IMG/VR virus record: IMGVR_UViG_3300042566_000762
Span: 1 to 64,000 of that record
Source of the DNA: a virus
Direction: 5' to 3' (one strand)
Length of the DNA: 64,000 nt
In this document: piece after piece, positions 1-64,000 of the stretch
Position numbering within the stretch: the first letter of the stretch is position 1
Layout: every line of letters begins with the position of its first letter
Notes under the pieces: generated by a model
Database searches by the model: none
Seen by the model: the letters and a program-made list of their open reading frames with translations, nothing else
What the model was told of the DNA's origin: nothing
Made by a program: the position numbers and the translations under genes

Positions 1-389
1 AATGCTCCAACTAATGACCACTCTTCAACGATATCACCAACTGGTCCTAACAATTGGAATGTAAGTTGCTTTTTGTAGAAAGCAGCGTATCCATCTCTAC
101 CCGTTAATGACTCATGTGATTGTCTAATCCACTCCATTACTTGTTGTGCACCAGACGGAACGATTGGGTCATATAGAGTGATATTGATATCATCCCAAGT
201 TGATTTACCTTTAATCTTTCTCTTTACATTGATATGGTCTAATTCAACCACTTCTGATGTGAAAGTTGGTCTACTTGCTGTTTTGATGATGTAAGATTCG
301 ATACCATCCACTGTCATAATAAATCTATTCTGAAGTTTTGGTTCAAACTCTTTGTAAAACATCTTGTCAAATCCTAATATTGTTGGCAT
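1..389 (-). CDS. gp19: Tail tube protein (T4 gp19-like), runs off the left edge
   Basis: Hand translation from ATG at 389 (absent from ORF track): MPTILGFDKMFYKEFEPKLQNRFIMTVDGIESYIIKTASRPTF...KGKSTWDDINITLYDPIVPSGAQQVMEWIR...YKKQLTFQLLGPVGDIVEEWSLVGA. Directly downstream of the sheath gene. Confidence 0.9.
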   Translation of the reverse strand, partial: MPTILGFDKMFYKEFEPKLQNRFIMTVDGIESYIIKTASRPTFTSEVVELDHINVKRKIKGKSTWDDINITLYDPIVPSGAQQVMEWIRQSHESLTGRDGYAAFYKKQLTFQLLGPVGDIVEEWSLVGA

Positions 390-415
390 CTTCGTTTATA
401 TTTTTGTTGTTCTAT

Positions 416-424
416 TATAAATAT
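416..424 (-). promoter_or_regulatory. ATATTTATA motif, putative late promoter of the tail tube gene
   Basis: Recurrent intergenic motif just upstream of - strand genes (see findings). Confidence 0.6.
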
Positions 425-436
425 TTGTTTTTAAAA

Positions 437-2710
437 TTATCCGTTAAAACTTGCACCTGTTGGTAAGATGTTGAAATCAATTTGAATAAATTCCGCTGTC
501 TTAGTTGGTTGTAAGTAGATAGCTCCTTTAAGAATGTTTCTATCTATTACATCAGGTGTGTTGTTTGACTCATCCATTATAACTCTGAATGCGTATAGAC
601 CTTGTCTACTTTGAATTGAGTTTAAATAAGGATTAACAATGTTTAAAAACTTAGTTCTTGTCTCTGCTGAGTTTTGTTCGAATACTAAGTATCTACTTGA
701 TGATGCAATATACTTTCTAACAGTTAATAACAATCTTCTTACGTTAATTCTATCCAATGCAGATGGTTTATCTTGTAAAGTCTTTTGACCGAATACTACG
801 ATACCTTGACCTGGGAATTGAACGATTGGATTTACTTTATTTTCGTATAATGTATCTTTTTCAGCTTGTGATAATCTATCCAATACTGCAACTGCTCCTG
901 TCAAACCACCTCTATTCAAACCTGCTGGTGCGAACCATTCTCCTGCTACGTTGTCGTTTGCTGCGAATACACCTGGTAATAATACTGATGGTGGAACTGT
1001 GATTAATTTGTTTGTATTGATGTCGATAGTCTTAATCCATGGGTAGTAAACTGCTGCGTAGTTAGAATCAACTGACTGAGCTTGTGTTACTGTTGCTGAT
1101 AATGATGTGTTTGCGTTACCTGCGTCTGCGATAAAGAATGCGTCACTTCTTTCTTCAACCATATCTAAAATAGATGTGAATACTGAAGAGTGGTCTGCTC
1201 TTGTAACACCAGGTGCTACAATCATATTGATATCATACTCATCTGTATTTGATAAAGCTGCAATCATTTTATTGTATGCTACTGAACCAGATGATGTTGG
1301 AGTTGATAAGTTAAAACCTTGAGTATTACCTGCAGTGATGTCAGAACCTTTATAGATTGGAGTTGTTGGGTTTAAACCATCAAAACCTTCTTGGAATGCT
1401 ACAATGAATTGTCTTTTTGCAACATCGGTTGAAACTGAACCAGTCAATTCTAAACTATCAGTTACATCCAAAGAATAAACTGCGTTAGAACCTGTTAATG
1501 CTCCTGTTGGGATTGGTTTGATATAAATTGCGTTATCCGTATTACCATCCAAATCAATACCACCATATTGTGTAGCAGTTGCAGTTACAAAACTTACTGC
1601 TGGAATTTGTGCTGATAAAGTTGCATTTGCTAAAACAGGTAATTTGTATGCAGCGTGTCCATAAGGAACTGCTTGTACCGGAATACCTTCAGGTGCAACA
1701 TAGTCTGCATCATTACTATTCCAAACTCTAATATATTTTGAATTAACTACCCAATCACCATGCTCTGTAATTTTACCTTCAGAGTTGATTGTTCTACTTC
1801 TATCACCAATTACTCTTGAGATATAGTTAGGAGAATTAGGGTCTAAATTCACATTGTTATATGTTTCTAAAATTGTTTTCTTTTTGTTTGTGTCAGAATA
1901 TCCTCTAACAACTACTGAGAATGTACCATAATCAGTTCCACTTACCGAACCAGCTGGTTTAATATTTGAGATACCGATTTTGATTTTGCTATTAGCTGCG
2001 TTACCTGCACCTAATGTAACAAATCTTAATACATTAAATCTTTGACCTGAAATCAATTGAGATTTGATTATTGGAGTCAAAGCTTCTTGTGCATCAAATG
2101 TGAATGGTTGGTCATCCAAAACATTAACTGATGCTGATGTGTTAGCTGTAAATGCTATACTATGATTTTGGAAAAATCCATATACATATGCACCTTTACT
2201 TCCCAATGGAGATGTACCGAATGTAGATTCGATATCATTTACATCTTCTGGGTCAAGTGATGTACTTCCTGTAAATGAAGTAGAACCTGTAATAAAGATA
2301 CTGAAATCACCATTACTTGCCGTTTGATATGTAGAACCACTCAATCCAGTTGTTAATACATTTTTATCAGTAGGGAAAAGAATACCAACCGATGCACTTA
2401 CTGCTCCAGATGTTGCAGTTAATAATAAAGGATTTTGTGCAGTATATCCACCAATACCTGCTACTCTTGCAATCGTTGCAGTTCCAGCTTCTCTTAAATA
2501 AGATTGAACTGCTAAAGGAGTATAATATGTGTCATCTACTACACCATACAATGTTTCAAATTCAGCTTGTGAATTTACAATTGTTGGTACTAATGGGCCT
2601 TCTTTGAAAGGGCCGATGAATGCTGCTCCTATTTCTCCAACCCCTTGTTGTAAGAATGAAAGGTCATTTTCTCTTGTGAAAACGCCTGGTGATACTAATT
2701 TTTCTGCCAT
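437..2710 (-). CDS. gp18: Contractile tail sheath protein (gp18-like)
   Basis: N-terminal SPGVFTRENDLS; C-terminal WFAPAGLNRG, LYENKVNPI, FGQKTLQ, LDRINVRRL, FEQN, NNTPDVIDRN, LQPTKTAEFI. Confidence 0.96.
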   Translation of the reverse strand: MAEKLVSPGVFTRENDLSFLQQGVGEIGAAFIGPFKEGPLVPTIVNSQAEFETLYGVVDDTYYTPLAVQSYLREAGTATIARVAGIGGYTAQNPLLLTATSGAVSASVGILFPTDKNVLTTGLSGSTYQTASNGDFSIFITGSTSFTGSTSLDPEDVNDIESTFGTSPLGSKGAYVYGFFQNHSIAFTANTSASVNVLDDQPFTFDAQEALTPIIKSQLISGQRFNVLRFVTLGAGNAANSKIKIGISNIKPAGSVSGTDYGTFSVVVRGYSDTNKKKTILETYNNVNLDPNSPNYISRVIGDRSRTINSEGKITEHGDWVVNSKYIRVWNSNDADYVAPEGIPVQAVPYGHAAYKLPVLANATLSAQIPAVSFVTATATQYGGIDLDGNTDNAIYIKPIPTGALTGSNAVYSLDVTDSLELTGSVSTDVAKRQFIVAFQEGFDGLNPTTPIYKGSDITAGNTQGFNLSTPTSSGSVAYNKMIAALSNTDEYDINMIVAPGVTRADHSSVFTSILDMVEERSDAFFIADAGNANTSLSATVTQAQSVDSNYAAVYYPWIKTIDINTNKLITVPPSVLLPGVFAANDNVAGEWFAPAGLNRGGLTGAVAVLDRLSQAEKDTLYENKVNPIVQFPGQGIVVFGQKTLQDKPSALDRINVRRLLLTVRKYIASSSRYLVFEQNSAETRTKFLNIVNPYLNSIQSRQGLYAFRVIMDESNNTPDVIDRNILKGAIYLQPTKTAEFIQIDFNILPTGASFNG

Positions 2711-2744
2711 TTTATATACTAATTTTAAATTTATTAATTCTCAA

Positions 2745-2777
2745 TATAAATATAATATTTTAATTCAAAACCACAAA
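2745..2777 (-). promoter_or_regulatory. TTTG-N19-TATATTTA promoter (Bacteroidota -33/-7-like) upstream of the sheath gene
   Basis: Minus strand reads TTTG TGGTTTTGAATTAAAATAT TATATTTA. Confidence 0.55.
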
Positions 2778-2848
2778 TTATCCAAAGCTTTTCCATAATT
2801 GCAAGGAACGTTAAATGAATCTCCAATTACAAATAATCTCTTTACCAT
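2765..2848 (-). pseudogene. 27-aa relic of an SGNH-like gene (MVKRLFVIGDSFNVPCNYGKALDNLWF)
   Basis: Starts like the intact SGNH paralogs (e.g. MNNLVICGDSFN, 61922..62713) but stops after 27 codons. Confidence 0.6.
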
Positions 2849-2875
2849 AATTAGTGGTGGTGTCAAATCCGTTTA

Positions 2876-3538
2876 TTAATTTTCTTTAGTAATTTTTTTA
2901 AGTTGTTCGACTTCCACTTTCAAATCCATTACCTTACACAACATTTCCAAACGAGAATCTTCCAAATTTGAATACGCTTCCCAATCCTTTTCACTATATT
3001 GTGATTTAATCATCGATTTAAGCCACTTTTCTTCTTCACTAATTAAACTTTCCAATCGAATGGTATGTTCGGGTGATAGTAAACTTAGAGCGGATTCTAC
3101 ACTATCCCATCTTGCAGGTAAAGAAAAATTGTACATATTTGAAGTCCATTCTAATTCCCCTGCAGATGGGGTAAGTTCTGAAAGAGCACGTAGTTTGTGA
3201 AATCTAAAACGGGTTTTCTCCCATATATCATATAATTCTTTATATAAGTATGGATACCAGTGTGTACAAATACCTGATTTCATTTCAGTTATAATACTCA
3301 ATATATCTGTAAAATGGTCTAATGCCCATTCAGTTTTTATTGCCGAATGAAAATGTTCTCTAACGGGTCTCCATATAAAGGTAGTTCCACTATGTATATT
3401 TTTTTGTAAATCATTGGTATCAAATGAAAATGTGGATACGCGTTTCTCTACATCCAATTTCTCTAACCAACGAGTTCCACATTTATACGGAGCAATGATA
3501 TCTAATCCGGATTTGAATATATAACGCTTAAATCCCAT
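2876..3538 (-). CDS. Sulfotransferase-like (P-loop) protein
   Basis: APYKCGTRWL resembles the 5'-PSB motif; IWRPVREHFHSA resembles the 3'-PB motif. Confidence 0.5.
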   Translation of the reverse strand: MGFKRYIFKSGLDIIAPYKCGTRWLEKLDVEKRVSTFSFDTNDLQKNIHSGTTFIWRPVREHFHSAIKTEWALDHFTDILSIITEMKSGICTHWYPYLYKELYDIWEKTRFRFHKLRALSELTPSAGELEWTSNMYNFSLPARWDSVESALSLLSPEHTIRLESLISEEEKWLKSMIKSQYSEKDWEAYSNLEDSRLEMLCKVMDLKVEVEQLKKITKEN

Positions 3539-3566
3539 ATAGTTATTTGTTTATTAGATTTAATTT

Positions 3567-3597
3567 ATAATTTATATCAATGTTTGATATAAATTAT
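3567..3597. repeat. Perfect 14-bp inverted repeat with 3-nt loop
   Basis: ATAATTTATATCAA-tgt-TTGATATAAATTAT, overlapping the stop codon of 3594..5369. Confidence 0.85.
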
Positions 3598-5369
3598 TTT
3601 CCAAATCTACCTCTCATATTATTATAGATATTTGAAACTTCCGTTCCACTCAAAGCTCTTGTATAATATAATAATGCTGCCATTCTTATTCCTGGTGAAC
3701 CAGTTGTACTAATATTGGCGCTTGTTGCTGTTACCGATTGAAAATCACTTAAGTTCATTGCTACGGTAGCCACTAATGTACCATCTCTATAAACATTACC
3801 GGCCGGTTGCATTCCGGAAGCAGTAACTATTGAAAAAGCATACATATTCCAACTAGTACTAATATTAGAAAGTACGTCATTAGGTGCGTATCTAGATGGT
3901 GCACCAGGACTACGAACTTGTAATGTTGCACTATTTGCACTTGAATTGTACCACCTTACTGAAAAAGTTCTACCACTAGTGCTATCTGAAACACTAAAAA
4001 TATTTGAAAAAGCTGAAGCTTGTCCGTATTGCCACCAAACTACTGCCGCTCCTCCATTGTCAGTTAAATTAAAATTCGATATTCCAACTCCTGTTCCAGG
4101 TGCATTAACATCATTTTTCGCTGCAACATTTGCGGTTGAACCTGCAAATGTTAAGTGTTTAGGTGTAGTATTTGTAAATGTTGGATATGTTGAACCCTCA
4201 CCACTGAATTGTCCGGGTAAATATGGTTTAACATTAAATCCGGTAGCTCTTCCTGTTAAATCATGCCAAACCAATGAGTTTGCACCAGCGTATGATTGTG
4301 TTTTTTCAGCATCCAAATAACAGGCTAAGTTTGCAGATGGTATTGCTCCAACCGTATTACTACCTTTATTATGTGATACAAATCCATTCGATAAATATGT
4401 GTGTGCTACATCTACTGTAATTGTTGCAATTTCTAATGTTTCGTTTTTAGTTTCAATATTAACAACTTCGATTTCTTCCATTTCAAAAGTTGTCTTATTA
4501 TATTTAATCAATTTGTCACCAATAGTGATATCTTCTGCTCTTACAAATTGATAAGTAGAGGTTTCATTATCAAAAATAAATAATGGATGTGCTTTTGTAC
4601 ATTTTAATAAATCATCATTGATAGAAATATACGAATCAACAAATGAGTAATAAACATTAGTAATCTCTGCATCTACTACTTCTCCAGAAGAACCTGTTTG
4701 ATACCACCAATACCAATCTTCAGTATCGTTTTCTGGTAACCATTCAGGCATATCAGTTGGGACATATGTTTTAATCATATCACCAATATATAAATCTTCA
4801 GCCGATACTTCATTACCATCGGATAATAAAATTAAAGTGTTTATATCAACACAAAGTGAATCGGAATTTATTGAGTTATACGAATCAACATTATAAATTT
4901 GTTTTGAATAGACTCTGTTAAAACCATCTTGATTTGATGACCAACCACCATCATTATATGAAACTGCTAATAAGTATGGGTCGTTTCCACCATATACACC
5001 ATTTGAAATACTTGTAACTCCAATTTTAGTGGTTGCTGCCTTAATACCATCGTTGCCACTTGCATTTGTTCCAAATGTTATAGCTCCATTGTTAGGGCTA
5101 AGACTGAATGCATAGTTATTACTAACATCTTTAACTTTATTATTAAATAATGTACCAGCATCGGTAAATGAAAATACTACGTTTTCGGTGGTATTTTCTA
5201 CAATATATGTAAATGGTAATGTTGCAGATGCAGAATCAAATGAGAATCCACTAAATGATATGTTTGAACCTCCTCCGGCCAAACCACTAATTGAAACTGC
5301 CTGTGTAGTTCTGCTCGAACCACTCACAGCTCTATATAATTCACCTAATCTTTTGTTAAATAATGCCAT
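3594..5369 (-). CDS. Virion protein: N-terminal domain + Hint (intein-like) domain + LamG/ConA-like C-terminal domain
   Basis: C173 VDINTLILLSDG, TKAHP (block B), YLSNGFVSHN334; then LACYLDA..SY..W.DL and YTRALSGTEV.NIYN.MRGRFG as in the LamG paralogs. Confidence 0.85.
   Translation of the reverse strand: MALFNKRLGELYRAVSGSSRTTQAVSISGLAGGGSNISFSGFSFDSASATLPFTYIVENTTENVVFSFTDAGTLFNNKVKDVSNNYAFSLSPNNGAITFGTNASGNDGIKAATTKIGVTSISNGVYGGNDPYLLAVSYNDGGWSSNQDGFNRVYSKQIYNVDSYNSINSDSLCVDINTLILLSDGNEVSAEDLYIGDMIKTYVPTDMPEWLPENDTEDWYWWYQTGSSGEVVDAEITNVYYSFVDSYISINDDLLKCTKAHPLFIFDNETSTYQFVRAEDITIGDKLIKYNKTTFEMEEIEVVNIETKNETLEIATITVDVAHTYLSNGFVSHNKGSNTVGAIPSANLACYLDAEKTQSYAGANSLVWHDLTGRATGFNVKPYLPGQFSGEGSTYPTFTNTTPKHLTFAGSTANVAAKNDVNAPGTGVGISNFNLTDNGGAAVVWWQYGQASAFSNIFSVSDSTSGRTFSVRWYNSSANSATLQVRSPGAPSRYAPNDVLSNISTSWNMYAFSIVTASGMQPAGNVYRDGTLVATVAMNLSDFQSVTATSANISTTGSPGIRMAALLYYTRALSGTEVSNIYNNMRGRFGK
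4368..4853 (-). other. Hint / bacterial-intein-like domain (162 aa, no endonuclease, +1 residue is Lys)
   Basis: Cys1, TxxH, terminal HN followed by K. Confidence 0.85.
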
Positions 5370-5380
5370 ATTTTTTGTTT

Positions 5381-6385
5381 TTAACTATTATAAATATCTA
5401 ATAAATCTTTTACCCATTTATTTCGATTTGTAAATATCATCATTTCTGATTTTAATTTTTCAAACCATTGTTTTTTTGTTTCGTAATCCGTATTTTTTAT
5501 TTCTTTTACTATATTTTCAAATTCCGTTTTACTTTCTGCTCTATATGGGTATTCCCATTCTTTCATCCAATCTTTACTCAATATGGGTAGTTTTCCATAA
5601 TCAACCGCTTGAAATATTGAATATCCAAATGGTTCATAATTAAAACAACTATGTGAAATTCCCCAATCTAAACGATAAAACCAATCTAATTTATTATATT
5701 CAAACATATATCGTTTAGCTCGTTTAAAATTCACCCCATATCCTTTCTCCCATATATTATTCAAAACTTTTAAAGTTGTAAATAAATAACATTCTATATT
5801 TTCTAAATACCAAACTCTCTTTCTTGTTTCGGTTCTTGATGCAAATCCTACTTTTACACTTTCACTTAATTCTAAATTATGTTCAAAATCATAATAATTG
5901 GGAATATCTATAAAATCATAATTAGCATGGGTTGGTGTTTTAAACAAACCAATCCAAATTCTTTTTTTAACTGTTTTGATTATAGTATTTTCCCATTCTG
6001 TATCTGCACCATAATGTTGAACTCCCGGTGAGTCAGAAAACATACCGGCTTTCATAGACATATCTATTGAATTATGCATGACATAACTCTCTATTCTATC
6101 TAAATTTCTTAGAATGGCTGAATTTGGGTGATAATGTCCGTGTAGTATGTGAATTCGCCGAGCATTATCTATAAGTTCATCGAACTTTTCATTATCATCT
6201 ACTTGCCAATAAATTTCAAGGGGGAAGTTATCCCCCTCAAAATCATCGGGTTTCTTTCTATGTATAAGTAGGATAGGTTTTACTTTTAAGTGAGGAACAA
6301 CATACTTTACGAAGTTATTCACCCAAACATCACTACCAGCACCTACTTTATTTCCAAAACCTGTTGTATAATATACATCATACAT
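5381..6385 (-). CDS. GT-B fold glycosyltransferase (GT4-like)
   Basis: N-terminal VGAGSDVWV; VGFASR...K; C-terminal EPFGYSIFQAVDYGKLPIL. Confidence 0.75.
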   Translation of the reverse strand: MYDVYYTTGFGNKVGAGSDVWVNNFVKYVVPHLKVKPILLIHRKKPDDFEGDNFPLEIYWQVDDNEKFDELIDNARRIHILHGHYHPNSAILRNLDRIESYVMHNSIDMSMKAGMFSDSPGVQHYGADTEWENTIIKTVKKRIWIGLFKTPTHANYDFIDIPNYYDFEHNLELSESVKVGFASRTETRKRVWYLENIECYLFTTLKVLNNIWEKGYGVNFKRAKRYMFEYNKLDWFYRLDWGISHSCFNYEPFGYSIFQAVDYGKLPILSKDWMKEWEYPYRAESKTEFENIVKEIKNTDYETKKQWFEKLKSEMMIFTNRNKWVKDLLDIYNS

Positions 6386-6387
6386 TC

Positions 6388-8568
6388 TTATAAGCTATTG
6401 TTCTTCTTTAGATTTTCAATTTCTAAAGTTAAATTGTGTATTTGTGTTTGTTGTTCTTTAATACCTTCAATCAATAATGCAACTAATTTGTCATATTTAA
6501 CTGCCTTATATCCATTGTCTCTGTCTTGAACTAATTGTGGTAATACTGCTTCAACTTCTTGTGCAATTACACCCACATCATTTCCTTCGTATCCATGTAC
6601 ATCTTTTAAATCTGCTTTCCAATCATAAGTGTTACCACTAATCTTAGAAATCTTATCCAATGCATTTTCGATTGGTTTGATATTTTCTTTCAAACGAACA
6701 TCCGAAGTTGAGAATGCCACAATATCATTTGCTGCGTCTATTCTACCAGATGTTCCACTTGCAGCCATACCAACACCAATAGATGCGAATCTTACGTTAT
6801 CAGATGTTGCTACTGCTTGTCCGATTGAAATTGTTACTGTACCTGTTGCACTATCTCTACTTACACCCGTTCCTGCTGTAATTGAAGTTACACCTGTATT
6901 TGCAATAGTTACACCGGTTGAACCATTATAAGATGTTCCACTTAATCCAGTACCAATTGTCAAAGTTGCTAAGTTAGAACCCAATGTAATACCACTAATT
7001 GTTTTAGAACCAGAAACAACAGTTTCCGCATCTAATCTCGTTTTAATACCGGTTGACCAGTTTGTAGTTGCAGTTGCGTTTATTTGAGATGAACCACTTA
7101 CTACACCATTTGTAGCATTTATTATACCATTATATGATGTTGCAGTTGATGAACCTGTTAAAATAAATGAACCACTAATTTGAACTGAACCAGTAAATTC
7201 ATGTGTATCATTACCAAAATCACCAAATCTATTAGAACCAGATGTAAATATAACTGATGCTGTTTCGTTGACAACTGTTAAATTTGTAATAGTTAAATCC
7301 GTAATGGTAGTTCCACTTAATTGTGATGAACCTGATATTACACCAATTGGTAATAATGGAGTTACTTGTGAAGAACCACTAATTGTTCCTGCTGGTAAAT
7401 TTGCTATTGTTTGAGCAGAACCCGAAACTACACCATTAGTTGCGTTAATTATACCATTGAATGAATTTGCGGTTGCTGACCCTGATATAGTCGTTGATGC
7501 GTTAATATTTAATGTTCTGCTATCATTTGCCATATTACCATTCATAAATGGTTGTGACTGATAATCACCATTGCTTACATACAATTTATAACTTTCCGTA
7601 GTATCTGAACTAGGGCCTGCATTTGCACCTAATAAAAGGTTGTTTGTACTATTACCTGTTAAATATGCACCTGCGGAATATCCTAATGCTGTACTTTTAG
7701 TAGGGGTATCATTAGAATTAACACTACCTAATAATGCATTACCACCAATTGCAGTATTGTAAATACCATCATTCAAATAAGTACCCGCATTAGTTCCTAA
7801 AAATACGTTCTGACTCACATTTGAACCAGTCATAGTAAATGCAGTACCATATCCTATTGCAATATTTTGACTATTACTACCACTTATACCATATCCAGCT
7901 TGGTCACCAACGGCTATATTGGACTGACCTGTTGTTAATCTATACAATGAAGCTCTACCAAGACCCACGTTACCTACACCACTTGTCAAAGATGGCATTA
8001 TATCAATACCTAAAACAACGTTTTGGTCAGGACTAGTTCCTCTTCTACCAACTTCGAATTTACCAGCGTTTAGATATGAACCATCTCCAATTTGTATATT
8101 TGCTTGAGAGTATAAACCATTAGGGAAAGTTTGAGAACCATCTGCATTAGTAGATAGTGTTGAAAGCACCGAACCATTATTTACAACTTTAATTGAACCG
8201 GTTGAAATATAAAGGTCTCTCCAAACTTTAGATGTAGAACCTAAGTCAAATGCATTTGTTACTGATGGTAGTAATGATGAACTTAATGCAGCAGTCATAT
8301 TTACTGTATCGGATGTATTATCACCGATTGTAATGTTACCACCTAATGTTAAATTACCATCAATTTTTGCGTTTCCTGTAATGTCTAATGATGAACCTGA
8401 AATGCCAGCGAATGAACCCTGACTTCCTGTTCCGGATGCACCCAATGTGATATCTCCTGTTAATCCACCAATTTGTAATGTCCCTAAGTCTGTATTTACA
8501 TAAGGTTCTCCGAATGCCAACGAACCGGATTTTTGTGCGTTCGTACCACGTCTAAATTTAAGTCCCAT
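6388..8568 (-). CDS. Fibre protein: Mtd-N-like anchor, beta-helix (Hep/Hag-like) repeats, C-terminal S74 intramolecular chaperone
   Basis: RRG..LAFGEPY; NxAxG repeats; SDVRLKENI...W...GVIAQEVEAVLP...V.YDKLVALLIEGIKE. Confidence 0.88.
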   Translation of the reverse strand: MGLKFRRGTNAQKSGSLAFGEPYVNTDLGTLQIGGLTGDITLGASGTGSQGSFAGISGSSLDITGNAKIDGNLTLGGNITIGDNTSDTVNMTAALSSSLLPSVTNAFDLGSTSKVWRDLYISTGSIKVVNNGSVLSTLSTNADGSQTFPNGLYSQANIQIGDGSYLNAGKFEVGRRGTSPDQNVVLGIDIMPSLTSGVGNVGLGRASLYRLTTGQSNIAVGDQAGYGISGSNSQNIAIGYGTAFTMTGSNVSQNVFLGTNAGTYLNDGIYNTAIGGNALLGSVNSNDTPTKSTALGYSAGAYLTGNSTNNLLLGANAGPSSDTTESYKLYVSNGDYQSQPFMNGNMANDSRTLNINASTTISGSATANSFNGIINATNGVVSGSAQTIANLPAGTISGSSQVTPLLPIGVISGSSQLSGTTITDLTITNLTVVNETASVIFTSGSNRFGDFGNDTHEFTGSVQISGSFILTGSSTATSYNGIINATNGVVSGSSQINATATTNWSTGIKTRLDAETVVSGSKTISGITLGSNLATLTIGTGLSGTSYNGSTGVTIANTGVTSITAGTGVSRDSATGTVTISIGQAVATSDNVRFASIGVGMAASGTSGRIDAANDIVAFSTSDVRLKENIKPIENALDKISKISGNTYDWKADLKDVHGYEGNDVGVIAQEVEAVLPQLVQDRDNGYKAVKYDKLVALLIEGIKEQQTQIHNLTLEIENLKKNNSL

Positions 8569-8627
8569 TTTAGTTTACTCTTTTTTTTAGTTAAAGTATA
8601 AGAAATTCCTTATACCTTTATAAATAT

Positions 8628-11600
8628 CTATTTGTTTTCTAAATCCTTTATTTTTACTGATAATTCTTTAATTGCTTCAATTAATAATGGAATAATTTTT
8701 TCATATTGAACTGCCTTATATCCGTTATCTCTATTTGTCACAATTTGTGGAAGGATTTCTTCAATTTCTTGTGCAATTACTCCAACATCATTTCCTTCAA
8801 AACCATGATATTCTTTTAATTCTTCTTTCCAATCAAATGTGTTACCACTAATTTGATTTACTTTTTCTAAAGCGTTTGGAATCGGAATAATATTTTCTTT
8901 TAAGTTTCTATCTGAAGTTGAGAATGCTACGATGTCACCACTTGCATCAATTCTACCTGCAGTTGCTGATGCGGCCATACCTACTCCTAATGAGTTATGT
9001 CTAACATCCGATGTTGTTAATAAATTTTGATTAATAACACTACCATATCCAGTTGTTGATGATAATGTTATTTGTGCAGAACCGGTAACAACCGAACCCA
9101 TTGAAATTCTAATTGCATCCGTAGATATAGAACCTCCTAAAGTTACCGATGTTCCTGCAATTGTAATGGTTTTGTTAGAACCCAATGATGCCCCATCTAT
9201 TTGTGCCGAACCCGAAACGATACCGGCTGGTAATGCTGTTGTAATTTGTGAAGAACCTGAAATTACACCATCACCACCTGCTCTTAATAATTTTAATTCA
9301 CTTCCTAATGTTCCCGCTTTCCAATAATCATTTGTAGAATCCCATAATAATGAACCGGAAATAGTAGAAGCACCCGTTGGGTCTTTAACTAATAATCCGC
9401 CATTTGCTACACCACTACCATTTAATTCAATAATATTATCTCCAATATTAAGAGTTGTTGAATCAATTTGAGTAGTTGTTCCTTTTATGGTTAGATTACC
9501 ATTAATTGTTACATCTATACCACTTGCAGTGATTGCAGCATTAAGTGATGATGTAAATGTATTTAATGACGTATTACCATTACTTGCACTAAATGCGTTT
9601 AATGATGATGTACTTTCTTCAATTCTATTTAATCTTGCATTTGCAGACGATGTGAAGTTTTGTAAAGATGCGGTTGCTAAATTTATTGCTACCAATGCTG
9701 TTCCAATATTGCCTGGGTCTAAAGTAGTTACAGTATATTCTACCGCATCCAATCTACTATCTACCGATTGACTAAATGTATTATATGTAGATGATGTAAA
9801 TAAATTTAAAGATTCAGTATGGGAGTTATATGATGCAGTTATATTTGATAATGTCGTAAATCTGCCATCAATACTTGCAGTATAAGTTCCTAATGTTACG
9901 GCTTTATTTTCTAAACTATCAATTCTATCTTCATGATTTGATGCAGTATTAAATAATTCAACTATACTTGCAGTTGCTGAACCTGTAAATGCGTTGTAAG
10001 AAGAAGTTATATTTGAAATAACAACATCTTTTTCATTTTGAGAACCAGTCCAACTATTTAAGTCCAAAATATGACCATTAACGCTTGCAGTATACAAATG
10101 TATAGATGAAGTAAATGAATTCATAGACGCAGTATATGCTGATATGATTACATTTTTTGACTCTTCCGATGCTGTAAATACATTTAAAGAATGTGTATGT
10201 TGATTTATAGATTGAGTATGTTGATTTATACTCGCTGAAGTTATTTGTAAATTGGACAATCTACTATCTACCGATGTTGAGTAATTTTCAACACTTGCAT
10301 TGTTTAAACCTGCGATTGTAGATGAACTTATTTCTCCTAAAACACCAAGTTTTGTATTAAAATATAATCTTTGATTGGAATCTTCCCAACTCATTGAAAC
10401 ATTTGCTCCTGCTATGTTTAACCCAGCTCCATCTGCGATTCCAGATGTTGTTGAACCACTGGCCAATGTTATACTTTTATCTTCAATAAAAGTTTCGGTT
10501 GTATTTAATGATGTTTGTATACCATCTACAATTAAGTTTCCTTTGATTCTAGTATCACCACCAGTTACATCAATTGCGGTTTTTAATGAAGATGTATATG
10601 ATTCAATATTATCTAATCTTATTTCGTGATTTGAACCCGTCCATTCCAAATCATCCAATCTTGCATCAACACTTCCACTAATTGTATCTATATATGTTTT
10701 AACTGCGTATTGTGTTGGAACTGTATCTTCACCTGTAATTCCTTGTGCGTTTAATAAAGTTGTATTATTACTAACTTCATTTAATACAACACCCACACCT
10801 ACTCCGTTTCTTTTGAATGGGCCTATTGCACTTAATCCTGATAAATTAAATTGGTTTGCATCAATTGTAACTTCTCCAGTCAATTGATTTACTGCAAAGA
10901 AATCACCAATTTTTAAATTACCTATATTGTCAACTGTTGAATAAAATACTCTACCTGGAGCATATTCAACAATTTCTCTATTTCTATTTGGAACTCCACC
11001 GAATTTTGGAAGTGCGTTGTATGTAACACCACTACCAACATATTCCATTACCAATCCACCCGTTGAGATGTTTGATAATTGGTGGAAATAAACTCTATCT
11101 CCCGTTGTAATTGAAGGTGGAGATGGGTATACCGAAACATATCTTTCATTCGCACTACTTCCGGTTGCAACATTTGTTACCAAATAATCTGTTCCATCCA
11201 AAATCATATTTGAAGAAACATCAACACCTCTACTTCCACTTTCTAATTGGAATAATATTGCAGCAATACCACTAATTTCAGCTTTTCCTGCCACAGTTGT
11301 AGCTTGTATTGCACCTGGACCAGTTGGTGCTGCAATTGTAACTGTTGGTTGTGATTTATATCCACTACCAGGAGTTAAAATTACAATTTCATCAATTGAA
11401 CCATTTGCATTAACAGTTGCTTCTGCGGTTGCATTTACACTTGCTTCACCACCGGTAATAATAACACTTGCAACTGAACCCGTATAACCTGCTCCGTCTT
11501 GTTGAATAACTGCACCAACTACTGTTGATGTTAATGTTTGTGAAGAAGAACCTGTATTATATGTTTGTGGGAAATAAGTTTTAGATACTAAACCTTTTGC

Positions 11601-13052
11601 TCCAAAGTCAATTACTGAATTTGAAATATTTGCAAAACCACCATTTACTACTTTGAAACCATAGGTACAAAATGTAGTAAAACACGATACAAATTGCGCA
11701 TATCCTTTGTTGATTACCAAATGACCAGGTCCACCTTGATTTACCTGTGTAAACGCATCCGCGACAAACGATTCTAGTGGTGACAATGGATGTACTAAGT
11801 TACCATCTATTCTAATACCACCACCAGCACCTTGTTCATCAATTTGCAAAGCAGTTATATCATATGGTAAAGCCGCTTGAACTTTTACTCCACTTGTATT
11901 AAATGGACCTGTAATAGACGAACAGTTTTGAATGTATGGTGAGGTTGTAATTAAAGGTCTTTTAGATGTTGGTGATTGAATAGATACATGTGGTTTTTCA
12001 CCCGCCACATATCCACTACCATTACTTACCATATTAATAGAAAGAGTTCCACCACTTACGGTTGCAGTTGCTGTGGCGACTGTTCCACCCGCATCAGGTC
12101 CTTCAATGATTACATTTACATTTTCTCCATTTTGATATCCGGTTGCAGTATGTATCATTGTCAATCCACTTACCCCACCGCCACTTATTGTTGCGGTTGC
12201 AGTAGAACATGGAAATGAGAATGCAAATGAAGGATATTTTAAATCTAAAAATCTCAAACCATAAAAATAGTTTGAATCATGTACATGGAAGAAATCTTTT
12301 GTAGGATTTGCTGCGGTTAATCTTACTGTTCTTAATGTATCACCAACGATTGCAACTCCAGGAGGAACTACGATTGGGTTTTGTTCAGTATAATTACCAC
12401 TACCTACAAATATTGTATATCTTTTTATATTTGTATATTCAGGTGAACCCAATGATTCAACTGCTGCTTTAATTGTTCTAAATGGAACGGATGGGTCAGA
12501 ACCATCATTACTATCACTACCACTTGGAGAAACATATAATCTATATGAACCAGACATTGCATTATCATACAAAGAAGAACTTAATTCTAATAAATCCAAT
12601 CTACTATCTACTGATGTTGAGAAGGAGGTTGGGTCACCCATTCCGTATATTGAGCCTGTATAAGCCGAACCTGAAATTCTATCTATGTAGGCGTTTGCCC
12701 ATATTTTGTTAGTTGAACCAATATCCCAAGTTTTATGAGGGTTTGGTATTAAATTGGATGTAAATTCACCGGTTGCGGTAATTGTATCGGAACCACTATT
12801 TCCTAAAATTAAATTTCCAGATATGTGTAAATTACCACTAATAAACATATTAGAAGCAGTAATATCTCCAGATGCAGAAATTCCTCCTTTTAAATATAGT
12901 GAACCAGTATTTAGTTCATCTAATTTAGCTAAAGTAATTTCTCTTTCTCCTACTGCGTATTGTAACGAATCAGGTCCTTTGTTTACATATAATTCACCAT
13001 CCACTAAAGATACTGAACCCGACCCCCTTCTTAATTGAAATATAGCTGCCAT
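8628..13052 (-). CDS. Large fibre/spike: Mtd-N-like anchor, pectin-lyase-like beta-helix, coiled coil, S74 chaperone
   Basis: YVSPSGSDSNDG..PFRTIKAA, VGDTLR, SPYIQNC, FTQVNQGG; GSGY repeats; SDRNLKENI...GVIAQE. Confidence 0.88.
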   Translation of the reverse strand: MAAIFQLRRGSGSVSLVDGELYVNKGPDSLQYAVGEREITLAKLDELNTGSLYLKGGISASGDITASNMFISGNLHISGNLILGNSGSDTITATGEFTSNLIPNPHKTWDIGSTNKIWANAYIDRISGSAYTGSIYGMGDPTSFSTSVDSRLDLLELSSSLYDNAMSGSYRLYVSPSGSDSNDGSDPSVPFRTIKAAVESLGSPEYTNIKRYTIFVGSGNYTEQNPIVVPPGVAIVGDTLRTVRLTAANPTKDFFHVHDSNYFYGLRFLDLKYPSFAFSFPCSTATATISGGGVSGLTMIHTATGYQNGENVNVIIEGPDAGGTVATATATVSGGTLSINMVSNGSGYVAGEKPHVSIQSPTSKRPLITTSPYIQNCSSITGPFNTSGVKVQAALPYDITALQIDEQGAGGGIRIDGNLVHPLSPLESFVADAFTQVNQGGPGHLVINKGYAQFVSCFTTFCTYGFKVVNGGFANISNSVIDFGAKGLVSKTYFPQTYNTGSSSQTLTSTVVGAVIQQDGAGYTGSVASVIITGGEASVNATAEATVNANGSIDEIVILTPGSGYKSQPTVTIAAPTGPGAIQATTVAGKAEISGIAAILFQLESGSRGVDVSSNMILDGTDYLVTNVATGSSANERYVSVYPSPPSITTGDRVYFHQLSNISTGGLVMEYVGSGVTYNALPKFGGVPNRNREIVEYAPGRVFYSTVDNIGNLKIGDFFAVNQLTGEVTIDANQFNLSGLSAIGPFKRNGVGVGVVLNEVSNNTTLLNAQGITGEDTVPTQYAVKTYIDTISGSVDARLDDLEWTGSNHEIRLDNIESYTSSLKTAIDVTGGDTRIKGNLIVDGIQTSLNTTETFIEDKSITLASGSTTSGIADGAGLNIAGANVSMSWEDSNQRLYFNTKLGVLGEISSSTIAGLNNASVENYSTSVDSRLSNLQITSASINQHTQSINQHTHSLNVFTASEESKNVIISAYTASMNSFTSSIHLYTASVNGHILDLNSWTGSQNEKDVVISNITSSYNAFTGSATASIVELFNTASNHEDRIDSLENKAVTLGTYTASIDGRFTTLSNITASYNSHTESLNLFTSSTYNTFSQSVDSRLDAVEYTVTTLDPGNIGTALVAINLATASLQNFTSSANARLNRIEESTSSLNAFSASNGNTSLNTFTSSLNAAITASGIDVTINGNLTIKGTTTQIDSTTLNIGDNIIELNGSGVANGGLLVKDPTGASTISGSLLWDSTNDYWKAGTLGSELKLLRAGGDGVISGSSQITTALPAGIVSGSAQIDGASLGSNKTITIAGTSVTLGGSISTDAIRISMGSVVTGSAQITLSSTTGYGSVINQNLLTTSDVRHNSLGVGMAASATAGRIDASGDIVAFSTSDRNLKENIIPIPNALEKVNQISGNTFDWKEELKEYHGFEGNDVGVIAQEIEEILPQIVTNRDNGYKAVQYEKIIPLLIEAIKELSVKIKDLENK

Positions 13053-13079
13053 TTAATTCTATTATGTTTCTTATAAATA

Positions 13080-13355
13080 TTAAGGTTTTGGATTATTCTC
13101 CTTTACTTCTTTTATTGAGTTAAACCATTCACCATTTGTTGATAAACTTCCACTTTGATTTAGTTCATGCCATAACATATCCAATTGATTTCCAATAGTT
13201 GGATAACTGTTCACACGAAGTGCGTCATATGGTATTTGATAATTTGGGTCAGGTAATTGATTTGGGTCATCAAATACTTCAGTCCAATTTTCTTGTGGGT
13301 CACCTTGTAATAACCAATGGTATGCACCTTCGTTGTCTATAAATTTTCTATTCAT
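13080..13355 (-). CDS. Small tail-fibre-associated protein
   Basis: YDALRVNSYPTIGNQLDMLWHE...IKEVKENNPKP pattern, common next to phage fibre genes. Confidence 0.6.
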   Translation of the reverse strand: MNRKFIDNEGAYHWLLQGDPQENWTEVFDDPNQLPDPNYQIPYDALRVNSYPTIGNQLDMLWHELNQSGSLSTNGEWFNSIKEVKENNPKP

Positions 13356-13366
13356 AATATAATTTT

Positions 13367-13825
13367 TTAATAATAATTTCCCGAATTGTCTGTTTGAATT
13401 GCAGCAGTTACACTTAATTTATAATGAGTTGTATCTGTTCTTGTTGCATATGCATTTAACATAAATCCATTGTAATAATGTGAATTTGCATATGCTCTAA
13501 TTACACAATACCCATCCGATGATTTATAAACACCATTTGCACTCATTCCACCATAAATATTCTGTAATCCAACATTATAAGTATATCCAGGAGCAGCGCC
13601 GTAGCTCCATTGGAATCCCCATGCACATCTAATTGCCGTTCCGTTTCCATAATTGAATCCAACTGCCTCAATCATATACATAGTATCTATTCCAGCTCCT
13701 AAATTTAATTTCATATGAATATACAATGGTGAACCACTACCAGTAAAAAAATTATAAAAATTCCTTTGTTGTAATGACCAATCATTATAATTATATACCC
13801 CCATCGATTGTGCTAACTGTGCCAT
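13367..13825 (-). CDS. Fibre-associated Tyr/Gly/Asn-rich protein, paralog 3 of 3
   Basis: Shares H.K.N, M.MIEAVG..YG, RC.W, GVY.S..Y..IRA and C-terminal GNYY with its neighbours. Confidence 0.7.
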   Translation of the reverse strand: MAQLAQSMGVYNYNDWSLQQRNFYNFFTGSGSPLYIHMKLNLGAGIDTMYMIEAVGFNYGNGTAIRCAWGFQWSYGAAPGYTYNVGLQNIYGGMSANGVYKSSDGYCVIRAYANSHYYNGFMLNAYATRTDTTHYKLSVTAAIQTDNSGNYY

Positions 13826-13827
13826 AA

Positions 13828-14262
13828 TTAATAATATCCTCCTGATGTTGAATTTTGTGAAACTCTTCTTATTGACATTGGTTGTTGTGCACCATTACCT
13901 GCTACCATATATGAATTTAATGTAAACCCCAAATAATATGGTGATGATGTATATGCCCTAATAACAACATAACCCGCACTACCATAATAAACACCATCTG
14001 CACTCATTCCGGTATAATTTGTGTTATTTGTATTTGAAATGATATAAGCATATGAATAACAATTCCAAGAACATCTAACAGGATTAGATGTCCCATAACA
14101 ATATCCAACCGCTTCCAACATAAACATTATATTCGAAGATGGATGTGTTATATTAGTTTCCATATGAATATAATTACCAGATGATGACCCATTTGAAAAT
14201 TGAAATATTCCCAATTGTTGATATCCACTTTCTATATTTGTTGATTGTGATAGTCTAGACAT
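13828..14262 (-). CDS. Fibre-associated Tyr/Gly/Asn-rich protein, paralog 2 of 3 (start reassigned to MSRLSQ)
   Basis: ATG at 14262 overlaps the upstream stop (TAATG); same motifs as neighbours. Confidence 0.7.
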   Translation of the reverse strand: MSRLSQSTNIESGYQQLGIFQFSNGSSSGNYIHMETNITHPSSNIMFMLEAVGYCYGTSNPVRCSWNCYSYAYIISNTNNTNYTGMSADGVYYGSAGYVVIRAYTSSPYYLGFTLNSYMVAGNGAQQPMSIRRVSQNSTSGGYY

Positions 14263-14681
14263 TAGTAATAATTTCCTGCGTTTGAGTTTTGAGATACTGC
14301 TGTGAATTGGACATTCCATCCATTACCAGCTGCCAATGTATATGCATTAAAACACCATCCACTAAAATAAGAAGCGGCACTGGCTCTAATACAAATACGA
14401 CTATCAGATGAAACATATACACCATGTGCGGTCAATCCTCCATAAACCGTCGCAGTATTTGCATTTACCAAATAATCATAAGAATACCCAACCCAACTTG
14501 CTCTAATTGGTGCGTTTGCTCCATATGCATATCCAATTGCTTCAATCATAAACATCACATATGTTGCAAGTGGTATGTTTGTTTTATAGTGAAAATATGT
14601 ATCACCACCATAAAATCTATGTTGATAAATTTCATATTGGACACCCGTTCCGACTTTTGTATTTGCTAAAAGATTTGCCAT
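14262..14681 (-). CDS. Fibre-associated Tyr/Gly/Asn-rich protein, paralog 1 of 3
   Basis: FHYKTNI..MFMIEAIGYAYG..IRASW..GVYVSSD..IRA..NSNAGNYY. Confidence 0.7.
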   Translation of the reverse strand: MANLLANTKVGTGVQYEIYQHRFYGGDTYFHYKTNIPLATYVMFMIEAIGYAYGANAPIRASWVGYSYDYLVNANTATVYGGLTAHGVYVSSDSRICIRASAASYFSGWCFNAYTLAAGNGWNVQFTAVSQNSNAGNYY

Positions 14682-16276
14682 TATTTAATTAAAGATTTAA
14701 GTTCTTCAATTTGTTTCTGTTGTTCTTTTATTGCTTCAATTAATACACCTACGATTCTACCATATGATACGGAGTCTATTTCACCTTCTTCATTTTTGAT
14801 TACGACTTCAGGTAAAACATCATAAACTTCTTCTGCAATTACACCCATTTCTTTTACACCATTATCCTTTTTATCATATGTAACACCTCTCATTTGAAGA
14901 ACTTTATCTAAACCATATTTTATAGTTTCAACATTTTCTTTATATCGTATTGATGAGTTTTCGGTTAAAGTTCCACCAACTATTAAATTTTCTTTAATCC
15001 AAACTCTACCATCATTTCTAACTTCCATAGAAGCTGCACCGGTATCTACTCCTGAAAATGCCACTCCTTCGTTTGCACCACCACCATTATATAATAAATT
15101 TTTTAATCCAGAACCTAAATTTGCAGTAGAAGTAGTTGTTCTAACTTGTAAAAACCAAGAATTTGGTTCATTGTTAAATACAATTTTATTTGTACCAGGT
15201 ATATTAATATTACCATTTGAAGTGATGGATGCGAATGTTGGTGAAGATGTGGTTAATACCGCTTGGTTTAATACCGAACCATATCCGGTTGTTGATGATA
15301 ATGTTATTTGAGAACTACCACTTACTAAAGTAGGAAGGGAACTAATTCCACTAAAAGTTATTTGTGAACTACCACTAACAATACCGTTACCTTTTGTTTC
15401 ATAACTTCCGGTAACACTTTCAATTGAGGTTAATCTTGCATTTTGTGTAGTATTAATTGTATCATTTGAACCTGTGTAAGTGTTTAATGATGATAATATT
15501 CCAACTATTTGTGAAGAACCTGATACAATTCCACTACCTTTTGTTTCATAACTTCCTGTTACACTTTCAATATTGTTTAATCTATTATTACTTCCTGTAT
15601 AAAACGATGCAAATGTACTATCATTTGAAGTATCTACGGAATTGATTAAACTAACTATTTCAACAAATGTATCTTTGTCCACATCTGCTGCTGATAGGAT
15701 TGCATCTACTCTATTTTTTTCAGTTATAATTCTTGTATCCAAAGAAGAACTTAATGTTGATAAATTAACTCCATTAACATTTCCAGTTGTAGTAATAGAA
15801 CCTGTAATTCCTAAATCATTTCCAAATTGAATTGCATTACCATCCGATGAAAGTAGTTTATTACCACTATAAATGGTCATAGTTCCTTTAATACCAATCA
15901 CACCATTAGTAGGGTCTAAAATTACATCACCACCTCCAGATGTCTTTAATTCAATATTTCCATCTGCTGATTGTAATATAATATTATCACTACCCGCTTC
16001 TAAGATTTTTATAGATTGACCATTGTCAGTTGTAATTTGTAATTCATTTCCAGTTGAACCTAAGACTTTTTGTCCATCAATGTATAGAGAACCTGATGAC
16101 AAATATAAGTGTCTAAATTGTTTTGTTTCACTACCTAAATCATATGTGTTATTTATTGCAGGTATAATTGACCCACTATAAGTTTGTGTTCCAACAAATG
16201 TATTTGACCCAGTTGTTGGTAAGGAATTACTTACTAAGGCTTTAGTTGAATTTAATATATTTCTTATTACTGACAT
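14681..16276 (-). CDS. Fibre protein with S74 chaperone
   Basis: SSIRYKENV...GVIAEEV..VLPEVV...VSYGRIVGVLIEAIKE; N-terminal module shared with 18689..21739. Confidence 0.85.
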   Translation of the reverse strand: MSVIRNILNSTKALVSNSLPTTGSNTFVGTQTYSGSIIPAINNTYDLGSETKQFRHLYLSSGSLYIDGQKVLGSTGNELQITTDNGQSIKILEAGSDNIILQSADGNIELKTSGGGDVILDPTNGVIGIKGTMTIYSGNKLLSSDGNAIQFGNDLGITGSITTTGNVNGVNLSTLSSSLDTRIITEKNRVDAILSAADVDKDTFVEIVSLINSVDTSNDSTFASFYTGSNNRLNNIESVTGSYETKGSGIVSGSSQIVGILSSLNTYTGSNDTINTTQNARLTSIESVTGSYETKGNGIVSGSSQITFSGISSLPTLVSGSSQITLSSTTGYGSVLNQAVLTTSSPTFASITSNGNINIPGTNKIVFNNEPNSWFLQVRTTTSTANLGSGLKNLLYNGGGANEGVAFSGVDTGAASMEVRNDGRVWIKENLIVGGTLTENSSIRYKENVETIKYGLDKVLQMRGVTYDKKDNGVKEMGVIAEEVYDVLPEVVIKNEEGEIDSVSYGRIVGVLIEAIKEQQKQIEELKSLIK

Positions 16277-16312
16277 TATACTCTTTGTTTATATATAAAT
16301 ATTATTTTTTTA

Positions 16313-17089
16313 TTATAGTCCGAATCTACTTTTTTGTGCGTTGTAATTTTGTAAAACTTCTCCGGCACTTATTCCTCTACTATATACTCTAAATAAGCCC
16401 ATTCTACATGCACCATAATATCCATCATAGTTTCCTGCAATTCTTCCTATTGCTATACCATTACCTGCAGTAGATGTTGGATAATTTGGACCAGATGTTT
16501 GTCCTCTACCTGAAATCGAATTTGCTAATACACCATTTACATAACAACTGACTGTGCTTGGGCTAATTCCTGTTCCTGTTTTTGACCAAACAACATGGAC
16601 ATATGTATTCAACGGATAATCTACCTGACTATCTACACGAGATGAATCCCATAAATCCATATGTATTCTATTATCGGTAGGAGTCCATCCTTGTACGGCC
16701 AATCCTTGCGTACCCCCTTGTCCTAATCCCCAGTAAGCACCTGTTGTTCCAACTAAAGTAGCCGTTCTTTTTACAAAAAATTCAATTGTAAAATTTGGGT
16801 CACCATTTAGTATTGTTGAATTTATATTTGCTTGAACATATTGATTACTTCCATTAAAATTAAGTGAACCATTTCCATCCGATGAACTAAATGTTGGTGA
16901 ATTATATAATGTACCATGATTACCATTTCCACTTAAATCTGTCCAAGTTGTACCTGAACCTGCATATGAATTTTTATTAGCAGCATCTAAATGTAATACC
17001 AATCCATCATTTGATATTTGTTTTACAATTTCACCCTTTGGGCCGATTGATGTACTATATAATTTATTTCCCGTTAAATCTAATCCCAT
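16313..17089 (-). CDS. LamG/ConA-like lectin domain protein (start reassigned to MGLDL)
   Basis: GLVLHLDAANKNSYAGSGTTWTDLSGNGNHGTL...NYNAQKSRFGL. Confidence 0.85.
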   Translation of the reverse strand: MGLDLTGNKLYSTSIGPKGEIVKQISNDGLVLHLDAANKNSYAGSGTTWTDLSGNGNHGTLYNSPTFSSSDGNGSLNFNGSNQYVQANINSTILNGDPNFTIEFFVKRTATLVGTTGAYWGLGQGGTQGLAVQGWTPTDNRIHMDLWDSSRVDSQVDYPLNTYVHVVWSKTGTGISPSTVSCYVNGVLANSISGRGQTSGPNYPTSTAGNGIAIGRIAGNYDGYYGACRMGLFRVYSRGISAGEVLQNYNAQKSRFGL

Positions 17090-17090
17090 A

Positions 17091-17687
17091 TTATAATATA
17101 TAAATTTCTGATATTGTACAATATGAACCACCACCGGTGGAATTACAAGACCTTCCGTGGCCTACACCTGCAATATTACTATTATTTCTTCTCATAAACA
17201 TATAAAAAGATTTAACACCACTATATCTCATAAAATTAGTTGATTCGTTATCACATGCACCGGTTTGTACATTAAATTGTGTATTTTCAAATGCATTTGA
17301 TGCATCCCAACGAAATATAATGTCACCTAATCCAGTATTATAAGATGCTAAGTTAGGTGATAGTCCACCATAACCACTTTGATTGAACGTCCAACAAGCG
17401 GCAGTTCCTTCGTTTGTAAATTTACAAAGTATTCTTGACCAAGGAATTGTATTTTTTATTGTAAAATATAAACCAGAATCGGCGCCACCACATCCACCTA
17501 AATTAAAATAATAAGATATTGAATACCCACCGGTACTATCATTACCTTGTGATGTGATTGTACAGTTTTGATTTACAACACTATCTATCATATCACTTGT
17601 AACTCTTTTAAAATTTTTTGGTAATATAACCCCATCTGGCGTTAACATTGATGACGATAAAGTAGAACCTCCTATATTAAATCCCAT
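17091..17687 (-). CDS. Cys/Gly-rich fibre-associated hypothetical protein
   Basis: 198-aa ORF tightly coupled in the fibre operon; N-terminus MGFNIGG resembles neighbours MGLDLTG and MPIDLNG. Confidence 0.6.
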   Translation of the reverse strand: MGFNIGGSTLSSSMLTPDGVILPKNFKRVTSDMIDSVVNQNCTITSQGNDSTGGYSISYYFNLGGCGGADSGLYFTIKNTIPWSRILCKFTNEGTAACWTFNQSGYGGLSPNLASYNTGLGDIIFRWDASNAFENTQFNVQTGACDNESTNFMRYSGVKSFYMFMRRNNSNIAGVGHGRSCNSTGGGSYCTISEIYIL

Positions 17688-17699
17688 AGTTATTTTATT

Positions 17700-18464
17700 T
17701 TATAATCCAAATCTAGATTTAGTTGCATAATAATTTGATAATACTTCCGCATTATTAAGTGCTTTATTATATATTCTTACAAATCCAATATCTCCGTTAT
17801 GCCATGCACTACTTGCTGTTGGTGGTACACCTGAACCTAAATATGAACCAATACTAATACCCGGTGTTGATGCCACCGCTCCAGTACTTTGTGATGACCT
17901 ACCTGTTAAAACTCCATTAAGATGCAATTTTGTATATGTTCCATCACATGTTGCACAAATGTGATACCAAGTACCAGTACTTACTACAATTCCTGATGAT
18001 ACATTACCAAATCCACTACCCAATTCAAATATCAAACGATTACTACTAGCACCCGCATATCCATATGCTAGTAATGCTAATCCACCATTTGTGCCAATAT
18101 CTCTACCCATTGACATTAAATATCTACCACCTGCTGCCACACCATTATCAGTAAATCTTGCCATTACTTCCATTGATAATTTTGTTGTAGGTGGATTATT
18201 TACTGATGATTTATAGATGTATTGATTTGAACCATTTAATGTAAAAATACCACTATTTGTAGAACTAAATGTTGGTGAATTAAAGGTTGTTAAATTATTT
18301 GCAGATGGACTTAAATCCGTCAAAGTAGTTCCACTACCTATATACGAATCCTTATCAGCTACATCTACATACATAATCAACCCATCGGTAATAATTGTAT
18401 TACTGAATGTACTTCCTGTAATTGAAGTTGATGATATTATATTTCCATTTAAGTCTATTGGCAT
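17700..18464 (-). CDS. LamG/ConA-like lectin domain protein
   Basis: GLIMYVDVADKDSYIGSG..DLS, WYHICATCDG, VRIYNKAL..NYYATKSRFGL. Confidence 0.85.
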   Translation of the reverse strand: MPIDLNGNIISSTSITGSTFSNTIITDGLIMYVDVADKDSYIGSGTTLTDLSPSANNLTTFNSPTFSSTNSGIFTLNGSNQYIYKSSVNNPPTTKLSMEVMARFTDNGVAAGGRYLMSMGRDIGTNGGLALLAYGYAGASSNRLIFELGSGFGNVSSGIVVSTGTWYHICATCDGTYTKLHLNGVLTGRSSQSTGAVASTPGISIGSYLGSGVPPTASSAWHNGDIGFVRIYNKALNNAEVLSNYYATKSRFGL

Positions 18465-18466
18465 AA

Positions 18467-18685
18467 TTAAAAATCGTTTGTTTCTTTTATTTTCAATTCT
18501 CTACCGATATATCTACTATCATTCAATAGTTCTAGTCTTTTATTTTCAGCTTCTTCCAAAGTATCATATACAAACATTTCATCGTTTTCAATACAAATAC
18601 ATTTTGTTATGAAATTCATATTCTCATCATAATCAGGTGTGCCTTTCAACGATGGTAATAATTCTTTCAATATAATATATTTCAT
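18467..18685 (-). CDS. Hypothetical protein
   Basis: 72-aa ORF filling the gap between coupled genes. Confidence 0.6.
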   Translation of the reverse strand: MKYIILKELLPSLKGTPDYDENMNFITKCICIENDEMFVYDTLEEAENKRLELLNDSRYIGRELKIKETNDF

Positions 18686-18688
18686 AAC

Positions 18689-21600
18689 TTACGATTTTTT
18701 AGGAGTTGCCACATTCGGGTCAACTTCGGTTAATGCAAATTTATAAACTTTTCCTTTCTTATTATTATATAAGAATAAATCATCTTCACCTTCCACTATT
18801 GTCCAATCACCTATTCCGTTGTTTAAGGATAAATCCGATGTATAAATTGTAGACCATCTATTTGAAGCTCCACCCAAATCTTGTGTACCATTAGCTGCCG
18901 GGTATAATGTACCTGTTGAATTTAATAATATCAAATTCGTACCAACTGAACCATTTCTAATACCAAATATACCTGTTCCGGAAGTTCCACCATTTACTAA
19001 TGCATATTGAACTTGTTCCGCACCTGTGTTGTTTAATGTAACACGTTGGCCTCCAGCACCCCCATCACCGGTAAGTGTTATACTACCAGTAATAAATTGT
19101 GAACCGGTAAATTGATTAGAACCCGTAGTTGCCAATCGTGCAATGTTTGTTGTAGACATTACATCTATTTGTGAAGAACCACTTACTAAAGTAGGAAGGG
19201 AACTTATTCCACTAAAAGTTATTTGTGATGAACCACTTATCAATGATGTTCCAGTTGCAGATAATGTACCGGTTATTGTTGTATTTGAACCCAAAGTAAT
19301 TAATGTACCTGTATCGGTAATATTTGAATCGTTAAGATGTTCTTTTCCAGTTCCTTTTGGTAATTTATTGTTTGTAAGATAAGTTTCGTTTCCTAAATTA
19401 TCATAAGTTTCTGGACCCAATACAAAGTGAGATGATGTTATGTTCGTACCATTTCCTCTATGTACAAAAATAAATTCATCTTGTACCGAATCATATAAGA
19501 ATGAACCTGAACCACCAACCGAACCACTATCTATTATAGTCAAACCTGCAAATCTTATTGATGGGTTTGCTGTATTTAATTGAACTATATTTGTCCCAAT
19601 ACTTACACTACTTGCAGAAATGTATTGAATAGATGAACTACCTTGTACAATTAAGTCATTTGCAATATAAACCGAACCACTATATGTTTGAGTTCCAAAG
19701 AATGTATTAGAACCTGTTGTTGCAAAACTTCCTGTTCTATTTTCTATACTTGTCAATCTTTCATTAGATGAACCCGTATTAGTTTGTATTGTGGATATTT
19801 GTGTTGCAATTGACGAACTAAGGGTAGTCAAATTTATACCATTGATATTGCCTGTACTTTCAATTGAACCACTCACTACTATATTATTTCCAAAAACTAC
19901 ACCATTTCCACCTGAAGATGTTATTTTGTTTCCATCTTGTATTTGTAATGTTCCTCTAACATCGATTAAACCAGTTGTTGGGTCAAATAATAAATTACCA
20001 CCACCTGATGTTTTTAATTGTATATCACCATCTGCTGATTGTAAAATAATATTATCACTACCTGCTTCTAAAATCTTAATTGATTGTCCTACATCAGTTG
20101 TGATTTGTAATTCTTGATTTGTCGAACCCAATACCTTTGTTCCATCTATATAAAGTGAACCAGATGAAACATATATGTCTCTCCATTGATAAGTTGTCGA
20201 ACCTAAATCGTATGTATTGTCGATTGCAGGTAGGATAGAACCACTCATTGTTTGTGTTCCTCTAAATGTATTTGAACCGGTTGTTGCTAAACTAGAAGTT
20301 AATAAGTTCAAATTTGTTATAGAACTTGCCAAACTTGCAGTAGTTGTATTTAAAGAAGTTAAATCTGTGGTTGTCAAATATGTTCCAGCAAATGCACTAT
20401 ATAAATTAATTTCAACTTGCTCACCTACTGAACTACCAGTTGTTAATGTTATAGTATTTGCATCAGTAACATTAAAATCCGATGTTAATAATTTAAAACC
20501 ATTAATATAAACATCAACATTACCTGCAGTAACCGATGCTGTTGTTGGGAAAATTGTTTGGCTTTCAGTTGCAGTATATGTTTCAATTTGTCTTATAAAT
20601 GTACTTGTGGCACTTCCACTTAATGAATATCTACTATCGTATGAACTGGTTAATTGTGATGACCCACTTATAATTCCGGAAGGTTTACTTGCAATATTAT
20701 CCCAAGTAGTTTGAGTTATACTTCCACTAACGACATATCTTGTATCATATGATGAGGTTAGTTGAGATGACCCACTTATTACACCCGTTGGTAAGTTTGC
20801 AATTGTTTGAGCCGAACCACTTACAATTCCGGCAGGCTTATTTGCAATATTGTCCCAAGTTGTTTGTGTTATACTTCCACTAACGACATATCTTGTATCA
20901 TATGAAGCGGTTAATTGAGATGAACCTGAAACTACTCCTGCAGGAAAATTAATACTGCCACTAAAACCATTTTCGTCAATCCTTGCAACTTCAACATCAC
21001 GAACATGAAATCTAACCGAATCTCCAGCTGGAATAACTTTTGTAGAACCTGTGAAATTTGCAATATAGGTTTTATGTCCAACAGGAGTTCCTATCATTGC
21101 ATCGATATCAAAATCAATTAAGTATTTTGAAGATGTTGCATTAAAATCATTTATTGTTGCAATATCATTTATATTATAATCAAATCCATTTCTAGGTAAT
21201 TCATCGCTCACTACTCCTGTCAATCCACTACCATCACCTTGAAAAGAACCACTAAAACTTCCACTATTATTTCCTTGACTTAAATCTATTCCATTCAAAT
21301 ATAAAGAACCCGTTACATTAACTGAACCTGTAAATTCATGTATGTCATCCGATGTGTTACCAAATTTAGAACTACCACTTTCGTAAAGAACGGATGAAGA
21401 AATTGTTGAAATATTAAATTGCCTTGCATTGATTGCTCCCAATACTGTTAAGTCGGAAGTGACTCCCAATGAACCACTTATTACACTAACACCATGATTG
21501 ACTGTAAGTGTATCGTTTACTTTTAAAGAACCAAATGACCCGGTTCCCTCTAATCTAATAGAGCCAGTTATTACCGAATTTGTTGTTACTACACTTTCAA

Positions 21601-21739
21601 CCGATTCAATTGAACCCGATTTTTTAAAGTAAATCTTACCATCGTAAGTATTTACCGCTAATTCTCCTAAATTTAGTGAACCTGTATCAGGTACCTTTCC
21701 CGATAACGCAGAGCGTTTCAGTTGAACAATTGATGCCAT
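18689..21739 (-). CDS. Fibre protein with Mtd-N-like anchor
   Basis: QLKRS..GKVP...L..GELAVNTYDGK; FG...DDIHEFTGS; DLGS..QWR; C-terminal DLSLNNGIGDWTIVEGEDDLFLYNNKKGKVYKF. Confidence 0.82.
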   Translation of the reverse strand: MASIVQLKRSALSGKVPDTGSLNLGELAVNTYDGKIYFKKSGSIESVESVVTTNSVITGSIRLEGTGSFGSLKVNDTLTVNHGVSVISGSLGVTSDLTVLGAINARQFNISTISSSVLYESGSSKFGNTSDDIHEFTGSVNVTGSLYLNGIDLSQGNNSGSFSGSFQGDGSGLTGVVSDELPRNGFDYNINDIATINDFNATSSKYLIDFDIDAMIGTPVGHKTYIANFTGSTKVIPAGDSVRFHVRDVEVARIDENGFSGSINFPAGVVSGSSQLTASYDTRYVVSGSITQTTWDNIANKPAGIVSGSAQTIANLPTGVISGSSQLTSSYDTRYVVSGSITQTTWDNIASKPSGIISGSSQLTSSYDSRYSLSGSATSTFIRQIETYTATESQTIFPTTASVTAGNVDVYINGFKLLTSDFNVTDANTITLTTGSSVGEQVEINLYSAFAGTYLTTTDLTSLNTTTASLASSITNLNLLTSSLATTGSNTFRGTQTMSGSILPAIDNTYDLGSTTYQWRDIYVSSGSLYIDGTKVLGSTNQELQITTDVGQSIKILEAGSDNIILQSADGDIQLKTSGGGNLLFDPTTGLIDVRGTLQIQDGNKITSSGGNGVVFGNNIVVSGSIESTGNINGINLTTLSSSIATQISTIQTNTGSSNERLTSIENRTGSFATTGSNTFFGTQTYSGSVYIANDLIVQGSSSIQYISASSVSIGTNIVQLNTANPSIRFAGLTIIDSGSVGGSGSFLYDSVQDEFIFVHRGNGTNITSSHFVLGPETYDNLGNETYLTNNKLPKGTGKEHLNDSNITDTGTLITLGSNTTITGTLSATGTSLISGSSQITFSGISSLPTLVSGSSQIDVMSTTNIARLATTGSNQFTGSQFITGSITLTGDGGAGGQRVTLNNTGAEQVQYALVNGGTSGTGIFGIRNGSVGTNLILLNSTGTLYPAANGTQDLGGASNRWSTIYTSDLSLNNGIGDWTIVEGEDDLFLYNNKKGKVYKFALTEVDPNVATPKKS
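20640..20935 (-). repeat. Internal duplication (180-bp period) encoding SGSSQLT.SYDTRYVVSGSITQTTWDNIA.KP.GI.SGS
   Basis: Near-identical DNA at about 20690-20780 and 20870-20935. Confidence 0.8.
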
Positions 21740-21769
21740 ATGGCGTATTTTAAGTTATTTAACAACAAG

Positions 21770-21783
21770 GTAGTATATACTAC
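21770..21783. promoter_or_regulatory. Perfect palindrome GTAGTATATACTAC, candidate operator or leader hairpin
   Basis: Lies between the ATATTTATG motif (21787-21795) and the start codon at 21739. Confidence 0.45.
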
Positions 21784-21800
21784 GAACATAAATATATTAT

Positions 21801-21830
21801 AAAAAGAAAAACCCCTACTTAGAGGGGTTT
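21801..21830 (-). terminator. Rho-independent terminator
   Basis: Minus strand AAACCCCT-CTAAGT-AGGGGTTT then TTCTTTTT, after 21855..22415. Confidence 0.85.
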
Positions 21831-21854
21831 AACTTATATTTTTATAAATCTTTT

Positions 21855-22415
21855 TTAGATTTCTCCACCATCTGGACCAAATGATGCTGATATTTCTAAG
21901 TTATATAATCTACCTGCTACTGAACCACTAAATGCTAATACATCACCGATTCCGTAAAGAGAACCACTAAATCCGTTTGCAGTTGTGATAGTTGCAATTG
22001 TTACATCGTTATATCTAAATTCAACCGCATCTTCAGTAGTTGCCACTTTGTAAAGAGAACCACTACCTTGTATGTATCCAATTGTTCCTGCAAATGGTTC
22101 GGAGTTGAAATCAAAGTCATCAGGTCTCATTGATGCAGTTACGCCTGTCAATTGAGCTCCACTACCTACGAATTGAGATGCGGATACTATTGATGCACTA
22201 ACTGCTCCCGTCAAACTAATTGAACCCGTTACCTTTGCTCCGGCAACTACGATTTCTACTACCTCATCAGTTGAACCTGATTTGTGTAAAAACGCTTTAC
22301 CATCATAGGTATTTAATGCTATTTCACCTACCTGCAACGATGTGGTTGTAGGTACCGAACCTGCGACACCTGAGCGTTTTAGTAAAATCGATGAAGTTGG
22401 ATTATTTGTTGCCAT
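21855..22415 (-). CDS. Short fibre/adaptor protein with Mtd-N-like anchor
   Basis: LLKRSGVAGSVP...LQVGEIALNTYDGK; ends DGGEI. Confidence 0.78.
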   Translation of the reverse strand: MATNNPTSSILLKRSGVAGSVPTTTSLQVGEIALNTYDGKAFLHKSGSTDEVVEIVVAGAKVTGSISLTGAVSASIVSASQFVGSGAQLTGVTASMRPDDFDFNSEPFAGTIGYIQGSGSLYKVATTEDAVEFRYNDVTIATITTANGFSGSLYGIGDVLAFSGSVAGRLYNLEISASFGPDGGEI

Positions 22416-22445
22416 ATATTTTTATTTTATCTTTCTTTTTTATTA

Positions 22446-25400
22446 TTAATAAGTTCCTCCGTCTATTATTGAAATTCTAGTTTCTATCGATGCACTAAAT
22501 GTGTTAAATCCAGTTGTTTGTGTAATATCGATTTGTGATGAACCACTTACAATACCACCTGGTTTACCATTGATGTTTTCCCAAGTTGCCCCAGCTACTG
22601 ATGCACTTATTGAAGTTGCAATTGAACTACTAAATGTTGAATATCCGGTTGTATCAGTAATTGTAATTTGTGATGAACCACTTATTACACCTTCAACGTT
22701 TAATTTAGTTTTAATTGTAGTATCAATCGAAGAACTAAATGAATTTAAACTTCCAGATGTAGTTTCTAAATTATCTAATCTACCATTTTGTGTAGCTTGA
22801 GAAGATGCGAATGAAGAACTCAATAATGTTTGAGATGCTGCACTTGCAGAGAATGATGTTGCTACCGAAGAACTAAAGTTTCCAGTCACATTTGCTACAC
22901 TCGCAGATAATGCGGTGATACTAGCGTTACTTGCTGAGAATGAAGTTGCTACCGATGAACTAAAGTTTCCAGTTACACTTGCTACACTTGCCGATAATGA
23001 TGTGATGTTTGCGTTACTTGCACTAAAATCAGTTGCTACTGAACCACTAAATGTAGAGTATCCATTAATTTGGTCGAAAAGTATTTGTGCAGAAGAGGTA
23101 ACTAAATTGTCACCACCCATTAATGCTACTTTACTTTCAGCTCCTGCTGCTCCGGCCTTCCAATAGTCGTTTGTTGAATCCCAAAGTAAAGAACCACTTA
23201 CCGTATTAGGTGCAGTTGGGTCTTTAACTAATAATCCACCATTTGCTGCTCCTGTACCATTTAATTCGATGATGTTATCACCCAATTGAATTGTTGTAGA
23301 TTCTACCGATGTTGTTGTACCTCTTACAGTAAAATCACCCAATACTATAACATTAGAACCAGTCAATTCAAATGCGGTCTTTAATGAAGATGAGTAAGAG
23401 TTTAATGCTGCTACTGAAGTATTTAAACTTGCAGTTGTTGTATTTAAATTACTTACTGATGTGTTTACACTCGCAGAAGTTGATTCCAAATTAGTCAATC
23501 TATCTAAAGTAGAACCACTAAATGTATTTAAAGATGCAGATGCGATATTCAATGCATCAATACTAATTTGTTGCGATGCGGTTGAACTATTTAAAGCTGC
23601 TATTGATACATTTACACTTGCCGATGTGCTTTCTAAATTTGTTAACCTATCTAAGTTTGAACCACTTACAACATTCAAAGCGTCAATGCTAACTTGTTGA
23701 GAAGCAGACGAAGTATTTAAAGCTGCAATTGAAATATTGACACTTGCAGAAGTTGTTTGTAAATTACTTAATCTACTATCAACACTTGCAGAAGTTGTTT
23801 CTAAATTAGATAATCTTCCCTCAGCGGAAGCAGTAAATGCGTTTAGAGCGGTTGTTGATGAATTTGAAGATGTATAACTATTCAATGCATCAATACTAAT
23901 TTGTTGAGATGCCGTTGAACTATTTAAAGCTGCAATTGAAATATTAACACTTGCAGAAGTTGATTCTAAATTAGATAATCTACCACTTGCAGATGCAGTA
24001 TAATCATTTAAAGATGCCGATGAAACATTTAATGCGTCAATACTAACTTGTTGAGAAGCCGATGATGTGTTTAATGCTGCTACCGAAGTATTTACACTTG
24101 CAGAAGTTGATTCTAAATTGGATAATCTATTACTTGCAGATGATGTAAATGTGTTTAAAGATGCGGATGAAACATTTAAAGCATCAATACTAACTTGTTG
24201 AGATGCCGTTGAACTATTTAAAGCTGCTATTGATACATTAACACTTGCACTCGTACTTTCTAAGTTTGTTAATCTATCTAAGTTTGAACCACTTACAACA
24301 TTTAAAGCATCAATACTAACTTGTTGAGAAGCCGATGATGTGTTTAATGCTGCAATTGAAGTATTTACACTTGCAGAAGTTGTTTCTAAATTTGTTAATC
24401 TACTCAAATTTGAACCACTTACAATATTTAATGCGTCAATGCTAATTTGTTGAGAAGCAGATGATGTGTTTAATGCTGCTACCGAAGTGTTTACACTTGC
24501 ACTAAATGTGTTTAAATTTGAAACCGAAATATTAACACTTGCAGAAGTTGATTCTAAGTTTGTTAATCTATTATCTTGTGTATCATTTGTAGATTTTGCA
24601 GCTGATGCAGAAATGATTAAACTTCCGGTAATAGTTGCAATTTCAGTTAATTTTGTTTCAACTGAAGAACTAAATGATTCTATATTAGATAATCTACCTA
24701 ATGTAGAAGAACTAAATGAGTTTAAGTTTGTTATTGAAACTCCAACACCACTGCCTACATTTGCAACAATTGATGCTAATGAAGCACTAACTGATTGAGA
24801 ATATGCGGTTACGTTACCAATACCTTCAATTGAACCACTAAATCCTGCCGATGCACTTATTGGGCCCGTTACATTTAATGAAGTTTCAATGAATACACCA
24901 TTTACACCCTTAACAGTTACAGTTTGTGCACTATCATTTATTGCTACATAGTTAGTATCATCACCTAAGAAAGTTAATCCGGTTGTTCCTTTAATATGAA
25001 CATCACTAGCTCCGGTGTTATAAATTTGAACTTGTCTTGCATCGTTAATATCAGGTTGTAAGAATATTGAACTAGTACCTATTATCGCCTCATTGACAAT
25101 CAATGAACCACTTACGCCTAAACCACCATTAATATTTATTTTATTGGTTGTTTGGGTCATCATTGAATCACCAATATGGTCATCACCTGTTGCAACCATA
25201 ATTTTACCTGGAGTAATACGAACTTCATTACCCAAAGAACCGGAGTTCAATGGACCAGATATTAATATTGCACTCATTGCAGCTTCAGAGCCAGTATTTG
25301 GATGTTGATAAATCCAGTTATTGTTTAATGAATCCCATAATAATGAACCACTTACTCCTTGTGCAGAACCACTATCTTGTACCGATATTCCACCAAATCT

Positions 25401-26489
25401 AACTGCAGGGGAATCATTGTTAAGTATTACTCTATTTGTACCAATTGATACCACACTTGCACTAATCAATTCCAATGATGATGAACCTTGTACTATTAAA
25501 TCTTGTGTAATATATAATGAACCGGTGATTACTTGTTGTCCGTAGAATATATTTGAACCACTTAATAATGCGTATGAACCACTTACCGATTCTAAAGTAT
25601 CTAATCTGCTATTTTGTGCATCATTTAATGTATCATTTGATTGAGTATATGAATGTATACTTGAAATAAATGTATTTACACTTGCTGATGTAGATTCTAA
25701 ATTATTTAATCTACCATCTTGTATAGCTTGTGATGAAGATACATTATATGCACTTGCACTAAATGAAGTTGCAACACTTGCACTTAATTGTGTTTGTGAT
25801 GCTCCACTTGCACTAATTGAGGTTGCAACTGAAGAACTAAATACTGCAGTCGAACTTGATATACTTGAAGATAAATTGGTTTGAGAAGCTTGACTTGCAC
25901 TAAATGAGGTTGATACCGATGAACTTAATGATGTCACACTGGCTGCACTTGCACTAAATGAAGTTGCTACCGAAGAACTAAATTCTCCTGTTACAGATGA
26001 AACTGATGCAGATAAAGCAACTATACTAGCATTACTTGCAGAGAATGAAGTTGCTACCGAACCACTAAACTCACCAGTTACAGATGAAACTGATGCAGAT
26101 AATGCAGTTACACTTGCATTACTTGCTGAGAATGAAGTTGCAACTGATGAACTAAAGTTACTAATGTTGCCCGTTAAATCTGGGATATCATTTTTGTCAG
26201 AACCAAGTAAGTATAAAGTTGAACTACCACTTGCATAGTAAGGAACACCTTTTACCAATCCATTGTAAGTAGATGAACTAAATACATTTGGTGCGTTGGT
26301 GCCCATTAAGAATCTATTAACTGCTTGAACCGAACCACTTTCGGTTGCTGCGAATAGAATAGATGAACCATTGGTTGTCGTTAAGTTGGACGAACCTGAG
26401 GTTATTATTAATTCACCTTTCTGGAAAGATGAGGTTGCTGCTGATAACGATTCCAACGAACCACGTCTGTGTCTAATGATTTGTGCCAT
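22446..26489 (-). CDS. Long Ser-rich coiled-coil fibre protein
   Basis: RHRRG...KGEL anchor; heptad repeats RLxNLESTSASVN.SIAALN.S.ASQQ.SIDALN; GDNIIELNG..ANGGL module; ends DGGTY. Confidence 0.82.
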   Translation of the reverse strand: MAQIIRHRRGSLESLSAATSSFQKGELIITSGSSNLTTTNGSSILFAATESGSVQAVNRFLMGTNAPNVFSSSTYNGLVKGVPYYASGSSTLYLLGSDKNDIPDLTGNISNFSSSVATSFSASNASVTALSASVSSVTGEFSGSVATSFSASNASIVALSASVSSVTGEFSSSVATSFSASAASVTSLSSSVSTSFSASQASQTNLSSSISSSTAVFSSSVATSISASGASQTQLSASVATSFSASAYNVSSSQAIQDGRLNNLESTSASVNTFISSIHSYTQSNDTLNDAQNSRLDTLESVSGSYALLSGSNIFYGQQVITGSLYITQDLIVQGSSSLELISASVVSIGTNRVILNNDSPAVRFGGISVQDSGSAQGVSGSLLWDSLNNNWIYQHPNTGSEAAMSAILISGPLNSGSLGNEVRITPGKIMVATGDDHIGDSMMTQTTNKININGGLGVSGSLIVNEAIIGTSSIFLQPDINDARQVQIYNTGASDVHIKGTTGLTFLGDDTNYVAINDSAQTVTVKGVNGVFIETSLNVTGPISASAGFSGSIEGIGNVTAYSQSVSASLASIVANVGSGVGVSITNLNSFSSSTLGRLSNIESFSSSVETKLTEIATITGSLIISASAAKSTNDTQDNRLTNLESTSASVNISVSNLNTFSASVNTSVAALNTSSASQQISIDALNIVSGSNLSRLTNLETTSASVNTSIAALNTSSASQQVSIDALNVVSGSNLDRLTNLESTSASVNVSIAALNSSTASQQVSIDALNVSSASLNTFTSSASNRLSNLESTSASVNTSVAALNTSSASQQVSIDALNVSSASLNDYTASASGRLSNLESTSASVNISIAALNSSTASQQISIDALNSYTSSNSSTTALNAFTASAEGRLSNLETTSASVDSRLSNLQTTSASVNISIAALNTSSASQQVSIDALNVVSGSNLDRLTNLESTSASVNVSIAALNSSTASQQISIDALNIASASLNTFSGSTLDRLTNLESTSASVNTSVSNLNTTTASLNTSVAALNSYSSSLKTAFELTGSNVIVLGDFTVRGTTTSVESTTIQLGDNIIELNGTGAANGGLLVKDPTAPNTVSGSLLWDSTNDYWKAGAAGAESKVALMGGDNLVTSSAQILFDQINGYSTFSGSVATDFSASNANITSLSASVASVTGNFSSSVATSFSASNASITALSASVANVTGNFSSSVATSFSASAASQTLLSSSFASSQATQNGRLDNLETTSGSLNSFSSSIDTTIKTKLNVEGVISGSSQITITDTTGYSTFSSSIATSISASVAGATWENINGKPGGIVSGSSQIDITQTTGFNTFSASIETRISIIDGGTY
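23400..24580 (-). repeat. Tandem 42/49-aa coiled-coil repeats
   Basis: Repeated DNA blocks such as acacttgcagaagttg and gcatcaatactaacttgttgaga. Confidence 0.85.
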
Positions 26490-26595
26490 ATTTTATTGTT
26501 ATTCTCTTAATTAAGGTTATTCCTCAATAAATATCTATTTCAAGTTAAAACAGATTCAATTATTGATTTTATTCTATATATTTTTTTTTATTATA

Positions 26596-26976
26596 TTAAA
26601 ACTCTCCTGCATCCAAATTCGAAGATGTAACATACAACTCATTATCAGTTGCAAAAGTATTATCAATAGATTGTGTAAATGATGTAAAGTTTGCTAAAAC
26701 AATGTCAATTACTTGTTGAGAACTACTTATAACACCAGTTGGTAAATTTCCTTCCAAAGTTCCTATTACCAATTGTGTCCAACCATTTGAATTTCCTACA
26801 TTTGATGTATCGGTTAAAATCCAAATTGTATTATCACTTTGTTGATAAACTTGCAATCCTTCATATACATTAGCAGATGACAATGCATAACGTGCTGATT
26901 GGTCTGCTAAACTAAATCTAGCATCAACAGGCTCATTGTTCGTTATGTCAAACCCACTAGGTAATATAATTGCCAT
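26596..26976 (-). CDS. Small virion structural protein
   Basis: GFDIT..EPVDAR..YEGLQVY; ends FATDNELYVTSSNLDAGEF. Confidence 0.65.
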   Translation of the reverse strand: MAIILPSGFDITNNEPVDARFSLADQSARYALSSANVYEGLQVYQQSDNTIWILTDTSNVGNSNGWTQLVIGTLEGNLPTGVISSSQQVIDIVLANFTSFTQSIDNTFATDNELYVTSSNLDAGEF

Positions 26977-26991
26977 TTCTTATTGTTCTAT

Positions 26992-29136
26992 TTATGTTAA
27001 TATATATGTCCAACTTTTACCAGCTCCACCTGCTTGCAATGTAGTTGATTTGTAAACTTTATATTGTCCAACCGTTGTTACTGCGAATGAACTAAATACA
27101 CCAAAACCACCTGTTGTGATGTTTGTTAAGTTAGATAGTGAACTATTGAATACTATATAATGGTATTTATCACCAGTATGCGTAATTGTTACACTTTGTC
27201 CACTTGCAGTTACTGTTCCTTTTGCAATTGTTCCTATTGTTCCACCCAATGTAGTATCCCATGCACCAATGTTTTCCAATTCTCCTGCTGTAAATGATGT
27301 TGCCGTACTTGCACCATATCTTAAACTTCTAATCTTTGTATATGTAGTAGTTGCAGTTGATGTAGTTGTAGCATCAGGAACATTCTCACCCGTTGGAGAT
27401 GCGTAGTTTGCGGTTGCCGTTATACTAATTGAAGTAGAACCTGTTGCAGAACCCGTTACTGAATATGGTGATGTCACATTTGTTGTTACACTTGTCAAAT
27501 TCCAACCATTAGAAGGATTTGCAGATGATGATGTAAACGAAATACTACCGGTTGCACCTTGTTCAATTTGATTAGAAGTAACTCCCAATTGAATTGTTGC
27601 AGTTGGTGTTAATGTAGGTGCTGCAGGATTTGATTTAGATACTGTTCCTGTTGTTGTAGTTGATGTTTTATATATTGTGCCATCTAATGGAGAACTAGCC
27701 GTATATTCTAATCTATATGTGTGAGAACCCGATGTTGTTGTATTATATGTTAAAGATGTTCCACTACCAACTTGTGTTAATAGAGTTGCTCCTTCATATA
27801 ATGATGCACTTACCAATGTATATCCTTGATTATTCCAAGTTCCATTAACTGAGTATACATCGGTTACATTATTAAATCTGTCCGTTGCAAATCCGCTTGT
27901 GGATGCTGCTACTGACGTTGGTGCTAATGGTGTTCCAAAAATAAATTTCAATGTTCCGTTTACAAATGTTACTGCAACATCCGAACTATAATCTGCAACT
28001 TCTATTCCTGTTAGGTTTTGAACACTATTTGTTACATAGTTAATAAAACCACTACTTGCACTCAAACTTGCCAATGAAGATGATACCGATGAACTTAAAG
28101 TTGTTATTGAACTTATACTAGAACTTAATCCAGTAGCTACCGATGTACTAATCGATGATGATATCAATGTTTGAGATGATGATAGTGATGCACTTACAAT
28201 AGCAACCTCTATATCAGTTGCTATAACCGATAATGAACTGCTAAGTGATTCACTAACAATTTCAATAATAGATGCCGATATTGACGAACTTAATGATGTT
28301 ATACTTGCGTTACTTTCACTAATTGATGTTGCCAATGATGAACTTAAACTATTAATTGATGCCACACTTCCACTTAAAGTTGATGCTATTGATGAACTTA
28401 TAGAAGAAGATATTAATGTTTGAGATGCTGAAATTGAAGAACTTATTATAGATACTTCCAAATCAGTTGCTATGGTTGATAGAGAATTACTAAGTGAGGA
28501 ACTAACCGTATTAATAATAGTTGATGTCAAAGAAGAACTCAATGCACTAATGGTTCCATTTATAGAAGAACTCAATTCGGTTTGAGAAAATTGACTTGCA
28601 CTAAATGAAGTTGCTACCGAAGAACTTAATGTAGTTTGGGAAGCTTGACTTGCACTAAATGAAGTTGCTATCGAAGAACTTAAATTTGATAAGTTTAAAC
28701 TTTGTGTTAGAAATGTTTGAGCAACTGAGGAACTAAAATCTCCAGTTACACTTTGTATTGATGAACTTAGAGAACTTATAGATTGTGCAACCGATGAACT
28801 AAATGAACTAATGTTACCCGTTAAGTTGATTGGAGTATTACCATCACTACCTAACAAATATAAAGTTCCACTACCACTATCGTAGTAAGGAACTCCATTT
28901 ACTAAACCACCATATGTTGATGCCGGAAATTCATTTGGTGCCGAACTACCAATTATAAATCTATTTGTAGCTTGTGCTGAACCACTTTCGGTTGCTGCAA
29001 ATACAATAGATGAACCATTTGAAGATGTAATATTTGATGAACCCGTTACAATTAAAATTTCACCCTTTTTGAGGGAACCCGTAATATTGGATAATCTTTC
29101 TAAGGCACCCCTTTTATGTTGTATTAATTGAGCCAT
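26992..29136 (-). CDS. Ser/Thr-rich fibre protein with Ig-like C-terminal region
   Basis: First ~120 aa paralogous to 22446..26489; Ser-rich coiled coil; Thr-rich beta domains. Confidence 0.75.
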   Translation of the reverse strand: MAQLIQHKRGALERLSNITGSLKKGEILIVTGSSNITSSNGSSIVFAATESGSAQATNRFIIGSSAPNEFPASTYGGLVNGVPYYDSGSGTLYLLGSDGNTPINLTGNISSFSSSVAQSISSLSSSIQSVTGDFSSSVAQTFLTQSLNLSNLSSSIATSFSASQASQTTLSSSVATSFSASQFSQTELSSSINGTISALSSSLTSTIINTVSSSLSNSLSTIATDLEVSIISSSISASQTLISSSISSSIASTLSGSVASINSLSSSLATSISESNASITSLSSSISASIIEIVSESLSSSLSVIATDIEVAIVSASLSSSQTLISSSISTSVATGLSSSISSITTLSSSVSSSLASLSASSGFINYVTNSVQNLTGIEVADYSSDVAVTFVNGTLKFIFGTPLAPTSVAASTSGFATDRFNNVTDVYSVNGTWNNQGYTLVSASLYEGATLLTQVGSGTSLTYNTTTSGSHTYRLEYTASSPLDGTIYKTSTTTTGTVSKSNPAAPTLTPTATIQLGVTSNQIEQGATGSISFTSSSANPSNGWNLTSVTTNVTSPYSVTGSATGSTSISITATANYASPTGENVPDATTTSTATTTYTKIRSLRYGASTATSFTAGELENIGAWDTTLGGTIGTIAKGTVTASGQSVTITHTGDKYHYIVFNSSLSNLTNITTGGFGVFSSFAVTTVGQYKVYKSTTLQAGGAGKSWTYILT

Positions 29137-29183
29137 CTATATTATTCTTAATTTACTTTATTATGTATAAATATAACTTTTAA

Positions 29184-29657
29184 TTAAAACTCCCCCTGGT
29201 CAATAATATTCGATGCAGTAAGATAAACTTCTAAATCGGTTGCAAACGTATCTCCTAAAGATGCAGTATAAGAATGGAATGATTGTGTCGTTGTATAAGA
29301 TGTAGTTATTGCTCTTAAACTTGAACTTACCGATTGACTTAATGCGGTCACCGATAATGCACTTCCACTTAATGTAGCTGCAATTGAAGAACTTATTGAT
29401 GATGATATTAAAATTTGTGATGAAGATATTGAAGCACTTACAACCGCTACTTCTAAATCTGTGGCTATATCATTATATCCAATTGTTCCCGTAATAAATA
29501 TTTGAGATGAACCCGATACAACACCATCAGGTAAAGTAGCTGCTACATTATCTTGTATGATATCAATTACCGATTGTGAAAAATCGGTACCAATGTTTGC
29601 AGATTGTTGTAATGCAGAACCACTTTCTATTTGTTTTAATCTTATTAAGTTTGCCAT
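29184..29657 (-). CDS. Small virion structural protein
   Basis: Shares IATDLEV..SSSISSSIA.TLSGS with 26992..29136 and FATD..DxGEF with 26596..26976. Confidence 0.65.
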   Translation of the reverse strand: MANLIRLKQIESGSALQQSANIGTDFSQSVIDIIQDNVAATLPDGVVSGSSQIFITGTIGYNDIATDLEVAVVSASISSSQILISSSISSSIAATLSGSALSVTALSQSVSSSLRAITTSYTTTQSFHSYTASLGDTFATDLEVYLTASNIIDQGEF

Positions 29658-29679
29658 ATCCTATAAATATCTTATATTC

Positions 29680-30366
29680 TTATAATCCGTAAGTCGGTTT
29701 TATTGCATTATAATTTTGTGTTATTTCCTCAATTGATAATTTTCTATTATACAAATAAAGATTTGCAACATGTCCAAAAGGTTGAGCAACAATATCATTA
29801 TTACCCACTCCCCAATGTGTGTTTCCACCCGAACCCTCATTGATTGTACTTCCCACTTGTGAACCATTTATGTAGAATGTTTGAGATGAATTATCCCCAA
29901 CTACCGTATATTGAACCCAAACACCAGCCGAAGATGAAACATCATATCCTGAACTTACGAATGTTGTTGCCCAATATCCTAATGTACTTGTTCCATTAGG
30001 AATAGTAATTGGTGTTATTTTACGAGTACCTTTTGTGTAAAGTAATGTTCTAAATCCTGAATTATTATTTATTAATCTTGCCCAAGTAATATAGGTATAT
30101 CCCGTTGTTGGTAAAGTTGGACCTGTTCCGTTTACATCAACTCTATTATTTCCGGTTGTGCAATCAAAACATTTTATTCCACTTAATGTAGTAAATGTAG
30201 CACCAATCAATGTGTGGTTATATGAATTAGTTAAATCATAAATGGTTGCCCCACTACCAGGATAACTTGTTGAATTATTTGCATCCAATTGAAGTAATAG
30301 CCCATTCGTAACCAACATATATGGATTTGGTGTAATTGTATATCCATTTTGAAATATTATTGGCAT
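29680..30366 (-). CDS. LamG/ConA-like lectin domain protein
   Basis: GLLLQLDANNSTSYPGSG..DL, FYING, LYNRKLS.EEI.QNYNA..YGL. Confidence 0.85.
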   Translation of the reverse strand: MPIIFQNGYTITPNPYMLVTNGLLLQLDANNSTSYPGSGATIYDLTNSYNHTLIGATFTTLSGIKCFDCTTGNNRVDVNGTGPTLPTTGYTYITWARLINNNSGFRTLLYTKGTRKITPITIPNGTSTLGYWATTFVSSGYDVSSSAGVWVQYTVVGDNSSQTFYINGSQVGSTINEGSGGNTHWGVGNNDIVAQPFGHVANLYLYNRKLSIEEITQNYNAIKPTYGL

Positions 30367-30369
30367 AAC

Positions 30370-32517
30370 TTATGATAGTTTTATATATCCGTAATTAATT
30401 GTTTGGGTTGTCCCACTATTATTTGTGATACCAAACTTAAATACATTTGAAGTATTTGGTGCGTATGATGTTGGAGAGGATATGAGAGTATTAGTTGTAC
30501 CTATAATTTGGTCAGGCATTGCAGTTAAAACTAATGCATTACCTGCTGTGTAATACCAACCATATTGAGCACCAATTACTGGTACATTTGTATTTGATGT
30601 TGTTACAGTTGCGTTCCAAGTTATAATACCATTTGGAATATTACCATTTACCCACATTGTATATGAAGCACCGGCTTCTACTGTAAAACTTTGTGTAGAT
30701 GCTCCTGCTGGTACCGACCAAGCTCCCGTTGTTTTTGATGGGAATGCAGTTGTCAATTGAGTTGAACCACTTATTACACCATTGGTTGCTGCTATTGAAC
30801 CCGTTATAGATGTTGCGTTTAATGAACCTGTAATTTCTACTAATCCATTATTTTGAATATATAAATTACTACCACTTTGTAAGAATAGTGATGAACTATT
30901 GTTCGTAATTGCAGATGCAATTATTTGTCCTGATGTAACAACCATTGAACCACTAAATATTTGTGACCCACTAAATGTGTTTGAACCAGTAGTTACCAAT
31001 CCATTAAATCTACTATTAAATGATGATGATATTGAAGAAAATGAACTACTTAAAGCATATCTTGCATCGTATGATGATGTCAATTGTGAAGAACCACTTA
31101 TTGTACCAGATGGGACTGCACTAACACTACCACTCAATGTATATCTTGTATCAAACGAAGATGTTAATTGTGATGAACCACTAATAGTTCCGGATGGGAA
31201 TGATGTTTTTGAATTTAATTCTACTGCCGTTAAAGTAGGGCCCATTGACTCACCAAAATCAAAAAGACCTGAAATACCACTAACAGTTCTCATACTATAT
31301 GTATAAGTTCCAGCTGATGCGGTATCTATTACATTTAAACAATATGGAACATTTAGGTTTGAACTATTTTCAACTTGGACAATATTTCCAATTGCAGTTT
31401 CATTTCTATAAATTTGTAATCTAGTCCAAGATGAAACATTTACTGGGTTTGCATCACCGGTCACCATAATTTGAACTGGGTTACCTGTTGTTGTTATGTT
31501 TTCACTTATTATTGTTACACCCGTTGATGTAACTCCGGTAACTCTACTACCCAATTTTTGAACATAGTTTACACTTCCACTTATGATTGATGCTTCTAAT
31601 GTATCTAATCTACTATCTACCGAAGAACTTAATGTTGTAAATGAAGATGTAGTTACCAATGAACCCGTATCTATGGTTGTTGAAGAACTTATAAATCCAA
31701 ATGCAGTTATTTGTGCAGATGAACTTAATAAATTTGAAGGTAATGGTTGAACACTTCCACTCAATGTATATCTTGCATCGTATGATGATGTTAATTGAGA
31801 TGAAGAACTTATTGCTCCACTTAATGATGTCAAAAATGAACCCGTTTCACTTTCAGTAATCCAACTACCACTTACACTCTCAATTGTGTTTAATCTATCC
31901 ACTAATGATGATGTAGATTGTGATGCCGTAAAAGTATTTAAATTTGAAATAGATGTTACCAAACTTGCAGTTGAAATACTTGCAGTAAAAGTATTTAAAT
32001 TTGAAATAGAAGTTACAATTGATGCCGTAGTTACACTTGCAGTAAAAGTATTTAAATTTGAAATAGATGTGTTTACTGATGATGTAAATGTTTGGTAAGA
32101 ACCCGTATCAAATCCACCTTGTATACTTACAACACTACCACTAATAACATTAAATGATTGTGATATTGAATTGAAAGATTGTGTTAAACTATTGAATGAA
32201 TTTATAGTAGTGTATGAACCCGTTACAAATCCTAAATCTAAAATTTGTGAAGAACCACTTATAGTTCCACTTGCAACCGATGCCGTAAATGATTGAGTAT
32301 AAGAATTGAAAGATGATGTTGATAATTTTGTATCTAATGTATTACTTAATGCATTAGTTACTAAGTCCGTTGCAAATGCACCATCTAACGAAGATGTTAA
32401 ATTATTTATAGAAATTTTATATGTTGTGCTACCTGAAATACCAAGTACAAAAGTTGTATCTAATGATGCTACACTTAATGCAGGTAATTCTGATATTTTT
32501 TTTCTTGAGTTTGCCAT
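30370..32517 (-). CDS. Ser/Thr-rich fibre protein
   Basis: KKISELP N-terminus; SGSSQLTSSYD.RY and TTGSNTF modules shared with other fibres. Confidence 0.75.
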   Translation of the reverse strand: MANSRKKISELPALSVASLDTTFVLGISGSTTYKISINNLTSSLDGAFATDLVTNALSNTLDTKLSTSSFNSYTQSFTASVASGTISGSSQILDLGFVTGSYTTINSFNSLTQSFNSISQSFNVISGSVVSIQGGFDTGSYQTFTSSVNTSISNLNTFTASVTTASIVTSISNLNTFTASISTASLVTSISNLNTFTASQSTSSLVDRLNTIESVSGSWITESETGSFLTSLSGAISSSSQLTSSYDARYTLSGSVQPLPSNLLSSSAQITAFGFISSSTTIDTGSLVTTSSFTTLSSSVDSRLDTLEASIISGSVNYVQKLGSRVTGVTSTGVTIISENITTTGNPVQIMVTGDANPVNVSSWTRLQIYRNETAIGNIVQVENSSNLNVPYCLNVIDTASAGTYTYSMRTVSGISGLFDFGESMGPTLTAVELNSKTSFPSGTISGSSQLTSSFDTRYTLSGSVSAVPSGTISGSSQLTSSYDARYALSSSFSSISSSFNSRFNGLVTTGSNTFSGSQIFSGSMVVTSGQIIASAITNNSSSLFLQSGSNLYIQNNGLVEITGSLNATSITGSIAATNGVISGSTQLTTAFPSKTTGAWSVPAGASTQSFTVEAGASYTMWVNGNIPNGIITWNATVTTSNTNVPVIGAQYGWYYTAGNALVLTAMPDQIIGTTNTLISSPTSYAPNTSNVFKFGITNNSGTTQTINYGYIKLS
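31921..32075 (-). repeat. Three tandem 57-bp repeats (TSISNLNTFTAS...)
   Basis: aaagtatttaaatttgaaataga recurs with a 57-bp period. Confidence 0.85.
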
Positions 32518-32520
32518 TTA

Positions 32521-33069
32521 TTATATTATTATGTCTAAACCACTTTCGGTTATTATTATTGAGTCATCTTCGGTTGCAACTGGTACATCTACCAATTTTC
32601 CCATAACATAAATATCATTAATAGTCACATTATCGTAATCTATATATTCTTCATTTAAAGTTATTACTACATTATTTCCAACTTCTTTAATTGTATAATT
32701 TCCTGGAATATGTAAACCAAATACTAATACTTCAAAATTATTAGGAGATGCTCCTTCGGTTCCATAATCTAATGTAACATTGTATATCGTTAATGTATTT
32801 GTATTATTGTCAAATTCATCAATTACTCTTTGATTGTATCTTGCACTATTTTCTAATATCTCTTGATAAAAATCCGATATTTTTGTTTTGTTATTTACTA
32901 ATTTAATTGGATTTGGATTGGAACGAGTTTTAGATTGAAATTTGGTATTGGTTGGAATTTCAATATTTTGTAAACTTCCGGTCAAATCATTATTAGTAAG
33001 ATTATTAATATTAACCTTTGGAACAACTCTATTAAGTTTTCTTATATTTGAATTAAATCTATTAAGCAT
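32521..33069 (-). CDS. Neck-associated structural protein
   Basis: Beta domain similar to 33062..33394 and the gp15 C-terminus; ends VATEDDSIIITESGLDIII. Confidence 0.55.
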   Translation of the reverse strand: MLNRFNSNIRKLNRVVPKVNINNLTNNDLTGSLQNIEIPTNTKFQSKTRSNPNPIKLVNNKTKISDFYQEILENSARYNQRVIDEFDNNTNTLTIYNVTLDYGTEGASPNNFEVLVFGLHIPGNYTIKEVGNNVVITLNEEYIDYDNVTINDIYVMGKLVDVPVATEDDSIIITESGLDIII

Positions 33070-33394
33070 ATTGTTCTATATCTCCTTCAATTTGAATATA
33101 ATCGTCAGCATCTAAAACAAACCCATTAAAATTAGTTTTTATAAATTTAACTAATAAACCATTTCCACCTTCTTCAACTATATAATCTCTTGCACTTATA
33201 CTTTGTGTATTAATGTAAATCTTTAATCTATCTTGTGTAGTTCTATATTGGATTTCTCTTAATATATCTACAAATCTCCAACCCGTAGCTTCAAAAATCC
33301 AATAAGTAGAATTTGTTAAATCTTTTGGAGTTAGATTTGTTTTACCAGGATTTCTACTGATTTTTTGGGTTATATCTAATAAACTTCTTTTCAT
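33062..33394 (-). CDS. Neck-associated structural protein
   Basis: LKIYINTQ..DY.V..LVKF..GFVLD.DD.I.I.G beta domain; coupled to gp15. Confidence 0.55.
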   Translation of the reverse strand: MKRSLLDITQKISRNPGKTNLTPKDLTNSTYWIFEATGWRFVDILREIQYRTTQDRLKIYINTQSISARDYIVEEGGNGLLVKFIKTNFNGFVLDADDYIQIEGDIEQYA

Positions 33395-34506
33395 TATACA
33401 ATATCAATAAATTTACCTGTAATAGTAATTTCGTCACCACTATCTACTGAAAATCCAGGAGACAATGCCAATATTAATGTATTGTTTGTATATGATGTTA
33501 TTGTAAAATGTGTGGTTTGATAATACCTAACACCATTTATATATAATTTAATATCGTAAGATTTTTCATCATAGGTCAATCCGGAAGTAATCACCCCAGC
33601 CAATTGTGCAGGTGCTTGTATTAATTTTATTCCTGAGAATGTTGCAGTATTAATTCCACCATCTACGACTTTACTATTATTTAAAGATAAAAAGTCAATT
33701 AAATCTTTATTGTCATAATATGCCGATGGTGTTGTTAATAAACCCTCCAATCTACCATTTCCAGTTACATCCACTTCGGTTGAAACGATAACTCGTTTTG
33801 TAGAGAATGATTTTTTTGTAGTATCTTCTCCGTCAAATTTTTCTGGAAGTAAATATGCTTTAACAGTTAAACTAAACTCAACTCTATTAATTCTTTCAGT
33901 ATTTTCACCAACTTCATTTACAACATTGTAATCCGATATTGTTGTTAAAAATTTAAATTTTGTTTTGTCACCCCAATATTCGTCAGATGCAAAAGATAAT
34001 GATTCAATTACGGTATTTAAATGTTCTATGTAATTTGTCCAAGCCATACATTCATAAGTAACTTCAATATAATCTGGCATTGTTACATTATATACTTCAT
34101 ACGATGGTTTTTGGTTTCCTAGTATTGAAAATTTATCGTATCTATTATTTTTATTATATTTTGAATATGCTCTATACGATACATGCCTATTAAACATTGG
34201 CATTGAATCATTTTTTGCAATAGATGTTCTACGAAGCATCATAATTGGTAATTGTATTTTACCTTTTATGTCTCTAAAAACACCATCTCTTCTTGCTCCT
34301 TTCCATCTTTCCGAATTACCATATATAACAGGAATTTTTAATGCTTGGCCATTTCCATCTTCTAAAGTTGGTAATGCAACATCTTCTAAATAAGACATCA
34401 TAGCATAATCAATATCAAAAAGAGTAACACTTTTTTTAACGTTACCCTTCTCAGTTTTAATTTGCTTTGCTCTATCTAAGTCTTTTTTTAATGGGTTTTG
34501 TGCCAT
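33394..34506 (-). CDS. gp15: Tail terminator/completion protein (gp15-like) with C-terminal extension
   Basis: KIPVIYGNSERW, KIQLPIM, P...VTYE, FSLTVKAYL; synteny after gp13/gp14. Confidence 0.65.
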   Translation of the reverse strand: MAQNPLKKDLDRAKQIKTEKGNVKKSVTLFDIDYAMMSYLEDVALPTLEDGNGQALKIPVIYGNSERWKGARRDGVFRDIKGKIQLPIMMLRRTSIAKNDSMPMFNRHVSYRAYSKYNKNNRYDKFSILGNQKPSYEVYNVTMPDYIEVTYECMAWTNYIEHLNTVIESLSFASDEYWGDKTKFKFLTTISDYNVVNEVGENTERINRVEFSLTVKAYLLPEKFDGEDTTKKSFSTKRVIVSTEVDVTGNGRLEGLLTTPSAYYDNKDLIDFLSLNNSKVVDGGINTATFSGIKLIQAPAQLAGVITSGLTYDEKSYDIKLYINGVRYYQTTHFTITSYTNNTLILALSPGFSVDSGDEITITGKFIDIV

Positions 34507-34510
34507 AATA

Positions 34511-34966
34511 TTAATTTACTCTTTCTTCTATGTTTAATGTAGATTTAGATACCATAAGTGCGGAACATACTATACTATAATTATTATCAGGTTGGCCGCC
34601 AATGAATTGTATTTCATTTGTGTTATCAATTTCATAATAAGAATTATCAAAGTAAATAATATCACCTATTTCTGGATAAATGTTTTTTTCACTACAAGTA
34701 TCTTTATCAAATTTAAATGTTATCATCTGCAAATTATCAGGACCAAATCCTTCATATTGAAAGTTTTCAGGTTCTTTATCTGCCAATGCATATAATTCAA
34801 CACCTTGATGCCATGTTTTATTTAGAGCTTCCCCATATATGTTTACTTTTGTTTCATATATGTTTATTTTATACAAAACAACCGCAACCTGTATTACCGT
34901 ATCTACCAATTCTCTTGAAATAGATTTAAAAAATGCAATGTCTCTAGCTTGTAAAAATTTTGGCAT
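34511..34966 (-). CDS. gp14: Neck/head-completion protein (gp14-like)
   Basis: NIYGEA..K, FG, PEIGDIIYF..YYEI; synteny. Confidence 0.65.
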   Translation of the reverse strand: MPKFLQARDIAFFKSISRELVDTVIQVAVVLYKINIYETKVNIYGEALNKTWHQGVELYALADKEPENFQYEGFGPDNLQMITFKFDKDTCSEKNIYPEIGDIIYFDNSYYEIDNTNEIQFIGGQPDNNYSIVCSALMVSKSTLNIEERVN

Positions 34967-34967
34967 A

Positions 34968-36176
34968 TTATCCTACATATATTTTTAAAGGAACTTTTCT
35001 TAACATTTCTTGTTGGTGAGTCGATTCATGTGCTTTATTTTCCATCACTTTAATTCTACTCATCTCTTCCAAATTTTCTCTAAGTTGTTTTACTAAATCA
35101 TCTTTTTCTACCTGTGCCTCTGCTCTCAATGCTGCACCATCTAAACTTACTTCACCATCTGGAATTGGAACCGAACTATACTTTTCTCTAATTGCACCCA
35201 ATAATTCTTTTGTAAGTGCAAGTGTATATTTTCGAATCCACTGTTTACCAACTTCATTTATATTTGAATATTGGATAAAATCATATGGAATATCCGAATA
35301 GTCAGAAAGTGAATCGGCTTGAACGGTTTGTGAATCGTGTTCAAATTCATCTCTACTTATATATTCAAAATAAACTCTACTCATTCCTGTACCTGTTGGT
35401 ATTGGAAATATTTCTAATTTATTATCTACAATATTAAATGTGTGTGCTGATTTTCTAATATGGTCATTGAACTCAATTTGTTGCATTCTCATAACATCTT
35501 CATACAAAGGCATCATTAAGAATTGTGCAGCTGGTGAATAATTACCAAATCCTAACTCACTAATTAAATTTAATGTTCCTTGTGCACCTACCGAATATGG
35601 GTCAAAAAATCTTGTAATAGCAGGAACTGCTTCATGATATACTCTGGTTACATCTACAGTAGAACTACCACTAAATATTTCAGAAAAATTTCTACCACTT
35701 TCAACATCAACTGCGCCTGACATTAAATTATATAATTGAACCGATGCAGTTAAATTGACATAAGCTTTTTTTATCGATGTAGAACCTCCAACTCCCGCAA
35801 GTGTTCCATATTGTTGAGACATACGAACCGTTGTTGGTAAAAATGAACCATCTACAAGTGTTTGTGAATAGTTTGCAACTTTACCTTTGGGTTGCCCTCT
35901 AAGAATATCTAAATTATTTCTAAGATTGAATTGATTTACTTGTGCAGAATATTCCGAAACGGATTCTTCAAAACATGCCCAAATTTGTTGGTTATCTAAT
36001 TCAATATTTACAATAGGATAACCCAATCTTTTTGCTACCCATACTGCAGTTTTAGGTGCATCGGTTTTAAAATCAGTATCATTATCATATATTCCAAATG
36101 GAGTAGCTTCTAAAGACGCGGATGCAGATAAAAATGAGTTATACGTTGAACCGGTCCAGTATGTGTTTGCAGACAT
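34968..36176 (-). CDS. gp13: Neck protein (gp13-like)
   Basis: RLGYPIVNIELDNQQI; WIRKYTLALTKELLGAIREKYSSVPIPDGEVSLDG. Confidence 0.85.
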   Translation of the reverse strand: MSANTYWTGSTYNSFLSASASLEATPFGIYDNDTDFKTDAPKTAVWVAKRLGYPIVNIELDNQQIWACFEESVSEYSAQVNQFNLRNNLDILRGQPKGKVANYSQTLVDGSFLPTTVRMSQQYGTLAGVGGSTSIKKAYVNLTASVQLYNLMSGAVDVESGRNFSEIFSGSSTVDVTRVYHEAVPAITRFFDPYSVGAQGTLNLISELGFGNYSPAAQFLMMPLYEDVMRMQQIEFNDHIRKSAHTFNIVDNKLEIFPIPTGTGMSRVYFEYISRDEFEHDSQTVQADSLSDYSDIPYDFIQYSNINEVGKQWIRKYTLALTKELLGAIREKYSSVPIPDGEVSLDGAALRAEAQVEKDDLVKQLRENLEEMSRIKVMENKAHESTHQQEMLRKVPLKIYVG

Positions 36177-36201
36177 TACTTAAAATTTATAGTTTTACTA
36201 C

Positions 36202-36210
36202 TATAAATAT
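36202..36210 (-). promoter_or_regulatory. ATATTTATA motif upstream of the neck operon
   Basis: Immediately after the capsid terminator. Confidence 0.6.
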
Positions 36211-36220
36211 GAATTATATA

Positions 36221-36264
36221 AATAAAAAAGGGGAAAGTATTTCTACTCTCCCCTTTTCTTTATT
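36221..36264 (-). terminator. Rho-independent terminator after the major capsid gene
   Basis: Minus strand AAAAGGGGAGAGTA-GAAA-TACTTTCCCCTTTTTT. Confidence 0.88.
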
Positions 36265-36297
36265 GTAAGTCTATTACTTATCTAATCTACTCAAAGA

Positions 36298-37911
36298 TTA
36301 TAAAGTGTTCAAACCTTCAACGATAACTTTACCGTAGAACTCAGGTCTTACGATTTTCTTAGCGTATCTAGTCATAACACCTCTTCTTGGAGTGAAGTTA
36401 GTTGGGTCATAAACTAATGGAGTCATAATCAATGGAACATATGGTGCGTAAACTGCTCCTGTTTCGAAGAAGTTAGAACCTTTGAAGCCCATTAAGATAA
36501 CGTTCTCTGTCATGTATGGGTTTTTGTAAACATCATATCTGTTAGAGATTGAACCGATGTTAGTTACACCTGCTGCGAAAGTTAACGCATCCTTACCAGG
36601 ATTTGCAGAGAAACCATTCATTGATTCTAAAATAGTAGCTACGTTTGGAGATACAACTAAGAAGTTAGCACCACCTCTCATAGTCAATTGGTGAATCTTG
36701 TTAGATACCTTTTGTAATTTGATACCTAAAGTTTGATACCAAGTACTCTTAGTGTATGCAGATGCTGCAGCCGCGTTAGCGTCAATTGCAAATGCGTTAG
36801 TTGCACTATTGTAATCGTATCCAACTCTTGCAGACCAATAATCAGTTGTGAAAGCATTTTGTTGTAACATATCTAAGATTTCTAAGTCGATTTCTAAAGA
36901 GATGTATTCAGACAACATTTGAGTTAACTCAGCTTCAGCGTCTACACTATGGTAAGCGTTTAAATCTTGAGCTAATTCAGGAGTCCAAATTGCTTTTAAT
37001 TTTCTTGTCTTAGCAACGATTGGTTCAGATTTCAATTCTAATTCGATTTCTGGAATATTGATATCAGCACCAGTTCTATCTTCAAAGTCACCTCTGTTGT
37101 AATCGGTTGGTTGAACGTGGTAAGTTAATACCTGAGTTCCCAAGTTAACATCAGCTGCAGCAGAACCAGAAAGGATAAATGATGCAGAACCTTCAGATAA
37201 TGTAGTATATTCTGGTAATAAAGTTGTTGTTGCAGAACCTGAAACTTTGAAAGCTTTGATTCCGTTGTAATCAGCATCAGCAGGTAACCCAACAGTTACT
37301 TTCATAATTCTGTGGTTAGCTCCAGCGATAGAAGCAGATAATGCAGAATCAAATCTAACATCAGCAACAGATGCAGAAGCTACAGTAGCTGTTACGTTTG
37401 CAGTTGTGTCGTTGATTGTGTATCCAAATCTACCAGAACCATAAAGACCACCTTCAGTAGCTTGAGTAGAACCCAATTTGTTTCCTGTTGGAGATAAATT
37501 GTCTTTACCGAAAGTACCACCATTACCGAACATAGAAGAACCAGATGCTGGTCTACCTAAAGTTGTGTTAGTACCATATTTGAAATCCATGTAGAAAATA
37601 AGACCTGAAGGTAAGTTCATTGGTTGAACTGAAACGAACTCTTTAGAAGCGATAGAACCGAAGATTCTTCTTACTAAAGGTAACGCAACACCAGCCCACT
37701 CTTCAGAACCTGAAGATGTACCTGTTCTTGTAGCCTCATCTAATAATTGTTTTGCTTGGTTTTCTAACATTACTGCCATACCATGCTTGTTTGTTTCAGA
37801 ACCTGCGTTCTCTAACAAACCTGTTTTTTCCCACTTAGCTTTCAAACCTCTTGTTTGCTCTAACATAAGAGTTTGAGGGTTTGCGCCAGTCATTAATTTT
37901 TTTAAGTCCAT
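36298..37911 (-). CDS. gp23: Major capsid protein (gp23-like)
   Basis: KW..LLE, LPLVRR, VQPMNLPSGLIF, AKTRKLKAIWTPELAQDLNAYH, AEAELT, YAPYVPL, FTPRRGVMTRYA. Confidence 0.97.
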   Translation of the reverse strand: MDLKKLMTGANPQTLMLEQTRGLKAKWEKTGLLENAGSETNKHGMAVMLENQAKQLLDEATRTGTSSGSEEWAGVALPLVRRIFGSIASKEFVSVQPMNLPSGLIFYMDFKYGTNTTLGRPASGSSMFGNGGTFGKDNLSPTGNKLGSTQATEGGLYGSGRFGYTINDTTANVTATVASASVADVRFDSALSASIAGANHRIMKVTVGLPADADYNGIKAFKVSGSATTTLLPEYTTLSEGSASFILSGSAAADVNLGTQVLTYHVQPTDYNRGDFEDRTGADINIPEIELELKSEPIVAKTRKLKAIWTPELAQDLNAYHSVDAEAELTQMLSEYISLEIDLEILDMLQQNAFTTDYWSARVGYDYNSATNAFAIDANAAAASAYTKSTWYQTLGIKLQKVSNKIHQLTMRGGANFLVVSPNVATILESMNGFSANPGKDALTFAAGVTNIGSISNRYDVYKNPYMTENVILMGFKGSNFFETGAVYAPYVPLIMTPLVYDPTNFTPRRGVMTRYAKKIVRPEFYGKVIVEGLNTL

Positions 37912-37939
37912 TTTAAATGAATTTATTTTTTTTGTTTAA

Positions 37940-39172
37940 TTATTTTATAATACCTGCTAATTTCTTAAATCTGTCGGAGAAATTTGTGCTTTCTGCAATT
38001 ACTGCTTTAGCTTGTGCTGGCTTAGTAGATTTTGATACTTTGCTAGCAATTCCTTCAGAAATAGATTTTTTAGTAGATTTTTGTGTAGTTGAAGTATATT
38101 TGAAGTTCTCTGCTAATGTAGAGAATACCAATTTAACCTCTCTTACTGATTTTGTTCTATCCAAAGTTTCAATCACTTTAACTTTTTGTTCGTTAGTCAT
38201 GTTGTGTGCTCTGAATAATTTATTAGCGAATAATAACTTAGCGTTTAATAAGTTTACTTCGTTAATTGTTCTTTGTAAAGATTTGATAGTCTTGTAAGCT
38301 TCGTTTAATTCAGCATCTTTTTCGTCAGCTTTCTTATCTTCCGCATCACCTTTCATATCATCTTCCATTTCTCTTAAGATTTCTTCTAAATCAACAACTT
38401 CTTTGTCATCTTCTTTAGAATCTTCTTCAGCTTCGTTAGTTGATTTCTTTTCGTCATCTTCTTCTTCAGCTTCGTTGGTTGCTTTTTCATCATCTTCTTC
38501 TTCAGCTTCATACATAGAATCTTCTTCTTTTTCAGAATCGTCTCCATCTAATTGTGCTTCCAATTCTCTGATGATTGCTTCTAAGTCCATATCATCTTCA
38601 GACTCTTCGTCATCAGAACCCATGTCCATTGAATCGTCACCCATTTCAGAATCCATGCCCATGTCATCCATGCCCATTTCATCTTCACCTTCTGCTTGTG
38701 CAAATGGATTTTCTTCTTCTTCAGAATCTTCTCCTTCTAATTCTGCCAATCTAGCTTTCAATTCTGCAATTTCTGCATCTTTGTCACCTTCTTGGTCATC
38801 AGCGAATGGATTTTCTTCTTCAGAAATGTCTGCTACTTTCTTATAGTCAGTACCAGCTTGTTCTGGCTTACCACTATCTTTTTTTACACCTACTGATAAA
38901 TCAGTATCTGCATCTAAAGTTGGTGTTGCACCAGGAGTCTCAGCGTATCCTGCTTCAACTTTTGAACCGATTCCAGTAGAATCTAATTCTTCGTCAACTT
39001 TTTTAGCGTCATCATCTTCCATTTCTGCTTCTGCTCTCATCTTTTGAGATAAGATAGATTGTAGTCTTGGAGTAAATGCTTCTTCTAAAGCTAACTTTGC
39101 GTTTGCTAAAGCGGTTTCTTTAACTGCTTTGGCATCAGCGATTGCTTCTTTCAATAATTTTGAATTTGCCAT
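37940..39172 (-). CDS. gp22: Prohead core/scaffold protein (gp22-like)
   Basis: Very acidic middle region, coiled coil, ends FSDRFKKLAGI; directly upstream of gp23. Confidence 0.85.
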   Translation of the reverse strand: MANSKLLKEAIADAKAVKETALANAKLALEEAFTPRLQSILSQKMRAEAEMEDDDAKKVDEELDSTGIGSKVEAGYAETPGATPTLDADTDLSVGVKKDSGKPEQAGTDYKKVADISEEENPFADDQEGDKDAEIAELKARLAELEGEDSEEEENPFAQAEGEDEMGMDDMGMDSEMGDDSMDMGSDDEESEDDMDLEAIIRELEAQLDGDDSEKEEDSMYEAEEEDDEKATNEAEEEDDEKKSTNEAEEDSKEDDKEVVDLEEILREMEDDMKGDAEDKKADEKDAELNEAYKTIKSLQRTINEVNLLNAKLLFANKLFRAHNMTNEQKVKVIETLDRTKSVREVKLVFSTLAENFKYTSTTQKSTKKSISEGIASKVSKSTKPAQAKAVIAESTNFSDRFKKLAGIIK

Positions 39173-39330
39173 CTTGTTTTCTCCTTAAATTTTGTTGTGA
39201 AGTTATTCTTGTAGGGAACTCCAATGTAATTATGTTGATTGTTCGGTCACACCTTATAAGAAGGGTATTCATTAATCAACTCTGTCTTGTAATCTTATAA
39301 TAAAAAATAAGATATTTGATAATATATATG
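39173..39330 (-). promoter_or_regulatory. Structured leader with Shine-Dalgarno AAGGAG (39181-39186) upstream of the scaffold gene
   Basis: Stems ATCTTAT/ATAAGAT, GTTGATT/AATCAAC (inner CCTT/AAGG) and TGGAGTT/AACTTCA; AAGGAG-N8-ATG. Confidence 0.55.
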
Positions 39331-39359
39331 TAAATTTTTTAGAAAACTAAAGAAAACTA

Positions 39360-39536
39360 CTAAAATAGTTTGTTTTTTCTTATAGTTTCTTCTTTTTGTA
39401 ACCTCTTTCTTTTAGAAGGTTTGATAAAGTTCTTCCTTTCTCTAAGTTCTTCTATTTGTTTTATGGACTGAACTCTCTTTTTGTAATCTTTTATTGCCCA
39501 CTCTATGTTTCCACCTTTAACACTTACTACTAACAT
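39360..39536 (-). CDS. rpsU: Phage-encoded 30S ribosomal protein bS21 (58 aa, absent from ORF track)
   Basis: MLVVSVKGGNIEWAIKDYKKRVQSIKQIEELRERKNFIKPSKRKRLQKEETIRKNKLF: V.V..NIE.A...K, ELR.R..F.KPS..R signature. Confidence 0.9.
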   Translation of the reverse strand: MLVVSVKGGNIEWAIKDYKKRVQSIKQIEELRERKNFIKPSKRKRLQKEETIRKNKLF

Positions 39537-39540
39537 TCTT

Positions 39541-39912
39541 CTATTGTAAATTTGTCAACTTGTATTTTGTTGAGTATAATAAAGTTACAATATTATCTAT
39601 GTCGTTTTGTAACCAACTCATTTGTAATTTTTCGTCTTTTCTTAATTTTGCAACTACTGCAATCAATTTATCAAAATATCCAATAATATTTTTAATATCA
39701 TTATTTGTATCTAAACCACTTACCGGTTGTAATTTAATCAATCCGTATTGTCCTTGATATGCTTCAACTAAACCATCCACTAATCCGCCAATTGTATCGT
39801 AATAGTTTCCCAACGCAATATGTGCTGAAAATGAACCAACACCTTTAACTCCTACATGGAATGAATGTGTTTGTGTTCTACTATGTAATAACAATGAAGC
39901 TAATTGTTCCAA
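39541..39912 (-). CDS. Ferritin/Dps-like four-helix protein
   Basis: H..H...SAHIALGNYYD....D.LVEAYQGQYG, LQNDID, STKYKL. Confidence 0.7.
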   Translation of the reverse strand: MEQLASLLLHSRTQTHSFHVGVKGVGSFSAHIALGNYYDTIGGLVDGLVEAYQGQYGLIKLQPVSGLDTNNDIKNIIGYFDKLIAVVAKLRKDEKLQMSWLQNDIDNIVTLLYSTKYKLTNLQ

Positions 39913-39913
39913 T

Positions 39914-40339
39914 TTATTTTGTTTTATTTTCTTTAATTCCCAATCTTTGTTTCATTACTTCTTCGGATAAATCTGCTATTTCAAAATATCTACCCAATAC
40001 ATGTCCCATATCTTCATATAGAGCTTCCAATCTTTGTTGTTGAGATTGAGCTTCTACTGCTTCTTTTTCAAATGAAGTTTGTAATTTCTTTAACTCACTC
40101 ATATTTCTTTTAATAGTCACTCTATCGAACCAGTCACCACCTTCTCTCAAAGTATATTCTTGTGCTGCATCCGCAATTCCACCTAATGTTTCTGCGATTT
40201 GCATAATATCGGATTTTCTACTCATACCTTCTCTATGTTGGTTATAAGTTGAAATGATTTCTAAAAAATGTCTTTTTAATTCGGTTGGAAGTTGTTGAAA
40301 CTCTTCGGTTTCTCTTAATATATTTCTTAACTTTATCAT
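39914..40339 (-). CDS. Head-module hypothetical protein (probable internal/core protein)
   Basis: MIKLRNILRE leader, coiled coil; between protease and scaffold. Confidence 0.6.
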   Translation of the reverse strand: MIKLRNILRETEEFQQLPTELKRHFLEIISTYNQHREGMSRKSDIMQIAETLGGIADAAQEYTLREGGDWFDRVTIKRNMSELKKLQTSFEKEAVEAQSQQQRLEALYEDMGHVLGRYFEIADLSEEVMKQRLGIKENKTK

Positions 40340-40342
40340 ATA

Positions 40343-40621
40343 CTATTTCTTTAAAATATCGTTTTTCTTAATTTTTGTAATTGCTTGCATTAATTGTTGT
40401 CTATCCATACCTAATGCATCTATTATTTTTGCAATAATTAATTGTTCCTTTTTCTTTGGTAAATTATATCCTTTTACGATACTAATTGTTCTATCTAAAA
40501 ATCTTTGTACCTGTGATGGCAATGCTACATCCATATCTTCCAAATCTTCATTCATTTCAGCTTTTGAAACAACTTTTACACTTGTGTAATTATTTGGTAT
40601 CAAATTTATTAACTTTGCCAT
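40343..40621 (-). CDS. Head-module hypothetical protein
   Basis: MAKLINLIP...MNE leader; coupled spacing. Confidence 0.55.
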   Translation of the reverse strand: MAKLINLIPNNYTSVKVVSKAEMNEDLEDMDVALPSQVQRFLDRTISIVKGYNLPKKKEQLIIAKIIDALGMDRQQLMQAITKIKKNDILKK

Positions 40622-40622
40622 A

Positions 40623-41213
40623 TTAATTAAGTTCTATTATAATTTCTCTCATTAAATCTTGTGACCTACACCACTTACCACATTCTTCTGCTATCTTTGC
40701 CCATTGTTTTGATTCTTGCAAAGGTGCCATAAATGCTCCATGTGTTGATGGATTGGATACGAAATCCCATCCAACTAATTCAAAGTCTTCCTGAACCATT
40801 ACAGTCCCATCTCTCATTTCTTTTACCGAACCCAATCCTCTTGATGAAATACCTAAACGAATATTATTTTTTAATAATTCTTTTAATATATTTCCTGATG
40901 GTGTTGAAAGTATTTCTACTACACCACATACATCATCACCTTCCCAATAGATTTCTCTAATGTTATGTGATACATTCTTTAAGTTGATAACCGGAGATTC
41001 AGGATGGTCTAACTCACCTAATGCTCTACGTTCTTTAATAAGTTGTTCGTATTTTTTACACTCTCTTTCTAAAATTTCTCTAGGATATCTTCTATTATTT
41101 TGATTTGGAGCACCTGCTCTTTGCAAAATTCCCTTAACTAAATAAGTTCCGTTTTCTTCTTGTTGAAGTTTTGCCTCAAACAAATGTGTTTCTATTAATA
41201 ATCCTTTATTCAT
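40623..41213 (-). CDS. gp21: Prohead core protein protease (gp21-like)
   Basis: NQNNRRYP, ALGELDHP, VSH, TPSG, GISSRGLGS, DFVSNPSTHGA. Confidence 0.96.
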   Translation of the reverse strand: MNKGLLIETHLFEAKLQQEENGTYLVKGILQRAGAPNQNNRRYPREILERECKKYEQLIKERRALGELDHPESPVINLKNVSHNIREIYWEGDDVCGVVEILSTPSGNILKELLKNNIRLGISSRGLGSVKEMRDGTVMVQEDFELVGWDFVSNPSTHGAFMAPLQESKQWAKIAEECGKWCRSQDLMREIIIELN

Positions 41214-41214
41214 A

Positions 41215-41508
41215 TTAATCTTTCTTTCTTAATGCTGCTAAATCACTTCCTTCTATTTCACCATCTTTATCAACATCGATTTTCTTTTGTCCAGCAGTTA
41301 ATTCAGCTTCATTGTATCCTCTCAATCTTCCTTCCGATTTTGCTTTGTATGCAGTATCTACGGCATTAAAGAATTTTTTCTTATCATCGTCAGACATAGA
41401 AGATATATCTTTACCACTTTTATCTAACATTGTTTTAAATAATTGTTGGTAATCTTGTTCTTCTTTAACAACTTGTCTAATAAGTTCTTTTAATTCTGAT
41501 TTTTTCAT
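41215..41508 (-). CDS. Small head protein with EF-hand-like C-terminus
   Basis: ELKELIRQVVKEE; QKKIDVDKDGEIEGSDLAALR. Confidence 0.6.
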   Translation of the reverse strand: MKKSELKELIRQVVKEEQDYQQLFKTMLDKSGKDISSMSDDDKKKFFNAVDTAYKAKSEGRLRGYNEAELTAGQKKIDVDKDGEIEGSDLAALRKKD

Positions 41509-42095
41509 TATTCTGAAATTTGTCTGATTTTTTGGTCTAATTTTAATAATCTTTCCTTTATAGTATAAATATGACTATTTGTTCTTTTCCAATAACTTTT
41601 ATTATTTACACCACTTTCATTTTTAATTTTACCATACCAATTAAGAAATCGTTCCATTTCTTTTAATTGTTTGTTGATATTAGAAATACCCCTGCCAATT
41701 TTGGCTTGGGCAGTTGCTTCTTCGTTTTTTAATTCCAACCAACGATTTTCATTAACTGGAGTATATCCCGTAAGGTCTGCTTGTCTTTTTGCTTTTTTCT
41801 TCTCACCACCTTTTCCACTAAATGCAAATGGAGTATTATATCCTTCTGCAGAAGCAGTTGTATTCATTTCATCGAGCATACTATTTCTAAGTATTTCACG
41901 AATTTTTTCTTTGAATGCTTCTTTAACATGGTCAGGTAAACCATCATGAGATGTTGATGCGAAGTCTTTAGCATCTTTATCAGTCATTGAATCGGCTGCT
42001 TTACTAACTTCTGGAGATGGATTTTCCATATCACCTTTTTGAGCGGCATGAACCATGCCCATAAATCTTTGTTGTGCTTTACTTTTTGCTGGCAT
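41508..42095 (-). CDS. Multi-module head protein (MPAKSKAQQRFMG...KDFAST.H.GLP module)
   Basis: Short basic modules separated by LDE and VNE motifs. Confidence 0.6.
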   Translation of the reverse strand: MPAKSKAQQRFMGMVHAAQKGDMENPSPEVSKAADSMTDKDAKDFASTSHDGLPDHVKEAFKEKIREILRNSMLDEMNTTASAEGYNTPFAFSGKGGEKKKAKRQADLTGYTPVNENRWLELKNEEATAQAKIGRGISNINKQLKEMERFLNWYGKIKNESGVNNKSYWKRTNSHIYTIKERLLKLDQKIRQISE

Positions 42096-42954
42096 TTCTT
42101 AATTCATTTAATAATTCATATGTCATCATCAATGCTGAAAGGTGTTGTTCTTTAATTCTCTTAACTGATTTAACTTTTCTTATATTAGAAATAGTTTCTG
42201 CTAATTTGATTTGAGTTATTTTGTCAGAAATTTTACCACCAATTTCTTTTAAAGAATTAATTAAATTAGTAACTTCGGTTGAAACATACTCATTTAATTT
42301 ACCAGTATTATTAATGTTATTAATATATTCTCTTAATAATCCCTTTTGGTCGTTTGATAAATTTTTATACTTTGTGTTAAATGATTCTACCAACAATTTA
42401 TATGATACTGCTCTCAAATCTTCATCTTGTTTTCTATATTCTTCCATAACCGCATCTTTAATCTTAATTTCTTTATTTTGAATAGAGGAATTAATTATAT
42501 TTTCTGCAATTGTAAATCTAGAAGATACAACATCGGTTGGGTCAAATGATTCTTCGGATGTAACTGTTTCAAATATCTTATAAATAGATGCAAGAGTTTT
42601 ATAGTTTGATATTGGAGATTTGATAAACTCATCCAAATTATAAGTTTCTTTAATTTCTTTAATTAAATTATATTTTTCTTTTGTAAGTTTTTTCTCATCT
42701 ATTTTTTTACGAGCTTCTAATATTGTATTGATGAATTGTTCAGCTTTACTTTCTGAATTGTATTTTTCATTAATAAGATATTGGTATAATTTCAATTCTT
42801 TTGATAATTCTTTTTTAGAATTAAAATGTTCTTTTAAAATCTTTTCTGCTACTGATTTATTGGCAGACATAATCTCTGATGTGATTTGTCTTACTAATAA
42901 TTCAAATATAAATCCAGTATTTTTAAACTTCGAATGTTTTATTTTTTTCATCAA
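42079..42954 (-). CDS. Helical protein downstream of portal (putative prohead core component)
   Basis: KHSKFKNTGFIFELLVRQIT; position between portal and protease. Confidence 0.6.
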   Translation of the reverse strand: MMKKIKHSKFKNTGFIFELLVRQITSEIMSANKSVAEKILKEHFNSKKELSKELKLYQYLINEKYNSESKAEQFINTILEARKKIDEKKLTKEKYNLIKEIKETYNLDEFIKSPISNYKTLASIYKIFETVTSEESFDPTDVVSSRFTIAENIINSSIQNKEIKIKDAVMEEYRKQDEDLRAVSYKLLVESFNTKYKNLSNDQKGLLREYINNINNTGKLNEYVSTEVTNLINSLKEIGGKISDKITQIKLAETISNIRKVKSVKRIKEQHLSALMMTYELLNELRNASKK

Positions 42955-42999
42955 TTTGTCTAATTTGTCAGATATAAATATATTTTTTCTATTGGTTTA

Positions 43000-44739
43000 T
43001 TACTCTTTATTGAAATCTTCCGTTAAAATAGTTTTTTTATTACCATTCATATCTTTAAATATCTCCTGATAATTATTTCTTGGTTTATATTTTACGGAAC
43101 CTTCTTTTGCTTTAAGTGTCTTAATTCCCAATGGGTCTCTACCTTCTGGATGGTCATCCTTACCATATCTAACGGGGTCTTTAGGTCTACCCACACCATC
43201 TTCTTCTAATTCGGTTTTTAATCTATTCAATTCTTCTTCTACATTTGTAGGGCCCTCTGTTCCAGTTTCTTTTGCCGGGTCCATACCCTGAGTTTCGATA
43301 GATGTTAAACGGAATGTTTGTTTAGTATCATCTAATACTTGCAATGTCATTTCATCTTGTTCATCTTTCGCCATTTTCATTACCGCATCATACATCCATT
43401 CTTTAGAGAACATCTTTGTTTGTTGCATTTGTTGAATTAGAGCTACCTTAGAGGTGTATAACTCAACTTGCTCTTGCTCATAGATTTTAGATGGGATAGT
43501 TAATTCTAATGAAAAATTAGTTAATCTATCATCATCGATACCTTGTGCATATAAATGAACAATTGCAATTTTAGTTAATTCTGAAATAATTACTCTTTGA
43601 ACTCTTTCGATTGTTTTTGCAAAACGGATATCCATTGCTGCAAGAGTTGCTTTACCATTTGTATCTTCTTCATAACCCATATATGCTTTTGGAATCTTCA
43701 ATGCTGCCATTAACTTACCTTTCAAGTAGTTAATATCATCAATCATATTATATTCCAAACCTTTTAGAGTATCAATTGAAGTTCCATTATCATTACCACG
43801 AACTGGCATATAATAATCTTCAATAAGGTTTTGCATATTGTATTTTAAGTTATACTCACCCGTTCTTTCATCAACAAAAGGAACTTTTTTAGATGAGTTT
43901 ATAATTTTTTGCATGTAATTATCCACTTCATTTGGTGGAATATTACCTACATCAATTTTAAAAATTCTCTTTTCAGGAGCTCTCATTACTCTATGAATTA
44001 ACATAGCATCTTCCATTAACATTAATTGTTTCCAAACTCTTCTACCACCTTCAATCATTGATTTACCATAAGGTAAGAAGTTTGAATCCGAATTTAAACG
44101 GAAGTGTGCCATTTCATAGTTTTCAAATTCTTTCTTTGCAGATTGTCCTACTGAATTATATGGATTTTGGTATGGAGCGTATACAAACTTAACTCTTTGT
44201 GGATTTTCTGGGTCGAATCCTTCTACCCTACTCATTTCATATACCGATAATGGTGCAACACCAACGATACCAACTTTGTCTGCCATTTCTAATTGTAAAA
44301 AGAAATCACCATATTTAACCAAATTTCTAGCCCATGGCCATAAATTAAATTCAACATTAAGAATATCGTAAAATAAATTTTCTAATATTTGTTTAATATT
44401 GTCATCCTCATGATGGATTTTTAAAACATTACCCATTTCATTTCTAGCAGTACTTTCATCTGCATAGACATCCAATGCCGATGATAATATCGGGTCCATA
44501 TCCATAGAATCATAGTCTCTAAATAAATCTATTCTAACTTGTTGATATGCCATTGAAGATTCAACTTGGCCACTACCATAGTTAGTGACTTTCATTTTCA
44601 TAAATCTATCAACCAAATTTGTGGTCATATTTTGCCACTCATCGGTATCAACAACTTTTATACCATCTTGCGTTTGACGAACAATTGTATTTGTTGAAAA
44701 TAATTTTTGTAACCTACTAAATATTGTTTTATCTGCCAT
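43000..44739 (-). CDS. gp20: Portal protein (gp20-like)
   Basis: YGKSMIE, QLMLMEDAMLIHRVMRAPEKRIFKIDVGNIP, EDYYMPVRG, IDTLKG, LKIPK, DIRF. Confidence 0.97.
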   Translation of the reverse strand: MADKTIFSRLQKLFSTNTIVRQTQDGIKVVDTDEWQNMTTNLVDRFMKMKVTNYGSGQVESSMAYQQVRIDLFRDYDSMDMDPILSSALDVYADESTARNEMGNVLKIHHEDDNIKQILENLFYDILNVEFNLWPWARNLVKYGDFFLQLEMADKVGIVGVAPLSVYEMSRVEGFDPENPQRVKFVYAPYQNPYNSVGQSAKKEFENYEMAHFRLNSDSNFLPYGKSMIEGGRRVWKQLMLMEDAMLIHRVMRAPEKRIFKIDVGNIPPNEVDNYMQKIINSSKKVPFVDERTGEYNLKYNMQNLIEDYYMPVRGNDNGTSIDTLKGLEYNMIDDINYLKGKLMAALKIPKAYMGYEEDTNGKATLAAMDIRFAKTIERVQRVIISELTKIAIVHLYAQGIDDDRLTNFSLELTIPSKIYEQEQVELYTSKVALIQQMQQTKMFSKEWMYDAVMKMAKDEQDEMTLQVLDDTKQTFRLTSIETQGMDPAKETGTEGPTNVEEELNRLKTELEEDGVGRPKDPVRYGKDDHPEGRDPLGIKTLKAKEGSVKYKPRNNYQEIFKDMNGNKKTILTEDFNKE

Positions 44740-44760
44740 TTTAATATAATTCTATTTTTC

Positions 44761-44792
44761 TAAATATATGAAAAATTTTTCAATTTTCCAAA
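44761..44792 (-). promoter_or_regulatory. TTTG-N20-TATATTTA promoter upstream of the portal gene
   Basis: Minus strand TTTG GAAAATTGAAAAATTTTTCA TATATTTA. Confidence 0.6.
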
Positions 44793-45986
44793 TTACCACT
44801 TTCTACAACTCCAATATCTTGCCTTGTGTCTTGGTCCTGGACTATCACAATTATGTCTTGCTCTAAAAGATTTTCTCGCTTTGGGATTAGACTTTCTTAT
44901 TCTCATCGTTTTCTCACCTTTGGATGCTGCGGATGTTCCACCATGTCCAAAGTTTACCTTTACTACATTACCAGCTGGGTTCTTTACATATACTTTAAAT
45001 TTCTTAACATCACCTGCCATTGGTTTACCTAACTTAACTTCTCTACCCTGATATTCTGCTTCTCTTAAACATTGACATCCTTCATTTAAGTTTTTATCAT
45101 ATGCTCTCATAAATGAAATGAAATCCTCCATATCCTCATCTTCTACATCATATTCTTCAGGTTCAACTAAACCATAATTTACATCATCGTCACTATTAAT
45201 ATCTTCACTTATAGGAACACAATTTGGAACCATTTTACCATTTTTCATTTTACCACCAACTTGCTTATAACCGTCCCAACAAGCTTCGTTTACTACACCT
45301 TCACCGAACATACCTACAAAATCACCTTGATATTTGTTACCAGGTCTGCCCGACATTGCCGTTGCGAAATCTTTTCTAACTTTTTCTTTTCCTTTAGCTA
45401 TAAAGTTAAAAAGGTTTTTAGCATTCAAATTAAAATCATCTATAAATTTTTGTACTATACTATCACGTGTGCCCGTCAATTTAGCAATTTCTTTTGCTTC
45501 TTTGCCCGCCACTTCACTTATTACATTTTCGCTACAAGTTTTCCAACCACCACCTTTTGATTTGTAGTTTTTTGCAGCCCATCCATTTGCATAAGCCGAT
45601 GGATATACATCAAATTTAGATTTTGCAGCTGCTTTACTTGCAGACCACTTACCTGGGTCAGTTGGACAATTCTTTTCTAAAAATAAATTTAGTTTTTCTT
45701 CTATGTTCATAGTTTCATTTTTTGGTTTAGTAGAAACATATATTGGTGTTTTACCTTGTCCACTACTATTTTTACCACCTCTTCCTGCATCATTTTGTGC
45801 AGCTCTCTTTCTACGAGTTGCACTTTCTTTTTCTTTTTTACTCATTCCGGCTGCTTTTGCCGCAGGAACACATTTAGCATATCCTTTCTTTTCTCCCGAA
45901 GTTCCACATGGTGGGTGCTTGCCATCGACTTTTTTGCCGATGTTTACCCATTTTTCTTTAAACCACTTATTCAAATCTTCGTTCAT
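44793..45986 (-). CDS. Multi-module basic protein (probable internal head polyprotein)
   Basis: Modules WFKEKWV..PCG..KCVP; KFDVYPSAYANGW; CWDGYKQVG..VPNCVP; AEYQGREVKLGKP..RKSFRARHNC..YWSCRKW, separated by xxE motifs. Confidence 0.7.
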   Translation of the reverse strand: MNEDLNKWFKEKWVNIGKKVDGKHPPCGTSGEKKGYAKCVPAAKAAGMSKKEKESATRRKRAAQNDAGRGGKNSSGQGKTPIYVSTKPKNETMNIEEKLNLFLEKNCPTDPGKWSASKAAAKSKFDVYPSAYANGWAAKNYKSKGGGWKTCSENVISEVAGKEAKEIAKLTGTRDSIVQKFIDDFNLNAKNLFNFIAKGKEKVRKDFATAMSGRPGNKYQGDFVGMFGEGVVNEACWDGYKQVGGKMKNGKMVPNCVPISEDINSDDDVNYGLVEPEEYDVEDEDMEDFISFMRAYDKNLNEGCQCLREAEYQGREVKLGKPMAGDVKKFKVYVKNPAGNVVKVNFGHGGTSAASKGEKTMRIRKSNPKARKSFRARHNCDSPGPRHKARYWSCRKW

Positions 45987-46019
45987 CTATAATAGTTTCA
46001 ACATATAAATATAAAAAAA

Positions 46020-47627
46020 TTACTTTAGTAACCAAGTTAGATTTTCAGTATTTCCTCTAGTGTCATTCATTTCATATGGATTTGTTTTTAGATGGCCTGT
46101 TGAGATTAATCCTTCATATTTGTTTATATGTGCTGAGTTTAACATTTGTTTTGTCAAATCTATACCTTCTTGTTTCAATCTCAGTGCAGTATTACGAACC
46201 CAAAGTCCAATACCCAACGCCATAATAAGGTCATCATTATATCCTTTCATTGCTTCTGCTCTACCATTCTGCCAAATGAACGTAAACATTTCATCTATCA
46301 ATCTACTTGAACGAATTAGAATATCTTTTTCATTCATATATGTGTCTAATGCTGAAATAATAAGTGGACGAGTTTTACTGGTCGTTGAAAATCCTGCAAC
46401 CATTTGTCTTTCGTCTCTATAATATTTGTTTGACATTTGTCTTTCCGTATCAATATATTTCAAATCATTACTCATATAGAATAAGTTTTGATATCCTCTA
46501 TTGATAATTTGTTGAATACATGCCCAACCTACATTTGAGTTCTCTACTACTAAAAGTGCGTTATTATATTCGGTTGCCAATGCAGTTAAAAAGTTTCCAA
46601 AATCTTTTGTGTCAATTTTACCTCTATATTCTGCAACTTGGGAACTATCTTCTATATCTATAACTTGTGCAGTAGAATAGTCAGCTCCGTCACCACGTGC
46701 AACGTCCGCACATACCATATATGCTCTATTGTAATTTGGATGTTCCCATACCCAAAGATTATTATCAAATCCTCTTTTTTGTGCAGGTTCCATCACATAT
46801 GTATCTTTATACCATGTCAATAATGCCGGTTCAAATACCGTATCACCTGAACCAACAAAGTCACAATCACATTCTTGTGCCGCACCTTTAACTCCTAAGA
46901 TTTTAGTTTGTTCATCTCTCCATGCCTGATTCCTTTCTGGGTGAACTGTCCAATGTAGATTGATATTATTAAATCCATTTTGGCCACTTTCTCCGTCTAC
47001 CCACATTTTATGAAACCAATTACCAATACCATTTGGAGTTGATAATACGATTGCAGCACCACCTGTTGATAGAGTCGATTGTGCTGATAACCAAATTTCA
47101 TCAATATCTCTAATGAATGCAGCTTCATCCACAACTAATAGGGATAAGGCTTCGGAACGACCTGCGTCCGGAGAACTTGCGATTGCTTTTACTTGTGAAC
47201 CATTTTTTAATTTAAGAGAAAGTTTGTTATCTTCTACCGAACTACTACCCCCATCTCTTAACCAAATAGGAAGTAAGTCGTGCATAACTCTTACCTTCTC
47301 TACCAGATTCTTCGCTACGGTCACTTTTGTTGCGATTACCAATGCATTGAAGTCTTGATTGAATAACATCTTCCATAAAATATATCCTGCAGATAAGGTC
47401 GATAGACCCAACTGGCGGGATTTAAGAATAATGTTAAAACGATTATCTTTAAAGTCTGTTAAACAATTTTCCTGGAATGGATAAAGGTGAAAGGGTATTT
47501 TTCCTCTCACCGGATGTTGAATGACACAATACTTCTTCATAAAGTAAATTGGGTCTAACGCACACTTGCGATATTCTTCAGCAATTATCTCTTTTAAGGT
47601 TTTCTTAGGTTGCCCCTGAACTCCCAT
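46020..47627 (-). CDS. gp17: Terminase large subunit (gp17-like)
   Basis: LYPFQ, KSRQLGLST (Walker A), LLVVDEAAFI (Walker B), STPNG, DVARGDGADYS, NDDLIMA. Confidence 0.97.
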   Translation of the reverse strand: MGVQGQPKKTLKEIIAEEYRKCALDPIYFMKKYCVIQHPVRGKIPFHLYPFQENCLTDFKDNRFNIILKSRQLGLSTLSAGYILWKMLFNQDFNALVIATKVTVAKNLVEKVRVMHDLLPIWLRDGGSSSVEDNKLSLKLKNGSQVKAIASSPDAGRSEALSLLVVDEAAFIRDIDEIWLSAQSTLSTGGAAIVLSTPNGIGNWFHKMWVDGESGQNGFNNINLHWTVHPERNQAWRDEQTKILGVKGAAQECDCDFVGSGDTVFEPALLTWYKDTYVMEPAQKRGFDNNLWVWEHPNYNRAYMVCADVARGDGADYSTAQVIDIEDSSQVAEYRGKIDTKDFGNFLTALATEYNNALLVVENSNVGWACIQQIINRGYQNLFYMSNDLKYIDTERQMSNKYYRDERQMVAGFSTTSKTRPLIISALDTYMNEKDILIRSSRLIDEMFTFIWQNGRAEAMKGYNDDLIMALGIGLWVRNTALRLKQEGIDLTKQMLNSAHINKYEGLISTGHLKTNPYEMNDTRGNTENLTWLLK

Positions 47628-48274
47628 TATTTTTTGAATTTAATCTTCCAATAAACACCACCACCAATATATGGAGATAATGTTCCATTAGTTCCATCAG
47701 TTACTCTATTAGCAACACCAACACCAACTTGATAAATTTTGTCTTTTTTGGTTTTTACTAACAATCCTGCACCAACATTTGAAACCACATCTGCTTTATT
47801 AAATCCACCTGTAAAACCATAATATACTTGTGTTTTAGGTAATTCTTTAACAATCATAGTTTCTTTAATAGTTCTTTCTTTAACTTTTGCATCAAAGGTT
47901 CTACCCCATATTTTATTTTGTGAGATTGTATCTGTTACTGAAACTGTTCCTAATGAATCAGGTAATACTAACACATCATTATATAATACTTTTGAATAAT
48001 AATCTTTTAATAAAGCTTGTGTATCTACTACTGCAGGAATTACAACTTCTTTTTCAACGATTGTTTCGTGATAGATATCTTCACCTTTTTTAGTTACTAC
48101 TTTAGTTTTAACTACTTCAAATGTATCGATATCATGTTTAATTACTTCATATTTTTTACCATCAATTCTAACGGTTCTTCCTGGCATCTTTCCACCTGGA
48201 TTAAAATATTCTAATAATACGATTACAACTAATACCGCAATTGCGATGTTTTTTAAATTTAAGAATTTTTTCAT
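47627..48274 (-). CDS. Membrane-anchored protein with C-terminal amphipathic beta strands (candidate spanin-like lysis protein)
   Basis: N-terminal TM segment NIAIAVLVVIVLL; C-terminal YYGFTGG...YQVGVGV...YIGGGVYWKIKF. Confidence 0.5.
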   Translation of the reverse strand: MKKFLNLKNIAIAVLVVIVLLEYFNPGGKMPGRTVRIDGKKYEVIKHDIDTFEVVKTKVVTKKGEDIYHETIVEKEVVIPAVVDTQALLKDYYSKVLYNDVLVLPDSLGTVSVTDTISQNKIWGRTFDAKVKERTIKETMIVKELPKTQVYYGFTGGFNKADVVSNVGAGLLVKTKKDKIYQVGVGVANRVTDGTNGTLSPYIGGGVYWKIKFKK

Positions 48275-48278
48275 AATT

Positions 48279-48947
48279 TTAATTTTTAACTAATTCTGAA
48301 TGATTTAATTCAATCATTTTTTCTTCTAATAATCTTTTTCGTTCTATTAATAATTCAATGGCCTCATATGCACCATCTATATCTTTTTTTAAATCTTCTT
48401 TAACTTTTTCGATATCAACATCCCAAGTCCATGTTTCAATTCTACCATCTTCACCAACCATTTCCATTTGTTTTTTGATACCACCTAAAGCTTCTTCATA
48501 TCTATCTTTTAATTCTCTTACAAATGCCAGTTTATTTCTGGTTATTTTGTAATCTTCATAAAATGGATATGTTCCATCTTCTTTTAATGACCTTTCTTGT
48601 TTATCTAAACAAACAATACATAATCCTGTTTTACGAATTAGTTTTTTATCTGCTGAACTGTATTTTTCCGTTTCACAATTGTCATTAGAACAAGTATTTA
48701 TTTTTTGTAAATATTGTCTAATATCATCCATTTGAGTTACAGCAACTTTAAATCCTTCTTTTTGTTCCCACTCTTTACCATCTTTGTCAGACCACCTTTC
48801 ACCCACTTTTCTTTTTTGTTCAACCTCGCCTTCATAACCATGCACTCGTTGTGTGTTGTCCTCTCTACCAAAAACCGTGTCTATAATGAGTTTACGAGAT
48901 TTGTGCATCCCCTTTGATTTCTCATCAAAACTTTTTCTTTTTGCCAT
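48279..48947 (-). CDS. Hypothetical protein with putative Zn-binding Cys pairs
   Basis: CSNDNC...CIVC followed by a coiled coil. Confidence 0.55.
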   Translation of the reverse strand: MAKRKSFDEKSKGMHKSRKLIIDTVFGREDNTQRVHGYEGEVEQKRKVGERWSDKDGKEWEQKEGFKVAVTQMDDIRQYLQKINTCSNDNCETEKYSSADKKLIRKTGLCIVCLDKQERSLKEDGTYPFYEDYKITRNKLAFVRELKDRYEEALGGIKKQMEMVGEDGRIETWTWDVDIEKVKEDLKKDIDGAYEAIELLIERKRLLEEKMIELNHSELVKN

Positions 48948-48994
48948 ACTAATAACTTTTAAATAACTATTTCTTTATATTATATATATCAAAT

Positions 48995-51900
48995 TTATGC
49001 GTAAAAAATACCTAATATCTGATTTAGTGGTGCAAATGTACCAGTTAACTTATATGTTTTACCATTATAAAAGAATACTAAACCTTCACTTGCAACTATT
49101 TTTTCAATACCACCCAATTGATTTAATCTTTCCAATTCAGTTTTCAATTTTTGTATTTGAGCTGGATTTCCAGCACTTCTAACTTGGTCTGCTACTGATT
49201 TGAATTTTTGTTTCATCGCTCTAATAGCATTTTCAGGGTGAACAGTTAATACACTTCCAACAAAATCTAATACATCCGCACCTACACCTAAAAATATTTC
49301 TTCAAATGGTCTAATGTTTTCTTTTTGTTGTTTGATTACATTTACTTTATCATTTTCAATTGCCCACTCTTGCAATTCTTCATTTGAAATTGTGTTTAAA
49401 CGAAATGTTTTTTCGCCAAACGCCCATCTTCTAATCAACGCTTCTTTAGTAATTTTATCAACTTTAGTAGGCGCTTTTGATTCAATCCACCAATCCCACC
49501 AACTTTGATGATAATCAGCCACATTGTCCGTATCTTTTAAATGAAATTCCGATTGTAATTTATTTAATTTTGATAAATATTTACCTTGTTTAGAACTTAA
49601 ATTATTATCTTTTGGAATAGAAGTTATGGGAGGGCCTTGAATCGTATATTTTGATTGAACATCTGCGTTTACTTGTTTAATCATTCCCGCCAATTTAGAT
49701 GCCGCTGATTGGTCTGCACCAACTGCTTCACCTTTTTCATTATAACAAGTTGTATTATGAAATACTAAAAGTGCTTGGCCATATGGAATAACATTAACCG
49801 AATCTGGCCATATTACTTCTAAATTCATAAAGCATTGGCCTTCGTTAAATATTTTCTTTCTTTGTGCTTCCGATAACCCACTAATTGCTGCTGATAAATC
49901 TTTCATTGCAAAGTTGTAAGCATCGGTTAATCCACCTCTACCGGCAAACTTTGATGCAACATCTTCGATACCCATTGCGTTTGCACCTGCGTTTGCTAAA
50001 TTACCTTTATTTCTGGCTGCAATCAATCTACCATTTTTCCAACTAATTGCTAATGCCTGGCCATCTGTTTTTTCTCTAACAACTCCCAAGTCACCTTCTA
50101 ATGCAGATTTAATTATATTTTTCAAATCACCAAAAGTCAAATCCATATCATCAAAAGGATGTGACATGTGTCCGTATGCACCACCCTCCATCAATAATCC
50201 CTCTTTAATAAATTCCGTTTCTACATAATCAACATCTGGAAGGTTTTTTATACTATATGTAATAGTTCTTTCTTCTGCATCGTCATCACCAAATATTGCA
50301 TCTGCTTTTGGAAAATCAGTTTGAGTATATCCACCATTTTTATACCAATCTTCACTTTTATCGGTATTTAATTTTCTTTTTTTACCTTTTTGAACAAATG
50401 AACCATCTGGAACATCTGCGGTATTGGATACCATAACACTACTAACTTCGTTTAAATCGGGTTCAATATTTAATTCTTTTTCCATTCTGGTAATATCATC
50501 ATATCCCATATTACGAAGTGCTTTTGCAACTGCCGTTGGGTTGTTATGATTTGGATTACCAAATAAAAATGCATTAATTCTTTTTCTGAATTTTGCATCT
50601 CTGTAAAGTTGAATTATGTTTTTGAAATGAATATCTTTATTACCCATTTCATATATATTTTGTCCTTTTTGTCCTAAACGAAATGTGGTTGCCTTTTTAC
50701 CATTTATAGTTGGCATTCCGTGGTCATCTTTACCAATATCTTTAACAACAACTTTTTTGTTTTTGAATTTACCCATTAAAACCTCATCACCCTTATCAAC
50801 ATCTATATTAATATCTTCATTATAGATTTGTTTATTTATCTTACCATAATTTCTCATTAAAATACCGGCTACTGCATGTGCTTGATTTTCAATTGGAGAA
50901 CCAGTTGCACCATCTTTAACTTCATCTTTTACTAATCCCAATTCATCTTGTTTTCTATGAACCATTTCGTGTGCAAGAGTTCTAAGTATGTCTGCAGTTA
51001 ATCTACCTTCTATTGCAACATATATTTCTTTAGACATTGGATTATACCCACCTAAAGAGGTTTTTGCTTCTGAATATTCTCTACCACTTAGTAAAGTTAT
51101 TTTTGGAGTTTCTTTTAACTTTAATTTTTTAGTTGCATATTCTACAAAATGTTGAATTGAATTTTGTTTTGTTTCTGAAATATTTTCGTTTAATCCTTTT
51201 GTAAGATTTTGTAATTTTGAAATTTCCTTTTGTTTTTTATAAGATTCCAATGTTTTTAATAATTGTTGAGGATTTGGTTCAAATGTTTCCATTTTTTTAA
51301 CAACGTCTGCAACTAATTTTATAAACATATCACCATTTGCTTTTGTTTCATTTACTTCTTCCGCCAATCCCATTCCTTTAAGTGCCATATGTCCCAATCC
51401 AAAAAGGCCTGCACCTACTTGTGCTTCGATGTGGCCCTCACCCGCTGCCAATCCTAATGCTTCTAATCCACAATGTTTTCCAAAATCAATTGCTGCATGT
51501 GCTGCAAATCCTCCCACACTTGATACGGAATGTGATGCACCTTGACTTGCGGCTTGTATTACTCCACCAATACCCTTTCCTGCCGCAGCTGCACCGGTTG
51601 CTCCTGCGATTGCTGCACCGACAACAACCGATGCTCCTATTACCGCTACATCTTTAAGAGTTGAAATACATGCTTTTCTTTGTCTTTTTTCCTCATGCTC
51701 ACTATGTTTATATTGACCATCTTTATCTTTAAACCAACCAAATTTAGGTTTTCCTGTATACATAGTTGATAATGCCAAAGATTTTAAACCTCTACCGGTA
51801 TTTTTTAATTGATGGTATTTTTCTTTTACAACTTCGTATACTTTTTCAGCTATATTTTTTGGAAGATTTGAAATAAAATCACCAATTTTTTGAGACCAAT

Positions 51901-53254
51901 TTTTTCTTGTTTCAGAATGTGGGTTGGTTGTTTCATGAACATCATGTTGTTCTTCTTCCGTAAAATCTTTAATTATCGCTTCACATTTTACTTTTGCCTC
52001 TTTTGCTATTTCAGCAGCTTTTTCTTTAATTTTATCTATACCAGATTTTTCAGCATCAGATTTTAATTCTCCACCTCCTAACTTTTGTTCAGGTGGGGGG
52101 CCTTGTTCTTGACCTTTTTCACCAGGTGCAGCAGTTGGTTTTTCTTTATCTATTTTTCCCTGCGGCGTTTGTCCTTTTTTTGTGGGTTGGCCGGGTTCGG
52201 ATGGTTTCGCCGATTGAGTTGCTGCTTTTCCAGGTTCCGTTTTTTTCTTTGGGTCGTTTGCAGGTGCATCATCTGGTCCTGCTATTTTTGAAGCTTGAAT
52301 GTGTGCTGGATGTTCTTTTGGTAATCTTAATGCATCTCTTGCTTTAATTTTCTTTTGTTGGCCTTTACTATTTGTATAACTAATATCAACATCCAATGCT
52401 TTATTTGAAGCTTCACCAAAATATTCTTTAGCAAATTCTTCAAACATTTCATTTGTAATATATCTTTCTATTATTTCTGAAATGGGGTCATATGGTGCTT
52501 TATTTCCGTCAAATGCCTTTTTCTCATCTTCGGGATGTTCCGTTTCATGTCTTGTAGGATGTGGTTCTGGTCTCATTTCCGATGATGGTTTTGTATTATT
52601 GGTTTCATCTATTGAACCTGTTGGTGCACCATTGATATATCCTCCCGGTAAATTCAATCCAACTCCTATTCCTCCTGGAAATCCTTCGTTCAATTTTGTT
52701 GTTATCATTTTAAAAATCTCTTTGTCAAATTTTGGATATGCTTTAAGAAAAAACTTTTTAGCCTTTTCTTTATCGTTACTTCCCAATCCTCGTCTAACTT
52801 CGGTTCCACTTATAGGATTTTCTTCGGCAGGTATTGGATATGTATAACCTATTTCATCGTAACCATATCCAGCATTGCCTTTATATGGTTTAAAATATTT
52901 TCCCTGTAATCTACTTGCATCTTTATCACCTACTGCTGCAATATATGCAATAGTTTGTCCGTCATATTTTTTTAATATTTCGGCAGGTCTATATGGATTG
53001 TTTACTTTTACAAACTTAGTAGATGGAACACCAAACATCTTAGTTGCAATTTCCTTTTTCTCATTAAAAGAAAATGGAGATTTATCGGAAGATGTATCAT
53101 TTGATGTTGCAATATAAACATTTGCAGAACCAAATTCACTTACTAAGTTTTGATATGCCGCATAATGTCCTTTATGGAATGGTTGAAAACGACCAGCATA
53201 TACGACTATTTCACCTTGTATTTTTGGTTTATCTTTTTCTGTCAATAAATTCAT
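48995..53254 (-). CDS. 1419-aa multidomain protein: HxGH nucleotidyltransferase + Gly-zipper hydrophobic region + HExxH zincin-like domain + KxDG ligase-like domain
   Basis: GRFQPFHKGH..ISGTEVR; VAVIGASVVVGAAIAGATG; LAHEMVH; EKTDGQ..NLEVI..EGLVF..YKLTG. Confidence 0.75.
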   Translation of the reverse strand: MNLLTEKDKPKIQGEIVVYAGRFQPFHKGHYAAYQNLVSEFGSANVYIATSNDTSSDKSPFSFNEKKEIATKMFGVPSTKFVKVNNPYRPAEILKKYDGQTIAYIAAVGDKDASRLQGKYFKPYKGNAGYGYDEIGYTYPIPAEENPISGTEVRRGLGSNDKEKAKKFFLKAYPKFDKEIFKMITTKLNEGFPGGIGVGLNLPGGYINGAPTGSIDETNNTKPSSEMRPEPHPTRHETEHPEDEKKAFDGNKAPYDPISEIIERYITNEMFEEFAKEYFGEASNKALDVDISYTNSKGQQKKIKARDALRLPKEHPAHIQASKIAGPDDAPANDPKKKTEPGKAATQSAKPSEPGQPTKKGQTPQGKIDKEKPTAAPGEKGQEQGPPPEQKLGGGELKSDAEKSGIDKIKEKAAEIAKEAKVKCEAIIKDFTEEEQHDVHETTNPHSETRKNWSQKIGDFISNLPKNIAEKVYEVVKEKYHQLKNTGRGLKSLALSTMYTGKPKFGWFKDKDGQYKHSEHEEKRQRKACISTLKDVAVIGASVVVGAAIAGATGAAAAGKGIGGVIQAASQGASHSVSSVGGFAAHAAIDFGKHCGLEALGLAAGEGHIEAQVGAGLFGLGHMALKGMGLAEEVNETKANGDMFIKLVADVVKKMETFEPNPQQLLKTLESYKKQKEISKLQNLTKGLNENISETKQNSIQHFVEYATKKLKLKETPKITLLSGREYSEAKTSLGGYNPMSKEIYVAIEGRLTADILRTLAHEMVHRKQDELGLVKDEVKDGATGSPIENQAHAVAGILMRNYGKINKQIYNEDINIDVDKGDEVLMGKFKNKKVVVKDIGKDDHGMPTINGKKATTFRLGQKGQNIYEMGNKDIHFKNIIQLYRDAKFRKRINAFLFGNPNHNNPTAVAKALRNMGYDDITRMEKELNIEPDLNEVSSVMVSNTADVPDGSFVQKGKKRKLNTDKSEDWYKNGGYTQTDFPKADAIFGDDDAEERTITYSIKNLPDVDYVETEFIKEGLLMEGGAYGHMSHPFDDMDLTFGDLKNIIKSALEGDLGVVREKTDGQALAISWKNGRLIAARNKGNLANAGANAMGIEDVASKFAGRGGLTDAYNFAMKDLSAAISGLSEAQRKKIFNEGQCFMNLEVIWPDSVNVIPYGQALLVFHNTTCYNEKGEAVGADQSAASKLAGMIKQVNADVQSKYTIQGPPITSIPKDNNLSSKQGKYLSKLNKLQSEFHLKDTDNVADYHQSWWDWWIESKAPTKVDKITKEALIRRWAFGEKTFRLNTISNEELQEWAIENDKVNVIKQQKENIRPFEEIFLGVGADVLDFVGSVLTVHPENAIRAMKQKFKSVADQVRSAGNPAQIQKLKTELERLNQLGGIEKIVASEGLVFFYNGKTYKLTGTFAPLNQILGIFYA

Positions 53255-53257
53255 GTG

Positions 53258-53266
53258 TATAAATAT
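53258..53266 (-). promoter_or_regulatory. ATATTTATA motif 3 nt before the ATG of the 1419-aa gene
   Basis: Minus strand ATATTTATA CAC ATG. Confidence 0.55.
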
Positions 53267-53275
53267 CTTAAAATA

Positions 53276-53401
53276 TTAGAAACTCTTATAAACAAATGGG
53301 TCTCTTTTTTTAAGTTCCTCTAATTTTTTCTTAAATTTTTGTTTTTTCTTTCTTTCTTCGTATTTTTTTACAAAGAATGAAATGATTGGCCAGTTTTTCA
53401 T
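53276..53401 (-). CDS. 41-aa basic protein ending RDPFVYKSF (absent from ORF track)
   Basis: MKNWPIISFFVKKYEERKKKQKFKKKLEELKKRDPFVYKSF; fills the gap between genes. Confidence 0.65.
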   Translation of the reverse strand: MKNWPIISFFVKKYEERKKKQKFKKKLEELKKRDPFVYKSF

Positions 53402-53408
53402 AATTCTT

Positions 53409-53951
53409 TTAATTTTGGTAATACAATTCCGGATATTCTACTAATATATATACACCTTTGTTTTGTGTTGCATATTTGTAAGATAATTCTATATCGGTTG
53501 GTGTTTTTAAATCTAAAAATTCTATATTTTTACAAAGAGATTTAAATTCTTCTAAATAATTTCCTCTGTGTTGGTGACCAGGGTCTAATGGTTTGTCCGA
53601 ACCTTTACCCAATCTAATTAGAATGTGTGGACGTTTTCCGGTCATCAATTCGTATTTATCAATATGATTTACTAATTGATTGGTTGCTGATATTAAAAAA
53701 TCCCATCTTGGATAAAATGATATTACTAATTTATTTGTCATTGCCAATCCCAATGTCATACCCATTTGAGTTTCTTCCATTACTGGTAATTCAATCATTT
53801 TATCTTTTGAAACTTCACCCAATGTTGTACTCATTGGATTTCCTGCATAAAGAATTTGTTGGCCTATGAATATTGAATTATCCAAATCTGATAATTGATT
53901 CATAGCAGATGTCAATGCATCTTTGTATGGTGTATATTTTGGTGTGTTCAT
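53409..53951 (-). CDS. TPP-dependent enzyme, E1-beta/transketolase pyrimidine-binding domain (start reassigned to MNTPKY)
   Basis: IFIGQ, IELPVMEETQMGMTLGLA, YPRWDF..ATNQLVN, GHQH. Confidence 0.85.
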   Translation of the reverse strand: MNTPKYTPYKDALTSAMNQLSDLDNSIFIGQQILYAGNPMSTTLGEVSKDKMIELPVMEETQMGMTLGLAMTNKLVISFYPRWDFLISATNQLVNHIDKYELMTGKRPHILIRLGKGSDKPLDPGHQHRGNYLEEFKSLCKNIEFLDLKTPTDIELSYKYATQNKGVYILVEYPELYYQN

Positions 53952-53953
53952 AA

Positions 53954-54592
53954 TTAAAAGATAACCCACTTTCCACTTCCGTAGTGAGGGTATTTTGATT
54001 TATAAGTATAATGTATTACATCCGATGGAAGGTCTCTCTTTTCGTTCCACGTTGCTTCGGTTGGTGTGTTTGTTGAAATTCCATTATCTTCTACTATAAA
54101 ATATAAAGGTAAATTAAAGTTTCTTGCATATTTGTGAACTTCATAAAATATACCACTCTCAAAACTCATATCACCAATAAAACACCAAACCTTATCCTCT
54201 CCACCATCTTTTTTTATAGATAGTGCAATTCCTAATGCAATTGATAATGTTGAACCAACAATTGCAGATGAATAAAATTTAGCATCTATATCACACATTG
54301 TAATAGATTTACCATCTTTGATTAATTCGGTTGCATAATCGGCAGATATTCCTTTTAAAACCCAATGATAATGAGAACGCCACGTTGAGAATACCCAATC
54401 CGTTTCTTTAACTCTTTTAAATACTTCTATTAATTGTTCTTCGTTTCCGTTTGATAAATGTATTGGGCCTCTTATCTTTCCGGCCTCCCATAAATCAACG
54501 ATGTCCTGCTCAAACTTAATTAATTTCTCAGGTGTCCAACCAATTTCTATTTCATTTCTTACGATTGAATATTGTTCTAAATTTTGTATCAT
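53954..54592 (-). CDS. TPP-dependent enzyme, E1-alpha-like subunit
   Basis: IRGPIHLSNGNE, STWRSHYH, SAIVG, GDMS..SG.FYE...EDN TPP-binding motif. Confidence 0.88.
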   Translation of the reverse strand: MIQNLEQYSIVRNEIEIGWTPEKLIKFEQDIVDLWEAGKIRGPIHLSNGNEEQLIEVFKRVKETDWVFSTWRSHYHWVLKGISADYATELIKDGKSITMCDIDAKFYSSAIVGSTLSIALGIALSIKKDGGEDKVWCFIGDMSFESGIFYEVHKYARNFNLPLYFIVEDNGISTNTPTEATWNEKRDLPSDVIHYTYKSKYPHYGSGKWVIF

Positions 54593-54624
54593 TATCTATC
54601 TCTTTTTTGTAATATTGGATTTGT
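54592..54624 (-). pseudogene. 3'-end relic of an rmlC copy (TNPILQKRDR*)
   Basis: Matches the rmlC end (SPILQKRDR*) and is coupled to the E1-alpha start. Confidence 0.75.
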
Positions 54625-54659
54625 CTTTGTTTATTTAAACATATTTTTCAATGTTTAAC

Positions 54660-55259
54660 TTAAAGTATTGTTTTTTCGGTTTTACTAGGATGATATCCTA
54701 TATTATATTTATTACTTTTATCTAAAATATTTTTAAAATCTTCATCAATATAATTAATATTTAAATAATCAAATAATTCAGAGAAATTTCCATAAAATAA
54801 ATCTTCATAATAAAAAGAACGAAATAATGGGTCTTTTAATTCAAATAATACATTTTCCAAAGATACAAACACATCTTCCTTTTCTTTTATCATTTCTTCG
54901 GTTATGCCAGCTAAGTGATATTTTCTTTTGGTTTTATCTAAAAAATTTTTATTATGTTGTGCAGTAATAGAACTAATGACCTGTTCTCTTTTATTTTTTC
55001 TAGATATTAATAACACTTTATCAAAGTCATTTATAATTTTCTCTTTATTAATTTTTAGCAAGCTAAAATTACTTATATCACTTTTTACTAAAACATTTTC
55101 ATATTTGATACATTCTTCGTATTTTGTTTTTTTAATTCCAGTTTCTTTGTAATGAGTAAATGGTTGATTAAAATATTCATAATTGGAATTTTGTCTTAAA
55201 AAATACTCCGATATTGAATTAGTTCCACTACGTGGTATATATAATATTAATATTTTCAT
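54660..55259 (-). CDS. Sulfotransferase family protein (Stf0-like)
   Basis: IPRSGTN, NQPF, LISRKN..QVIS, YEDL. Confidence 0.78.
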   Translation of the reverse strand: MKILILYIPRSGTNSISEYFLRQNSNYEYFNQPFTHYKETGIKKTKYEECIKYENVLVKSDISNFSLLKINKEKIINDFDKVLLISRKNKREQVISSITAQHNKNFLDKTKRKYHLAGITEEMIKEKEDVFVSLENVLFELKDPLFRSFYYEDLFYGNFSELFDYLNINYIDEDFKNILDKSNKYNIGYHPSKTEKTIL

Positions 55260-55408
55260 CTATCTCTTTTTTGCAATGTTGGTTTATCTGATGGCCGTTC
55301 CATTTGATATTCCGGGTCGTTCCATTTAACCACTCCTTGTTCATCTGCATCAACATAACCAAATTTTTTCGATGGAGTAATTTGAAACTCATCCCATTTA
55401 TTACTCAT
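55256..55408 (-). pseudogene. Internally deleted rmlC paralog, in-frame 50-aa mini-ORF
   Basis: MSNKWDEFQITPSKKFG/YVDADEQGVVKWNDPEYQMERPSDKPTLQKRDR versus rmlC KKWNDIDVSFLKPFG...FVEENAQGVVKWNDPEFQIEWPTDSPILQKRDR. Confidence 0.85.
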
Positions 55409-55863
55409 ATTATTGTTGTATTTTTTGATTTAAATAAATCATTATGTAGAAATCCAACTAATGTAAATCTTTTACCTACACAATTTTCTACTCTATGTGT
55501 TTCTTCTCCTGTAAAATATATCATAGTTCCTATTTTTGGTTTTATAGTTAGTTCATTAAATATCAATTCACCTCCCGTATATTTATCATTTAAAAATATA
55601 ACAAATGAATATGGGTTGATATGAGAATGTGTTGTTTTAACTTGTTCAATATTTTCATCGGTGTATTGTATTCTAAATTTCTTAAAATCACATTTTATAA
55701 ATTCAGGAATAACATTAACAACTTTTTCTAAATGTGGAATTAAATTTAATCCGTGAAAATGATAAATATTATCATATACAGAAATAACATTATTGTTATC
55801 CCATAAATTAAGTATCGAATTACATTGTACATTTGATATGTAATTATTTACAATCGTAATCAT
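55405..55863 (-). CDS. 2OG-Fe(II) oxygenase
   Basis: SFVIFLNDKYTGGEL, PKIG, HRVE...GKRFTL. Confidence 0.85.
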   Translation of the reverse strand: MITIVNNYISNVQCNSILNLWDNNNVISVYDNIYHFHGLNLIPHLEKVVNVIPEFIKCDFKKFRIQYTDENIEQVKTTHSHINPYSFVIFLNDKYTGGELIFNELTIKPKIGTMIYFTGEETHRVENCVGKRFTLVGFLHNDLFKSKNTTII

Positions 55864-55881
55864 ATAATATTAACTATAATA

Positions 55882-56256
55882 TCATAGTAATTTTTTTTCT
55901 CTTGATTTCCAATACATCTTCCCATAACTGTGGCACAATTCATCACCCGCCTTTATGTTTTTTAATGAGAAAAATTCTATAATGATTGGTTTTTCTATGT
56001 TTATTAATCTCCAACGTATATTTGGTGTATCACTATGATTATAAATTGAACCATACCCCAATGGTAGTAAGGATTCTGTGTCAGTAAGACTGAAAAGATA
56101 ATCAATACCTGGATTAAATGGTTGAAGATATGTTTTAAGACTATAACAAGTTTCAACAATACTGCCTTCATCAATATCTTGACAAGCAAAAACTCCGAAA
56201 CCCATTATTTCATCTATGTATTTTACTTCTAATTCGATTTTATTTTTAATAATCAT
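55882..56256 (-). CDS. SET-domain methyltransferase
   Basis: GFGVFA..I..G, YNHSDTPN, I.AGDELCHSYG. Confidence 0.9.
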   Translation of the reverse strand: MIIKNKIELEVKYIDEIMGFGVFACQDIDEGSIVETCYSLKTYLQPFNPGIDYLFSLTDTESLLPLGYGSIYNHSDTPNIRWRLINIEKPIIIEFFSLKNIKAGDELCHSYGKMYWKSREKKLL

Positions 56257-56262
56257 ATGTCA

Positions 56263-56294
56263 TAAATATACGAAAAAAAGTTCATATTTCCAAA
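56263..56294 (-). promoter_or_regulatory. TTTG-N20-TATATTTA promoter upstream of the SET gene
   Basis: Minus strand TTTG GAAATATGAACTTTTTTTCG TATATTTA. Confidence 0.6.
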
Positions 56295-56400
56295 TTTATT
56301 AAAATCACATTTTATAAATTCAGGAATAATATTAACAACTTTTTATAAATGTGGAATTAAATTTTGTATTTGATATATAATTGTCTATAACCATAACCAT
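56295..56400 (-). pseudogene. Deleted and frameshifted relic of the 2OG oxygenase 5' region
   Basis: MVMVIDNYISN then NLIPHL*KVVNIIPEFIKCDF, versus MITIVNNYISN...NLIPHLEKVVNVIPEFIKCDF; DNA near-identical to about 55683-55746. Confidence 0.85.
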
Positions 56401-56413
56401 ATAATATTACATA

Positions 56414-56593
56414 TTATGTTTGATTTGCATAACCCAAAGGGAATCCATTTCTAAATTCTGCTCCCATTTTTGGAACTATCATTTGATATGCCATTATTAA
56501 TTCCTGTATACCATTATCCAAATTTACATGTGGTCTCCAACCTATTTCAATATCATTTCTAACTATTGAATATTGTTCTAAATTTTTTATCAT
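56414..56593 (-). pseudogene. In-frame 59-aa chimera: E1-alpha N-terminus fused to epimerase C-terminus
   Basis: MIKNLEQYSIVRNDIEIGW+RPHVNLDNGIQELIMAYQMIVPKMGAEFRNGFPLGYANQT; junction at shared GGTTGG. Confidence 0.9.
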
Positions 56594-57135
56594 CTATCTC
56601 TTTTTTGTAATATTGGTGAATCCGTTGGCCATTCGATTTGAAATTCAGGGTCATTCCATTTTACAACACCTTGTGCGTTTTCTTCAACAAAATCACCTTC
56701 ATAAAATAAATTATAATGAAATACACAATCGGTTAATGCATAGTGTCCATTTGCAAATCCAGGTGGAACTAATATTTGGTCTCTGGTTTTTTCAGTAAGT
56801 AAATATGAATTCCAATCACCATATGTAGGTGATTCTTTTCTAACATCCAATACTACTAAAAATATATCACCGACCAAAGCTTGAACCAATTTCCAAGTCT
56901 TATTATCCCAATGCAATCCTCTCAATACACCTTTGTATGATTTTGAGAATCTACCATGTACTTTCAAATCTCCGTGCATAAAATTATGAACAGGATGTTC
57001 TTCCGGATGATATGTTGTCCAAATCTCTCCCCTATATTCTCTATATACCGATGGTGAAAATACTGGTACATCTTTACCAAATGGTTTTAAAAATGATACA
57101 TCTATATCATTCCATTTTTTATCTTTATAACTCAT
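56590..57135 (-). CDS. rmlC: dTDP-4-dehydrorhamnose 3,5-epimerase family protein
   Basis: RG, SYKGVLRGLH, KLV, DVRKESPTYG.W, VPPGFANGH, WNDP..I.WP. Confidence 0.92.
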   Translation of the reverse strand: MSYKDKKWNDIDVSFLKPFGKDVPVFSPSVYREYRGEIWTTYHPEEHPVHNFMHGDLKVHGRFSKSYKGVLRGLHWDNKTWKLVQALVGDIFLVVLDVRKESPTYGDWNSYLLTEKTRDQILVPPGFANGHYALTDCVFHYNLFYEGDFVEENAQGVVKWNDPEFQIEWPTDSPILQKRDR

Positions 57136-57968
57136 ATTAATTTATTTTTATGCGTATTAGTTAAGTATTTTGCTAATTCTTTTGCGTATTCAATATGTCC
57201 GAAATATCCAGGATGTAAATCTTCATATCCTGTTAATTCTCCTTTTAATTCATCTGTTATTGTTAGTTTATTTCTCAAACAATAATTGTAAATATCATCC
57301 GATTCCTGTGTGTTTGAAAATTTTATAATATCTTCTTTATCAAATGTAGTTGTTAAATATAACCAATTTTTTTGCATTAAAAATATTTTAATATTATTAA
57401 ATTTACAAAAAGAATATAATCCAGCTAATGCATATTCATCATTTTTTAAATTAGCTTGAAAATTAAAATGATTTTCGTGCCAATTTAAAAATATATCTTT
57501 ATATTCCAAATCTTTTTCTAAAATTTTAGGATTAAAATAATCTCTAGTGGCGCCGGCCATCTCGTAAATATCACCATCATTTTTTGAATTAACTATATAA
57601 TATTCGTTGGTTTTATTTAAGAATACATCACATCTACTAGGGTCAGGCTTATCTAATATAATAAAAAATTTATTTTTATTTTTCCAATTTTTTTCTATAA
57701 AATCATAAGTCATTCTAACTATTCTTTGAACACCTACTCCCGATTTAGCTTCGTTAATACATTTCACATTTATTAATTTAGATAATCTATATCCAAAATT
57801 AACTTCTTCTCTATTTTTCCAACTTACATTATGTAATTTTTTATATAACCTATGAACACCAATACCTCTGATATTCGGTTCTTCTAATCCACCACCTTCA
57901 CAATGCGAACTTCCGTTAACATAAAAAAATTGATATTTACTAAAATCCATACTATCCCAAATTTGCAT
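57132..57968 (-). CDS. SGNH/GDSL-like protein
   Basis: VNGSSH..G, N.AKSG.G..RI.R, DLHPG..GH. Confidence 0.72.
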   Translation of the reverse strand: MQIWDSMDFSKYQFFYVNGSSHCEGGGLEEPNIRGIGVHRLYKKLHNVSWKNREEVNFGYRLSKLINVKCINEAKSGVGVQRIVRMTYDFIEKNWKNKNKFFIILDKPDPSRCDVFLNKTNEYYIVNSKNDGDIYEMAGATRDYFNPKILEKDLEYKDIFLNWHENHFNFQANLKNDEYALAGLYSFCKFNNIKIFLMQKNWLYLTTTFDKEDIIKFSNTQESDDIYNYCLRNKLTITDELKGELTGYEDLHPGYFGHIEYAKELAKYLTNTHKNKLI

Positions 57969-58923
57969 ACCCTAAAGGAAATCCATTTCTAAATTCTGCA
58001 CTCATTTTGGGAACTATCATTTGATATGCCATTATTAATTCCTGTATACCATTATCCAAATTTACATGTGGTCTCCAACCGGTTTCTTCTATTTTTGAAT
58101 TTGATACAATATAGTTTCGTTTATCAGGGTCTTGATAATAATCATCGTATACTACTGCAAAATCTTTTACATATTTTTGTATTTTTTCCAATAATTCTTG
58201 TTTATTCAAATTTGCATCACTCAATCCAATATTAAAAACTTCTCCTTTATATCTTTCATATCTATCCAACATAAATGCAAATACGGATGCTACATCTCTA
58301 ATATGAATAAAATTTCTTTTAAATGTTTTTTCAAATACAACAATGTATTTATCGGTAATAGCTTTATAAACAAAATCATTTACTAATAAATCCGTTCTCA
58401 TTCTAGTTGAAACTCCAAATACGGTTGCTAATCTAAATACGATTGCATCAGTACAATTTCTTAAAAAATTTTCAGCTTCACATTTAGTTTGACCATAAAC
58501 CGATATAGGAGTGAGTGGAGATTCTTCATTACATTCCAATTCACCCGTTCCTAACCCATATCCACTATTTGTATTTGGATATAGAATTTTTTTATCTTTT
58601 CCGTTTGTAAATTTAACAATATTAACTATTTGTTGAAAGTTAATTTCTTTTGCAAGTTGTGGGTCTGCGTCGCATGCAGGAAACCCAACAATGGCTGCCA
58701 ATGGAATTATTACATCTGCTCCATCACAAAGTTTTTCTAATAATGTTTCATTACGGACATCACCATAAATAAATTTAAATTTAGAAGTATATGTATATCC
58801 CAATAAAGATGTTTGATTAAATAATAATTTATCTAATACCGTTACATTGTGGCCATCTTCCAATAATCGTTTTGTTATAACCGAACCTAAATATCCTGCA
58901 CCACCGGTAATGAAAACTTTCAT
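57952..58923 (-). CDS. NAD-dependent NDP-sugar epimerase/dehydratase (extended SDR)
   Basis: ITGGAGYLGS, LAAIVG.P, YGQTK (YxxxK), RLATVFG, RNFIHIRD. Confidence 0.93.
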   Translation of the reverse strand: MKVFITGGAGYLGSVITKRLLEDGHNVTVLDKLLFNQTSLLGYTYTSKFKFIYGDVRNETLLEKLCDGADVIIPLAAIVGFPACDADPQLAKEINFQQIVNIVKFTNGKDKKILYPNTNSGYGLGTGELECNEESPLTPISVYGQTKCEAENFLRNCTDAIVFRLATVFGVSTRMRTDLLVNDFVYKAITDKYIVVFEKTFKRNFIHIRDVASVFAFMLDRYERYKGEVFNIGLSDANLNKQELLEKIQKYVKDFAVVYDDYYQDPDKRNYIVSNSKIEETGWRPHVNLDNGIQELIMAYQMIVPKMSAEFRNGFPLGYANLG

Positions 58924-59702
58924 AACTTATTTTTAATATAAATATAAAATTCTTTTGAAAAATTGTCATGCCATAATTCTCCTGGGTGGTGATTATCTCT
59001 AGCTTTTAAATCATTTTTATAACAATTTATTGGGTCAAAAAATGTATCATAATTTATAGTAGAATTTAATTCCGATTTCAATTCTTTAAAAACATCGTAA
59101 TAATATCCAGCTATTGTATGAAATATTTTTATATTGTATAATTTTGCAATTACTTCTACGAATTTGTAAGCTTCCCAAAATGTCATTAAATCCTGATAAT
59201 CATTTCTTAATTGAACAAACATCAAATCTTCATCTTCGTTTTTCCAAACTAAATCCATATCATTGGCCATTCTAAATCCACCTATTTTTTTAAAAGAACC
59301 ATTTTCTTTAATATAATCTCTCCTACTAAAACCAGGCCACATTATCAAAACCATATCCGGTATAAATTCGGATGAAATTATTTTATATAATGTTTTCGCT
59401 ATAAATGAAGTCGATGCACCATACATTCCATAATTAAAAACTTTACCAAATTGTTCACCAATAAGATTTGGCCATATTTTTTCATTTTTAACACCAATAC
59501 CCATAGTCCAAGAACAACCCAATGTTAATATGTTATAATCGGATTTATCTTTTAATGGGTTAGAACGATACCCATGTTCATTCATTTTATACCAAATTGT
59601 ATTATCATCATTTGTATCACTTGCTAATGTTGGTAATATTTTATTTTTATATTGTTCAAATACAAAGACATCATCGGATAATATTTTTTCAAAATCTTTC
59701 AT
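58920..59702 (-). CDS. SGNH/GDSL-like protein
   Basis: N..GYRS, LGCSWTMGIGV, W, NYG..GAS, W...SR, ARDNHHPG..H. Confidence 0.75.
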   Translation of the reverse strand: MKDFEKILSDDVFVFEQYKNKILPTLASDTNDDNTIWYKMNEHGYRSNPLKDKSDYNILTLGCSWTMGIGVKNEKIWPNLIGEQFGKVFNYGMYGASTSFIAKTLYKIISSEFIPDMVLIMWPGFSRRDYIKENGSFKKIGGFRMANDMDLVWKNEDEDLMFVQLRNDYQDLMTFWEAYKFVEVIAKLYNIKIFHTIAGYYYDVFKELKSELNSTINYDTFFDPINCYKNDLKARDNHHPGELWHDNFSKEFYIYIKNKL

Positions 59703-61144
59703 TAAATAATTAAGTTATTTTGAATAGAATACAATTCGTTTATAAAATCTGCACCATATAATTTTGTGTTATTATATTCTAAAAATAATTTTTGATTATG
59801 TAGTAATATATCTTCCATTTTCCAATACCATTCATGCAATTCTTCATTTGACATTGAACACAATCTTTTAATTTCATTGTGTATAGCTATCATTCTATCT
59901 GCTGTCGACTCAATTGTATCATATGTCTCATCTATGAATCCGTCAAATGTTTTAAATCCTAAGTCTCTTAACAATTGTAAACCCCCTGCAAATGTTACAA
60001 ATATAAATGGTTGAAAATTAACAATAGGTTTAAATATTTTTTCAGTAAGAGATTTATGTTCACCATCTACCAATGTTTCAAATAATATTTCAAAATAAGA
60101 ATCCAAATGTGGTTTAAAATCAACATCAGTCCATGCATTTATTTCTCCGTAAGTATTTCCTGTTTCACTTTGTAAATTATGTGGAAACATCGTATATGCT
60201 GATTTAATTTTGTCTGCATCTATATCATGTAATTTATACTCAGATATTAAATGCCTTAAACTGGGTTCATTTAATCCGTTTGTTGATAAAAATGACCAAT
60301 CTCCATATTGTAATAAATCATCATTTATCATTCTATACATAACTGCCAACCTATGTAATCTGGCATTTCGCATTTTCATTAAGTATTTGTTTGGTCTTAT
60401 TGTATTTTTACTGTTATTAAAATCATCTATATTCATTGATAATTTTAAATTATTTTTTATGCCATCGGAATAAAACCAAGAACCATGGTCTAAACAAAAT
60501 GGTAAATTTCTAACTTCGTATTTTCTATCTTGTGGTTTAAACCAATTTTCATACAATTGTCTGGCATTAAAACTATTGACAACAACAAATATTGATGTTG
60601 ATGGTAATCCACTATTTTTTAAACATTCGGTTAATCCGTTATGCATGTTTAAATCTAAAAAAGGTTCCATTGTATAATCTATGTAAATAATTCCTTTTCT
60701 TTTTTTTACTTTTTCCAAAACTTCTCTTGAAATAAATTTCCAAAAATACGAACCATTTAATTTGTCAGCTATACCATTTTGAACGCCTGTGAATTGTGTA
60801 AATATTGGATTTGGTCTAATTGGATATATAAATTTTTTATTTGTATTTCTTTCAAATAAAACCGAAGATTCTTTATAATCTAAATGTTCTCTATAAACAT
60901 TGGCTTGGAAAAAATATCCATGTGCTGTATTGGGATTATGACCCATTGAATCTTCAAACATATCTTTCATAAAAATTTGATTACCTCTATCGGTTGTAGA
61001 TGCTTCAAATATTGTAGAATGCAATGTTCTATTTGTGTGGACAGACGATATATAATTTATGATACCCAGTTGGGTATCTAATGCATTTGGTAATATAAAA
61101 GTAGGAAATATGTAATCAAATACAAATGTTAATTGTTTTTTCAT
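59702..61144 (-). CDS. Glycosyltransferase-like protein (GT10-like TEK motif)
   Basis: R.HR, ET...LTEKIFKPI...QPFI....L..LR.LGFKTF..IDETYD. Confidence 0.6.
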   Translation of the reverse strand: MKKQLTFVFDYIFPTFILPNALDTQLGIINYISSVHTNRTLHSTIFEASTTDRGNQIFMKDMFEDSMGHNPNTAHGYFFQANVYREHLDYKESSVLFERNTNKKFIYPIRPNPIFTQFTGVQNGIADKLNGSYFWKFISREVLEKVKKRKGIIYIDYTMEPFLDLNMHNGLTECLKNSGLPSTSIFVVVNSFNARQLYENWFKPQDRKYEVRNLPFCLDHGSWFYSDGIKNNLKLSMNIDDFNNSKNTIRPNKYLMKMRNARLHRLAVMYRMINDDLLQYGDWSFLSTNGLNEPSLRHLISEYKLHDIDADKIKSAYTMFPHNLQSETGNTYGEINAWTDVDFKPHLDSYFEILFETLVDGEHKSLTEKIFKPIVNFQPFIFVTFAGGLQLLRDLGFKTFDGFIDETYDTIESTADRMIAIHNEIKRLCSMSNEELHEWYWKMEDILLHNQKLFLEYNNTKLYGADFINELYSIQNNLII

Positions 61145-61146
61145 AA

Positions 61147-61935
61147 TTAATAAAATAATTTAGGGCCTAACCAAAAGGCTTTATTAAATGGTTCTAAAAT
61201 GATTTTAGAGTAAATTTCATGTTGTAATTTAGTTGATTTATTATTAACGGCTTTTAGTGATAACTCATATCTTAGTTTAGATTCTAATGTATCGTATTCA
61301 GGAAAAGTTTCCTTTAAATATTGGTAATGCATCGTTTGAGTTGGGTGTGTATCATAGTCATTTTGGTCATCATATTTTACATATTCTAACTGATTTGGGT
61401 AGTTTTTACGTCTCCAATCATCCATAGATTCTTTCACATCTAACATATCATAAATTGAATCAAAATAATATTGTATTAATTTATTATCTTTATATTCATT
61501 TGATAATGAATTATTATTCATAGATGTCAAAAATGTGTGTTTAATATTTTTTAGTGTTAATATTTCTTTAATAGTTTTAATTGCAATAAATGATTGATAA
61601 ACTGACCATTCACTTGACCACATATTTTCTAAAAACTCATTTGATATGTCAGGATTGAAATAAATATTTCCACCATGCACCCAGTTATTTTTATTTCTAA
61701 AAGAAAGCCTATCCATATTAGTAAACATAACAATTACATAATCCGTTTGATTTAAATTTAAATTATTATTGACTTCTATAAATCTGTTCATTATAAAAGT
61801 ATTGGATGCACCACCTTGTCCAAAATTCATATATTCTTCAAAATTTGCACCCATATAATCGGCCCATGTTGCAGTAAAATATCCAGTATAACTGCAACCA
61901 AATGTTATTAGTCTTTTATTATTAAATGTAGTCAT
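61147..61935 (-). CDS. SGNH/GDSL-like protein
   Basis: TFGCSYT, TWAD, NFGQGGASN, DTHPT..H. Confidence 0.75.
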   Translation of the reverse strand: MTTFNNKRLITFGCSYTGYFTATWADYMGANFEEYMNFGQGGASNTFIMNRFIEVNNNLNLNQTDYVIVMFTNMDRLSFRNKNNWVHGGNIYFNPDISNEFLENMWSSEWSVYQSFIAIKTIKEILTLKNIKHTFLTSMNNNSLSNEYKDNKLIQYYFDSIYDMLDVKESMDDWRRKNYPNQLEYVKYDDQNDYDTHPTQTMHYQYLKETFPEYDTLESKLRYELSLKAVNNKSTKLQHEIYSKIILEPFNKAFWLGPKLFY

Positions 61936-62713
61936 TATTTTTCAATTTATCTAATATTATTTTGTATACTATTTCATGTCCTATATTTGATGTGTGCATT
62001 GTATTCATATCATCAGGATATTGATGGGAAAGTTTCATAAAATCTACATTGGCCAAATTTTTCATAGGAATATATTTATTAAATTCAACCAAATCATATG
62101 TTAAAAATATATGCTTAATACCTTTATTTTTTAATAATGAATGTGCTAAATTCATCATACCAATATCATATTGTCTTTGAATATTATCATCAAATATTTC
62201 TAAATAATATTCTTTTAATAATTTCATTCTAGTTTTACTTTCAGTATCAAATCTACTATAATAATTGGATTTCCAATTTGGATTGTCCATACAATTATCC
62301 ACATAATCAATTATACTATTAAAATTTTCAGTTAATAATTTACCATTATAATCACCATCTAATTGCATTGGATTTGGTATATTATATTTGTAACTATCTT
62401 TACCAAATGGTGGATATTGGTGATAATTCACATTGGTATTCTTAATATCTCCATTAAATTCATAATTTTCAGGAAACCATTCCGTTCGATTATATGTTGT
62501 AACACCGATGCACATTAAATCAATATTTTTATAATTTTCAATTGCATATTTTACTTGTAAAAATATAGAAAAATTAGAACTAGACCCTTTAGCTAAATTT
62601 ATTAAATTTAAATTTAATTTATCAGATAATAGTGAACCATATGGTTCTTTTTCTAAATTATGACAACCAATTCCTATATTAAAAGAATCTCCACAAATAA
62701 CTAAATTATTCAT
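61922..62713 (-). CDS. SGNH/GDSL-like protein
   Basis: CGDSFN.G, NLAKGSSSN, R.E, HTS..GH. Confidence 0.75.
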   Translation of the reverse strand: MNNLVICGDSFNIGIGCHNLEKEPYGSLLSDKLNLNLINLAKGSSSNFSIFLQVKYAIENYKNIDLMCIGVTTYNRTEWFPENYEFNGDIKNTNVNYHQYPPFGKDSYKYNIPNPMQLDGDYNGKLLTENFNSIIDYVDNCMDNPNWKSNYYSRFDTESKTRMKLLKEYYLEIFDDNIQRQYDIGMMNLAHSLLKNKGIKHIFLTYDLVEFNKYIPMKNLANVDFMKLSHQYPDDMNTMHTSNIGHEIVYKIILDKLKNNDYI

Positions 62714-63587
62714 ATATAAGTTTATTTTGTTTTATATAATCATATAATTCATTTGCCCATATCAAATGCGATTCTTCTGATGGATGCCAACCTGAATATG
62801 GGTTATTTATTGCATTTTGTTCCATAAAAGATTTAAATGTATTATTTTTTTTATTCTTTTTATAAAATCTAATAGAATCAATACTTTCCCACAATGATAC
62901 ATATTCTTGTTTATAGTATTCTCTTTCAAAATTTTTGTTAGTATGATATGGATGATTTTGTAAATGTAATTTTTGCAATTCCAATTTTATATCAATGTCT
63001 TTCCAAACTTCAATAGATGTTCCAACATTTTGATAAAAGGAATTAAATGATAACCATTTTATATTATTTGCTTTACAAAAATTTTCAAATTGTAAAATAT
63101 TCATAATATGTCTTGGTAAATATTCTTCTTTATTCCAAAGATATTCAACATAATAATTCCAAAATTCTTTTTGATTTTCTTTTTGTAGATTTTGAATGGA
63201 TGGCCAGATTCTCATATTGTAATTCAAATCTTCATCTTTATACCAAAAAGAATTTCGTTCAGGAGATGACCAACCAACTAATAAAAATAAATTATCAGTT
63301 GGGATATTTTTTACAATATAATTTGAGGTAACATATGTTATTATTCTGTTTAATATGGTATTATTATCATCTGCAGACCAACTTAAATTTATTACATCTG
63401 CGTCTAATAATTTACCTAAATGAGTTGAAAATATTTTAGATAATCTATATTCGTTATTTTCATTAATCCAATCATATTCTCCGGCATGAGTATTTGTTGG
63501 TTTATTTTTAAGTATATTTGGGTCTAATATTTCTGAACCAAATACCCAGCTATCCCCATCACAAATAATTTTTAATTTCTTTTCCAT
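62706..63587 (-). CDS. SGNH/GDSL-like protein
   Basis: DGDSWVFG, NLS....N..I, GWS..ER, HPSEESH..WA. Confidence 0.78.
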   Translation of the reverse strand: MEKKLKIICDGDSWVFGSEILDPNILKNKPTNTHAGEYDWINENNEYRLSKIFSTHLGKLLDADVINLSWSADDNNTILNRIITYVTSNYIVKNIPTDNLFLLVGWSSPERNSFWYKDEDLNYNMRIWPSIQNLQKENQKEFWNYYVEYLWNKEEYLPRHIMNILQFENFCKANNIKWLSFNSFYQNVGTSIEVWKDIDIKLELQKLHLQNHPYHTNKNFEREYYKQEYVSLWESIDSIRFYKKNKKNNTFKSFMEQNAINNPYSGWHPSEESHLIWANELYDYIKQNKLIYE

Positions 63588-64000
63588 TATATTAATTTTG
63601 CTTTAAACGCCGTTTCAGTATCGTGATATATTTTATTAAGTATTATTTTAGAAAAATCTCTATGTCCCTTATATGACCAATGTAAATCTTCTATTTCACC
63701 ATTGGTACAAGTTTTTATATTTTCATAAACTGTCCATAATTGTTCTACTTCCCAAAAAACCAATTTATCTATTTTTTTATTTTTTAAATATTTTTTAATA
63801 AAATCAAATCTTAAATTTTGTCTTTTTTTAGTATTTTCATCGCAAAGTAAAGATAAAAAATATTCTATATGTTCTATTTCATTTTTATTAAAATTCAATT
63901 GTTTTAATAATGCCGATGAATTTAAACTAATTGTATTAAATTTATAAATTATATCATTTTTAATATTAAATTCATTATTTGGAATATCAAATCTACTATA
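63587..64000 (-). CDS. SGNH-like protein, 5' end outside the window
   Basis: Frame stays open to 64000 (YSRFDIPN...); C-terminal DLHWSYKGH. Confidence 0.65.
   Translation of the reverse strand, partial: YSRFDIPNNEFNIKNDIIYKFNTISLNSSALLKQLNFNKNEIEHIEYFLSLLCDENTKKRQNLRFDFIKKYLKNKKIDKLVFWEVEQLWTVYENIKTCTNGEIEDLHWSYKGHRDFSKIILNKIYHDTETAFKAKLI

Follow-up and report, generated by a model that had tools for sequence, protein, structure and literature searches.

A selected [ST][GA]S tripeptide on the exterior proteins of a T4-like aquatic phage clade, a plausible acceptor for a phage-made glycan coat

The outward-facing proteins of an uncultured T4-like aquatic phage and of its relatives show an about fourfold excess of the tripeptide [ST][GA]S, which, usually preceded by a hydrophobic residue, is under positive selection as a short linear motif of the virion exterior. 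Its most likely function, and a plausible one, is that of acceptor for a phage-made O-glycan coat. We analyzed a 64,000-nucleotide stretch (the window) of the 106-kb contig, which is 56% complete; coordinates are those of the window unless given as genome positions, and the window features described below lie on the minus strand. Pooled over the genome, the virion proteins (fibres, sheath, neck, capsid, and baseplate) contain 317 motifs versus 82.6 expected, and all non-virion proteins of the contig contain 9 versus 15.6. A first-pass annotation had proposed that the motif is selected as a modification site on exterior proteins of unrelated folds, which would entail enrichment over shuffled controls and a higher frequency in virion than in non-virion proteins. 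These numbers bear out both expectations, and the tripeptide indeed behaves as a selected linear motif.

For each protein, the motif count was compared with two sets of 2000 shuffled sequences, one permuted globally and one within 30-aa blocks, and the virion excess persists under the local shuffles. In an unbiased tripeptide scan, SGS, TGS, and SAS rank highest in the fibres, and TGS and SGS rank highest among the well-populated tripeptides of the non-fibre virion proteins. The residue rules are alike in the two protein sets. Position 1 is restricted to Ser or Thr (3.3–4.3-fold), position 2 to Gly (4.6-fold) or Ala (2.4–3.1-fold), and Ser is preferred at position 3 (3.6–3.9-fold), where Thr reaches 1.05-fold in fibres and 1.8-fold in non-fibre virion proteins. 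Tripeptides with these residues in another order show no enrichment in virion proteins. A hydrophobic residue occupies position −1 in 63% of motifs versus 31% of the background, and Val, Leu, and Ile are enriched at +3. The excess is confined to the coding frame, the other five reading frames having none; 89 different 9-mers encode the motif in the coding frame, with AGT and ACG codons over-used at its first position. As the first-pass annotation had noted, the motif is distinct from the Bacteroidota sequon D[ST][AILVMT], whose count in these virion proteins shows no enrichment (62 versus 63.2).

Three fibres carry an S74 chaperone (PF13884). They are encoded at 6388..8568, where the S74 domain is a C-terminal intramolecular chaperone (E = 5.6e-18; 17 motifs versus 4.6 expected), at 8628..13052 (a long fibre of 1474 aa; 33 versus 7.3), and at 14681..16276 (11 versus 2.3). 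Many of the motifs in the 1016-aa fibre-like protein (18689..21739; 39 versus 6.6) sit in P-x-G-(V/I)-(V/I)-SGS-(S/A)-Q repeats. The Ser-rich fibre of 1347 aa (22446..26489; 22.8% Ser, 70 versus 17.5) has a coiled-coil-like shaft with a 14-residue period and SlyX/DUF7310 coiled-coil matches, and its residues 649–1019 contain one motif start per 14 residues. Another fibre-like protein, of 715 aa (30370..32517), has 27 motifs versus 7.2. In the fibres with 17, 33, 39, 70, and 27 motifs, the observed count is reached by none of 2000 shuffles. Two smaller fibre-associated proteins follow the trend: one of 186 aa (21855..22415; 9 versus 1.25), the N-terminus of which matches tail-fibre PHROGs, and one of 157 aa (29184..29657; 6 versus 1.5, p = 0.002–0.006). 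As a correction to the earlier statement that the motif saturates the fibres, the excess is weak in the Ser/Thr-rich fibre-like protein of 714 aa (26992..29136; 18 versus 10.2, p = 0.003–0.016) and not significant in a conserved 591-aa protein (3594..5369; 5 versus 2.4, p = 0.09). The fibres are rich in Ser, Thr, Gly, and Ala and internally repetitive, and the repeats account for part of their motif count. Past the window, the motif is also a feature of baseplate and fibre-like proteins at genome positions 73687, 83332, 84617, 86540, and 94255.

The motif is also enriched in non-fibre virion proteins. The tail sheath of 757 aa (437..2710; phrog_23, E = 1.8e-73) has 9 motifs versus 2.1 expected globally and 2.4 locally, a count that none of 2000 shuffles reaches. 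All nine lie N-terminal to the conserved Pfam sheath core (residues 480–747), at residues 105–192 and 406–474, and the N-terminal 450 residues are matched by clade members only. The gp13-like neck (head-tail adaptor) protein (34968..36176; phrog_211) has 5 versus 0.7 globally and 0.96 locally. Its 52 orthologues contain 193 motifs across 41 alignment columns with no universal column; motif positions thus change from one orthologue to the next, but how many there are is maintained. The gp23-type major capsid protein (MCP; 36298..37911; phrog_138, E = 4e-73; Foldseek to T4 gp23, E = 2.6e-21) has 7 versus 1.35 globally and 1.8 locally (p = 0–0.0015). Five of the seven are inside an insertion domain (residues 169–264; 37120..37407), at residues 179–250, in keeping with the first-pass claim of five motifs in one insertion. 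In 52 distant MCPs, 93% of the motifs map to the segment that aligns with residues 110–270 of the query, with 177 versus 49.5 expected there and 13 versus 27 outside. Sites 179 and 192 are conserved in 116–118 of 120 close relatives and retain the S/T, G/A, S grammar with variable flanks. Among interior and packaging proteins, which served as controls, the prohead protease (40623–41213), portal (43000–44739), and TerL (46020–47627), identified by PHROGs, have no motif. The earlier hand counts, including these zeros and those for the 186-aa protein, sheath, neck, and MCP, were all reproduced. In the AF2 model of the MCP, one motif site (192) is helical, three (179, 224, and 248) are located where strands end, and one (242) is strand-internal; fibre motifs lie in both the 14-residue coiled-coil-like repeat and beta-type repeats. 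Across these contexts, the motif is independent of fold and secondary structure.

The motif excess is clade-wide, being found in immuto, Mel-JY01, G001, G004, G019, and 80 IMG/VR loci, and reported hosts of motif-bearing phages are Flavobacterium and Microcystis. No excess was found in the fibres, sheath, and capsid of T4 or in the cyanomyovirus S-RIM2. In the sister phage LR756508, none of 581 ORFs is enriched. Its orthologous sheath (E = 1e-196), MCP, and neck have 1 motif versus 1.05 expected, 1 versus 0.72, and 0 versus 0.24, respectively, and its MCP I-domain retains the scaffold with other residues at the motif positions. Since these orthologues do without it, the motif is not required by the fold but is an overlay selected on the surface. 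A transferase cassette of three genes like immuto gp181, gp180, and gp178, which encode a small GT2 and two GT1/GT4-like proteins (about 470 and 430 aa), is present in all eight motif-positive genomes and in none of five motif-negative ones. It is not seen in the present contig and probably lies in the missing 44% of the genome; the collinear close relative G019 carries it. Ten genes are common to immuto, G004, and G001 and absent from LR756508, five of them glycan-island genes; GroEL, PhoH, and a phosphohydrolase are also absent from LR756508. Distant gp181-like genes occur in LR756508 and RM378 (31% and 25% identity) without motif excess. Because the motif-positive genomes form one clade, the association of cassette and motif is a single evolutionary contrast, and any clade-specific gene would correlate with the motif as well as the cassette does.

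The window has transferase genes of its own. The gene at 5381..6385, which starts 2 nt past the stop of the upstream fibre gene, is predicted to encode a GT4-like glycosyltransferase of GT-B fold (AF2 pLDDT 87, pTM 0.85), with Foldseek matching it to GT4 enzymes and T4 AGT at probability 1.00; the GT4-like gene that the first-pass annotation placed inside the fibre operon is therefore supported by structure prediction. The product has no Pfam or PHROG match and no motif itself, and in its EPFGYSIFQAVD signature the first Glu is invariant and the second is Gln. The order of fibre gene, GT-B gene, and an ORF of 420–590 aa recurs in nearly all of 40 IMG/VR loci. Here this ORF is the 591-aa protein, always next after the GT-B gene, with a weak Hint-like stretch (PF07591, 26.1 bits, below the cut-off). 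A GT-B paralogue lies at genome positions 72704–73690, so that a GT4-like GT-B gene directly follows a fibre gene twice in this genome. A homologue of the 5381–6385 gene is present in LR756508, which has no motif excess, and undetected in four motif-positive relatives, among them G001, G004, and immuto. The gene thus separates from the motif in both directions, which does not support its product, singled out in the first-pass annotation, as the motif-reading enzyme; it is not the best candidate for that role. The sugar island noted earlier in the window is present as well: its first half (53409..64000; GC 0.24–0.29) encodes RmlC (56590–57135; PF00908, E = 8.6e-34) and an SDR epimerase/dehydratase (57952–58923; PF01370, E = 9e-34), and none of the proteins of this half has the motif. 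The island runs on to genome position 73690 with a radical SAM enzyme, the GT-B paralogue, and, just past the window, two GT7 enzymes. Both match the eukaryotic beta-1,4-galactosyltransferases B4GALT7 and B4GALT1 across the catalytic core (E = 2e-30) and have a lectin domain of LamG/ConA-like type. The first-pass reading linked the island to the glycan coat, a link that its distribution does not support, as phmmer found no homologues of the window's island in motif-positive immuto and the island is not common to motif-positive relatives. The GT7 pair cannot define the motif because it is absent from G001, G004, immuto, and Mel-JY01.

In the explanation that we favor, the motif Ser would be the acceptor for cytoplasmic O-glycosylation during late infection. 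Phage-encoded soluble glycosyltransferases would act on it, giving the particle a glycan coat over the fibres, outer sheath domains, neck, capsid insertion domain, and outer baseplate proteins. The gp181/gp180/gp178-like cassette is the best candidate for the motif reader; the window's own transferases (the GT-B enzyme, its paralogue, and the GT7+LamG island) may lengthen or vary the glycan of certain fibres or have another role. We infer all three elements: the modification of the motif, sugar as the modification, and the enzyme responsible.

Alternatively, the motif could be an unmodified folding or packing grammar of the surface modules in this clade, propagated as repeats duplicate and fibre genes exchange modules, and kept by descent. 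A small Gly or Ala between Ser and hydrophobic residues would permit tight packing in trimeric shafts and add-on beta domains. The residue preferences at −1 and +3, the many fibre motifs within repeat units (P-x-G-V-V-SGS-S-Q and the 14-residue shaft repeat), and the conservation of MCP sites 179 and 192 are consistent with it. However, one sharp rule holds in helix, strand, and coiled-coil-like contexts and also in proteins that lack repeats; a simple Gly turn does not account for Ala at position 2 or for the fact that fibres exclude Thr at position 3; and the neck sites turn over. LR756508 dispenses with the motif in the same domains of its sheath, neck, and MCP, and the excess is absent from T4 counterparts. 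We regard packing as possible, though unlikely. A composition, DNA-repeat, or codon-bias artefact has a negligible probability: the fibres are compositionally biased and repetitive and two codons are over-used, but the excess survives local shuffling, is absent in the other five frames, recurs in MCP, sheath, and neck, which are not repetitive, as well as in distant orthologues of these proteins, and is not shared by permuted tripeptides, which refutes this reading.

It is rather improbable that the motif is recognized for a non-glycan modification or by a host enzyme (Ser phosphorylation, acylation, or an assembly cross-link), with the glycan genes serving the host envelope or phage DNA. Motif statistics indicate linear-motif selection and are silent on chemistry, the window's island and GT-B gene do not track the motif, and the GT-B protein structurally matches, among others, the DNA-modifying T4 alpha-glucosyltransferase. 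Viral glycosyltransferases decorating DNA are documented in the reference list of PMC12619734. Nonetheless, the genes specific to motif-positive genomes include five glycan genes and no kinase, acyltransferase, or similar enzyme, and a host enzyme would have to be common to Flavobacterium and Microcystis hosts. A preprint on 7-deazaguanine DNA modifications (10.1101/2023.04.13.536721) reportedly discusses immuto DNA, and immuto carries queuosine-pathway genes and DpdA, so its GT island is not obviously needed for DNA. An unmodified hydroxyl-rich patch that tunes hydration, limits aggregation, or has weak affinity for polysaccharide, mucus, or waterborne particles would fit a motif restricted to exposed proteins of an aquatic clade, but would require neither the strict order and Ser-only third position nor the hydrophobic −1 residue, and is very unlikely.

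The favored glycan coat has partial parallels in known systems. Lectin-guided ppGalNAc-transferases, which act in dense O-glycosylation, resemble the island GT7 pair in its lectin domain; the analogy with these enzymes and with B4GALT7/B4GALT1 does not extend to reading the motif, as the pair is missing from motif-positive relatives. General O-glycosylation in Bacteroidota, the presumed host phylum, likewise uses a three-residue sequon, but it is periplasmic, acts on exported proteins, and has the D-(S/T)-(A/I/L/V/M/T) sequon not enriched here. The bacterial autotransporter heptosyltransferases TibC and Aah hyper-glycosylate TibA and AIDA-I in the cytoplasm before export or assembly. As proposed here, the acceptors are Ser residues within short repeats, and the substrate is a beta-rich surface fibre, but their family is not GT4-like, the sugar differs, and there is a single substrate protein. 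In Gram-positive bacteria, the GtfA/GtfB pair, encoded beside the substrate gene and made up of a GT4 enzyme and a GT-B-like partner of about 440 aa, O-glycosylates Ser in S-(A/V/T/E)-S type repeats of serine-rich repeat adhesins in the cytoplasm. The fibre at 22446–26489, 22.8% Ser with SAS repeats, is like these adhesins, and the pair of about 470 and 430 aa in the conserved cassette is like GtfA/GtfB, to which no sequence match was found (PDB sequence searches gave weak GT4 matches only); in contrast to that system, there is no accessory Sec system here, and globular virion proteins also carry the motif. Chlorovirus PBCV-1 glycosylates its major capsid protein at non-canonical sequons with virus-encoded cytoplasmic transferases. 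The candidate machinery here is likewise virus-encoded and cytoplasmic, with a putative non-canonical sequon on the major capsid protein, whereas in PBCV-1 the glycans are N-linked, the host is a eukaryotic alga, and the capsid fold is unrelated. The best PDB sequence match of a cassette transferase is chlorovirus B736L (E = 0.0016), too weak to establish kinship. Mycobacteriophage virions are reportedly glycosylated by phage-encoded glycosyltransferases (Freeman et al. 2023, Cell Host Microbe, cited in PMC12619734), presumably soluble enzymes that modify capsid and tail proteins while these are still in the cytoplasm. PMC12619734 places these glycans at the C-termini of capsid and tail-tube subunits. 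Unlike the glycans so described, the candidate sites in these T4-like aquatic phages lie within the proteins, at a defined tripeptide that recurs in fibres, sheath, neck, capsid insertion domain, and baseplate. As in mycobacteriophages, a glycosyltransferase gene lies inside the late structural module.

The window, whose long ORFs are all on the minus strand, covers the first 64 kb of a 106,461-bp virus contig that is 56% complete by CheckV. By PHROG and Pfam matches, these ORFs encode a T4-type tail sheath (437-2710), three fibres ending in an S74 intramolecular chaperone (6388-8568, 8628-13052, and 14681-16276), a gp13-like neck protein (34968-36176), a gp23-type major capsid protein (MCP, 36298-37911), a prohead protease (40623-41213), a portal protein (43000-44739), and TerL (46020-47627), as well as several further fibre-like proteins. 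The MCP is T4-type, matching phrog_138 (E 4e-73) and, in Foldseek, T4 gp23 (E 2.6e-21). It has an HK97-like fold with the gp23-type insertion domain, and PF07068 is present on its homologues in the precomputed annotation. Judged by the MCP, the nearest cultured relatives are Flavobacterium phage immuto and Microcystis phage Mel-JY01; these two and LR756508, an uncultured phage of 484 kb, each show 53% identity.

The tripeptide [ST][GA]S had been counted by hand in the first-pass annotation, and all of those counts were reproduced. Its proposed excess over composition holds in the sheath, MCP, neck protein, and large fibres under both types of control, namely 2000 whole-protein shuffles and 2000 shuffles within 30-residue blocks. 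The sheath has 9 motifs versus 2.1-2.4 expected, the MCP 7 versus 1.35-1.8, the neck protein 5 versus 0.7-1.0, and the large fibres 17-70 versus 4.6-17.5. When pooled across the contig, the virion proteins contain 317 motifs versus 82.6 expected, whereas the remaining, non-virion proteins contain 9 versus 15.6; the motif is thus not equally frequent outside the virion, and TerL, portal, and protease have none, as had been claimed. Past the window, motif-enriched baseplate and fibre-like proteins are encoded at genome positions 73687, 83332, 84617, 86540, and 94255. In an unbiased scan of all tripeptides, TGS and SGS outrank the other well-populated tripeptides of the non-repetitive virion proteins; in the fibres, the leading three are SGS, TGS, and SAS. 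The excess is confined to the coding frame (313 versus 79.5), the five other frames being at or below expectation, and the motif is encoded by 89 distinct nonamers. Hence, the signal is at the protein level and does not stem from a DNA repeat, which excludes a DNA-level motif and a codon or repeat artefact. The global and 30-residue block shuffles, together with the permuted tripeptides, likewise exclude composition and local low complexity. Codon usage within the motif is skewed in the virion genes of the contig: AGT encodes 54% of the position-1 Ser (29% in the background), ACG 23% of the position-1 Thr (7%), and GGT 82% of the Gly (61%).

We then inspected the residue preferences at each position. 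At position 1, Ser and Thr alone are enriched, 3.3-4.3-fold in fibre and non-fibre sets alike. Position 2 favours only Gly (4.6-fold) and Ala (2.4-3.1-fold) in both sets, and charged and bulky residues are depleted there. Position 3 prefers Ser (3.6-3.9-fold), while Thr reaches 1.05-fold in fibres and 1.8-fold in non-fibre proteins. The order of residues matters, as [GA]S[ST] (97 versus 82.6) and S[ST][GA] (57 versus 82.6) are not enriched in virion proteins. The residue directly before the motif is hydrophobic in 63% of cases, compared with 31% in the background, and Val, Leu, or Ile is favoured directly after it. The motif was said to differ from the Bacteroidota sequon D[ST][AILVMT], and it does: that sequon occurs at expectation in both virion (62 versus 63.2) and non-virion proteins (48 versus 47.8), so the sequon of the host phylum is excluded as the source of the signal.

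The sites were placed by domain-level and secondary-structure mapping. All nine sheath motifs are N-terminal to the conserved Pfam core (residues 480-747), in a part that is common to clade members only and that we take, by analogy with T4 gp18, to be the outer domains. The insertion domain holds five of the seven MCP motifs. Of the 191 motifs counted across 52 distant MCP homologues (32-59% identity), 93% align with residues 110-270; this stretch has 177 motifs versus the 49.5 that its own composition predicts, and the rest of the protein is depleted (13 versus 27). As the motif is at or below expectation in these MCP cores and in the non-virion proteins of the contig, and T4 virion proteins mostly have 0-1 each, the background of the tripeptide may be below one, or the motif may be avoided where a modification would be harmful. 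In the AF2 model of the MCP (pLDDT 80), site 192 belongs to a helix, sites 179, 224, and 248 are at the ends of strands, and site 242 is within a strand. The fibre encoded at 22446-26489 shows a strict 14-residue periodicity of the motif over residues 649-1019, a coiled-coil-like shaft that matches the coiled-coil families SlyX, DUF16, and DUF7310. In this shaft, a core position four residues past a Leu is apparently taken by the first Ser of the motif. Other sites belong to beta-type repeats such as P-x-G-V-V-SGS-S-Q.

Comparison of relatives reveals how the motif evolves. At MCP sites 179 and 192, a set of 120 close relatives differ within the grammar alone (Ser or Thr, Ala or Gly, invariant Ser) while the flanks of these sites change freely, and the remaining sites are gained and lost. 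The 52 neck orthologues (39-88% identity) have a total of 193 motifs, with ca. 0.7 expected per protein, spread over 41 alignment columns, none of which is a motif in more than 20 sequences. The neck proteins therefore preserve the number of motifs but not their positions. The excess is common to immuto, Mel-JY01, 80 IMG/VR loci, the complete genomes G004 and G001, and G019, a close relative collinear with the window; immuto gp101 has 53 motifs, and in G001, the enriched proteins have 489 motifs versus 126.5 and the others 70 versus 66. T4 has no such excess (observed/expected: gp18 1/1.35, gp23 0/0.68, gp34 2/2.7, gp37 6/3.4, baseplate proteins 0-1 observed), nor does cyanophage S-RIM2, which excludes a general trait of T4-like virions or fibres. 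RM378 and LR756511 also lack an excess in the 24 and 41 kb around the MCP that were covered, and their fibres may lie elsewhere. A tblastn search of 50,697 phage records with a 126-residue SGS-repeat stretch found nothing, which the low-complexity filter may explain.

The sister phage LR756508 serves as the key control. Orthologues of the sheath (E 1e-196), MCP (E 1e-178), neck protein (E 3.5e-70), and baseplate proteins are clearly recognizable in it, but at p<0.001 not one of its 581 ORFs shows an enrichment (sheath 1/1.05, MCP 1/0.72, neck 0/0.24). Its MCP insertion domain keeps the scaffold residues and has unrelated residues at every motif position. Hence, the motif is unnecessary for building sheath, MCP, and neck proteins, and, judged from these sequences, it is an overlay acquired within one clade. 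It resembles a sequon in its sharp residue rules, fold independence, turnover with kept number, and absence from the orthologues of the sister lineage. The statistics, residue rules, turnover, and LR756508 contrast together best support a selected, fold-independent surface motif.

The gene at 5381-6385 had been described as GT4-like and as part of the fibre operon, and its product had been named for an assay on SGS peptides. As far as the fold goes, the description is correct. The AF2 model of the product (TRANSFERASES; pLDDT 87, pTM 0.85) has two Rossmann-like domains in a GT-B arrangement, and Foldseek aligns it (probability 1.00, TM 0.56-0.66) with the GT4 enzymes GlgM, BshA, MshA, PimA, and WaaG and with T4 alpha-glucosyltransferase (AGT). 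As it matches neither Pfam (E 0.01) nor PHROG, and a PF00534 search of the whole contig found nothing, it is the fold that predicts a GT4-like transferase. The E-x7-E-like signature EPFGYSIFQAVDxGKLPI has a first Glu that is invariant across all 30 homologues; at the second acidic position, this protein and 10 of the 30 have Gln, the other 20 have Glu, and a paralogue (E 1e-44) at genome 72704-73690 has Asp. The gene lies between fibre and sheath genes and begins 2 nt past the stop of fibre 6388-8568, and the paralogue likewise starts no more than a few bases from the stop of the fibre-like gene 73687-77502. The order of fibre-like ORF, GT-B, 420-590-residue ORF, and small ORF recurs in nearly all of 40 IMG/VR loci, at identities down to 49%. 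The protein that invariably follows the GT-B, here of 591 residues (3594-5369), has a weak, below-cut-off Hint/pretoxin-HINT match (residues 247-336, 26.1 bits), and may contain a self-processing domain within a fibre-associated protein. In G001, a 727-residue GT1-family gene follows a 2802-residue motif-rich protein, with a small ORF of 129 residues in between.

The distribution of the gene, however, does not follow that of the motif. No GT-B homologue was detected in the motif-positive genomes of G001, G004, and immuto, and homologues are found in only two of 18 related records and in neither of the complete genomes. Motif-free LR756508, in contrast, encodes one near baseplate and fibre genes (LR756508.1 128867-129886, E 1e-74), which indicates a GT-B role independent of the SGS motif. 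The 5381-6385 product is thus rejected as the sole motif-reading enzyme.

A transferase cassette follows the motif better. In immuto, it comprises the adjacent GT1/GT4-like gp181 and gp180 (480 and 436 residues) and the GT2 gp178 (207 residues). Strong homologues in the same order are present in immuto, G001, G003, G004, G007, G019, G020, and Mel-JY01, and all eight genomes are motif-positive. No such cassette was found in LR756508 (only a gp181-like gene with 31% identity), LR756511, RM378 (25%), T4, or S-RIM2. Within the collection of 50,697 phage records, gp181-like genes are confined to this MCP clade, and a single-sequence IMG/VR scan for the cassette returned immuto-like contigs only. 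Immuto, G004, and G001 have 47 genes in common; LR756508 lacks ten of them, five of which are glycan-island genes. GroEL, PhoH, and a phosphohydrolase are also missing there, following the pattern of the cassette. As the motif-positive genomes all form one clade, the correlation amounts to a single gain-or-loss event. G019 matches the window in sheath (E 9e-281), GT-B (E 1e-204), and fibres, and its cassette, with Pfam GT1 and GT2 assignments, lies ca. 64 kb beyond the sheath, a region absent from our incomplete contig. Hence, this phage probably has the cassette too. In Mel-JY01, the gp181-like transferase is present as two ORFs with a stop in between (PP395634.1 83444-84929), annotated as two glycosyltransferases; the split may be genuine, or it may stem from a frameshift or from a sequencing error.

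The contig has its own glycan island, a low-GC gene block extending from window position 53409 to genome position 73690 and headed by the GT-B paralogue. Within the window, it encodes RmlC and an SDR enzyme; just past it lie genes for a radical SAM enzyme and for a tandem pair of eukaryote-type GT7 enzymes with LamG/ConA-like domains (genome 68049-70873). In its catalytic core, the pair matches B4GALT7 and B4GALT1 of human and Drosophila (E 2e-30). The GC content is 0.24-0.29 at 52000-64000 versus 0.33-0.34 in the structural genes, which suggests that the AT-rich island was acquired separately. A phmmer comparison with the immuto island detected no homologues, and homology between the two islands was rejected on that basis. 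The GT7-LamG pair is missing from G001, G004, immuto, and Mel-JY01 and is rejected as the motif reader.

What the motif does is weighed as follows. An artefact is scarcely credible given the shuffle, frame, and nonamer results. A structural grammar that needs no modification is an unlikely explanation, though the most serious of the rivals: the hydrophobic flanks leave room for a packing role, but the helix, strand, coiled-coil-like, and beta-repeat contexts mean that no single structural role covers all sites. The sites are concentrated on exposed virion proteins, as a functional surface bearing no modification would also have them, and we regard that explanation as very improbable; a modification of another kind, or one made by a host enzyme, is improbable to a lesser degree. 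The co-distribution of the motif with the transferase cassette makes O-glycosylation the leading chemistry, and we consider the motif a candidate glycosylation sequon, with the chances evenly balanced. The two GT4-like enzymes and one GT2 enzyme of the cassette would act in the cytoplasm to start an O-glycan at hydrophobic-[S/T]-[G/A]-S, and the lineage-specific low-GC islands and fibre-linked GT-B genes would diversify the glycan. We propose, more tentatively, that a large clade of aquatic T4-like phages, with reported hosts from Flavobacterium to Microcystis, coats its whole exterior (fibres, sheath, neck, capsid insertion domain, and baseplate) in this way, which would be the first sequon-directed, virion-wide system in phages of Gram-negatives or cyanobacteria.

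Should the motif prove to be a glycosylation site, T4-like phages that abound in fresh and marine waters would bear a dense, self-made sugar coat governed by a sequence rule that is simple and predictable. Adsorption, host range, aggregation, grazing, and defence or immune recognition would all be influenced by this coat, which would also account for the many as yet unexplained glycosyltransferase islands in large phage genomes and would offer a three-residue tag for engineering glycosylated phage particles. Even without sugar, a tripeptide that is selected on exposed virion proteins regardless of fold, and that a sister lineage does without, represents an unexplained rule of surface design. 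The question is directly testable because immuto is a culturable relative.

Virion glycosylation by phage transferases is established in mycobacteriophages, at the C-termini of capsid and tail-tube proteins, as quoted in PMC12619734. The contig is similar in that predicted phage-encoded glycosyltransferase genes lie among structural genes. It differs in that the candidate sites are internal tripeptides; the MCP motifs are at residues 67-250 of 537, and none is near the C-terminus. Ser-rich repeat adhesins are hyper-glycosylated in the cytoplasm by the GtfA/GtfB pair, and autotransporters by TibC/Aah; these systems appear to be the closest mechanistic analogues. Like the GtfA/GtfB substrates, fibre 22446-26489 is rich in Ser (22.8%), with 70 motifs and a GT-B in the same operon. 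When searched against PDB sequences, the conserved cassette pair gave weak generic GT4 matches only, not GtfA or GtfB, and no SecA2/SecY2-like genes were seen in the annotated parts of the contig. The literature searched contained no description of a virion-wide internal tripeptide sequon in T4-like aquatic phages. The present analysis adds the contrast with LR756508 and the dissociation of the motif from the fibre-operon transferase.

Follow-up and report, generated by a model that had tools for sequence, protein, structure and literature searches.

Several ThDP-dependent enzymes with a known or proposed function in sugar branching have been described. YerE transfers a pyruvate-derived acetyl group onto a 4-keto sugar; with its relatives ErwE and MyGE it represents enzymes by which a nucleotide sugar receives, at its C4 ketone, an acyl group derived from a 2-oxo acid, after which reductases, transaminases or oxygenases act (available part of PMC9306805). 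The E1-like pairs AviB1/AviB2 (avilamycin eurekanate) and Pau11/Pau12 (paulomycose) have been linked to two-carbon branches at C4, and the available parts of PMC4425429 and PMC4753412 propose transfer of a pyruvate-derived C2 unit to the keto-sugar C4. These are pathways of deoxyhexoses, as far as they are described there, and the branch is proposed to be added after glycosyl transfer. In the capsular GDP-heptose pathway of C. jejuni, Cj1427 converts GDP-heptose to GDP-4-keto-heptose (PMC10680097, in part); the word 'thiamine' is absent from the searchable text of this review, which covers the heptose pathways of C. jejuni. Marine and freshwater myovirus genomes contain large and variable sugar-gene blocks, and in the accessible text of the corresponding paper on phage sugar islands (PMC7029224) 'pyruvate dehydrogenase' and 'transketolase' have 0 occurrences each.

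The locus described here, which is like the 'LPS-gene' islands or host recognition clusters of aquatic T4-like phages (pelagimyophages, cyanomyophages), was found in a window of 64,000 nt, the whole stretch of DNA that was analysed. It belongs to a 106-kb record, estimated to be only 56% complete, of a large uncultured aquatic phage with a capsid protein nearest to those of Flavobacterium phage immuto and Microcystis phage Mel-JY01 (~53% both). All genes described are on the minus strand. The E1-alpha/E1-beta pair spans positions 53409-54592, and the RmlC-like gene, the SDR gene and three relics of an older rmlC-E1-alpha junction are located upstream:

53409..53951, minus strand: E1-beta-like subunit, 180 aa from ATG; Transket_pyr, pyrimidine-binding (Pyr) domain only
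53954..54592, minus strand: E1-alpha-like subunit, 212 aa; Pfam E1_dh 2.8e-14, diphosphate-binding (PP) domain only
54592..54621, minus strand: rmlC 3'-end relic (PILQKRDR and stop) directly before the E1-alpha start; repeat D4
54660..55259, minus strand: inserted 199-aa ORF with copies of the rmlC 3' end on its flanks; no match in Pfam, NCBIfam, PHROGs or PDB
55253..55408, minus strand: rmlC C-terminus relic inside a 50-aa ORF; repeat D2, tblastn
55405..55863, minus strand: 2OG-Fe(II) oxygenase, 152 aa, inserted cassette; Pfam 2OG-FeII_Oxy_3 6e-8
55882..56256, minus strand: SET-domain protein, 124 aa, inserted cassette; Pfam SET 4e-12
56288..56417, minus strand: incomplete second copy of the oxygenase gene (5' part); D3 (77 nt, 95%), D5 (72 nt, 76%)
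56414..56593, minus strand: chimeric 59-aa relic ORF, E1-alpha N-terminus fused to SDR C-terminus at a shared Gly-Trp
56590..57135, minus strand: putative RmlC-fold C3/C5 epimerase of GDP-4-keto-heptose type, 181 aa; PDB matches
57132..57968, minus strand: 278-aa ORF between SDR and epimerase; no family hit in Pfam, PHROGs or NCBIfam
57952..58923, minus strand: putative Cj1427-like NAD-dependent GDP-heptose C4-dehydrogenase (SDR), 323 aa; phmmer, structure match

Architecture of the E1-alpha and E1-beta pair

A preliminary description had noted a 212-aa E1-alpha and a 180-aa E1-beta restricted to the Pyr domain, and this was borne out by Pfam and by alignment of homologues. E1-alpha covers positions 7-172 of 300 of the E1_dh profile, has weaker Pfam matches to DXP_synthase_N and TPP_enzyme_C, and aligns with residues 54-209 of the human PDH E1-alpha chain (365 aa). 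It contains the GD...N Mg/ThDP motif; H45, G140-D141 and N170 are invariant in its family (44 diverse homologues for G140, D141 and N170), H74 is present in at least 90%, and the C-terminal H203 is conserved. The listed ORF of E1-beta comprises 186 aa with a GTG start at 53969 (53409-53969), but we assign 180 aa to the protein because the alignment of homologues begins with the ATG at 53951, which is separated from the E1-alpha stop by 2 nt (TAATTATG). Its sole Pfam match is Transket_pyr (E 1.2e-5; 25.4 bits, under the Pfam cut-off of 27 bits), Transketolase_C was not matched in Pfam, and PHROG 34187 is matched at profile positions 234-401 of 405. In 40 homologues, E54, P56 and E59 of the catalytic-Glu loop PVxEExQMG, the motif NQLVNHxDK and Q127-H128 are invariant. 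Judged from these residues, both ThDP half-sites are intact in the pair.

The E1 components of PDH, BCKDH and acetoin dehydrogenase are the nearest fold and sequence family for both subunits. The E1-alpha model (pLDDT 92) had human PDH E1-alpha (Z 19.8, chain residues 34-268 of 363) and BCKDH E1-alpha as top matches; E1-alpha chains that decarboxylate 2-oxo acids reached Z 19.8, 18.9, 17.6 and 16.9, while the minimal decarboxylases AzcBC (10.8) and RhiEF (9.5) were more distant and ALS-type chains reached Z 8-10, compared with 17-20 for E1-alpha. YerE is a single chain of the acetolactate-synthase type, whereas the phage enzyme has two subunits and no Pfam matches to TPP_enzyme_N or TPP_enzyme_M. 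AviB1/AviB2 and Pau11/Pau12 are similar to the phage pair in being two-subunit E1-type ThDP enzymes without E2 in a sugar cluster. However, Pau11 and Pau12 are full-length proteins of 325 and 345 aa (available part of PMC4425429), and the phage proteins of 212 and 180 aa are without both C-terminal parts; the AviB precedent, invoked in the preliminary description, is an analogy drawn from published descriptions rather than a demonstrated family match.

Prediction of the alpha-beta complex gave a score of 0.85 (best control 0.07), with 100% contact agreement between runs, partner pLDDT of at least 89, and the beta Glu loop (residues 53-74) facing alpha residues 98-129. Of 157 solved complexes, 116 reach the mark applied, as do 2 of 215 mismatched pairs, and passing it shows likeness only, because solved E1 alpha/beta complexes exist; according to the model, the complex may form in the cell. 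Natural single-chain fusions of both genes were found in cyanophages S-SM2 and P-TIM68, where they adjoin heptose genes; the fused form also occurs in PHROG 34187 and among library proteins, for example P0151, P0204 and P0237.

Neighbouring enzymes and conserved gene context

The SDR matches the Pfam Epimerase family (9.3e-34). In a phmmer search against PDB it matched 6vo6/6vo8 with E 1.6e-100, the next match being 1.3e-23 and dTDP-glucose dehydratase 1e-12. Its model aligns to 6vo6 (titled Cj1427) with Z 41.6 and an rmsd of 1.5 A over 302 residues at 49% identity, followed by an entry with Z 35.2. By these comparisons the protein is a GDP-heptose C4-dehydrogenase of the Cj1427/MlghA type and not a 4,6-dehydratase. 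The RmlC-like protein is named dTDP_sugar_isom by Pfam (8.6e-34), but its best PDB matches (~1e-37) are 7ang, 7an4, 7ani, 7m14, 8db5, 8dcl and 8dco, the first three of which are DdahB/MlghB structures (PMC7949155). The match to dTDP RmlC (2.3e-25) is about twelve orders of magnitude weaker, and the score of 113 bits is under the NCBIfam rmlC cut-off (155.75). Its similarity thus places it with MlghB/DdahB/Cj1430. The substrate previously suggested, an NDP-4-keto-6-deoxyhexose, has to be corrected: both enzymes point to a heptose. The two nearest relatives of the locus retain the 278-aa ORF between them (60-62% identity).

The pair lies in a sugar-tailoring block which proved to be conserved in phages and in cells. 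The gene order SDR, RmlC, E1-alpha is conserved across 80 related viral loci, with the RmlC-like gene directly upstream of E1-alpha in 50 of them. Among the 60 viral loci with full flanks, 58 contain a Cj1427-like SDR and 56 a RmlC-like gene, one an NTP-transferase and none a GHMP kinase. In cells, relatives of the pair adjoin GDP-heptose activation genes: the 45 loci with full flanks contain E1-beta (45), GHMP kinase (39), a DegT-family protein (36), Cj1427-like SDR (35), B12 radical SAM (35), NTP-transferase (33) and SIS isomerase (15). The single DegT-family member compared with PDB is closest to ColD (E 4.5e-51), which suggests a ColD-like 3-dehydratase. SAR11 loci harbour additional ThDP systems side by side, namely an ALS/YerE-like enzyme, a second E1-like pair and a split transketolase.

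Relics at the rmlC-E1-alpha junction

The overlap of an rmlC stop with E1-alpha-type starts at 54592 and 56593, reported earlier, was confirmed by the repeats and by reading of the sequence. The TAA of the rmlC relic overlaps the true E1-alpha ATG at 54592, and the ATG at 56593, which opens the chimeric ORF, is overlapped by the rmlC stop (ATGA). Repeat family D4 has three copies (54578-54621, 55242-55285 and 56576-56619). D2 (55253-55361; 109 nt, 80% identical to 56587-56695) represents a third rmlC 3' relic, and in tblastn the relic at 55253..55408 matched rmlC with 67% over 33 aa. The first 62 nt of the chimeric ORF are a copy of the E1-alpha 5' end (D6, 89% identity) and the remaining 139 nt a copy of the SDR 3' end (D1, 90%), in line with tblastn, which matched E1-alpha (86% over 21 aa) and the SDR (95% over 42 aa). 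All these relics are real; direct repeats of 62-139 nt with 80-95% identity within 6.5 kb are not due to chance.

Possible role in the branching of a GDP-heptose

By analogy with the described systems, the pair most likely furnishes an activated seven-carbon sugar with a short carbon branch. More specifically, and here we are evenly divided between belief and doubt, E1-alpha (PP) and E1-beta (Pyr) would form a minimal, E2-independent ThDP carboligase, which would provide GDP-4-keto-heptose with a branch at C4 derived from a 2-oxo acid. GDP-D-glycero-D-manno-heptose, coming from the host or from the unsequenced part of the phage genome, would be oxidized at C4 by the Cj1427-like SDR and epimerised at C3 and/or C5 by the RmlC-like enzyme. 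A 2-oxo acid (pyruvate by default, which is a guess) would be decarboxylated by the ThDP enzyme, the acyl carbanion would attack the C4 ketone to give a 4-C-acyl-branched heptose, and neighbouring glycosyltransferases would put it on a cytoplasmic acceptor. Domain content, family conservation, gene context and the identity of the neighbouring enzymes are shown here; we infer assembly of the alpha-beta complex in the cell, acceptor, donor, C-C bond formation and glycan target.

The branching step itself is plausible. The whole record contains one SDR, and therefore no C4-reductase was found in it that could complete a Cj1428-type route; what follows the epimerase is a ThDP enzyme, which would be the only candidate for consuming the 4-ketone. 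It counts against this reading that GDP-heptose synthesis genes were not found in the record, so that the substrate would have to come from the host or from the missing ~44% of the genome. Also against it, AviB1/B2 and Pau11/12 have full-length E1 subunits and a mechanism described as unknown in the available part of PMC4425429, and in most related phages the subunit genes are 1.7-7.7 kb apart, an unusual arrangement if the heterodimer is obligate.

A less probable but serious alternative is that the pair serves the sugar pathway by other ThDP chemistry: as a plain decarboxylase making an aldehyde or acyl substituent, as a DXS-/transketolase-like enzyme extending a sugar phosphate before activation, or with a donor other than pyruvate. 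A split transketolase and DXPS-like enzymes are likewise similar in structure to the E1-alpha model (Z 15.2), and ErwE takes longer 2-oxo acids and refuses pyruvate (PMC9306805, in part); the fold is nevertheless nearest to E1-alpha chains decarboxylating 2-oxo acids and further from AzcBC and RhiEF, and the record is without PEP mutase. The further ThDP systems of SAR11 also speak for this alternative, and the cellular pairing with GHMP kinase, NTP-transferase and SIS isomerase would fit a role before nucleotide activation. However, phages have dropped the activation genes and kept the pair with the tailoring enzymes, which argues for action on a nucleotide sugar.

It is improbable that a dTDP/NDP-4-keto-6-deoxyhexose is the substrate of RmlC and SDR and is then branched by the pair. 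Deoxysugars are the substrates of YerE and AviB, and to the Pfam name of the epimerase can be added a weak match of the SDR to dTDP-glucose 4,6-dehydratase models (2.8e-21; 75.9 bits, cut-off 365), but the heptose enzymes are far closer to both proteins, the record is without 4,6-dehydratase or RmlA-type transferase, and heptose genes adjoin relatives of the pair.

It is very improbable that the pair is an auxiliary metabolic E1 (pyruvate, acetoin or branched-chain 2-oxo acid dehydrogenase) using host E2/E3, despite PDH E1-alpha being the nearest fold and despite public labels of homologues such as 'pyruvate dehydrogenase E1 component alpha subunit' and 'pyruvate/acetoin dehydrogenase alpha subunit'. 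Compared with heterotetrameric E1, alpha is short by ~150 C-terminal residues and beta is without the entire C-terminal domain, with no E2-binding domain; scores are far under the NCBIfam equivalog cut-offs (84.6 vs 393.85 bits), and the context is always a glycan cluster. 2-oxoacid_dh (PF00198) and Biotin_lipoyl (PF00364) are unmatched in the whole 106-kb record, while control genomes were matched, and no E3-type partner was found in it. These comparisons support the view that the pair is not a PDH or BCKDH of energy metabolism. Least credible of all are decaying, functionless remnants of full-length E1 genes, which the short proteins and the relic-rich region might suggest, in view of 3144 matching proteins at E <= 0.001 (the best 120 all of 209-212 aa), 112 cluster representatives at E <= 1e-30 (mostly 195-220 aa), invariant catalytic residues, intact ORFs in each of the loci examined (80 viral, 80 cellular), an intein within the GDM motif of one homologue, and the confident model.

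In summary, the view of a sugar-tailoring pair distinct from PDH stands, while a GDP-heptose context replaces the deoxyhexose. By its homologues, the short E1 pair is a widespread family. The recombination relics at the rmlC-E1-alpha junction are new, as is the finding that phages, unlike cells, usually have variable sugar-gene cassettes between the genes of the two subunits. For a ThDP carboligase, the minimal two-piece architecture would be new.

Gene order and junction relics

The phage record comprises 106 kb, is estimated to be 56% complete and has the window as its first 64 kb. Genes for sheath, baseplate and fibre, portal, major head protein and terminase identify it as a T4-like myovirus, the capsid protein of which is approximately 53% identical to its counterparts in Flavobacterium phage immuto and Microcystis phage Mel-JY01. 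The likeness of proteins to those of Pelagibacterales gives only a hint to the phage host. When the 5.7-kb region with the short E1-alpha-like and E1-beta-like ThDP proteins (the pair) was compared by blastn with 50,697 phage records, no match was obtained; relatives at the protein level are present in 10 of these records. Every gene in this region is on the minus strand.

Genes and gene fragments of the region, in reading order
57952-58923, minus strand: Cj1427-like SDR gene, first in reading order
between the SDR and the RmlC-like gene, minus strand: ORF of 278 aa without known family
56590-57135, minus strand: RmlC-like gene
directly after the RmlC-like gene, minus strand: chimeric ORF of 59 aa
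56288-56417, minus strand: 5' fragment of the oxygenase gene, a duplicate copy
55882-56256, minus strand: SET-domain protein of 124 aa (Pfam 4e-12), between the two copies of the oxygenase 5' end
after the SET gene, minus strand: 2OG-Fe(II) oxygenase gene
after the oxygenase gene, minus strand: rmlC fragment
54660-55259, minus strand: ORF of 199 aa without known family, in which a P-loop-like motif, IPRSGT, lies close to the N-terminus
53954-54592, minus strand: E1-alpha, 212 aa
53409-53951, minus strand: E1-beta, 180 aa, the ATG start of which is backed by homologues

A sulfotransferase reading of the 199-aa ORF, made by eye from its PRSGT motif, found no support in Pfam, NCBIfam, PHROGs or PDB sequences. 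Directly downstream of E1-beta (48995-53254 in the window, minus strand) a 1419-aa protein is encoded, with a cytidylyltransferase-like domain at the N-terminus (Pfam 1.8e-6; PHROG 395); HExxH and ligase-like KxDG motifs were recognized in it by eye. Nine ORFs of about 230-300 aa form a run from 57132 to 64000 in the window and on to 66631 in the record. Gly-x-Ser-type N-terminal motifs were recognized in them by eye, mutual BLAST similarity was detected in two pairs only, and one of them matches DUF6071 (1.1e-10) and one, weakly, a GDSL lipase (4e-4).

The preliminary description had reported relics suggesting that rmlC was once directly coupled to E1-alpha, and repeat and sequence comparison confirmed that they are real. 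The ATG of the 59-aa ORF overlaps the rmlC stop codon (ATGA), and the ORF links 62 nt from the start of E1-alpha (89% identity) with the last 139 nt of the SDR gene (90% identity), the two meeting at a Gly-Trp common to both. The last codons of rmlC (PILQKRDR and stop) are also located directly before the true E1-alpha start, where TAA overlaps ATG, and a third copy of the rmlC 3' end is found at 55253-55361. In the closest relatives, the loci L012 and L017, rmlC (97-98% identical) leads straight into E1-alpha. The simplest history would start with a tandem duplication reaching from the SDR 3' end to the E1-alpha 5' end; then SET and oxygenase cassettes would have replaced most of the second copy, and finally the 199-aa gene would have been inserted together with another copy of the rmlC end. 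What is new here is that the relics appear to document both the direct coupling of rmlC and E1-alpha and the insertion of cassettes.

The pair and the E1 of 2-oxo acid dehydrogenases

That the pair does not serve energy metabolism, as suggested earlier, agrees well with our data: both subunits are short, their scores are far below the NCBIfam cut-offs, so that equivalog level was not reached (TIGR03182, 84.6 bits against 393.85; NF006667, 26.3 against 321), and the 106-kb record (about 56% complete) contains no match to the E2 catalytic domain PF00198 or the lipoyl domain PF00364, while the controls were positive. An E2 supplied by the host is conceivable, but the pair is almost certainly not a pyruvate dehydrogenase (PDH).

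E1-alpha covers positions 7-172 of the 300 positions of the E1_dh profile, i.e. the first half only, and its alignment with human E1-alpha (365 aa) runs from residue 54 to residue 209 of that chain. PDH-type alpha subunits have about 320-400 aa including a C-terminal half, whereas the phage protein has 212 aa and lacks that half. The nearest structure to its model (pLDDT 92) is human PDH E1-alpha (Z 19.8, rmsd 2.2 A, 191 residues), where the match stops at residue 268 of 363; BCKDH E1-alpha (Z 18.9, 17.6 and 16.9) comes next, then a split transketolase and DXPS-like enzymes (Z 15). In E1-beta, the pyrimidine-binding Transket_pyr is the sole domain match, and PDB alignments end within the first 125-180 residues or so of beta chains of 324-369 aa. 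The Transketolase_C domain, with which PDH-type beta subunits dock E2, is absent.

The ThDP machinery itself is intact, as judged from residues conserved among diverse homologues: the GD...N motif in alpha and the loop with the catalytic Glu in beta. GDM...EDN of alpha aligns to GDG...ENN of human E1-alpha (the ThDP/Mg motif GDG-X(25-30)-N), with G140, D141 and N170 invariant among 44 homologues, and the PVMEETQMG loop of beta aligns to the PLCEQG loop of BCKDH E1-beta, with the catalytic E59 invariant among 40 homologues. Alpha and beta are fused into a single gene in the cyanophages S-SM2 and P-TIM68, in PHROG 34187 and in several library proteins. Prediction of the alpha-beta complex gave a score of 0.85, compared to 0.07 for the best control, with 100% contact agreement between runs and a partner pLDDT of at least 89; since solved E1 alpha/beta complexes exist, this score indicates likeness and is not a proof of binding. 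Of 157 solved complexes, 116 attained this mark, as did 2 of 215 mismatched pairs.

The family is large and stands on its own. E1-alpha has 3144 protein matches at E <= 0.001, the best 120 of which all have 209-212 aa. Among representatives of 50%-identity clusters there are 2662 matches at <= 1e-3 and 112 at <= 1e-30, most of which have 195-220 aa, while a few are fusions with about 400 aa. In public databases the homologues are labelled as pyruvate dehydrogenase or pyruvate/acetoin dehydrogenase E1 alpha. In the library protein P0178, a homologue of E1-alpha, the GDM ThDP-binding motif is immediately preceded by an insert of about 340 residues, which was read by eye as intein-like from its Cys...HN-Cys boundaries. 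In the viral locus L084 (8054-11496) a protein of 591 aa has E1-beta as its N-terminal 170 residues, and a carbamoyltransferase gene comes next.

GDP-heptose genes around the pair in viruses and cells

The pair had been tentatively assigned to a deoxysugar pathway, but the SDR and the RmlC-like gene match GDP-heptose enzymes instead, so the pair is probably part of GDP-heptose tailoring. The SDR matches PDB 6vo6/6vo8 with an E value of 1.6e-100 (next match, 1.3e-23), and its model superimposes on 6vo6 with Z 41.6 and rmsd 1.5 A over 302 residues at 49% identity (next entry, Z 35.2). According to its title, entry 6vo6 is Cj1427 of Campylobacter jejuni; 6vo8 has GDP-D-glycero-D-manno-heptose bound. 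In the available text of PMC10680097, Cj1427 is described to oxidize GDP-heptose at C4, the bound NADH being recycled with 2-oxoglutarate. The RmlC-like protein matches 7ang and 7an4 (1.6e-37) and 7m14 (2.8e-37), and also 7ani, 8db5, 8dcl and 8dco (about 1e-37), compared to about 1e-25 for true dTDP RmlC. All of these entries are C. jejuni heptose C3/C5 epimerases; 7ang, 7an4 and 7ani are DdahB/MlghB structures (PMC7949155). Thus, two enzyme types of the C. jejuni GDP-heptose pathway, the Cj1427-type dehydrogenase and the MlghB/DdahB/Cj1430-type epimerase, are both present in the phage.

A gene for a Cj1428-type, NADPH-dependent C4-reductase was searched for by tblastn with two SDR types in the 106-kb record, and only the Cj1427-like gene and its relic were detected; a second SDR able to reduce the 4-ketone was not found. 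In line with this, Pfam scans of the sugar-gene island revealed one Epimerase-family protein and no second one. PF13580, PF00288 and PF00483, the families of GmhA, HddA and HddC, were also unmatched in the record. Such GDP-heptose synthesis genes do adjoin the pair in cellular loci. They are also found beside it in cyanophages, where the fused genes are next to genes for phosphoheptose isomerase, carbohydrate kinase, nucleotidyltransferases and zinc alcohol dehydrogenase.

The neighbourhood conservation proposed for examination was indeed observed: the pair is kept with sugar genes in viruses and in cells, 80 loci of each having been examined. The RmlC-like gene is directly upstream of E1-alpha in 50 of the 80 viral loci. 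Among the 60 viral loci with full flanks, 58 have the Cj1427-like SDR and 56 the RmlC-like gene, while GHMP kinase (0), NTP-transferase (1) and DegT-family genes (1) are practically missing; counts of a second SDR were not used, because a control with the phage's own genome showed that they are partly cross-matches to the Cj1427-like SDR. The cellular loci, retrieved from genome contigs with an 11-row alignment, belong to Pelagibacteraceae (the closest, 49-57% identity), Nitrospira, candidate-phyla bacteria, Verrucomicrobia, Herbaspirillum, Massilia and small archaea, and the Herbaspirillum and Massilia assemblies carry no MAG label. The 45 cellular loci with full flanks all contain E1-beta, and many contain genes for GHMP kinase (39), a DegT-family protein (36), the Cj1427-like SDR (35), B12 radical SAM (35) and NTP-transferase (33), less often SIS isomerase (15) and the RmlC-like protein (13). 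GT2 and Wzm/Wzt exporters were seen in annotated loci. One DegT-family member was compared and is closest to ColD, the GDP-4-keto-6-deoxymannose 3-dehydratase (E 4.5e-51; aminotransferases, 1e-35 or weaker). This gene set suggests a cellular route from GDP-heptose via the 4-ketone and the 3-deoxy-4-ketone to the ThDP step.

Of the 76 cellular loci holding both genes, 75 have alpha and beta side by side, compared to 3 of 60 in viruses, where they are mostly (53/60) separated by 1.7-7.7 kb, with a median of 5.8 kb. The viral interval is occupied by variable sugar genes, which encode radical SAM enzymes, HAD phosphatase, several extended SDRs, methyltransferases, carbamoyltransferase and DUF6071 proteins as well as members of a virus-only family of about 450 aa. 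The window is one of the three adjacent viral cases and has its variable cassettes between rmlC and E1-alpha instead. The sole cellular exception, L088, is a 23-kb contig binned in a Pelagibacterales MAG; it shows the phage gene order (MT, GT2, GT7, rSAM, SDR, RmlC, E1-alpha ... E1-beta; 61-80% identity) and is probably phage DNA in a bacterial bin. A virus-only family of about 400-480 aa, often in several copies, directly follows E1-alpha in most viral loci and occurs in the window at 59702-61144 (minus strand). An Atlas search gave a weak lead to GT10 fucosyltransferases (0.78-0.79), and in one cluster the family is fused to an SDR. In SAR11 glycan clusters of Pelagibacteraceae (L148:4024-8984 and L098:11022-14382) up to three further ThDP systems exist beside the short pair: an ALS/YerE-like protein of 560 aa, a longer E1-like pair (279 + 305 aa) and a split transketolase (275 + 299 aa).

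The glycan island of the phage extends to about 73.7 kb in record coordinates, which adds a radical SAM enzyme, a GT2, a methyltransferase and two GT7-like transferases, each carrying a fused ConA-like lectin domain. The latter two are paralogues of about 470 aa each (68049-70873 in the record, 6050-8874 on the minus strand in locus L005), each combining a eukaryote-type, beta-4-galactosyltransferase-like GT7 with a ConA-like lectin/LamG domain. A simple hydropathy scan revealed no protein with more than one hydrophobic segment, which suggests a cytoplasmic glycan acceptor.

Proposed chemistry and its meaning

Since phages keep the pair with a dehydrogenase and an epimerase and without activation genes, and since the phage record shows no second SDR for the 4-ketone, the pair most likely acts on a nucleotide sugar. 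According to the clearest precedent, it would decarboxylate a 2-oxo acid and then perform an addition to the C4 ketone of the heptose. By analogy to known enzymes, we give such C4 acyl branching an even chance, the main rival being other ThDP chemistry in the same heptose pathway. The precedent is YerE, which decarboxylates pyruvate and adds to a C4 ketone, and its relatives ErwE and MyGE use the same chemistry with longer 2-oxo acids (available text of PMC9306805). The proposed 3-deoxy-4-ketone of the cellular loci parallels the YerE substrate. However, YerE is a single chain with TPP_enzyme_N, M and C, whereas the phage pair has no match to TPP_enzyme_N or M, and TPP_enzyme_C overlaps only weakly (2.3e-5), on the PP domain. 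Erwiniose and caryophyllose, considered as long-chain parallels derived from heptose, were dropped, since in the same text they derive from 3,6-dideoxy-4-keto-hexose and long 2-oxo-acid donors.

A second likeness is to AviB1/AviB2-type systems, with an E1-like pair in a sugar cluster beside enzymes making 4-keto sugars. AviB1/B2 and Pau11/12 are E1-like pairs with a genetic tie to two-carbon branches at C4 (available texts of PMC4425429 and PMC4753412); they are full-length, and their mechanism is called unknown (PMC4425429). Pau11 and Pau12 have 325 and 345 aa (PMC4425429), compared to 212 and 180 aa in the phage. A decarboxylase of the phosphonopyruvate or sulfopyruvate type seems less likely: the fold match of the E1-alpha model to the minimal two-subunit decarboxylases RhiEF (Z 9.5) and AzcBC (Z 10.8) is weaker than that to E1-alpha (17-20), and no PEP mutase (PEP_mutase) was found in the record, which is about 56% complete.

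Taken together, it is tempting to speculate, although the whole is somewhat less probable than its parts, that the pair represents a third, minimal architecture for C-branching of nucleotide sugars, which would convert GDP-4-keto-heptose to an undescribed 4-C-acyl-branched sugar with nine or more carbons. Its users would be SAR11, Nitrospira, candidate-phyla bacteria, small archaea and many large aquatic phages, and in the phages the subunit genes may also be the fixed borders of a cassette-exchange site diversifying the glycan on a cytoplasmic target such as the virion. The minimal route predicted from the gene content, dehydrogenase, epimerase and ThDP pair without a reductase, is new. Searches of main texts in the literature brought up no account of the short pair from heptose or phage clusters, and the available text of the pelagimyophage paper on LPS-gene islands (PMC7029224) does not mention it.

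Taken at face value in viral metagenomes, the PDH labels make the homologues look like auxiliary genes of energy metabolism, which they almost certainly are not. The pathway is open to direct testing, given that assays for both Cj1427 and Cj1430 have been established, as has their substrate GDP-heptose (available text of PMC10680097). If our reading is true, the two-domain scaffold of about 390 residues would be a carboligase of interest for biocatalysis. Moreover, a very common, tiny ThDP enzyme would make an undescribed branched heptose on the surfaces of abundant aquatic microbes and, via the copies in phages, probably on virions or infected cells, which would have a bearing on phage-host recognition in SAR11-type systems.
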